38,508 nucleotides of DNA from Reclinomonas americana ATCC 50394. Its lineage: Eukaryota. The notes under the pieces are model-generated. The model was not told where the DNA came from. It saw nothing but the letters and a program-made list of their open reading frames with translations, and searched no databases. Numbering within the stretch: position 1 is the first letter of the stretch; the number at the start of each line of letters is the position of its first letter. Below, one piece after another: positions 1 to 38,508 of the stretch. The DNA is taken from positions 113,076 through 151,583 of the forward strand of contig PS015105.1 in assembly GCA_048213135.1 (NCBI GenBank), written 5' to 3'. The position numbers and the translations under genes are program-made.

Positions 1-81
1 GAGAGTGTGTGTGTGTGTGTTATGCACTTTGTTGATCTTAACGTAATCATGTCGCTCACCTTTGCTTGTGTGATATTGCAG

Positions 82-2470
82 CAAGTGGAGCAGCTGAAGA
101 ACGAACTACACTTGATGCAACAACTGTCGCACCGCAACATTGTCGAGTACTTTGGTTGCATGCGCGAAGAGACCTCTCTGAACATCTTCATGGAGTACGT
201 GCCGGGCGGATCGCTCGCCTCGGTGATTAAGCAATTTGGTCGTCTCTCGGAGCCACTGGTCGCGCGCTACACGCGTGAGATTCTGTTGGGGCTCGAGTAT
301 TTGCACCGGAATCGCGTGGTTCATCGAGGTGAGATGTCGGAAGAGATAATCTTGTGAGACAGAAGCGTGTCACGAGCTTGTGCTTTAGATGCTCACTCTC
401 CACTCTTTGACCAGATATCAAGGGCGGCAACATTCTCGTGGATCAAAACGGTACCTGCAAGCTGGCTGACTTTGGCGCCTCCAAGGTGCTCGATCTGGCC
501 ACAGAACTCGGCACTGCGCAGGGCCAGTTCAACACCGTGCGTGGTACTCCGTGGTACATGGCTCCCGAGGTTATTCGAGAGGACGGTCATGCCAAGTTGA
601 GTTGGAGGGAATTAGAGAAGAGTTCATCAAATCACAGTCTGACAACTGTGCTTTCTCCGCAGACCGGCTGACATTTGGTCGTTGGGCTGCACCGTGATTG
701 AAATGTGCACCGGCTACCCGCCGTTCTCGCAATTCCGCAAGCCCGTGCAAGCCATGTTCCACATCGCCGCCGGCACAACACCACCCGTCATTCCCGAGCA
801 CCTGTCATCAGCGGGTCAGGTATGCTTGTGCAACACGTTTTCTGGTGTGGTGTTCATGCGCCCATTCTCACATTTCTTCATCGCTGTGCACAGGATTTCA
901 TCAAGCTGTGCCTGCGACGCCTACCACAGGACCGACCATCGGCGAGTGATTTGCTACAGCATCCGTTCATCTCTGGTGTACCATCCATTGAGTTGCGCGC
1001 GCGCGCTAGCGTGGCCCCACTTGTCCTCCACCGTGAGACTGACGATACTTAGCTGCAGTGACGCGCCACTGACACCCACATCGCCCACCGGCTCGGCCTC
1101 CATGTCGTCCAGCGGCGGATCGTCACACTACCTGACACCAGCGAGTAGCATTCGTGGTGCAGCTGGTGGTGCTGGCGGTGGCGGCGGCAGTGGTGGTGGT
1201 GCGCCCGCGGCACCCATGTCGTGGCGACCTTCATCGTTACGTGCAGATTGTCATCTTTTTTGTTTTCTGCTGCTTCTCACACTTGTGTGTCGATCGACGT
1301 ATCGCAGAATGAATCAACGGGAAGACTCGATGGCCACGATTGGCTTGCTGGATGCTGCTGTCGCTCAAGCGTTGCGTTTTCACCGTCTCACTCCTGTTGG
1401 TTTGTTTTTGGTTGCTGACGTGTGGTGGGCGACACAGTGGGCCGCGACCACGCCGCGGAAGCCTGGTGGCTCACGCCCCCGAGCACAACCCGGCACTGGA
1501 GCTCGAGCTGAAGCGAAAACTTGCTGTGGACGACGAGGACTGTGTGGTGAACGCGGATGATTCAATATTGGTGGCGCCCGCAGCCGAGGGCTACGATCGC
1601 AGCGAAGATGTGGAACGGTGGCTGTCGGAGGTTAGCTCCTTCCGTGACGATACCATCCGCAAGGTTTGTGTTCATGAAGAAGGGTCGTGGCGATGCATCT
1701 GCTCATGTCTCCTCTCCGCCCCGTCGCAGTCGCTGCACCTGGACAAGCGAACAATAACCAAGGCTTCGAGTGCGAATAGCCGCTCGGCGCGCGAGGCGCA
1801 CTCGGATCTGGTGACGACACCGCTCTACGATGACAAGCGAGAAACGCCTTCAGCCGTCCGCAAGCCGTCCCAGCCGAAGCTGTCGCCGAGGAAGCGCAGC
1901 ACCAGCCACTTGGACGCGGCACCGGAGGCTGTCGAATTACCGGACGACGACATGATGCCAGCACCACCGGCTCGGGTCTCACTAAAAGTCGACCCGCCTA
2001 GCGCCTCGTCCACCACCACCACCACCGCGGCGTATGCCTCTGTCCAGTCGCTCTCTGGCGCCGCACCGAGCTTGGAGGACAGACCAATTCGAACGGCGGC
2101 AGTGGAGGCGGACCGTGCGCGAGTCGAGCAACTCAGACGGGAGGAGGAAGAGAAGCGGAGAAAGGATGAGGAGAAGAGGCGACTGTACGAGGAGGAGGAA
2201 CGACGATTCCGTGCCGAGTTGCAAAAGTCGCCGTCGGATCCAGGCAGGCGAGATACCGTGTCACCCGTGTCGCCCGACAAGCAGCGGCGATCCATGCCAC
2301 GCGAGCTCGGTCGCAGTCCATCCAGTGGTCCGGCCAACCCGAACACACGCCGTCGCTCCCCGACGCCCACTGGCTCCGGTTCGTTGTCGGCCGCCCGGCA
2401 ACCATCGTCGCCACCTGGCACCGGGTCCGACTCGGCCGACGCCGCTCGACGCCGACCACCTCCACGGTGA
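82..2470 (+). CDS. STE11/MEKK/NPK1-like MAP kinase kinase kinase, 5'-partial, 7 internal introns
   Basis: Spliced translation gives [63 protein letters not shown] and [13 protein letters not shown]. This is followed by a low-complexity tail with a charged coiled coil ([14 protein letters not shown]); stop TGA at 2468-2470. Confidence 0.93.
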
Positions 2471-2719
2471 TAGACGGGAGACAAGGGCAGGAGGAGTGTT
2501 TTTTTCTCGTTCTCTCTCTTCCTCCTCGTTCTCTTCTCCCCTCCCCTTTTTTTGCGAAGTCGATCGGATTGTTGTGTGCGCGTGTGTGTGTGTGTGTGAA
2601 GTGGCGTATTGAGGTGACGGCGGTGTATGGCCCGTCGTCCGTAGTGCTAGTGTATGTGATGGTGCTGTGAGGCGTAACAGGGTCTCTTATTCTATTTTAC
2701 ATGCTGGTACACGAACGGA

Positions 2720-3663
2720 TCATCTGCCATGCGGCACTGCCGACACGGTGGCCGTCGTGGCCGTCACCACCGCCGCCGCAGCCGATGACACGGATGCCGA
2801 CAGCGGATCATTCTCGTACTCGACCCACACATCATCGACGACTCGCGCCCACCGCTCATCCCCACCCGCATCGTGCAGCGTCACATGCCGCGGAGCCATC
2901 TCCCCGACCTCGTCCTTGTCGCCAAGCACATCACATCCCGACAGAGTCGACGACACATGCACATAGGAGATGGTCACCTCCAGCCTAACCGCGAACAGTG
3001 TGAGTCTCTCCATCTCACTGCAGAAGACAAGCGCGAACAACAGACCGACTGGGCGATTCCAGCGCCGTGCCGAACAGAATCTCCGGCCACTCCACAATCG
3101 CCACTCCTTGTAACAGTCAGTGAGACAGTGTAGACAGGCAAAGAGTCAGAGGGCTGCTGAGAGCACCTTGTCGCGTGCACTCGGGCAGCTGTAACCTGTG
3201 CACCTCGTCAATGTGGCGCAACCGGTACAGGTCAAAGTGATGGATCGCTGCCAGCGTGTGTGTGTGTGAGTGTTAAGGTGTGAGAGACAGTGAGTGAGTG
3301 TGCGGGGTCTGTGCGCGCAACGACATGCCACCGCGGAGTTTGTCGCGTTGTACAGATTGTGCAGGAGGAATGTCGGCGAGGTGACCAGCTGTTGTTGTTG
3401 TTTCTGCTCCGACACCTCGCCCAGCAGACCGCGCACGAGGCCGCGCACAAAGGTAGTCTTGCCCGCGCCCAGATCACTGTGTGTGTGTGAGTGTGAGAGT
3501 GTGTGAAGAGAGAGGAGACAGTTGGAAGGAGTGATTGCGCGCACCCTGTGAGGTAGATCACACTGCCTTGAAGTGGTTGGCGATGAGCGAGCATGTGGCG
3601 GGCCAGTGAGTGGCCCAGGTTGAGCATGCGAGAGGCGTCGCGGATGAGAAGCCCGTGCTGCAT
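2720..3663 (-). CDS. tsaE: tRNA threonylcarbamoyladenosine (t6A) biosynthesis ATPase TsaE/YjeE, 4 introns
   Basis: Spliced motifs VIYLTGDLGAGKTTFVRG (Walker A), VTSPTFLLHNLY, PIHHFDLYRL and GVAIVEWPE are the diagnostic TsaE signature set. Introns include 3477-3544 and 3248-3321. Confidence 0.92.
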
Positions 3664-3976
3664 CTCGACGACGAGGAAAAAAGATAAGAAAAGTGCAGGA
3701 CAGCCGGTGACGTCCTTCCCCACAGATCATCGCTGCCAGCAGACTCAGTGTTCCCTTGCCCAGACAGTCTACTTGCCATCCAACAGGTGGTGCCAAGCAA
3801 GAAGACGCACGTGTTGCAAAGGACTTCGCAACTTCGAATTCGTTTTCCTTTGTCAAGAGAGCTCAGCCCGCGATCACAATTCCAACCAAGGAGAGGCATG
3901 CTTGGTGGCCACACCACGGCAGACGGCGAGCTGTCAAAGACGATCGGAAAAATGACAGGACAAGACTCGCGACCAA

Positions 3977-5072
3977 ATGCCTGGGAGCGACAGCGACGAC
4001 GAAGCCTTCTTCGACCCCGAGCTGTTCATTGACCGCAAGTGCGTGCGTGTGACTGCGTTGCTCGCCTCCGTCCTTCCTCTCACTGCAAGCGCAGCTATGA
4101 GGTGACCACGGTGGAGATTGCGCCCGATTTTCAAGTGTCGCTGAAGAGCCTCGTGCATGCGGCATCGAGTTTCGTGAGCACACCCACATGCACATGCACA
4201 TGCTCATCATCACATGCTCACAATTGCACAATGCAGCCGACTTTGATCTCACCGGGCAGGTGATGCATTCATCGTCTCTCGCTCTTCCTCGCTCATCTCT
4301 CATGACGACTGCAGGTCATCTGGCCTGCCAGCAAACTCCTTGCACATTACTTGTACGAGCAACGGTGTGTCTACTGCTCTGCTCCCTCCATCCTTTGTCG
4401 CCTGCACGTTGGCACTCACACGAGCTGGTGGTGCAGTGAGTCGCTGAGAGGCAAGGCGGTGCTTGAGCTGGGCGGTGCGTGCGTGCGCTGGTGGTTGGCG
4501 CACTGTGTGTGTGTGGTTTCTCACTTGTATGCATGCAGCGGGAGCTGGTCTTGCTGGCCTGGTGGCCGCGCAATACGCTGCGCACTGTGTTATCACCGAC
4601 GGCGAGCCACTGGTTGTCGACCTGCTGCAGGAGAATGTGGAGCGCGGTGAGACGATGAGCTTATCGGGCTCATCGCTCCCACTTTGCACTCATTGCCTGC
4701 TGTGCACGCGCAGTGGAGTCGCATCCGGATCGACGAGTGCGAGCATGTAAACTGCGCTGGGGCGTCGATCATCTCGACGATCTCGGCGAGGATCGGCACA
4801 CTCCATTCGACCTCATCATTGGTGCCGACGTGCTGTTCTGGGAAAAGGGCGTGCCGCTCATGTTTGAGACAGTGACAGAGCTGCTGCAAGAGCGGCCAGG
4901 AGCACACATGATTTTGTCGTTTGTGGATCGCGTGTCACGCATCACGGCGGCCGCATTTGCCGAGGCCGAGCGGAAGGGTTTGCGAGTAGAGGAGCTGGAG
5001 GTGCCGTTGTCGGCGCGCGAGTCGATGCAGTGTGCACAGTGGCCGCACCTGTACCGCATTGAATCACGATGA
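3977..5072 (+). CDS. Seven-beta-strand protein-lysine methyltransferase (Methyltransf_16; METTL21/23-like), 6 introns
   Basis: Spliced motifs STDFDLTGQVIWPASKLLA, VLELGAGAGLAG (motif I), VITDG, LRWG and FDLIIGADVLF (DxxF/Y motif). Confidence 0.9.
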
Positions 5073-5109
5073 TGATTTTGCCTTTATGTTTCACTCTCTC
5101 GTACACGCA

Positions 5110-6276
5110 TCATGGTGGCCTCCGCGCCTGCAACTGCTTCTGCTGCTGTTGTTGCAGCCAGCGTTCAAGCTCCTCTGCCTGCTGCGCCATGTCGTCTTCG
5201 TCGTCGTCAAAGTCATCATCGAAGAAGTCGTCCAAGCCGTCGAAGTCCTTGGCGGCGGCCGACCTTGTCGTGGTCGTGGTCGTCGTCGTTGTGGTGGTGG
5301 TTGTTGTGGACGTGCTCGTGCTCCTGCTGCCGCTGCCGCCAGTCGCGGCGATGGCGGTCATTGGCGGCAACTGCAGCTGCGGCGTCGGAAAGAACGGCGC
5401 CGACATGGGCAGATGCAGCGCCATGGACAGCGGTGGCACATACAGCGATGCCGACGGAGGTGCCAGTGGAGCTGGCGGTAGCGATGGCGGCGGTGGCGGT
5501 GGTGGTGGTGGTGGAGGTGGCGGTGGTGGTGGCGCCGCCTGTCCAAGCGAAAACGGCGGCATTCCACTCCCGGAACCCACAGCCCAACTCAACAGCGGGC
5601 TGCTGGAGACTGCGCCGCCGAACGGCGACATGGCCGGACTCTCGGCAAACGCATCGACACCGCCCGGTCGCACCGCCACATGCGCCGCCATTGCACCAGC
5701 AAAGCCCGGAACTGGCGGCGACGGCACACGCCGCAGAGAGTCCATGGGCACTCCAACCAGCGACGGAGGCGCCGGCCTGCCAGCGGCCGCCGCCACCTCC
5801 GTCAAGTGCTGCAACAACCCAGCGATTTGAGTTGCATGTCTCCCTGTGCACAAACACTCCAATCGCACGCAACATTGCGCAGCTCGGTCTCCGAGATGAA
5901 CAAGTCGGCCTCTGTCGCTCCCACTGCCTGCGCCGCTTCCACCAACCGTTCCCGTTCCGCACGCAACTGCGCCTCGCGCTTGCTCAACGCCTCACGCACA
6001 CTCCACAACACATAGTACTCGGCCTCCAAGTCCGCCATCAAGTGGTGCGCTTGCTCCACCTTCTCCCATCGAGCACTGCATCGACAGTGAGCACGCAAGC
6101 GGAGCGAGCGACACTGCAGACAGTCAACATGCACACAGACCTGTCATTCTCCACACCAGAATCCGGCACCTCCGCTGCACTCTGCAGTGAGTCACACACG
6201 CACTGGCGACACAGAGACAAGCTCGCTCACCTGGTGGTCGGTGTCGCTTGCGACTGCCCGGTCGCGTTCCCACCAT
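5110..6276 (-). CDS. Hypothetical protein: basic N-terminus, coiled coil, poly-Pro/poly-Thr, acidic C-terminus; 3 introns
   Basis: ATG 6276 (MVGTRPGSRKRHRPP, NLS-like) splices in frame to ARWEKVEQAHHLMADLEAEYY...ETELRN. A 65-nt intron (5809-5873) then joins HLTEVAAAAG...DDFFDDDFDDDEDD...ARRPP*. No family recognised. Confidence 0.6.
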
Positions 6277-6334
6277 CCCTCGTTACACAATCACAAGAGG
6301 ACGACGACGGAGGACAAGTCTCCTCCTCGCCATC

Positions 6335-8117
6335 ATGTTCACCGCGATCCTCGTCGCGCTGCTCCTCACGCTCTTCCTGATCGTGTACGTGGCCCTGGTC
6401 AGCATGCGATGGGTGACCGGCAGCTGGCCGACCTCGCTCAAGTCGGCGGCAATGCCTCCGGTCGCCGCACTGCTCACCAGTGACACGCTGGCCTTTGTGC
6501 GACGTCTGTGGACGCAGCGAGTGCGCGAGTGCCGTTGCTCACCTGCACGCGAGTTTGTCGTCTATCATAGCGCAAGGTACGGGGTGCGCCACGTGTTGCA
6601 GGATGACCGTCTCTCTTTGACGCTGTCTCTGCTGTAGCAATCCACTGTCACTGTTGACGCTGCAGCTGGTGATGCGACTGGCGCAGCGGCATCGGGACGT
6701 GCAGGTGACTATGCGTACGATCCCCAGTGCGGAAAGCGAAGTCGCGTCCGGATCGCCGGTGCACTTGTCTCGGGAGTGGGCGTTGCGCGATGCGCTGATG
6801 GTGGCGCCGCACTATGGCCTGCGTCTGCCACGTCCTCCGTTCATGGCAGCGGCAGCTGATGGAGCGGTCGATGAGGAGCGACGGAAGCTGTGGGAGGAGC
6901 ACATGGCGCACTGGCAGCGTATGCTGGTGGCGGCCGAGTACGAGTCGAGTGACGCGTATGTGCGTGTGGCGTTCCAGGCGTGGGAGGATGCGGAGGAGGT
7001 GCCGCCGGATGGCGATGCCGTGGAGCTGGTGTTAACGACGGACTCGCTGCTGGCGCTCAACATGCGCGAGCTGGTGGGGCGCGGCTACTATTCGGCGTTG
7101 CGTTGCTTGTCGGCGGGCCACCTCGTGGACGAAGAGCTCATTCTCTCTCAGCGGCGTGGTGTTCTACGACGGCGAGGCGTTTACCTTCAACCGACTGCAC
7201 ATGCTGGCGGCCAAGATCGGCGACAGTGGCACAGTGACGGCGCCACTTCCGTTGGAGTTGGTGCCGACACCTCTGCCGCGCACCACCAACTTTGTCAACT
7301 TTTTCTTCTCCGTCCGCAGGTGCATCGTCCCCAATGTGCACCCTCGCCACCGAAGACACTGTGCTCACTCCACTCACTCGCTCTCTCAGCCCGTACTCCT
7401 ACCTGGCATTCGACCGTGTTGTGCACCTGTGCATCGAGTACGGTGTGCACACGACAAGCAGCTCCCCCCCCTCCTCTCTCTCTTCTCCCCCAAGTTCTCA
7501 CTTTTCCCTTCCATCCCCTGACACCAGGACTGCATCTTCGCCTGCGCTTCCTGCTACCCATGGTGCGCCGTGGCATTCCACTGTCCACGGCCAAGCGCGC
7601 GTACATTCTGCAGGACGCCAAACGTGTGGCCAACAGCCTCAAACTCCCGTTTGGTTGGATCTGCGACCCGCTCGGCGACGGTGCCGAGCGTGTTCTCCAA
7701 GTCGGCCACTACCTGTCGGCCCTCGACGGCAGCGCCGAGAGCAGTGCCGGCCCCAACGTTGCCGCGCGCTGGTTCTCCGCCGCCATGCGCGGCATCTTCA
7801 GTCTCGGGTGGGATGTGGCGACCGACGCAGGCCTGCGCCGCGTGGCCGACCGCGCCGCCGTCTCCTGGCCAACCGTCGTCGAGGCACTGGAGCAGCCGGC
7901 CGAGGTGTGGCAGGAGGAGGCCGAACGCAACCGGCAAGAGCTGGAGGCACTCGGCATGTGGGGCGTGCCGGCCTTCCAGTGCGACCAGTTCACCGCGTGG
8001 GGGCAGGTACGCCGGTGCACGTAACGCCAAAACACACTCGCTCACACACGCGCTCCACAGGATCGTATCTGGCTGCTGGAACGGTGCCTGGCCGCCACAG
8101 CCGAGGCCAGCAAATGA
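6335..8117 (+). CDS. Tandem-domain DsbA / 2-hydroxychromene-2-carboxylate isomerase (GST-kappa superfamily) protein with N-terminal membrane anchor; 5 introns
   Basis: C-terminal domain has FFFSVRSPYSYLA, LLPMVRRG, YILQDAKRVA, DPLG, GMWGVPAF and WGQDRIWLL. A degenerate N-terminal copy has YHSASNPLSLL and GYYSAGVVFYDGEAF..NRL. The start is hydrophobic (MFTAILVALLLTLFLIVYVALV). Confidence 0.85.
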
Positions 8118-8175
8118 ATACTCATTCGTCTTGATGATTGCCACGACGATACGGATGATCTGCATGCATCACTTG

Positions 8176-8773
8176 TCAGCTAAAGGGGGGCGGAGACACC
8201 TGCAACGACGCAACACTGCATGTCGGCCCACTGCTCGCCCACAGCGTAGTCCAGTGCCTCCACCGTCCCCATCTTGGCGCCCTGCAGCATGTACACTGTG
8301 TCGCCGCACAGCAAATCAGTGACGAAAGCACAATCAACACTGATGATCCTTGATGGCGCACCTGGTCGCCCATATCGCACGATGATGAACGTCGGCAATG
8401 CCACCACAGCGTACGCACTGGCCGCATCCACCTCCTGATCCACATCAATCTGCATGCACACACAACGAAGCATTTGAGTGTCGACAGACAGAGAAGCACT
8501 CTCTCTCTCTCTNNNNNNNNNNNNNNNNNNNNNNNNNNNNNNNNNNNNNNNNNNNNNNNNNNNNNNNNNNNNNNNNNNNNNNNNNNNNNNNNNNNNNNNN
8601 NAGCACACACGCACATGCGCATGCGCAGACAACTCTACATCTGCACGCAACGGACTGTGGAAGAAGAGCACGAGCAGACGATCCACTCCCGGCGTCATTG
8701 TCTCATGCACCTCATACGCCATCTCGCCACTTGTCACATCCACAATGCGCGGACCACCACAACACGCACCCAT
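8176..8773 (-). CDS. Thioredoxin-family protein with N-terminal MGACC acylation motif (active-site exon lost in N-gap)
   Basis: LLVLFFHSP before the gap; IDVDQ, AYAVVALPTFIIVRYGRP and VYMLQGAK after it. The 3' end is ambiguous (8176 or 8180). Confidence 0.8.
8513..8601. other. Assembly gap (N run) next to a (CT)n microsatellite
   Basis: N bases in the sequence. Confidence 0.99.
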
Positions 8774-8867
8774 ACTGCAACCACAAGACAGGAACAAAAT
8801 CGGTCCCGCGAGGACCTTTTCAGATCGTCCGGGTGTGCTGCAGCACGAGCTCCACTTGTGCGCATCG

Positions 8868-11800
8868 ATGAGTGTCATGCATCGCCGTCGCGATCCAGTG
8901 GTGGAACGTTGCGTGTCTGTCTGTGGCGCTCAAGTGAGATCCAGATTTGGACTCGTTCATTGTATGCGTGCGATCAGTGGCCGAGGACGTGCTGGTTCGC
9001 GTATGTGAGTTCTGCACTGCGATGGATCTGCTTCGTGGCGTGCAACTGACATGCAGGTTCGCGCGAGATGGTTGTGGCGTGGCGTGTGTGTGTGCATTGA
9101 GTGATTGATCGCTGCAGGCATTGGCGATCGGCGGTGCTGCGGGTGCGATCGCTTTCCGTGACTGGCAGCGGCAAGAAGATCAAGCTCGATGCACCTGCGT
9201 GTCGATCGTTGGCGAGGTGTTCGCAGCTTGCGTCTCTGCCTGTCTCTTTTCCGCCGTCGCTCATTCGAGGGGAGCAGGTTTTGCCGAGTCACGCATCTGC
9301 GCTTCTCCGGGTGCACGGTACCGCGCGATCTGTTCCAGAGCTTTGCGCTGACGCCGAGCGTGAAAGACGAACCGCTGCCAGTGGAGGAGGAAGCGTATTA
9401 CGACGATGACGAGGAGTATGAGGACGAGGATGTCGTCGGCTCGCCACTGGAGCACCCGGTGCGACGGCATGCGTTGCGATCGGTGGAGTTCAACACGTGC
9501 AAGCTGCCGGCGGCCGACAAGAACAGTCTGAATCGAGCCTTGTCACTCGAGTCGAGTTCCTGCTCGTTTCTGCTGACGGCCATGAGTCGCACGCCGGCCA
9601 TCACGTTTTCCCACGTGCATCTGGGCGTTCGCGAGTTGTCCGCCGTTCTCAGCCATGCAGGTGACACCGTGGACTGAACTGGCATAGTCTCTCGCTCTCT
9701 CAGACGCTGTTCCTCATTCTTTCTCCCTCGCTGTAGTGGTGGGTCGGCGGCTGGTGGCACTCGAGTTGCACAATTGTCGCGGAATCGAGCAGTCGGTGCT
9801 GGTCATTCCTGCATGTGCGTCTCTCACTCCCTTGCGGCTCGACACTGGTCGACGAGCTAACTCGCTCGATCCCTTGTATTCTCTGATGCGTAGCCATGAC
9901 GACCTTGCGACGCCTCTGCTTGACTGTGTCGCAGCCTGTGGTGGTACACGCACCACAGCTGCAGCACCTGGCCGTCGACTCACCACAGCGGGCGAGTCCT
10001 CTGACACTCCAGCTCAGTAAGGCCACTGCGCAGCACCTTGAGTTCTTGAGGTTGGTCGACTCCAGCAGTCTCATCTCTCATGTCTCTCTGTGCTCATTTC
10101 GGAGCATGTGTTCTCGCTTCAGTTTCGCCGGCCACGTGACGGGCTTTGATGTGATTCGAGAAGAGGTTGGAGGGCAGGCAGGAGACGGCGACCATCTTGC
10201 TGTGGATAGACCAGTGTCGCCCCTGAAGAGACTCGGTGAGTGACTGGCATGTCATCTAAGAGTTCTGCATCGTCCTTATCCCATTTGGTAGTCCTCGACC
10301 TGAAGAATGGCAGCACGATCACTCTGTTCCGACTGACTGTGGAGGTGTGTTCGTGTCGGTGGAGCGCCTGGCTACTGATGCTCACGATGATAGATTTGTC
10401 GTGCAGCTTGGCTCAATGCCGCACCTGACGCACCTGACCATATGTGGTGGAACTCTCGACGAGGGCACCGTCGAGCACCTGGTCGAGCGCACGTTGGCGG
10501 GTGGTAATTTGCGCAAGCTCAAGCTCCTTCGTCCCGCTGTGCCGGTTCGCATGTCGATGTGTTGCGCACGAATAGAAATGTCCACGATCCCATGTGCGCG
10601 TGCGCAGGAGAACGCGGGCGTGGCTCCTGCTGTTACCCTGACGGCTGTTCTGAGTGCTGTACCGAGGCTCGAGTCACTGACTCTTGGCGGACTGCGTGTT
10701 CCGGGAGAGATACGGATTCGCTTGCGCCAGCTGCGCAAGCTGCGCGCCTTGTGGTGCTCCATGCGTGAACTTCATCTCGCCACGCCGGCACTCGAACGGT
10801 TTGAGAGCACCTCGTCTCTCGCCTGCGATTTTCTGTCGACTTGCTCACTTCCAGTTTGTCGCACAGGCTGCAAGTGGATGGATCCGACCGACTGGCGTCA
10901 ATCACGGTGGAGGACGATGCGCCTCTGCTGTTGCTTCGCTACGTCGATGTGACCGGCACGCTGATCGATGACGCATGCTTCACTGCCCTTCTCCGCGCGC
11001 CACGGTTTGCAGGGCGTGTCGGGTCTGTTCCCCTTGCAGCTGGTCAGCTTACCGTTTCTCCCTCTCTCTCCGCGGTCAGGTTGCAGCGCGTACGTGCCGC
11101 TCACTGCTCACGGTTGCAGAATGTGCGCGTGCCGGAGACGGCGAGAGAGCTCGGTCTGCTGTCGGTGCAGGAGTCGGCGGGTGTGGAATCGGTAAGCGTT
11201 GCCGGTCGGCCTGATCTCATTCTGTGCACGCATGGTGCGACGGGCATGCGCCGAATCGATGTTCCGCGAGGTATGAGCGCAGCACAACGCTGGGTTCACA
11301 TAACTCGCAAGTTGACGATGCATGTGATCCACACAGGAGGCGTCTCGTCCCTGACACTGACCTCGGTGTATGGCGGGCTGTCACTCGCCAACCTTGTACA
11401 TTTGACGGACCTCTCCCTGGATGGTGCGATCCGATTGGAGGATGCTACGGCCTTGCTCTCTGGACTGCGCTCACCACTTCGCCGTCTGAGCTTGCGTGGC
11501 TGCTCGAGTCTGCGGTCGCTGAGCTTGCACGATGCCGCGGAGGATGGCATCGGACGATGGCAGTGCTTGTCGACACTCTGCCTCACTGGGTCTGTCTGTG
11601 TGTATGTTGATATTCTCTCGCTGCTGCAGTGTTGACCAACTGACTTGGCACATCCAGCTGCCAAAATCTGGAGACACTGACGTTGGCGTGTCCGTTACTG
11701 GAGTTGATCATGGGTCTGGAATCGCTGACACGATTGCACACGACTCACCTGTGGCTGCCGCGGCTCCTCTCGCTGAGCTTGCCACCGTCGTCGGATGCGA

Positions 11801-13426
11801 CTGTTGCGTGCACGTACTTTCATGCACGCACTAGTTGATATTACGTCCTCACTCTCCGTCCGTCGTCGGCAGTCGGTCCTGTCGCTGCATCTGGTGGAGG
11901 GCATGGACGAACGACCCTGGAGACTCGAATCGCTGAGTGTGGCAGGTCGTGCCTCTGCGGATCTCGATCTCCTTTCCGCATTTGTGTGCAATCCACGTGC
12001 CGCCGGTAGCCTTCGCTCCCTGGACATTAGCCAAACGAATGCAACGTGCGTCATCGACTCGTCGCCGCACTCCGTGTCTATCGCAGCTGGCTGATCGTGG
12101 TTTGCGCAGCACTCGCCTTGTCGAAGAAGTGGTACAACAGTGCCGTCTGCTGCAACGACTTGCTGCACGCGAGTGCAAGAGCCTCCGATCGTTGCGTATC
12201 GCCACTTTGCTTTCACTCCCTCCTTCTAGACCTCTGACGTCTGCAAGCGCAGACTACAGCTGTTCTCGGACGGCTTGCAGGAGCTGAATGTGTCTGGATG
12301 TTCCCAACTCGTGGAAGTGAATGTCGGGGGCATGTCATTCCAGCGCCTCCTTGCCAGCGGCTGTGCAGAGCTGGCGCACGTGGAGTTTGGTGTGGAGAAC
12401 CCGTGCAGTGCACCGGATGCCGCTGTCGAGGAGTCGTTCCTGCAGTCGCATCTGCCTCTGGACGATCGTGTGTGTTTGGTGCACACTGTCTCACTGGATG
12501 ACACCTTTGTGCGCGACCACACCGTCCTCAACCTGCTACTGACTTGCCCGAACCTCACGGTACGACACTGCTTCTCTCTCTCTCTCTTTTTCATTCTCCG
12601 TTGCTGATGCACGATGACACAGGATCTGAGTGTGGCCTCGACACTGCACTTGCACGATGTGCTCCTCGGTCAGCTGCCACCACAGTTCCGGCGACTTGAC
12701 GTGTCGTTTGCGTACAATCAGACTCCGTTGACCATGTACGACATGCACGAAGGTGAGCACTCTATGTGTTCCCGGCCGTGGTCTCCAGGAAGCACTCAAA
12801 TCAAAAGGCGCAGGATTGAGAGAGCTCCGCATCAGCGGTCTCAATGTGAGTGGCAGTGAGTTGGTGGCCGTTCTCGAGTGCCTGCCGAACTTGCACACAC
12901 TGTGTGCGTCCATGTGCGAGTCTATCGAGTCGGTGCGATATACCCGTGCCCCACACTGCTGCATTGTCAGTGACTTGCTGATCCTCCTCCCGCTCCTGTT
13001 GCCACGCAGATCGAGGTGGAGGAGGCGCACCACTCGCTTCGTCGACTGGATCTGCAGAGGTGCTCTGCGTTGGAGTACATTAGCATCGAGGCACTGGTGG
13101 CACTGGAGGTGTGTGTAGTCGATCCACTTTTGATGGAAACCAAGTCTCACGCTGCGGAAACACAGCTGCTGGATTTGAGACACTGCAGTGCCTTGTATCA
13201 CCTCGACATTCCACCGACACTTTCGCGCATCCGTGGCATGAAACCGATGCATGGCAGCAAGCCTGAGCAGTTGCGCAGAGTAACGCACTTCAATGTTGAT
13301 TGTGTGCGAGTATTCACACTTGGTACAGAGGTGTGCACATTGGCGGTCACGCTGTCGAGGGTAATCGCGACTTTGATCAGTGGACTCTGTCGCTGTTTGC
13401 CTCTAGGTAATGAATATAGAGATTAA
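8868..13426 (+). CDS. F-box/leucine-rich repeat protein, about 19 introns
   Basis: Spliced N-terminus LAEDVLVRVCEFCTAMDLLRGVQLTCRHWRSAV is F-box-like. Many cysteine-containing LRR units follow (LRRLSLRGCSSLRSL, LQELNVSGCSQL, LRRLDLQRCSALEYI). Stop TAA at 13424-13426. Some internal junctions are uncertain. Confidence 0.85.
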
Positions 13427-13501
13427 ATACGTATAGTGTCTGTGTGTCGACGGCTGGTCAACAATATGTGTATTCCTAGTAATGATTACAAAGCGCAAAG
13501 C

Positions 13502-16306
13502 CTACGTGTTGATACCGCTCAGCAGCGGCACCGTTTCTTGCGTCTCCACGCGGTCACCAACGGTCTCGGCGAGCGCCCGACCTCGTGTCTCTGGCAGGAA
13601 CAATGCCACGCAGCCGGCCAGGCCGAAGGCAACCGCGTACACTGTCAACGGGAGGGCCACTGCAATGAAAAACGGCACGGTGAGCTGATGGAGGAGCACG
13701 TTGCACGTACAACACGTACCGCCACCGTCGGAGCCGAGAAGGCCCGAACTTATGAATGGTGCAATGATGCCGGCGGTGCGGTTAAAGGTGCTGCACACGC
13801 CGACACCAGTCGTGCGAATCCTGCAGTGCGATGCTGTTAGTGGACGAAGCAGGAGGAGTGAACAGGAGAGGCACGAAACTGCGTCGGATACAGCTCTGGA
13901 ATGACCAAGGCAACACAGTATTGTCAGCAGTCAAGGGACATCGTCTGGAGGGAGGAAGGGAAGAGGGCAACGCACCTGGTGTGATGGTGTACTGCGAGAC
14001 AAACAACACGATCACAAAATGAGCTCAGAAATGGTAATGAGAGACACTCTGTCGTTCACCAACCTGCGCAGCGTAGGCCGCCAGCGAAAAGAATGACATG
14101 AGAATGCTAAAGACGAGCATCTGCGAGAAGAACAGCATGAGTGTCGTGTGGACGTGGGGAAAACTGCGAGAGCGTGTCAACTCACCAGCGTTCCCGAGCT
14201 GGTCAGCACAAACATGTAGATCGCGACTCCACTGATGAGCAGCGACACGGCTTGCGTGTACTTGCGACCAAGCGGAGTCTCGATGAGGTACGTGGCAAGG
14301 AGGATGCCAGGCACACCGCCCAGCTGCATGAAGAATGTGTTGCGGTAGACGTCTTGCTGTGGGATGCCCTTGCGCTCGAAGAAATCCGGCAGGAACACGC
14401 TGAAACCGCCGTAGCCGAGCGAGGTGCAGAACCATATCTGCAAGGGGACGAAAGAAGACCTTCTGTGAGCTGTACGCACACAGGGAGAGGATTAATTCTC
14501 ACCAGCCCGACGACACGCACCAAAATCAAGCAAATGGACTGGAATAGCAGTGGAGGTCGGAACACGTAGGCCAGAGGCGTCCGGAGGAAGCGCTCGCACG
14601 CTGTCCGCTGTGATGCAACAACCAACGCAGGTCTGACCAGCAGCTCTGGTAAGGCGGAGTTCGCGGAGCCGGCAGACGTCGCCACTGTGGGTCCCTGCTT
14701 GGCCTCCACATCGGCCGGCAAAATCAGCTCGAAATCCGACAGCGCCTTCCCGTTGTAGCCGGCCACTCGCTGCAACACTCGCTTCGCGTCGTCGACGCGA
14801 CCTTGAGTGATGAGGAAACGCGGCGACTCGGGCACCACTGCGCGTGGCGGTGTCAGGGCGCTGCAAGAGAAAATCGGCTTCAACAAACACGCGTACCACT
14901 TCGCGCGAAGAAGAAGCAGGCATTGCAGATGGCCAGAATGCCCTGCAGCCATCGCCAGCCCCACACGCCAAAGGGGTCTCGGGGAATGATGATCCATGCG
15001 AGGCCTGTGACAGAATCAGCAAACAGTGGGGAAGAGGAGAAGAGAACGAAGAGAGTGAACGTGAGGGGGAGAGAGAGAGAGAGAGGAGAAGAAGAGGGAA
15101 GAGTGAATGTGAGGGAGAATGCAGCACAGTGGCTCAGCCATGAGAACAACAGGAGAGGAAGCAGTGAGGGGGGGAGGAGAAGAAGAACGAAGAGAGTGAA
15201 TGCAAGTGAGAACGCACACAGTGGCTGACGATACGATGAGAACGGCAGAAAAATAGGAGACGTAAGAATAGATGGGAAAACTGTGCTGGGGGAACGCAGC
15301 ACAGTGGCTCAGCTGACGATGCGATGAGAACAGCAGAAGAAGAGGCAGTTAGGAGGAGGAGAACGGCGAGATTGAATGTGAGGGAGTTAGGAGAAGACAG
15401 CAAGGGCTCTTGCGTGCACTGACCAGCGGTAAAGACGGCGCCGACGGACCAGAAGACGGCAATGAGCGAGAGGTACCAGCGCTGCTTGGTCGGCGTCAGC
15501 TCGGTGAACAGCGCCCCGTCGACGGGTAAGTTGCCGCCAACTCCGGTGCCAGTGAAGAAAAGAAGCACCTGCAGACGGAGAACGGTGGGCGGAGTGCGCG
15601 ATACGAGAGAAGTGGGCGAGTCACTCCACGCACGCAGAGCACAGGCATGTTGGGCGAAAAGGCGGTGGCCAAGCCAAACACCGACGCGACAGCCAGCGTG
15701 ATATTGAATGAGGGCCGTCGACCAATGCGATCACTGCCATCATGTAATGCACGCAATTGGCTGGCAGCAGCACCAATGACCACCCACGCACATGCACACG
15801 CACCTCAGGTAGCCCCACAGCGAGGCACCCACCCACAGGCCGGCGGGGAAACACATCGACGGCCACGCCTTGTTCGCCTCGGAGATGTGCTGCATGCCGC
15901 GCGAGAAATCAGTGAGGACGATGATGACGCCATGCACAGTGGAGCGTGCACGCACCCATTGTTGATCGGGCCCGATGCTCATGAGAATGAAGGAGAGCGA
16001 GGAGAGCCACATGTTGTCGGCCATCCATCCCAATCCTTTTTTGAGGCAAGGGAACCGGTGATTACATTGGGTGAGGGATGGGGAGGAGAGGAGGGAAGGG
16101 AGAGGAGAGGGGAGAAGGAGAGGGGCGTACCGCACACAGCCACGAGCCAGTAGTGGAACTTGCCAAAGCCGATGGCATCGAGGACCTGATCCACGCTGAG
16201 GGGCGAAAGAGAGAGTGAGATGGGAGAGTGAGAGTGAGTGAGCAAGTCTGTGAGTGCGTGGACGAAACGTGACGGGCTTGTCGAGGATCACGTCTCTCTT
16301 TTGCAT
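13502..16306 (-). CDS. Major facilitator superfamily transporter, SV2/SVOP/NiaP-like, about 12 introns
   Basis: DAIGFGKFHY, GLGWMADNM, WGYLSDRIGRR, GVGGNLPVD, WGWRW, PESPRFL, PELYPTQIRTTGVG and LPETRG. Confidence 0.92.
15110..15340. repeat. Three imperfect copies of a GCAGCACAGTGGCTCAGC...ATGAGAAC unit inside a 419-nt MFS intron (15005-15423)
   Basis: Copies start at about 15117, 15210 and 15292, separated by GA-rich sequence. Confidence 0.7.
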
Positions 16307-16448
16307 CTCAGTGTGCACGTGAGGAGAAATTCGATCATGTCCTTCAGTTGTCCTGTTCTTTTTTTCTCTTCTGTTGGCCTCTCTGCTGCTCCACTCTCAC
16401 TCCCACTCTTGCTGCTGTTGCAAGCAAAAAAAGAAAAAAGAATGAAAT

Positions 16449-16461
16449 AAAAAACAAAAAA
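16449..16461 (-). terminator. RNA polymerase III oligo-T terminator of the tRNA gene
   Basis: TTTTTTGTTTTTT on the minus strand, 8 nt after the tRNA 3' end. Confidence 0.8.
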
Positions 16462-16469
16462 GATAAGTT

Positions 16470-16550
16470 CGCGCCGGGCATGATTCGAACATGCGCGGGT
16501 TTCCCCAGTTGATTTCGAGTCAACCGCCTTGACCACTCGGCCACCGACGC
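16470..16550 (-). tRNA. tRNA-Ser(CGA), intronless, no encoded CCA
   Basis: Acceptor stem GCGTCGG/CCGGCGC with G73; anticodon arm GTTGA-CTCGAAA-TCAAC; long variable arm GGG-GAAA-CCC; T arm GCATG-TTCGAAT-CATGC. Confidence 0.97.
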
Positions 16551-16741
16551 CTTTCCATGTACATGGGCTGCCACCAGTGGAAGCTCACCTGCTCCTGGCC
16601 ACCGACATCCTCTCGAACGAAAAACAACAGCAGCAACCAAGGCCTGGCCACTGATGGACCCACCTGCAGCTGCAACTAGTGCTACGCGACCACCGACACC
16701 ATGTCGAAGAGACAACTGCGACTACTAACATGTGAATTCAC

Positions 16742-17915
16742 TCATCTGCTGCAACAACCACCCGAACCACTGTCTCCGCCCGCTGCTGCCTCGCCGCCGC
16801 CGTCAGCACCGCGCAGAACGTTGGCCGAGTTCGTGCGTCGGGCGGCTGTCACAAATCGTCGAACGGTGAGAGAGAGATACCGCAAGACGCAGCACTGTAA
16901 AGTTCCTCCCCTCCGCAACTCCTGCCCGTGGCTATCATGCGTTTCTTGGCCGCTCGTGCCACCGTCAGGAACGCCTCGTCGACACCTTCGCCAGTCAGTG
17001 CACTGCTCTCCGCAAACGAGGTCTGGAACACGCGCGCCAGCTCTTCCCCGCGTGCTCGACTCACTCGCTGCGCCAGCAGCTGTCAGCACGCTGCAGACGG
17101 CACACTGTGCACTTATGACCGTACCCTCTCGCCACCCGGACAGTCCGTCTTGTTGCCGACGAGGATCACGTCGACGCCCTCGACAGCGTTTTCCCGAATG
17201 CTTTGCATCCACATCTTGACGTCTTTTCACATCGATCAGCAACAAACGCCACAACGGTACTCCATCGGCAAATAGCACACACAACTGGAGAACGACTGCT
17301 CGCTGGTCACATCGTACACCAGCAGAATGCCCATGGCTCCTCGAAAGTACGCTGCATCGACAACGACGACGACGACTCAGCTGCGCAAAGACAAAGACAC
17401 AGAAATCGCCTCCCTCACCGTGCGTCACACTGCGGAAGCGCTCCTGGCCTGCGGTGTCCCACACCTGCACCGAGGTGTCCTTGCCATCCTGACGACGATG
17501 GACTATGAGGAACGAAATGACACATGGACAACTGCGCTTATAGCACACACCAGATCCACTATCTTTTGTCGAAAGTCGACACTGCGTGTGCGTGGTGTGT
17601 GTGAGAGAGAGAGGGAGACAGAGAGAGCAAGGGAAACACGGCCGACACGTGCGTGTGAGGCAGCGTGCGCGGATTCCTCTCACTCTCTCATGTTCCACCT
17701 CAGTGACTCACCCGATGGTGCTGACAAACGAGTGTGTAAAGAGGTCCTCGGTGAAGCGCAGGAACAGACACGACTTGCCGACACCTGCTCGTTTGTTGTG
17801 TTCGGTTGTGTGTCGTGAGAAAAAAGACAAGTCGTTCTCACACGCACACACACACACACAGTGAGGACGCAACCACTGTCGCCGATCAGCAGCAGCTTGA
17901 TCAAGTCGACGCCGT
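16742..17915 (-). CDS. Rab-family small GTPase (Rab8/Rab1/Sec4-like), 5' end in the gap, 7 introns
   Basis: [53 protein letters not shown], ESSA and the C-terminal GGCCSR prenylation motif. Confidence 0.93.
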
Positions 17916-18336
17916 NNNNNNNNNNNNNNNNNNNNNNNNNNNNNNNNNNNNNNNNNNNNNNNNNNNNNNNNNNNNNNNNNNNNNNNNNNNNNNNNNNNNN
18001 NNNNNNNNNNNNNNNNNNNNNNNNNNNNNNNNNNNNNNNNNNNNNNNNNNNNNNNNNNNNNNNNNNNNNNNNNNNNNNNNNNNNNNNNNNNNNNNNNNNN
18101 NNNNNNNNNNNNNNNNNNNNNNNNNNNNNNNNNNNNNNNNNNNNNNNNNNNNNNNNNNNNNNNNNNNNNNNNNNNNNNNNNNNNNNNNNNNNNNNNNNNN
18201 NNNNNNNNNNNNNNNNNNNNNNNNNNNNNNNNNNNNNNNNNNNNNNNNNNNNNNNNNNNNNNNNNNNNNNNNNNNNNNNNNNNNNNNNNNNNNNNNNNNN
18301 NNNNNNNNNNNNNNNNNNNNNNNNNNNNNNNNNNNN
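17916..18336. other. Assembly gap (N run)
   Basis: N bases; flanked on the right by a homopurine repeat. Confidence 0.99.
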
Positions 18337-18424
18337 GGGGGAAGGGAGAGGGGGGAAGGGAGAGGGGGAAGAAACAGGGGGAAGGAGAAGGGGGGAGGAA
18401 CATGGGGAAGGAGGGGTAAGGGAA

Positions 18425-18606
18425 GGGGGAAGGAACAGGGGGAAGGAACAGGGGGAAGGAACAGGGGGAAGGAACAGGGGGAAGGAACAGGGGGAAGGAA
18501 CAGGGGGAAGGAACAGGGGGAAGGAACAGGGGGAAGGAACAGGGGGAAGGAACAGGGGGAAGGAACAGGGGGAAGGAACAGGGGGAAGGAACAGGGGGAA
18601 GGAACG
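18425..18606. repeat. Minisatellite (GGGGGAAGGAACA) x ~14 within a CCT8 intron
   Basis: 13 perfect 13-mers at 18425-18593 plus one variant copy. Confidence 0.95.
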
Positions 18607-18752
18607 GGGGAGAAAAGTGCAACCCGATAGAAGGGAGAGGGGATTAAGACTGATGAACAAAAGGGATGCGAATGAGAGGGAGGACACAAACGAGAAAGAC
18701 AAGAAGCGATTGCGAGTGACCACCCCCTCGCTGCACTCTCACTGTCACAAAC

Positions 18753-19711
18753 CTGCACGCAAGCCGCCGCCACCAGTCGTGTCATGTGCTCCTCGTTGCC
18801 GTACAGCTTGGACGACAGCACCGTGCGCAGAGCCAGCGAAGTCTGCGCCTCGTCGTGCGGGTTGTCGAGGCGAGAGGTGACCAGGGCTGTGGATGCGTAC
18901 AAGTCAGGAGACGACGGCGGCGAAGGTGATGGAATGCCGCACGTCGTCCACTCAACTGTCGAGAACCTCGAGTGCCTTGGCGGCCGCGCGCTCGTAGCCC
19001 TCCAGAATCTGGCTCGGGTGCAGACCCATGAGAATGAGGCCCTCGGCCAGTGACAGGAACTCGCCCGCCAGGATCACAGTCAGGTTGGTGCCGTCGCCGA
19101 CCTGCATTCACGAGAGTGAGAAAGAGAGAGATTCCAAGTGCTGTGTGCACCACGCCCGCACCTCCTCCTGCTGCGACTTGGCCGCCAGAGTCACCATCTA
19201 CCACACCAGCACAGGTGAGCACGCCGCGCAGCGCAGCAGGCACCGACAATGAGAGAAAAACACACAGACCTTGGCTGCCGGGTGTACGACCTCCAGCTGC
19301 TCCATAATGGTGGCCGCGTCGTGTGTTACAAACAGCTTCTCCAAGTGGTTGATGACCATCTGCACACACTGCGTGAGACAACACCACACGCACAATAACA
19401 ACCACAGACACAAGTCTCAAGACCTTGTTCATGCCTGGGCGATGCACAAGTCAGCAACACAAACTGCACATCAATAGAGAGAGAGAAAAGAGGCACTCAC
19501 CATTGGGGCCCAACGATGTACGTGTGATAGTGCACAGGTTGCGCACGGCCTCTGCGCAGAGAGCACACGCGTGAGTGAGTGATCCCGAGTGGACAACTCT
19601 AAGAGAAGAGAAACACAAACCAATGTTGCGCAGAACGGCCTCATCGACTCCACTCAAGTGCTTGACACCCTCCTTGAGGAGGCTGCCGAGGGTTCCACTC
19701 ATGAACGACAT
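18753..19711 (-). CDS. CCT8: T-complex protein 1 subunit theta; only the N-terminal ~190 aa are visible before the gap
   Basis: LLKEGVKHLSGVDEAVLRNIEA, TRTSLGPNGMNKMVINHLEKLFVTHDAATI, HPAAK, QQEEVGDGTN, MGLHPS and SSKLYGNE. Confidence 0.95.
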
Positions 19712-20243
19712 TTCTTCTTCTCTGTGTGTGAAGAGTGAGAGAGTGAGTGAGGACATTGCCACACAACACAACAATGTGCACGAGAGAAGCACGCAGTGTG
19801 CATGTGGTGCGTGATGAGTGCGCGTGTGCGTGAGAGTGACAGTGCATGCATCGTCCTCGTGTGTGTGCAAGAGTGTGGGAGGAGGCATGGTGGGTGCTCG
19901 AGGATGTCACCAAGAACAACGCGCGCGCGCCATGTCACACAACACACGCACACACGCACGCGCACAACTCTCCTCCGCGCACGAGTGTGTGTGCGTGACT
20001 CAACAAGCAATCACACACGCGCGCACACGCAGAGATGATAGAAATGCACATGAAGAGACAACTGCCAATCCAAACACCCAACACAAACACACACATGCAC
20101 ACACAAAACACACACACACACGCAGACACGCATGACACAGACACACACGCAAGACAGACGCACACTCACCGCGCAACACAACACACACGACAACACAACA
20201 ATCCATCGATCGACGATCCACCACCCCACACTTCAATCCAACC

Positions 20244-21106
20244 ATGTCATCGCCGCTGATGCCGCTGGAGGCCTTCCTGAGCATGGAGGCACTACGCGGC
20301 GCCGCACGACTGCCACACTACTACGTCTACGCCGATTTGATCGGTCGCAAACGATGGGAAGACGTGCGCATTGCACGGACAGACGATCGCGTGGTGATGG
20401 CCGCGCGCGCGCGAGCCACGGCTGATGTTACGCTCGGTGTCGTTGTGTCTTGTCTCGTTGCGCGCTCACTCTCTCTTTATGCGCGTAGTTGCATGTGATT
20501 GTGCCGTTGGCGGCCTCGGCGACGGTTACACTGGCGTCGTTGGCGGCGACGCAGGCGCGAGCGCTGGAGGACTTTGGCGCGGCCGGAGGCACAGTGATCC
20601 AATTGGGATTGGACTCGGCGGAACCGTACTTTCCGGTGGTGCGGAAGCGCGCCAAGAAGCAGCGCAAGTGGACGGACATTAAGCGAATGGATTTGGAGGA
20701 GGAGGAAGAGGCAGAGGAGGAAGATCAAGAGGAGACGAGTGCTGCTGCTGCTGCTGCTGTGGTGGAGAAGGATGTTAGTGATCATGCGGCGCCGGTGGGT
20801 GTCGTGTTTGCGTTTGTCAGTGGCTCCTCCAGCATCAGCTATGTCGCGTATCGTGCGGGTTTTCCGGCACGGCACGATGCGCATGTCGTTGAGCAGCGGA
20901 AGAGAGTGGCGGGGGAGAGTGCGGCGGCCGGGCGTGGTCGGGCGGGGAGCAGGCAGCAGAGGCAGCGGGAGGGGAGGAGGCAGAGGGGGGTGGAGGAGGG
21001 GGTGAAGGTGGCGGAGGAAGGGGCGAAGGTGGAGGAGGCTGCGAGTGAGGAGGTGGTGATGGAGGTGGAGGCGAAGGCAGAGGTGGGGGAGACGGATGCT
21101 GTATGA
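20244..21106 (+). CDS. tRNA-splicing endonuclease subunit Sen15-like protein, 1 intron (20427-20488)
   Basis: N-terminal VYADLIGRKRWEDV, central VIVPL and C-terminal VVFAFVSGSSSISYVAYRAG match the Sen15 pattern, with acidic insertions. Recognised by eye only. Confidence 0.65.
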
Positions 21107-23204
21107 TTGTAAGTTGCATGATTGTTTATGTGGAGAGGGTGGGCGGGTTGTGTGCTTGACACAGGTGTTCTACGCTTTGTGGAAGCACCTTGTTGATCGC
21201 CGACGGGATCCAGACGGCTCTTGCTGCGAGTTGTCCGTGGATGATGCTGGCGTCGAGTTTCACCCATTGGAGTTTCAGTGTGTTGCTCTCGCAGCTGGTC
21301 CAGGAGTGCGATCTGCGTCGCAAAACAACGTGTTGAAGCAGCAGGCTCTGTGCACGTTGTGTTTGCTGTCGGAGCACAACAACAGTGGCACAATTGTTGT
21401 TCTTGCTTTTGTTTTCGCTTCGAGCTGTTCCTGAAGTTTATATCGACAGTGGTGTGCACAAGGAGGTGTAGCCGATGATGATGCGAGTCCGGCCGTTCCA
21501 ACAGGCTGCCGGTGCAAAAGCCAGCAAGGATCCGGAGCCGGTTTTGTGATCAAAAGATTCGAATCGAACAAGTTGCAGTCTTCTCTGTCGACTTCCTGCA
21601 CAGTCGCTGGCCTCACATACTGTCTCTCGAGGCTGCCTCTGTCTCTGAACCGCAAGGGCCGCTCTTGCAGCAGCTCGGCCTGCAATTCGGATACCGAACC
21701 ATTTCGAATTCGGGACTTGCTTCGTTGGTCATTGCAACCGCGGTACCGGACTCCATCGCAGCGGGATTCCATCGCTGTCACGTTGCTGTGCTACGCACTA
21801 TATCTGCTGCCACCTCTGCAACACGGCGTCGTGCTTCATCGAATATTGACCAACCAATTCAGTTTTCTGTTTTCCGAATCCGTTCACCTCCATTTATTTC
21901 ACCTCCCCCACACACGCCATCACCACCACACCACCCTCTCTCCCCGCTCCTCCCCACCCCACTCCATCCATCACCAATGCCCTCCCACAGCCCCCCTCGA
22001 TATCGCAAAACAGGCCGCGATGCGTCTCGGTGACACTGCACAATCACCGGCCCCCATCACCCAATCTCCAAGGCATCAAGCAGAGCGCGCGCTCACCCTC
22101 CACAGCGCACACCACCACGCGCGTGGGCACACACACAGATATCGACAAACCGTGAGTGCCTCTTCAACCTCACACATTCCTCTCTCCCCTCTCTCAAATG
22201 CACTCATCACAGTCGTGTTGTCTCTCGCTCTCCCTCTCTCTGACTGGCTGCGCCCCCACCAGTCGTGCATTCGACAGCACACAGGCAAGCCCGCACACAA
22301 GCTGGTGAGTGACAGTGCCAGTGAGGGAGAGAGAGGCAGGCATGTCAGCTCACACTCACGCGCGCGCGCATTTGTAATGTGCACATCAATCGAAAAAATC
22401 TATTGATCTTCTGTGCGTGCATGTGCATGTGCATAAAAAAGAGAGGAAAAGCAAAGAGTGCACACAGAGAGACAGTCGCTGTGTGTGTCAGAGAGAGTGA
22501 GAGAACGTTTTTGACCCTCGCTGTTCTTTCGCGTGTTCCAATTGGCACCGTTCGCTTTTTTCTTTCCTTTTTTTTCTTCTCTTTCTTCTCGCGCGCGAAC
22601 AGCACACGCACTCCACGCTCTCTCAGGCACGAGCAGGTGTGTGTTGCGCTTCTCGTTTCCCTCTTCCTGCGTGGTTCATGCCGTCGTGTACGAAAACACC
22701 TGTTTCATTCTCGCACACTCGCACACTCGCACATCTCTCTCTTCTCTCACCCACTCATGCATTGTTCCTGTGTCTCCTTTGCGTGTGCGTGCTCGTGTGT
22801 GCGCGCGTGTGTGTGTCTGCGTTCGTCGCACGTGGGGCATGCCGCGCCTCCCGCACAAAAAATTTCGTGCATCAGTGTGCAAGTCCACAACAAGCCGTGT
22901 GTTCGATTTTGTGTGTCTCTCTCTGTCGCGGTGCTCCATTGTGCACCCCCGTGTGTCGTTGTCGTTGGCCCTCATGCACTTGATCACCACCATGAGAGAT
23001 ACAGAAATTTTTCCCTTTTTTCTTTTCGTGATCCCCTTTCACTCACGCTGTCGCGTTTTTCGCTAATTGCTGTTGTTGCTGACGTGGTCGCATCTCGCTC
23101 TCCCTCTCTTCTCCCTCCTTCAGGCTTCCAACCCAACTTCGTGTCGTCGCGCACGCGCACAGCACACGCAAGAAAGCACACCGTTACCGTGATCGATTCG
23201 TACG

Positions 23205-25177
23205 ATGCACAAGCCGGGAGGCAGTGCCGCCTCGCCGGTGCGACCAGGTAACGTGTTTATGAGTTGGTGCTGTATCTGTCTATCTTTGCCTCTCCCTGTC
23301 TCTGTCTGTGTGTGTCTCTGTCGTCGTTTATTGCATGCTGGGCGTGAGGAAATGTGCTGCATCTTGTGGTTGCCTTCTGAGTTGGTGTCTTTTCGCAAAC
23401 TTGTTTGCCGCGACGGTGTAACTTCTCGCACTCTGGTTGCCGGTGACACTGGGCGTGGATGCCACTCATGTGCTCATTGTGTGCCTCTGCGGTGTGTTTC
23501 ACGCAGGCAATGTCGGCTCGCGGAGTGATACTTCCGCTTCGGGCCAGGTTTGTCTTGTTGATTATCCTGGTTGCCAAGTGTGCTTGTTTCCGGTCTCATC
23601 GATGCACATGCACGCGCAGGCAAGAGCGCCACAGTCGCGTTTGTTTTCGACCTACGGCCTGGACCAGACGTCCTCTGCCTCCGCCTCGCCACCACCAGCT
23701 GGTGAAGGTGTGTTTATTTGTACAAAGTTGTGCAAGTGCGGGAGACATTGCTCCTCTGCGACCTCACTCTTCCTTTTGTCACCGCAGTACGACGCCGCCC
23801 TGCCCCAGTACCCACGCAGTTGCGTCTGCAGTTTCCTTGTATGTGTGTGTGTGCGTCTTTGTTTTCTCCTCGCTCATTTTTGCAACGGTCACACCCGCAG
23901 TCTTGGTGAGCTGCGCAGCGGCCGCGCAAAACGGCCACTTGGTGTTTGCGTCCGCCCCTCATCGCCTCTCTCTTTTCTTCTTATGCAACAGGTCACGTGT
24001 CGTATGCAGCCGCCGGTGCCGGCCGCAGCGACTCCACTCACGGTATGTTCGCCTCGTTCGCATTTGTGTTTGCACCTTGTGTACTTTTTCTTAACCAATC
24101 GCCACCGGAGCAGCCTCTTCGCCGCCATCGCCGCATGGCGCCTCGGCCGCCGCTCTCGGCCTCGACTCCACGGTGGCATTGACCCCGTCACCCGCCAATA
24201 ACAAGATCACCGCCGCAGTTGCGTTTGCGGCGAATATCGAGTGCCTGCACACGGGTGCATGCGTCCTTTCACATGCCCTCACTCACTTGCTACTACTTGC
24301 CATGTGTCGCAGTTTCGCAGTGCGTATTTATCGGCATGCGGGCGCCAGCGGTTGGATCCCTCGCCCGAGTTGATGAAGGGCATTCGCAACGCGATGAAGA
24401 CGCACGTGCCGCTGGTGCGCCTGTCGATTTGCCACTCGTCGCTGTCGGATGAGCACATTTTTGCGCTGGTCTCGGCGCTGCGCACGGACTCGTGCATCAA
24501 CGAGGTGCTGCTCAACCATGACAGCATTTCGGACCAGGTGCGTGTGTGTGTGTGCGTGTGTGATTCGTATGACTTGTGCAGTGATTTTCGCGTGACTGAC
24601 CTTTGCGTGCAGGGCGCGTCCATGATTGCCGAGATGCTATCGCATCGACCGAGCATTCAGAGCGTGGAGCTCTTTGGCAACTGTCTGAGTTGCGCTTCAC
24701 AACTCCACAGCCACGTATGTTTTCGTTTTGAGCACCATCCTCACACACATTGTCGTGTGCCGCAGCCGATGTGTGTTGCCGCGATTTTGCCGACATGTTG
24801 GCGACGAATCGCACTCTGAGACGCCTGAAGCTGGGCGACAATTCAATCGGGCCCAATGGTGCCGCGCTGCTGAGCGACGGCCTCTCGCAGAACCGCACGC
24901 TGACACAGCTGCATCTCGGTGGCAACAAGATCCGTGTCGAGGGTCTTGATCACATTGGTGTGTGTTTTCACGCACTTGCTTGTTTTTTGGATGTCGTGGT
25001 CTCATTTCCATGGCATCGCAGCCACCGCTTTGCGCGGCAACAATGTGCTCACGTCGCTCGGTCTGCGCGACAATGATGTGGGGCCGGAGGGCATGCGCAG
25101 CCTGGCTGAGACGCTGAAAGATCGCGGGTGTGCGCTCTCCGATATTCAACTAAAGGGCAACAACATTGCCGCCGATG
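23205..25177 (+). CDS. RNI-like leucine-rich repeat protein (NLRC3/LRRC-type repeats), N-terminal part
   Basis: 28-residue repeats such as LATNRTLRRLKLGDNSIGPNGAALLSDGL, NRTLTQLHLGGNKI and NNVLTSLGLRDNDVGPEG. The low-complexity 5' exons splice in frame from ATG 23205, but the start is less certain. Confidence 0.85.
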
Positions 25178-25392
25178 GTGAGCGTGGTCGTGTGCAGGTG
25201 TCGCTTTCATTCTGCTCTTCTTTCTCTCTCCAGTCACCTCTTCCCCCTTCGCTCCTTCTCCCTTGTCCCTCTTGTCCCTCCCCCTCTCCCTTCTCCCTTC
25301 TCCCTTCTCCCTTCCTCCTTCCCCCCTTCCCCATTCCTCCTTCCTCCTTCCCCCTTCCCCCTTCCCCATTCCTCCTTCCTCCTTCCCCCTTC

Positions 25393-26346
25393 NNNNNNNN
25401 NNNNNNNNNNNNNNNNNNNNNNNNNNNNNNNNNNNNNNNNNNNNNNNNNNNNNNNNNNNNNNNNNNNNNNNNNNNNNNNNNNNNNNNNNNNNNNNNNNNN
25501 NNNNNNNNNNNNNNNNNNNNNNNNNNNNNNNNNNNNNNNNNNNNNNNNNNNNNNNNNNNNNNNNNNNNNNNNNNNNNNNNNNNNNNNNNNNNNNNNNNNN
25601 NNNNNNNNNNNNNNNNNNNNNNNNNNNNNNNNNNNNNNNNNNNNNNNNNNNNNNNNNNNNNNNNNNNNNNNNNNNNNNNNNNNNNNNNNNNNNNNNNNNN
25701 NNNNNNNNNNNNNNNNNNNNNNNNNNNNNNNNNNNNNNNNNNNNNNNNNNNNNNNNNNNNNNNNNNNNNNNNNNNNNNNNNNNNNNNNNNNNNNNNNNNN
25801 NNNNNNNNNNNNNNNNNNNNNNNNNNNNNNNNNNNNNNNNNNNNNNNNNNNNNNNNNNNNNNNNNNNNNNNNNNNNNNNNNNNNNNNNNNNNNNNNNNNN
25901 NNNNNNNNNNNNNNNNNNNNNNNNNNNNNNNNNNNNNNNNNNNNNNNNNNNNNNNNNNNNNNNNNNNNNNNNNNNNNNNNNNNNNNNNNNNNNNNNNNNN
26001 NNNNNNNNNNNNNNNNNNNNNNNNNNNNNNNNNNNNNNNNNNNNNNNNNNNNNNNNNNNNNNNNNNNNNNNNNNNNNNNNNNNNNNNNNNNNNNNNNNNN
26101 NNNNNNNNNNNNNNNNNNNNNNNNNNNNNNNNNNNNNNNNNNNNNNNNNNNNNNNNNNNNNNNNNNNNNNNNNNNNNNNNNNNNNNNNNNNNNNNNNNNN
26201 NNNNNNNNNNNNNNNNNNNNNNNNNNNNNNNNNNNNNNNNNNNNNNNNNNNNNNNNNNNNNNNNNNNNNNNNNNNNNNNNNNNNNNNNNNNNNNNNNNNN
26301 NNNNNNNNNNNNNNNNNNNNNNNNNNNNNNNNNNNNNNNNNNNNNN
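25393..26346. other. Assembly gap (N run) preceded by a CT-rich homopyrimidine tract
   Basis: N bases; 25230-25392 is almost purely C/T. Confidence 0.99.
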
Positions 26347-26402
26347 TTTTACTTCACCCCACGTGTCAGCTTTCATTACTCCTGTTGACCATCTCCACGC
26401 AG

Positions 26403-28561
26403 CATGCCACTCTTCGACCCGAACGCCACGTTTGCCAGCTCCACTGCCACCTCGCCGAGTGCGACACCACGTGGCAGTCAGAGCAGCACACCCGCCATTC
26501 CCGAGTGCGACTACACCGACAGTGGCAACTCGGCCGTCAACGCCGATGGCTATCCCACCTCTGGCAGCTCGTCCGGCCGCTTCTCGCCCGTCGACCCCTA
26601 CCTTGGTGGCCTGGGCACAGCCAGTGGCGGCATCGGTGCCATGGGAACGGCGCTCGCGGACGACGGACTGCGTGGATCGTCGTCGGCGTTTGGCGGCAGT
26701 GGCCTGCTGCCGGGCAACAGCAATGGCTCGTACGGCAACATGGCGACGGGCAACGGCAGCGGCGGCATTGTGGCAGGATTCCCGGGTTCGTCGGGTATCG
26801 GTGGCCTCAACGGCCGCTTCCCCGACTGGTTCCAGTCTCCGGAGGCCTCGTTGGAGACGGTCGACGTGGTGATGCTGGATGCCACCCTGACGCACCTGTT
26901 TTCGAATCAAATGCTGCGTGCGGAGAACCCCAAGTTCCCCGGCTCGTTCTTCATAGGCAATGTGATGAACACGCTGCGAAAACATCTGCCGCTGCTCGAC
27001 ATTAGTTTGCAGCAAGTTGCGTTTTGCACAGAAGAAGATGAGCTCTTGCTGTCTTATACTGACGCTCGCCCTTCCTCTTCTCCAGCTGGCGCGCTTTGCG
27101 TACGAGAGCCCCAAGTACCACGTGCATCTGTCGGCCGAACTGGTCAAGACACAAATCAAGTACGTGGGCAAGCAGCATCGCGGTGCCTTTGCGCCGCACA
27201 TGTCCATGCCTCCGGGCGGCATGCCGTCTGCGGGAGCTGGTACCATTGGCCAGCAACAACAACAACAGCAGCAGCAGCAGCAACAAATGCCAGGTGGTGC
27301 CGGCCGTGCTGGTGCTGGTGGCATGATGCGTGCGCCCGGCGGATTTGCTGCTGCTCCCGGCAGCAGCAACGGCTCCGGACGCGGTCTGCAGCCGCCCTCT
27401 GCGGTCGAGGAGTTCCGGCCTCGGCAAGTGACTGGCGCACCGGTGTGTTTGTGTTCTTTGTCATTCGCTTGTGCATCCGTGCCTGACGAGTGTCGTGGCA
27501 GTCGTATGCGCAGTACGCGAGTGGAATGATGCCGTACGCCACGTCTGCCTATCAGATGCAGCAGCAGCAGCAACCTGCTGCACATGCGCATGGGCATCAC
27601 TATGCGCCCAACGGTCGCATGGATGCACCGTATTATGGTGGCCCGAGTGCCGGCAGCATGCGTTACGGGCCACCGATGCAGCAGCAGCACCAAGGACGTG
27701 GTGCGCCGCGTGCCGCCGCCGACTACATTCCACAGCAGTTCCAACACGACTTGCCACCCGGCTACGGAATGATGGGTGGCAATGGCGGTGGTGGTGGCGC
27801 GTCGGCCGCACCGTACTATGCACCGGCGTCGCATGATGGTGCGAAGTACTGTGTAGTGCTTCCTTCTCTATTTCGCTGTCTGCTCACCGTGTTGGTTGCA
27901 GCGTCGTCGTATGGGACACATGCGTATGGTCGTCATGGAAGTGGTGAGTACCAGGTGCCCAGCGGCACCTGGTCGAACGGACCCTCAGCGCTTCCATTCT
28001 CGGTGCCGCAACCGCAGTCGTCCGCATTTGCGCCGTCACCGGTTCGTTTTCCCGGCTCTGGTCTCACTTTCGTTCTCTCCTTGGTGGTCGATTTGTTGAC
28101 CACCGGTTTCCGTTGTGCACAGTCGTCGGACGCACTGTCGCCGTGGGGCACGCCAGCACCACTGCAGGAGTACGCCAGTTGGACAGGCGGCAGCGGCCCA
28201 AGCGGGCGTGAGTCCTCAGGTGAAAACCCTCATCTGCTGCTCTCGGCCCGCTCGGTTGGCGCAGCGGTCGCGGGTGGATCGTCGGCGGCGTCGTCGGCAG
28301 TCTCCTCCGCCACCTCCACACCCTTCAGCTCCTTTGGCTCCACTCTCTATTCGTTCCCGCCAGGTTTGCGTTTCCCTCCCCGTTTCCGATTTTCATGGAT
28401 CGCCAACTGACTTGTATTCTCCCGCAGTTTCCGAGAGCGGCGGCAATGGAGGCGGCAGCACCAATGGACACGGTGCGAGTGGATCGGCAACAACAGCCGC
28501 CGCCAGCAGCGGCGCTCCTCCCGATCTCATGGACATGCTCCGCTTCATTGATCATCAGTGA
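26403..28561 (+). CDS. Coding exons after the gap, probably the C-terminal part of the LRR gene: G/S-rich linker, small globular domain, Q/G/P/Y-rich tail
   Basis: Long open exons with canonical introns, ending PPDLMDMLRFIDHQ* at 28561. Same strand as the LRR gene, but the linkage across the gap is inferred. Confidence 0.7.
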
Positions 28562-29158
28562 CCGGTCGCGATCCCGGACCACGTCCATCTGTTATCTCTT
28601 ATCTCAATCTTATTCGTTGGCTGCCAACTGGCCAGCCATACTCTTCAAATCAAATCCTCCACCTCCCACTGTGAAATGAAGCACTGCTGGTGTGTTTACG
28701 AGGTCGCCGGGTTTCGTCGGTTGACAGGTTTTCGTTCATCACATTTTGTGTGTGGTTCGTGCACGAGCTTGACCAGCCAACTCCCGTTTCCACACTCCCC
28801 AACCGACAACTCTTCCTGTCGCTCTCTACTCTCTCATTGCACACTCTGCGTGTGTGTGTGTGTCTCTGTCATGAGTGTTCGCTTTGCTCTCGTGACATCA
28901 TGTTAAAATGTTCTTTGAGGAACCACACATGCTCTTGCTTTGCTCTGCTCTGCTCTGCTCTTAATCGCTCTCTTGCGTCACGTGTGGATGGCGTGAGTGG
29001 CGTGCGCGTGTGTGTGTACATTTCGCGCTCTTTCAAACCCCGTGACATGGCCACTCTCTCTCGTGTTCCTCATGAAGACCACTCACTCTCTACGATGTGT
29101 GTGTGTGTGCGCGCGCAGTGTGTGTGTGTGACTTTGGTTATTCTTCTTCTTCATCACA

Positions 29159-30451
29159 ATGAGGCTTCGAGCGGGAATGCATGGTGCCCAGGTAAGCCTT
29201 GCGCGCGCTCTCTCTCTCTTCCCTCTCTCTCTCTTCAGTGAATGAAACTGGTGTGTGTCTGTGCGTGTGTGACAGGGCTGGCGACCGACCATGGAAGACG
29301 AGGAGATTTGCGAGTTGGAGCTCAACAGGGCCTTCAACCTGTCGGGCTTTCCGGAGCCACACGCCTTTTTCGCCGTTCTCGATGGTCACTGTGGCAACAT
29401 GGTGCGTGTGTCATGTCTCCACGTGTGTGTGTCTGTGTGTCCACTTCACCGTCTGACAAGATGACGACAGACCTCGAGGTACGCCCGCGATCACCTGGCG
29501 AAGAATGTGGCCAGCCACCCGTTCTTTGGCAGTTGTGTGCTCTTGCTGCTGCTCCTGATAATGATGATCTCGGTGGTGATGCTCACCCCACTTTCCGTGT
29601 GACGCACAGTCGACGCCCGACAGGCGTTCATCAGCGGGTTCCAGAAGACCGACGAGGAGCTGCGTGCAGTGGAGGAGACCGAGTCGGGTTCCACCTGCTG
29701 CAGCGTGCTCATTCGGTGCGGTGATCGCGCAGCTGGTCGTTTTCGATTCTCGTCCGCGCTCACGTCTGCTTTTGTGCGGCAGTGGCGATGAGGTGTTTTG
29801 CGCCAACTTGGGCGACAGCCGTGCCGTGCTGTGCGAGGATGGCTCGGCTGTGGCGCTGAGCGTCGATCACAAGCCGGACGAGTTGCGTCGTATATCTCCA
29901 CGCTCCGTTGGCGTCCACAGCTGGCTCATATTCTTGTGTGTGTGCGGCAGTTCGTCGGAGAAGAGGCGCATTGAGGACCTCGGCGGTTTCGTGGAGATGG
30001 GCCGTGTGAACGGCATCCTCGCCGTGAGGTGTGCCACCCCGCCATGTGTACACAATTGTATGGTGTGTCATGGATTCACTCACTGTGTTGCTGGCTAGCC
30101 GTGCGTTTGGCGACTTTGAGTACAAGCAGAATGGCAAGATGATGGTCGAGTGCACACCCGAGGTGGAGAGCCGCACCCTCGGCCCGTACTCCGAGTTCAT
30201 CATCATTGCCTGCGACGGGTGTGTAGCAGTACTTTGTCTGTGTACTGTCTGTAGCTCGGCACTCAAACAATTCGCTGGACAGATTGTGGGACGTGATGTC
30301 GAACAGCGAGGCTGTCGGACGCGTCAGCGACAAGCTGAAGGAGGGACTGGAGCTGAACGACATTGCCGAGTGGCTGTGCAAGGAGGCCATCAAGATGGGA
30401 AGCACCGACAATGTGTCAGCCATCATTATTGTGCTCGACCACAGCGCCTGA
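29159..30451 (+). CDS. PPM/PP2C-family protein phosphatase, 7 introns
   Basis: [63 protein letters not shown] and [11 protein letters not shown]. Confidence 0.96.
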
Positions 30452-30716
30452 GCTGTTGATGATCGGCTCGGCTGTTGTTTGTCTCTTCCGCTCTGGCTTC
30501 TCTTTCGTTATCCCCCCACGCACACACACTAATCACACACATACACACCCACCCACATGTCGCTTTCCCACGGCTTCTTTCTGTTCTCCTCCTACTCGTC
30601 CGCCGCCAGCAAGCACAGTTATCATGGTGGTTGGAGGGGAGGGAGAAATGAACTGTTGCGACTTGCAGCATGGGTGTTTGTATTTTTTACTGTTCTCTTG
30701 AGAAGCGTGCGAGATG

Positions 30717-33453
30717 TTACAACATGGAGCCGCTGCCACCAGTGTACCCGTAGGGTGGTGGAGGCTGACCGTAGGGCGGGGGAGGCTGGCCGTATGGTGG
30801 TGGTGCTGGCTTTGGCGGCGGCTGGCCCGCCACTTGGCCGTACGCCGGCGGCGGTGGTGGTGGTCCCGAGCTGACCAGCCTGTCGTAGGCCGGCGGCGGT
30901 GCCAGCAGCGCGCCCCCACCCACTGCCTGTCCGTACTGAGGAGGCGGTGAGTAGGCAGGTGGTGGACGCGAGACAGGCGCCCGATAGTCGCTGCGCGAAT
31001 CACAAAGTCAGTGGAGCAAAGAAAACAACAGAAGACTATAGAAGCGCACGATTGAACAGAGGCCTCCACCGGGTCCATGCGGCGGTAATCCGACGTGACG
31101 ACCTCGGTGGTGACGGTCTTGCGTCGCCGTCGGCAACAGCAGCAGTAGATGATAATGGCGAGGATGATTGCGCCGCCCACACTGACCGTGACGGCAATGA
31201 TAATGGTGTTGCGATTGCTGCCGCTCTTTGCATCGACCGTGGCTGCGCAGGCGGGCAGACGGGAATGAGCAGGTGATGATAACACACGAGGGGCAAAATT
31301 CCACCGACGACAAACCCGAGTAGAATGGATTGCTGCCGGAGGCCGCGGCAAACGACACCGAGTATGCCCACGCTGGACACTGGAAGCTGTTGACGGGCCC
31401 GAACTGTTCACCTTCGGTGCACGTGCCCGGGGTGCCGCCGACGGCCGAACACCAACCGCACCCAGCGTTCTGCACACACGACGACTGGGTCGTGAACTGT
31501 GTGCAACCTGCACGAAGAGGGGAAGACATTATAGAATTGTAGATGATTCTATTGTGTGTGCGGTACGTACCGAGCGTGCAGTTGGGGTTGCTCTTGGTGG
31601 CAAAGCCGACGCGCTGATTGCCCATGTCAAAAATGGTAAAATACTGGAGCATCAGTGGTTGACCAATCACGGCACCCTGCGAGGTGCTGGAGAGGAGAAT
31701 CTGGCAGGTCGACTGTGTGGCTGACACACTGCACACAGCAAGCAAGCATGGTTAGAGAGCAGCACCGCGTTGTCCGTGGCTTTCACGACACATTAACAAC
31801 GCAACGCTGCGCAAATGTAATAGGCCGAGGGTGGAATCTGCAGCACCACATCGACGAGATTGGCTCCGCCGACGGTGATTTGCAGTGTCGGTAAAAACGG
31901 GAGCGTCGACGGCTTGGTGCAATCGGTGTCGCCGTGTGCGCGGCAAATCGGACTAATGACATTCATCGCCGCAAAGTAGTCGTTGGTGGGGACCTCCAAG
32001 TCTGCCAAGGAGGTGGAATAAGAGCCAAAGGTCGATGAGGAGTGAGTGCGTGTAACAGAAAAAAGGTGCACTCACCAGTGGTGCCACTGTCGACAATGGT
32101 GCCCGAGAAGCTGCCGTTCCAGTCGGCCGGATTCGACACGATCGGCGTGTTGCCGACAGACCACGACTTGAAGAAGACTGCAATGCGTGCGCTGGGTGAG
32201 AACGGCGGAGAAGAGCAACAAGAAACGCACAATGAAAACGAAACTGGTGTAGTACCCGGTTGCCGATCGCGTTCCCAACACATTGACCAGTGGGGCCCAC
32301 AGCAGCGAGCCCTCGACATACTGGCTCGTATCCGGCGTGCCGAGTGTCATGTAGCCAGTGACTACGTTGTAGCACAGAGAGAACATGGGGGCCAGCTGCG
32401 CACAAGGAGAACATTGGTCAGCATCACAACAAAAACAAAAAGGTGACGCGACACGAAACATTCTGCTGCTGCAAGAAGCTCGACAGTGCCGACTGAGTCT
32501 GTGTGTTGGTACCGACGCCGGTGAGCGAGTCGAATGCAAGTCCCATGATGCCTGTGTGTGTAAGGATGCTGGTCACAGCCAAGAGTGAGAGACGCTGGCT
32601 CGTAAAATTGACGAACCAGACACCTCGGGTGCCGTGAACGGCTGCCCGTTGCCACCCGACTCCTGCGTGATGACGGTGAACACGGCCCAGGCGGACGGAC
32701 CGCCGAAACTAATCGAGTCGGTGTACATGTATCCGACGAGGCCGCCGGTTCCGTAGTAAATTGTCTGCACGGCGATGAGTGACATCGGAAGAGTGGGCCA
32801 CCAGAACACACGTACCGTGCCGCAATACGACGAGTTGCTCTGCGCCGCCGTCTGACACTGGAACGGCGACGAAGCATTCGCCGAAATGTACTTGCCCGTG
32901 GTGCTGTTGGCCGGATTGAACAGGCGCACGTAGTGACCCACCGACTGCACTCCCAGGCCTGAGATGGCCAGATTGCTGGATCCCGTGTCGAGAATAACCA
33001 GGAACGTCTGCGGCGGTGTGCCTGACACATACGAATGCACAGGCGCAGTATCAGCGTCGCTCAATCGCACCACTCGAGCAATCCAATCAAAAACGACGCA
33101 CCAACAGACAGCATGCCCACGTACTCGCCCGCCGTGAAGAAGGTGTTGGTGGGCGGAATGGAGGTCGCATGCACCGCATCGTGAGAGCGCGGTCGACGCG
33201 GGAACATGCTGCGGTTGACTTGCATGCGCTGCACTTGCATGTGATGGCGCACAGCTGGAGCGGCAAAATCAGACGACATGAGTCGTCGTTGCGTCGACGA
33301 CGATGAAGGTGATGACGGCGATGAAGAAGAGTGCATTGCAGTCTCTGGTGCACTCGAGTCACGGTCGACTCGCGACGCGAGAAGCACCACCAACAGCACC
33401 GCCGACATTGTCATCAGCGCAATCGCCCATGCTCGCCATGACAGCCGCTGCAT
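30717..33453 (-). CDS. Membrane-anchored pepsin-family (A1, BACE-like) aspartic protease with PSI domain, TM helix and PPxY-rich tail; about 11 introns
   Basis: Catalytic motifs LDTGSSNL and IVDSGTT; flap YGTG; IMGLAF; VIGQPLM..FDMGNQRVGFA. PSI-type CTQFTTQSSCVQNAGCGWC..C..CP. TM segment IIIAVTVSVGGAIILAIIIY followed by CCCCRRRR. Confidence 0.92.
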
Positions 33454-33747
33454 GATGCGTCTGCTTTCTTTCACTGGTCACACACACGTACACGCACGCA
33501 TCCGTGTAAGAGAGGGAAAACAGTTCACTGACTGCGAGTCATGCGAGGAAAAAAGCAGAGTGTGAGAGAGAGTGCGAGACATGCTCACCAACAGCCCTCT
33601 CCGCGACAGCTCCGTTGTGTGCTTGCGTGCGCGTCGTTTGGTGCAGACAGACAGACAGACAGGCAGGCAGACACCTCGTGTTCGTGTGCAATGCGAGCGA
33701 GTCGGAGAAAAACGAAACCCGCGCGCGCGCACGGACGGACAACGATG

Positions 33748-35035
33748 TCACCAGAGGACGGGGATCACGCGGTCACGCGTGGCCAGCATCTGCTCAATGT
33801 GTCGCGCCTGCAGCTCCTGCTGCACCGCCAGTTCGATAGCTGGTCCGTCAATCGCGGCCGGCACTGCTGCTGGCTGCGCCGATCGATTGCGAAGGTCTGC
33901 ATATGTCACGAAGTTCCGAGGTCAGTTCGCTGTCGAGCGGTGAGGCGAGGAAGCAACAGCAGCAGCATATACAGCAACTGGAGTGCGGTGCCGTCGGTGG
34001 TGCCTCAAAGGGCGGCAGTCGAGGTCGGGTCTCGGGAGGCGCTGCGTGCCAGGCGGCGGCTCGTGCTGCGTACCACTTGCGAGTGTCGTCGGCACTCTGG
34101 CACAGGTTGATGATGACAAAGGTCAGCATGGCCCTGCACGCAAGCCGCACACGAGTGAGTGCCCCGTGCGTGGCATCGTCTCTCCAGGCGCACTCAACAT
34201 GACAGCGTACGAACGCAAGCCGGTGGCGGCAAAGAACGCGGCGTACAGGATGATCTCCGCAAAGTAGTGTGGGCACCACAGGTAGCGAAACAGCGGTCCG
34301 TGCGGCACACGATAGGCCTCCAGCTCCGGACTACCAGCTGCGCCCGGGCCAGAGGGTCGCAGAGCGGCGAGTTCGCGGTGCACCATGTGCTGGATCGCGG
34401 TGCCAAAGACATACAGATACAGAACGACCATGAAGAGCGACCAGTGCTGGTGCGCGGCGCGATAGTCGGCCAGCACCACTGTGGGAACCGCCATTACGTA
34501 GAAGCTCAGACCTGCATACGTGTGTGTGAGCAGACGTCAGCGCGGCCAGGCATGGAGGCTCAGTGCGACACGCGCACCAAAGACAAAGTTGAGCAGCGTC
34601 ATGCGACGTGGCGAGAACTTGTGCACAAACAGGCATTCGTACACGCGGCGCAGCAGATGCACCGCATACAGGGCGATCATCACCTGCCTCGTGCTGCTGC
34701 CTGCGATGAGATGATCAGCAACTGCATGCACTCTATCTCTCTCTCTCCGTGAATGCAACGCAACAAGCGCCTTCCCCACACCAAGCGATGGCCAGCAGCA
34801 CTGCCCAGGCGGCACCAAACACATAAAACAGTGTGAATGCAGTGCCGTGCGGCAGTGTCGTGCTCTTGGTGGCGGAGACAACTGGTGCAGAGGCGCGTGA
34901 TGACTCCGCCGGTGGCACTGTCAGCTTGCCGTAGAGCGTCAGTCGATGGAACCAATGCCACCGTGTGCGCACGAGTGCCAGCACACAGGCCAGCGACCAG
35001 TAGATGGAGCACAGTGTGCTCAGCGACAGAATCAT
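33748..35035 (-). CDS. SRD5A3: Polyprenol reductase (SRD5A3/DFG10 family, steroid 5-alpha-reductase fold), 4 introns
   Basis: YGKL, FTLFY, HLLRRVYEC, QHMVHRELAALR, YRVPHGPLFRYLWCPHYFAEIILY, NLCQSADDTRKWY and terminal RDRVIPVLW*. Confidence 0.88.
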
Positions 35036-35089
35036 TGAGTGAATAGTGCTTCGTCCTGCGTCACAGATCTACAAGTGTTCTTTACAAGA

Positions 35090-38000
35090 TTACGGGGCAC
35101 TCTTGTCCTTGGTGGCGCTGCGTCGCGCTTTCCTCCGCACGGCCTTGGCATTCGGCTGGCCCTCGGACGACAGCGGGATTTCCGAGGTCTTGGATTGCTG
35201 ACCCAGAGCGTCGACGACGACCTGCTCGGTGCCGTCAGCGGTCCGTGGTCGCCCGTCGTCGACGTGCTTCTCGGTCGACGAAGGCGGGGGAGGCGGAAGC
35301 TTGGTGCCGGATCGTTTCGGGTAGAAACGGCTCATGCGCGCATCATCGCTGCCGGCGGCGTTCTTGGCGTCGGACTTGGACGTCGAGGCGGAGGTCGATC
35401 GTTTCGCCGCCAGCGCCGTATTGCCCTGGCCATGGTGGTGGTGTGCACGTGAGCCGGTGGGCACGGGATCGTGTGGCGGCAGCGACAAGACGCTGCGAAC
35501 AAAGTTGTCGATCTGTCGCAGAGTGTGACTGCCGCGAAAGACGTGTCGACCGAGAGCGGCGTCAGTGCCCCCGATCGATGTCTGCGGCGAGCTGTCGACG
35601 GTGGTCACCGCGCGATTGGTGAAGGCCACCACGGCTGGCACGCCGTCCTTGATCTAACGCACACGCAAAAGAGAGTGAGGGTGAGGGGCGAGTTCTGTGC
35701 GAGGGGTACACCACACAGTACGCACCAGCAACTCCACATCGGCGGGAATGTCGTTGCGCCACACATCAATGGCGCAAAACGAGGCATCGGGTCGGTCCGT
35801 ATACAGTGCCGACGCGTTCTCGTACACCGGCAAGAATCGCTGGCAGTACACGCACCCTGGCGCGCGCACCAACCACGAGTCAGCACCAACGGCAAGCAAA
35901 GGCACAGCGTGCGACGCCACACGCAACCGGTGGACTGGAAGAGCACAAAGAGCGTATGCGGTGTCGACTGCTGCTGGATATTGGTGATTCGCTGCACCAG
36001 CGAGTACGCTGTGAGTGCTCGAACCGAGCCGTTGAACCCCGACACTGTGTGCATGCATGACAAATGTAAGCGACTCTGCGCAACACCACACGCTGCCGAC
36101 AGACAATGGCGCACATTGATCGTCCGACTGCGACACCAGCGTACGCTGCGACGTTGGCGACGGTGCCGTGAGGTACGACCGCAGATGCTTCAGCGTGTGT
36201 GTCATTGGCGGATCCAGCGTCACGGCGTTGAACGCAAAGTGTTCCTCCTGTGCATGTGTACACGTAAAGAAAACATGAGAACGCCGACCAGCGTCACGCC
36301 CCATCGATGTTCCGCATCGAACCTTGTAGAGATCGAGAATGACCACTCCAGGCGCCTCGTGAACACCGAAACGGTTGGCCAGGTCGCGGTACTTGTGCAT
36401 GTCGGCGTACATGAACGAGAAAATGTCACGGAAGCTGCCGGCCAGGTCCGCCAGCCAGTGCACGACGTGGGGGAACGGGCAACTCGATTCTATCACGTGT
36501 GTGCGCACACAGAGGCGTTCAGTAGAGCGACAGACTGGTGGATGCACTGCATGGCAGAGGCTGACCTCCACAGCCGGTGTGCGGATCGTCAAAGTCGAAA
36601 AACAGAATCACCGACGGGATGAGGGTCCCATCTGACATGGTGCTCTGCAGCAGCTTTTGTGTCTTGGGAGTCAACTCAGCCTGCGATAGGCGGAGTAGGG
36701 ATTGAGTGGACCAAAATAGGAGGGTGGAGGAGGAAAAGGGGTCAAAGAGCGTGCGCGTGACACGCAACTGCCAGCGGCGCGGCGGCTGCAGATACGCGAT
36801 CAATGACTTCCGCCACACTGATCTCATCCACGTCCTCGAACACAATCGACACCGCTTCCTGCAGACCCCACTTGCGCACGACAAGGCGACACTTTTCTGC
36901 CGAGTTGGCAAACGCCGGCAGCACCCTATACGACAATGACAACAATGTTGAGTCACGCAGCATCAACATCATCATCCTCATCGCTGTTGCACGAAACTGT
37001 TCGGCGAGTGTGCCGTTGGTGATGCGACTGAACTCAATATTTGCATCCGCAAAGGCTAGCGCCATGGCAGCGCGCTCGGTCATCATGTCGACTGTCGCCA
37101 ACAAAGAAGAGAGAGTCAACGCAGAGCATACACAACTATCGACAGGAATGCATCGCAACATGATTCGTGCACACACGGCGGCAGAACGACCAGCGACGAT
37201 CGCGCACTCATGAGCAGCTCAAAGTTATCTACCGACTCGATCGGGATGAGCACGGTGGGGCGAATGAAGCGATCGACAAACTCGACAATCGGATCCACAC
37301 GACGAGGTCCCTGCATTTTTCCCGCATCAGTCAGTCAGCGAGTGGCGACCACAGCGCGTGTGAACAGCAACACGCAACCTCGTAGGCATGAATAAACTGT
37401 CGCTCTCTGCAAGGAGGGGCGATGAGAATGCATGCACACGTGCACAAGAACGGTGCCGGCGACGACAACGAACTTGAAGAGCGCCAAGGTCGGCGAAAAG
37501 TTGACACGTGTCGAGCTCTTGAAGTTGTTATCCAGCGCTCCCAGCTCCACGTGCAACAGCGGAACACTGATGCGCCCAAGCTGCACCTCCAGATCGCCAA
37601 ACACCTCGCGCCACAGCTTGTAATACATGTAGTCCCCTGCACACAACCAATCAGCAGAGACGGCACAGGGTTGTACAGTGGTGCAGCACGCAACAGGGCG
37701 TAAAGATGACCACCAGCGCCGCCTTTTCTGCCGGCAGCGCAGCGATCCAGTCGGTGCCGTTCTTGGTGTCGATCACCAGCGGCTGATACGACGAGCCAAT
37801 CACCAAGTCGCAAACAAAGAACTGCTCCTCGCACACCTCAATGCGACGAATCGGTGGTACGCGCGAGGTTGGTGGTGGAGGAGGTGGAGGAGGTGGAGGT
37901 GGAGGAGGTGGAGGAGGAGGAGGTGGAGGCGGCTCGACTTCCGGTGTCTTCCCCTCGGCAACAAAGATTACTTGCGAATCGATAATCGCGCCACTTGCAT

Positions 38001-38250
38001 CGGTGGTGACCACGGTCACTGGCACATCGCTGGTCAACGAGCTTAGCTGTGTCTCCGTCGATGCTTCTGTCACGCACACACGTGGGAGGTGAGTGCAAGA
38101 GAATGCGGAGAACCAGAGGGAGAAAAGCGCGCGCAAACCGATTTCCTGCGACGCAAATGCCTCGTTCTCGGCGGTGGCGAGGATGGCGAACAGGGCGCTC
38201 GCTATTCCCACGAGGAGGAGGAGGAAGCGAAGAAGGCGCACGCTTTGCAT
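35090..38250 (-). CDS. Secretory multi-thioredoxin-domain (PDI-like) protein, about 12 introns
   Basis: Signal peptide MQSVRLLRFLLLLVGIASALFA and a poly-Pro stretch. Trx-fold a domain: VIFTPWDYMY..SPTLALFK..YEGPRRVDPIVEFV. b'-like region: PLAAELTP..ANRFGV. a' domain: LFQSTGCVYCQRFLPVY..IDVWRND..VPAVVAF. Confidence 0.8.
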
Positions 38251-38508
38251 GCGCGCAGAGTGATTCGATCGTCTGCTCCGATGGACGAAAAGCAGCAATC
38301 ACTCATCGCATCACAATGGCCAGCAGCCGAGTTGCGTCTCCTCTCTTGTCTCTTTCTCGTCTCTCTCTCCGTGTGTGTGCGTCTGTGTGCGCGCATGTGC
38401 TGGGAGTCGTGAGGCCACGGAAGAACACGCGTGTATATGTGTCTGCGCAAGTGGTAAATGTCCATGCTCACCAACCTCCCACTCTCACTCTCTCTCTCCC
38501 CGCACACA

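Follow-up and report, generated by a model that had tools for sequence, protein, structure and literature searches.

Introns and donor classes of the window

The window, that is the whole 38.5-kb stretch analysed here, is protist DNA densely packed with introns; the genes discussed below include those for a kinase, TsaE, a methyltransferase, an F-box/LRR protein, an MFS transporter, Rab, CCT8, an LRR protein, PP2C, an aspartyl protease, a steroid dehydrogenase and a PDI-like protein. A census of this one window, made with a home-made gene finder and some hand placement, yielded 120 introns: 81 with GTNNG donors (class 1), 34 with GTT-N-N-G donors (class 2) and five others. The sequence-only reading had assigned about a quarter of all introns to class 2, which agrees well with the 28% (34/120) of this census; 31 of its 34 donors are part of the census. 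The motif GTT[G/T/A][C/A/T]G is present at all 34 of these sites, as GTTGCG (21, of which 17 are GTTGCGT), GTTTCG (six), GTTGAG (three), GTTACG (two) or GTTGTG (two). On both strands together GTTGCGT occurs 23 times, compared to 9.54 ± 2.97 in 100 dinucleotide-preserving shuffles, none of which reached 23, and the claimed donors account for 17 of these 23 occurrences. GTTKMGT was observed 38 times versus 20.5 ± 4.7 in shuffles. The ordinary donors follow the consensus described earlier, with G at -1 in 80% and G, T, A and C at +3 in 58, 17, 15 and 10%; at +4, C leads (46%), ahead of T (37%) and A (17%), G being shut out there by the class definition. Both classes are found side by side: class-2 donors co-occur with ordinary introns in 16 of 17 genes.

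Nine donors could be fixed to the nucleotide (596, 17285, 17873, 18956, 24689, 29882, 32244, 32459 and 35927), based on Pfam profile continuity, ungapped homologue alignment or spacing, or repeat periodicity. Removal of the kinase intron 596-662 (plus strand, GTTGAGT) makes position 175, the split codon 176 and position 177 of the Pkinase profile contiguous and retains the two-residue spacing of homologue P0008. The Rab intron 17223-17285 (minus strand, GTTGTGT) leaves Ras profile positions 88, 89 and 90 contiguous; a GT located 3 nt downstream was rejected as donor since it adds one residue relative to the profile. For the second Rab intron, 17785-17873 (minus, GTTGCGT), the motif GDSG/VGKS had been put forward as support, and indeed no other GT rebuilds this P-loop. 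The CCT8 intron 18887-18956 (minus, GTTGAGT) is held by a 22-residue ungapped stretch in the alignment with the CCT8 homologues P0031-P0034. In the LRR gene, the repeat period of 28 residues is restored by intron 24689-24765 (plus, GTTGCGC). An ordinary GT 6 nt upstream, at 24683, was rejected, as it results in a period of 26. Splicing of 29882-29950 (plus, GTTGCGT) in the PP2C gene joins PP2C profile positions 143, 144 and 145. Two introns of the aspartyl protease gene, 32178-32244 (minus, GTTTCGT; junction YYT/I) and 32396-32459 (minus, GTTTCGT), are ungapped against aspartyl protease P0059. The intron 35857-35927 (minus, GTTGCGT) of the PDI-like gene preserves the F-x4-C spacing before CxxC, which we take to be the thioredoxin consensus; Pfam support is partial here.

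A further 22 sites, chosen by the gene finder or placed by hand, define frame-consistent introns of 55-115 nt with AG ends, mostly with a CTSAC-type branch motif. A donor-agnostic version of the gene finder recovered only 14 of the 34 sites. It selected 1371-1437, 11803-11872 and 27016-27085 (all plus, GTTGCGT), and both versions agreed on 16846-16919 (minus, GTTGCGG) in the Rab gene, eight residues beyond the Ras profile end, on 34134-34198 (minus, GTTGAGT) in the steroid dehydrogenase gene and on 37637-37694 (minus, GTTGCGT). They likewise agreed on 13821-13879 (minus, GTTTCGT) in the MFS transporter gene, where the preceding 16-nt micro-exon restores ELYPTQ/IR, presumably the MFS motif, and on a weaker intron, 36654-36768 (minus, GTTGCGT), which is 115 nt long with an AAG acceptor and no detected branch motif. 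Introns of the gene-finder model are 7097-7151 (plus, GTTGCGT), 16196-16268 (minus, GTTTCGT), 37311-37378 (minus, GTTGCGT), 4169-4236 (plus, GTTTCGT; methyltransferase gene, followed by a 23-nt micro-exon), 24218-24312 (plus, GTTGCGT; acceptor at 24312 or 24320), 29532-29609 (plus, GTTGTGT; PP2C gene, with an alternative in-frame ordinary GT 3 nt downstream) and 31729-31805 (minus, GTTGCGT; aspartyl protease gene, homologue alignment gapped nearby). The sites 1236-1307 (plus, GTTACGT, 72 nt and thus a multiple of three) and 20427-20488 (plus, GTTACGC), both flagged as uncertain in the sequence-only reading, are candidates from the gene-finder model alone. Intron 992-1058 (plus, GTTGCGC, 67 nt) is frame-consistent and has a CTGAC branch motif; it is located beyond the kinase domain and outside the homology check. 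Hand placement gave 12191-12252 (plus, GTTGCGT), 8908-8977 (plus, GTTGCGT) in the F-box/LRR gene, whose removal results in an N-terminus resembling what we take to be an F-box, and 5809-5873 (minus, GTTGCGT), for which the gene finder favoured a 92-nt intron that starts at a GT 5 nt further downstream and has no branch motif. The hand-set TsaE intron 3248-3321 (minus, GTTGCGC, 74 nt) is frame-consistent and lies between TsaE profile positions 27-66 and 67-94, leaving about four surplus residues relative to the profile.

Three claimed donors are putative. The one at 8646-8651 (minus, GTTGCG) is followed by an N run that begins 50 nt downstream. For 23819-23900 (plus, GTTGCGT), which has a candidate acceptor, the donor falls within an N-terminus that is not conserved, a region the gene finder models differently, and 36926-36997 (minus, GTTTCGT, also with a candidate acceptor) is 72 nt long, in frame and stop-free and may be retained coding sequence. 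Two additional class-2 candidates are absent from the earlier list: 13270-13328 (plus, GTTGCGC), which the gene finder selected in its donor-agnostic version too, and 8160-8214 (minus), a 55-nt GTTGCGT ... CTGAC ... CAG. At the latter position the alternative is that the reading frame just ends.

Exon boundaries and the T at position +3

As a decoy test, the gene finder was given one additional donor class GT-X-N-N-G with X varied. Setting X to T led to the use of 26 of the 168 motif occurrences, lowered the non-consensus donors from 21 to 7 and gave a score gain of 110.6. The decoys A (1 of 97 occurrences used, gain 1.3), C (6 of 222, gain 15) and G (17 of 599, gain 32) stayed near noise and left the non-consensus donors at 20-21; the class is therefore specific to T at +3. 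When class 2 was forbidden, the summed score fell from 1451 to 1301; of the 33 introns affected, 17 switched to another GTNNG, 10 to a non-consensus donor, three were read through and three broke the gene. Only three of the 17 GTNNG replacements were located within 6 nt and used the same acceptor.

Apart from the donor the two classes are alike. The median length is 68 nt and the GC content 0.55 in both; a branch motif was found in 66/81 class-1 and 28/33 class-2 introns, and the 3′ end is CAG in 69/81 and 30/33, respectively. The donor is the sole difference. An origin of class 2 from a repeat family was ruled out, as the intron bodies have only (GT)n runs in common.

The class could be an artefact, with misplaced boundaries and nearby standard donors used instead, or with an extra T or a G-to-T change introduced by the assembly. 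At four sites the gene finder could indeed combine a GT five bases downstream with a different acceptor, and at three sites an ordinary GT lies in frame no more than 6 nt away. Against this, nine junctions are held by homology or periodicity, and at 17285 and 24689 use of the neighbouring ordinary GT makes the protein spacing wrong. An inserted T would keep G at -1 near 80%, but 9% is seen; a G-to-T error at +1 adds a base to the mRNA and breaks frames that are profile-anchored on both sides. A one-base shift of both boundaries would require introns without an AG end, and the first exon base 3′ of a class-2 intron is G in 6/33 only. We therefore consider an artefact very improbable. Judged by these sequence features, class-2 sites are genuine U2-type GT-AG introns and make up about 28% of the introns in the window.

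Displaced consensus and probable pairing with U1

The consensus of class 1 is (A)G/GUGCGU(G), that of class 2 (C/A)A/GUUGCGU(G). The class-2 donor is thus the class-1 string moved one base intronward, with U replacing the first intron G. Both class matrices were built from gene models picked with a bonus for the GTNNG or GTT-N-N-G motif. This bonus was blind to positions -3 to -1 of both classes, and likewise to +3 and +6 to +8 (class 1) or +8 to +9 (class 2); it forbade G at +4 (class 1) or +5 (class 2), and T at +6 (class 1) or +7 (class 2) received one point. Class 2 has G at +4 (76%), C at +5 (79%), T at +7 (79%) and G at +8 (52%), the class-1 counterparts being G at +3 (58%), C at +4 (46%), T at +6 (56%) and G at +7 (47%), where the frequencies of T+6 and T+7 are not selection-independent because the bonus scored these bases. 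Scored with the class-1 matrix, the intron side of class 2 reaches a log-likelihood of -173.4 after a step back by one position and -422.2 without this step; background gives -231.6.

The exon side differs as well. G at -1 is present in 65/81 class-1 but only 3/34 class-2 donors (p = 4.5e-13), and the most frequent class-2 base there is A (15/34). On the exon side a shifted register has a log-likelihood of -136.7, one with an insertion or bulge -180.3 and plain background -141.9; the firm part is the loss of G at -1, while positive pairing of -1 and -2 is only hinted at, the shifted model being slightly above background. When the standard U1 5′ end printed in PMC4856993 is assumed for the host, class-1 donors form on average 6.49 pairs in the canonical and 3.49 in the shifted register, class-2 donors 3.58 and 5.98. 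Shifted pairing exceeds canonical pairing in 31/33 class-2 donors compared to 3/81 class-1 donors.

The sequence-only reading had left the choice between a shifted and a bulged register. In the latter, U1 would sit in its normal frame at the exon end and GU, U+2 or U+3 would bulge and pairing would resume at G+4. The displacement on the intron side would by itself fit, and one-nucleotide bulges at +2/+3 are documented for some dozens of human sites (68 predicted, 54 retained, according to the available text of PMC4856993). A bulge keeps the exon-final G on U1 C9, though, and this G is lost here, which favours the shifted register. Moreover, any base may bulge, yet +3 is practically always T, as pairing with U1 A7 demands. 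Of the two registers only the shifted one was thus supported, by the intron-side fit, T+3 and the loss of G-1, and bulging is quite improbable.

We infer that U1 itself pairs with these sites and that its 5′ end is of the standard type in the host. Class-2 donors would then be bound by the U1 5′ end in a +1-shifted register, to which we assign a probability of roughly 60%. G+1 would lie opposite U1 C9 in place of the exon-final G, U+2 would be mismatched, facing C8, and U+3, G+6 and U+7 would pair with A7, C4 and A3, respectively. Cleavage would stay at the sole available GU, set by later U6/U5/Prp8 steps.

C at +5, found in 79% of class 2, is a mismatch to standard U1, which hints that the consensus is shaped by something besides pairing with standard U1. 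The UGCGU core, its distance from the cut being variable, might even be recognised chiefly by U6, U5 or a protein, with the cut made at the GU just upstream. This would agree with the C preference at +4 (class 1) and +5 (class 2), for which standard U1 does not account, and with a distance from core to cut of one or two bases, according to class. However, the obligatory T+3 and the change from G to A at -1 match predictions from U1 A7, C9 and U10, and neither a factor nor an alternative pairing was identified in this analysis; such recognition appears improbable.

Alternatively, a dedicated snRNA might read the class, with no mismatched standard-U1 helix involved. It could be an additional U1, or one whose 5′ end is changed, for instance at the base facing U+2, so as to pair along the whole of GUUGCGU. 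Class 2 is abundant (34/120) and its consensus is tighter than that of class 1, which a matched partner would lead one to expect. U1 5′ ends peculiar to a lineage are found in Entamoeba (ACAAAC) and Mastigamoeba (ACGUAC), as given in the accessible part of bioRxiv 10.1101/2022.06.08.495308, and one diplonemid carries two U1 genes differing in their 5′ ends (PMC12621601, available text). On the other hand, Thecamonas and Mamiellales favour C at +4 but retain a standard U1 (same bioRxiv text). The sequence-only reading had proposed variant U1/U6 snRNAs or relaxed U6 ACAGAGA pairing as possible causes; no snRNA gene was found within the 38.5-kb window. A dedicated snRNA and a shifted standard U1 are inseparable by the present data because both predict the loss of G-1; we regard the dedicated snRNA as rather unlikely.

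Shifted and divergent donors in other systems

Mammalian 5′ splice sites read in a shifted register were described by Roca and Krainer (2009), as summarised in the available text of PMC4856993. According to this text they are, like class 2, cut at GU with all U1 pairs one position over, have an exon end with A instead of G and G+6 followed by U+7, and leave the cut site unmoved, later steps defining it. All validated non-canonical registers together account for 1.5% of 201,541 human 5′ splice sites there. Class 2, in contrast to this rare exception, comprises about 28% of the introns, with a tight consensus of its own, GUUGCGU, and here the register is predicted from sequence statistics. The human bulge +2/+3 register, in the same text, shares the GUU start and the G moved to +6, but its exon end stays normally paired, whereas G-1 is lost here.

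Class 2 is real, and it is a routine variant of a mode that is otherwise known as a rare one. The one 38.5-kb window analysed suggests that shifted recognition is a routine mode of the lineage, and if this reading is true, a way of recognising splice sites that is rare in mammals is routine here. A search of the literature for such a donor class returned no description.

A lineage-wide departure of donors from GUAAGU is shared with Entamoeba and Mastigamoeba (Roy and Bowser, bioRxiv 10.1101/2022.06.08.495308, accessible part), and Mastigamoeba also favours GUGCG-type donors with C at +4. These organisms have one consensus and one altered U1, whereas here two forms offset by one base occur within the same genes. 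The ordinary class G/GUGCGU resembles the GYGCGY donors of Mamiellales and the +4C donors of Thecamonas, which have a standard U1; a second, shifted class is not reported for them in the accessible part of this preprint, and the words 'shifted', 'bulge' and 'register' are absent from that text. For the tandem donors of human STAT3, non-canonical U1 and U6 registers have been proposed (PMC11162779, available text). As in class 2, the donor would be bound outside the canonical frame, there by U1 and U6; unlike here, the STAT3 case concerns a single human exon and an alternative choice between GUs 3 nt apart.

Class 2 donors and the genes that carry them

The sequence-only reading had listed 34 donors of the form GTT-N-N-G (class 2, with G at +6) next to the ordinary GTNNG donors (class 1), and had put them at about a quarter of all introns. 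All 34 hexamers read as claimed: 21 GTTGCG, six GTTTCG, three GTTGAG, two GTTACG and two GTTGTG, and 17 of the 21 GTTGCG sites extend to GTTGCGT. This heptamer occurs 23 times on the two strands of the window against 9.5 +/- 3.0 expected occurrences, and none of 100 dinucleotide-preserving shuffles reached 23. Seventeen of these occurrences are claimed donors. The other six comprise one in a coding exon, three that are intergenic, antisense or past the last modelled gene, one within another intron and one at 8214 (minus strand), with suitably spaced CTGAC and CAG downstream, a possible additional class 2 intron.

Our census, which follows gene finder models with five corrected by hand, contains 120 introns: 81 of class 1, 34 of class 2 (28%, in agreement with the claimed quarter) and five others. 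The class 2 set includes 31 of the 34 listed sites; 13270, 16819 and 20888 come from the gene finder alone, and the latter two are weak. Class 2 introns are found in 16 of the 17 genes, alongside ordinary introns. The existence of the class is confirmed and is not a product of chance.

The window is eukaryotic, with a GC content of about 57%, and is crowded with genes and short introns. Altogether, 17 genes on both strands were identified with Pfam searches of six-frame reading frames and predicted exons and with our own gene models. The products include a MAP3K-like kinase, TsaE, a lysine methyltransferase, a DSBA-like protein, a thioredoxin fragment, an F-box/LRR protein, an MFS transporter, a Rab GTPase, CCT8, a ribonuclease-inhibitor-type LRR protein, PP2C, an aspartyl protease with a PSI domain, a steroid-reductase-like protein and a PDI-like protein. 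Runs of N at 8513-8601, 17916-18336 and 25393-26346 interrupt the thioredoxin fragment, the stretch with the 5′ end of the Rab gene and the remainder of the CCT8 gene, and the LRR gene; because the runs cut through them, the models of these genes are incomplete. The Rfam scan of the window gave a tRNA-Ser gene with anticodon CGA (16470-16550, minus strand), located between the MFS transporter and Rab genes, as its sole match and no snRNA gene. Approximately 2.5 kb (21100-23600) are without a confident gene model, and the long open frames 21435-22403 and 22325-23248 (plus strand) have no Pfam match. Microsatellites of the (GT)n/(CA)n type are frequent in introns and intergenic DNA, often right after donors (e.g., 1-20, 2578-2598, 3258-3270 and 17845-17865). 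Two micro-exons, one of 16 nt in the MFS gene (13880-13895, minus strand) and one of 23 nt in the methyltransferase gene (4237-4259, plus strand), have a class 2 donor on one side, and each rebuilds what we take to be a conserved motif.

Junction evidence and gene finder bias

The strongest test of a donor is the continuity of Pfam profile coordinates or homologue residues across the junction, and nine class 2 junctions are exact by homology or periodicity. At donor 596, position 175 of the Pkinase profile ends the exon, 176 is the split codon and 177 opens the next exon, and in the kinase homologue P0008 the flanking blocks are separated by exactly two residues. The Ras profile runs 88, 89, 90 across donor 17285, where the GT three bases downstream would give one extra residue, and the PP2C profile runs 143, 144, 145 across donor 29882; when the latter intron is forbidden, the gene finder reads through into sequence unlike PP2C. 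No GT other than that at 17873 rebuilds the P-loop GDSGVGKS. Splicing at 18956 yields a product that aligns without gaps to kinetoplastid-like CCT8 proteins for 22 residues past the junction. Donor 24689 restores two successive 28-residue LRR periods, while the ordinary-looking GTCTGA six bases upstream would shorten the period to 26. Donors 32459 and 32244 lie within gapless parts of the alignment to the aspartyl protease homologue P0059. Donor 35927 keeps five residues between F and the first Cys of CxxC, a placement based on what we take to be the conserved F-to-CxxC consensus and on a partial Pfam match. Ordinary donors of the same genes (e.g., 329, 17418, 30029 and 30219) pass the same continuity test.

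At a further 22 class 2 sites, the introns keep the frame, measure 55-115 nt and end in AG, mostly with a branch motif of the CTSAC type. As in U2-type GT-AG introns, all 34 sites start with GT, most have such a branch motif, and for 31 there is an AG acceptor that preserves the reading frame; 29 of the 34 intron lengths are not divisible by three. Three claimed donors are candidates only: 8651 (minus strand), which is followed by an N run, 23819 (plus strand) and 36997 (minus strand). The candidate class 2 intron at the last of these, 36926-36997 (72 nt), is in frame and stop-free, and the protein would be intact whether it is retained or removed, so that it is possibly a facultative intron.

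A simple Viterbi gene finder of our own making was used for three kinds of test. Without a donor model it chose 14 of the 34 sites; this donor-agnostic version makes errors at Pfam-fixed junctions, and its noise rules out a census based on it. With a bonus for both donor classes, 25 and then 26 of the 34 sites were recovered. In the decoy test, the bonus was given to GTNNG plus one extra class, GT-X-N-N-G. With X=T, 26 of 168 motif occurrences were used, donors outside the consensus decreased from 21 to 7 and the score gain was 110.6. The use of the decoys was 1 of 97 for X=A (score +1.3), 6 of 222 for X=C (+15) and 17 of 599 for X=G (+32), and 20-21 non-consensus donors remained with each of them. 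By the decoy test, the class is specific to T at +3.

Forbidding class 2 lowered the summed score from 1451 to 1301 and left models broken or distorted at all 33 sites: 17 introns moved to another GTNNG donor, ten to a non-consensus donor, three were read through and three broke the gene. Only three of the 17 GTNNG replacements were within 6 nt with the acceptor unchanged, and many were 37-96 nt away, which deleted Pfam-supported coding sequence.

Differences between the classes and the proposed U1 register

The two classes are distinguished by the donor alone. Both have a median intron length of 68 nt and an intron GC content of 0.55. The branch motif CT[CGA]A[CT] is present in 28 of 33 class 2 introns at a median of 21.5 nt from the 3′ end and in 66 of 81 class 1 introns at 20 nt; it is chiefly CTCAC or CTGAC, and CTAAC is rare. 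CAG ends 69 of 81 class 1 and 30 of 33 class 2 introns, and the 3′ matrices are alike, with G at -4 in 57-62% and C at -3 in 85-91%, giving a GCAG end.

U12-type introns have the donor RTATCCTT and the branch site TCCTTAAC. The class 2 donors GTTGCG, GTTTCG and GTTGAG, and a CTSAC branch motif as in the other introns, do not match this type. Pairing of the intron ends, as in the non-conventional introns of euglenids, was dropped as a candidate since the 3′ ends are alike in both classes. Introner-like repeated introns were also rejected, as the bodies are dissimilar beyond (GT)n runs: an all-against-all blastn comparison of 114 introns gave 11 matches, none of which links class 2 bodies; nine lie on (GT)n runs and two are reciprocal matches between two class 1 MFS introns.

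Class 1 donors have G at -1 in 80%, G at +3 in 58%, C or T at +4 in 46 and 37%, T at +6 in 56% and G at +7 in 47%. Class 2 donors have G at -1 in 9% and A in 45%, G at +4 in 76%, C at +5 in 79%, T at +7 in 79% and G at +8 in 52%; the motif bonus also rewarded T at position +6 of class 1 donors and +7 of class 2 donors, so that these two frequencies are partly selected for. On the intron side, class 2 fits the class 1 matrix one position back (log-likelihood -173.4) better than at the same position (-422.2) or the background (-231.6). On the exon side the two classes part: G at -1 is found in 65 of 81 class 1 but in three of 34 class 2 donors (Fisher p = 4.5e-13).

Class 2 would be an artefact if an assembly error had inserted a T, if G had been changed to T at the first intron base or if the boundaries were off by one. 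With an extra T, G at -1 would be as common as in class 1, but it is much rarer. A change of G to T at the start of the intron would lengthen the mRNA by one base and disrupt frames that are fixed by profiles on both sides. Moving both boundaries by one base would give introns without an AG end, and the downstream exon starts with G in only six of 33 cases. The GT-AG reading also fits better in the three cases that can be checked, with N at 17285 (presumably the Ras consensus residue there), L at 32459 (also L in P0059) and I at 32244 (V in P0059).

The sequence-only reading had proposed a shifted or bulged U1 register. In the rare shifted frame of human donors, according to PMC4856993, G at +1 pairs at the place of the exon G, U at +2 is mismatched and U at +3 takes the role of the invariant U. 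In the same frame here, G at +1 would replace the exon-final G, U at +2 would be mismatched and U at +3 would serve as the invariant U. Such a frame predicts all three donor features seen in class 2, i.e., a dispensable exon-final G, U at +3 and G at +6. Pairs were counted against the 5′ end of standard U1 given in PMC4856993, from which the organism's own U1 may differ. With this U1, class 1 donors form on average 6.49 pairs in the canonical and 3.49 in the shifted register, and class 2 donors 3.58 and 5.98, respectively; the shifted register gives more pairs in 31 of 33 class 2 donors against three of 81 class 1 donors.

The alternative is a bulge, in which U at +2 or +3 loops out of the normal U1 helix. 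The exon-final G would then still pair and stay common, but G at -1 is reduced to 9%, and a bulged base need not be T, but T alone is used at +3. The exon-side log-likelihood is -180.3 for the bulge, which keeps the class 1 frame, against -136.7 for the shifted model and -141.9 for the background, so that on this side the shifted model is only slightly ahead of the background. The data favour the shifted over the bulged register: the intron-side displacement, T at +3 and the loss of G at -1 speak for the first half of the earlier proposal, and the loss of G at -1 together with the exon-side likelihood speaks against the second. The strong C at +5 in class 2 is not explained by a standard U1. 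We infer both the U1 pairing itself and any snRNA variant.

Known systems and implications

To our knowledge, mammals offer the only known cases of 5′ splice sites recognized in a shifted register, and these are rare exceptions. Literature searches that covered the main texts of openly accessible papers turned up neither GTT-N-N-G donors nor any other shifted class of donors for protists; such a class may still appear in a supplementary splice-site logo or table. Within the same scope, and in a text search of the preprint of Roy and Bowser, we found no genome that combines two donor consensuses displaced from each other by one base. In humans, the validated non-canonical U1 registers together make up 1.5% of 201,541 donors (PMC4856993). 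The donor consensus can change across a whole lineage, in some cases with a corresponding change in U1 and in others without one (Roy and Bowser, bioRxiv 10.1101/2022.06.08.495308). There, Entamoeba has the donor GUUUGU with U1 ACAAAC and Mastigamoeba GUGCGC with U1 ACGUAC, and Thecamonas and Mamiellales favour C at +4 with a standard U1. Class 1 of the window resembles the Thecamonas and Mamiellales donors. Three further papers describe systems that differ from the window in splice signals and gene orientation: six diplonemids with GTATG donors and few branch motifs (PMC12621601), Diplonema papillatum with 1.6 introns per gene and unidirectional gene clusters (PMC10161547), and Andalucia godoyi, in which most genes are intronless (PMC7050145).

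We regard class 2 as a quantitatively striking form of a mode of 5′ splice site recognition that is known but rare. We give a probability of about one half to the reading that this lineage uses the +1-shifted U1 register as a standard second mode of intron definition, in more than a quarter of its introns; a second U1 or an altered 5′ end may support it. If true, the U1 reading frame would be uncoupled from the cut position on a genomic scale, and the organism would be a natural system for studying the U1-independent choice of the cut by U6, U5 and Prp8. Should class 2 be a major class genome-wide, the spliceosome would routinely tolerate the shifted register, and hundreds to thousands of natural substrates could be used to study how the site of cleavage is set once U1 has left.

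Gene finders trained on a single donor matrix would mis-model approximately a quarter of the introns. Protein searches with the kinase exon (27 matches, top identity 63%) and the CCT8 exon (28 matches, the best named one from Bodo saltans with 74% over 48 residues) found no identical protein, which may be a trace of such an annotation problem or may simply mean that the genome is unannotated. The aspartyl protease exon had no matches in a word search and five in a full HMMER search, three of them usable. A metagenome scan found nothing with the DSBA-like exon and 70 loci with the CCT8 exon, which at identities of at most 67% are too distant to test the conservation of the donor.

Four modelled donors have neither G at +5 nor the class 2 pattern: 4260 (GTGATG), 7320 (GTGCAT) and 10949 (GTGACC) on the plus strand and 33978 (GTTGCT) on the minus strand. 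Donor 33978 resembles class 2 with T replacing G at +6. Donor 4260, with G retained at -1 and another G at +6, could be a true bulged-register site.
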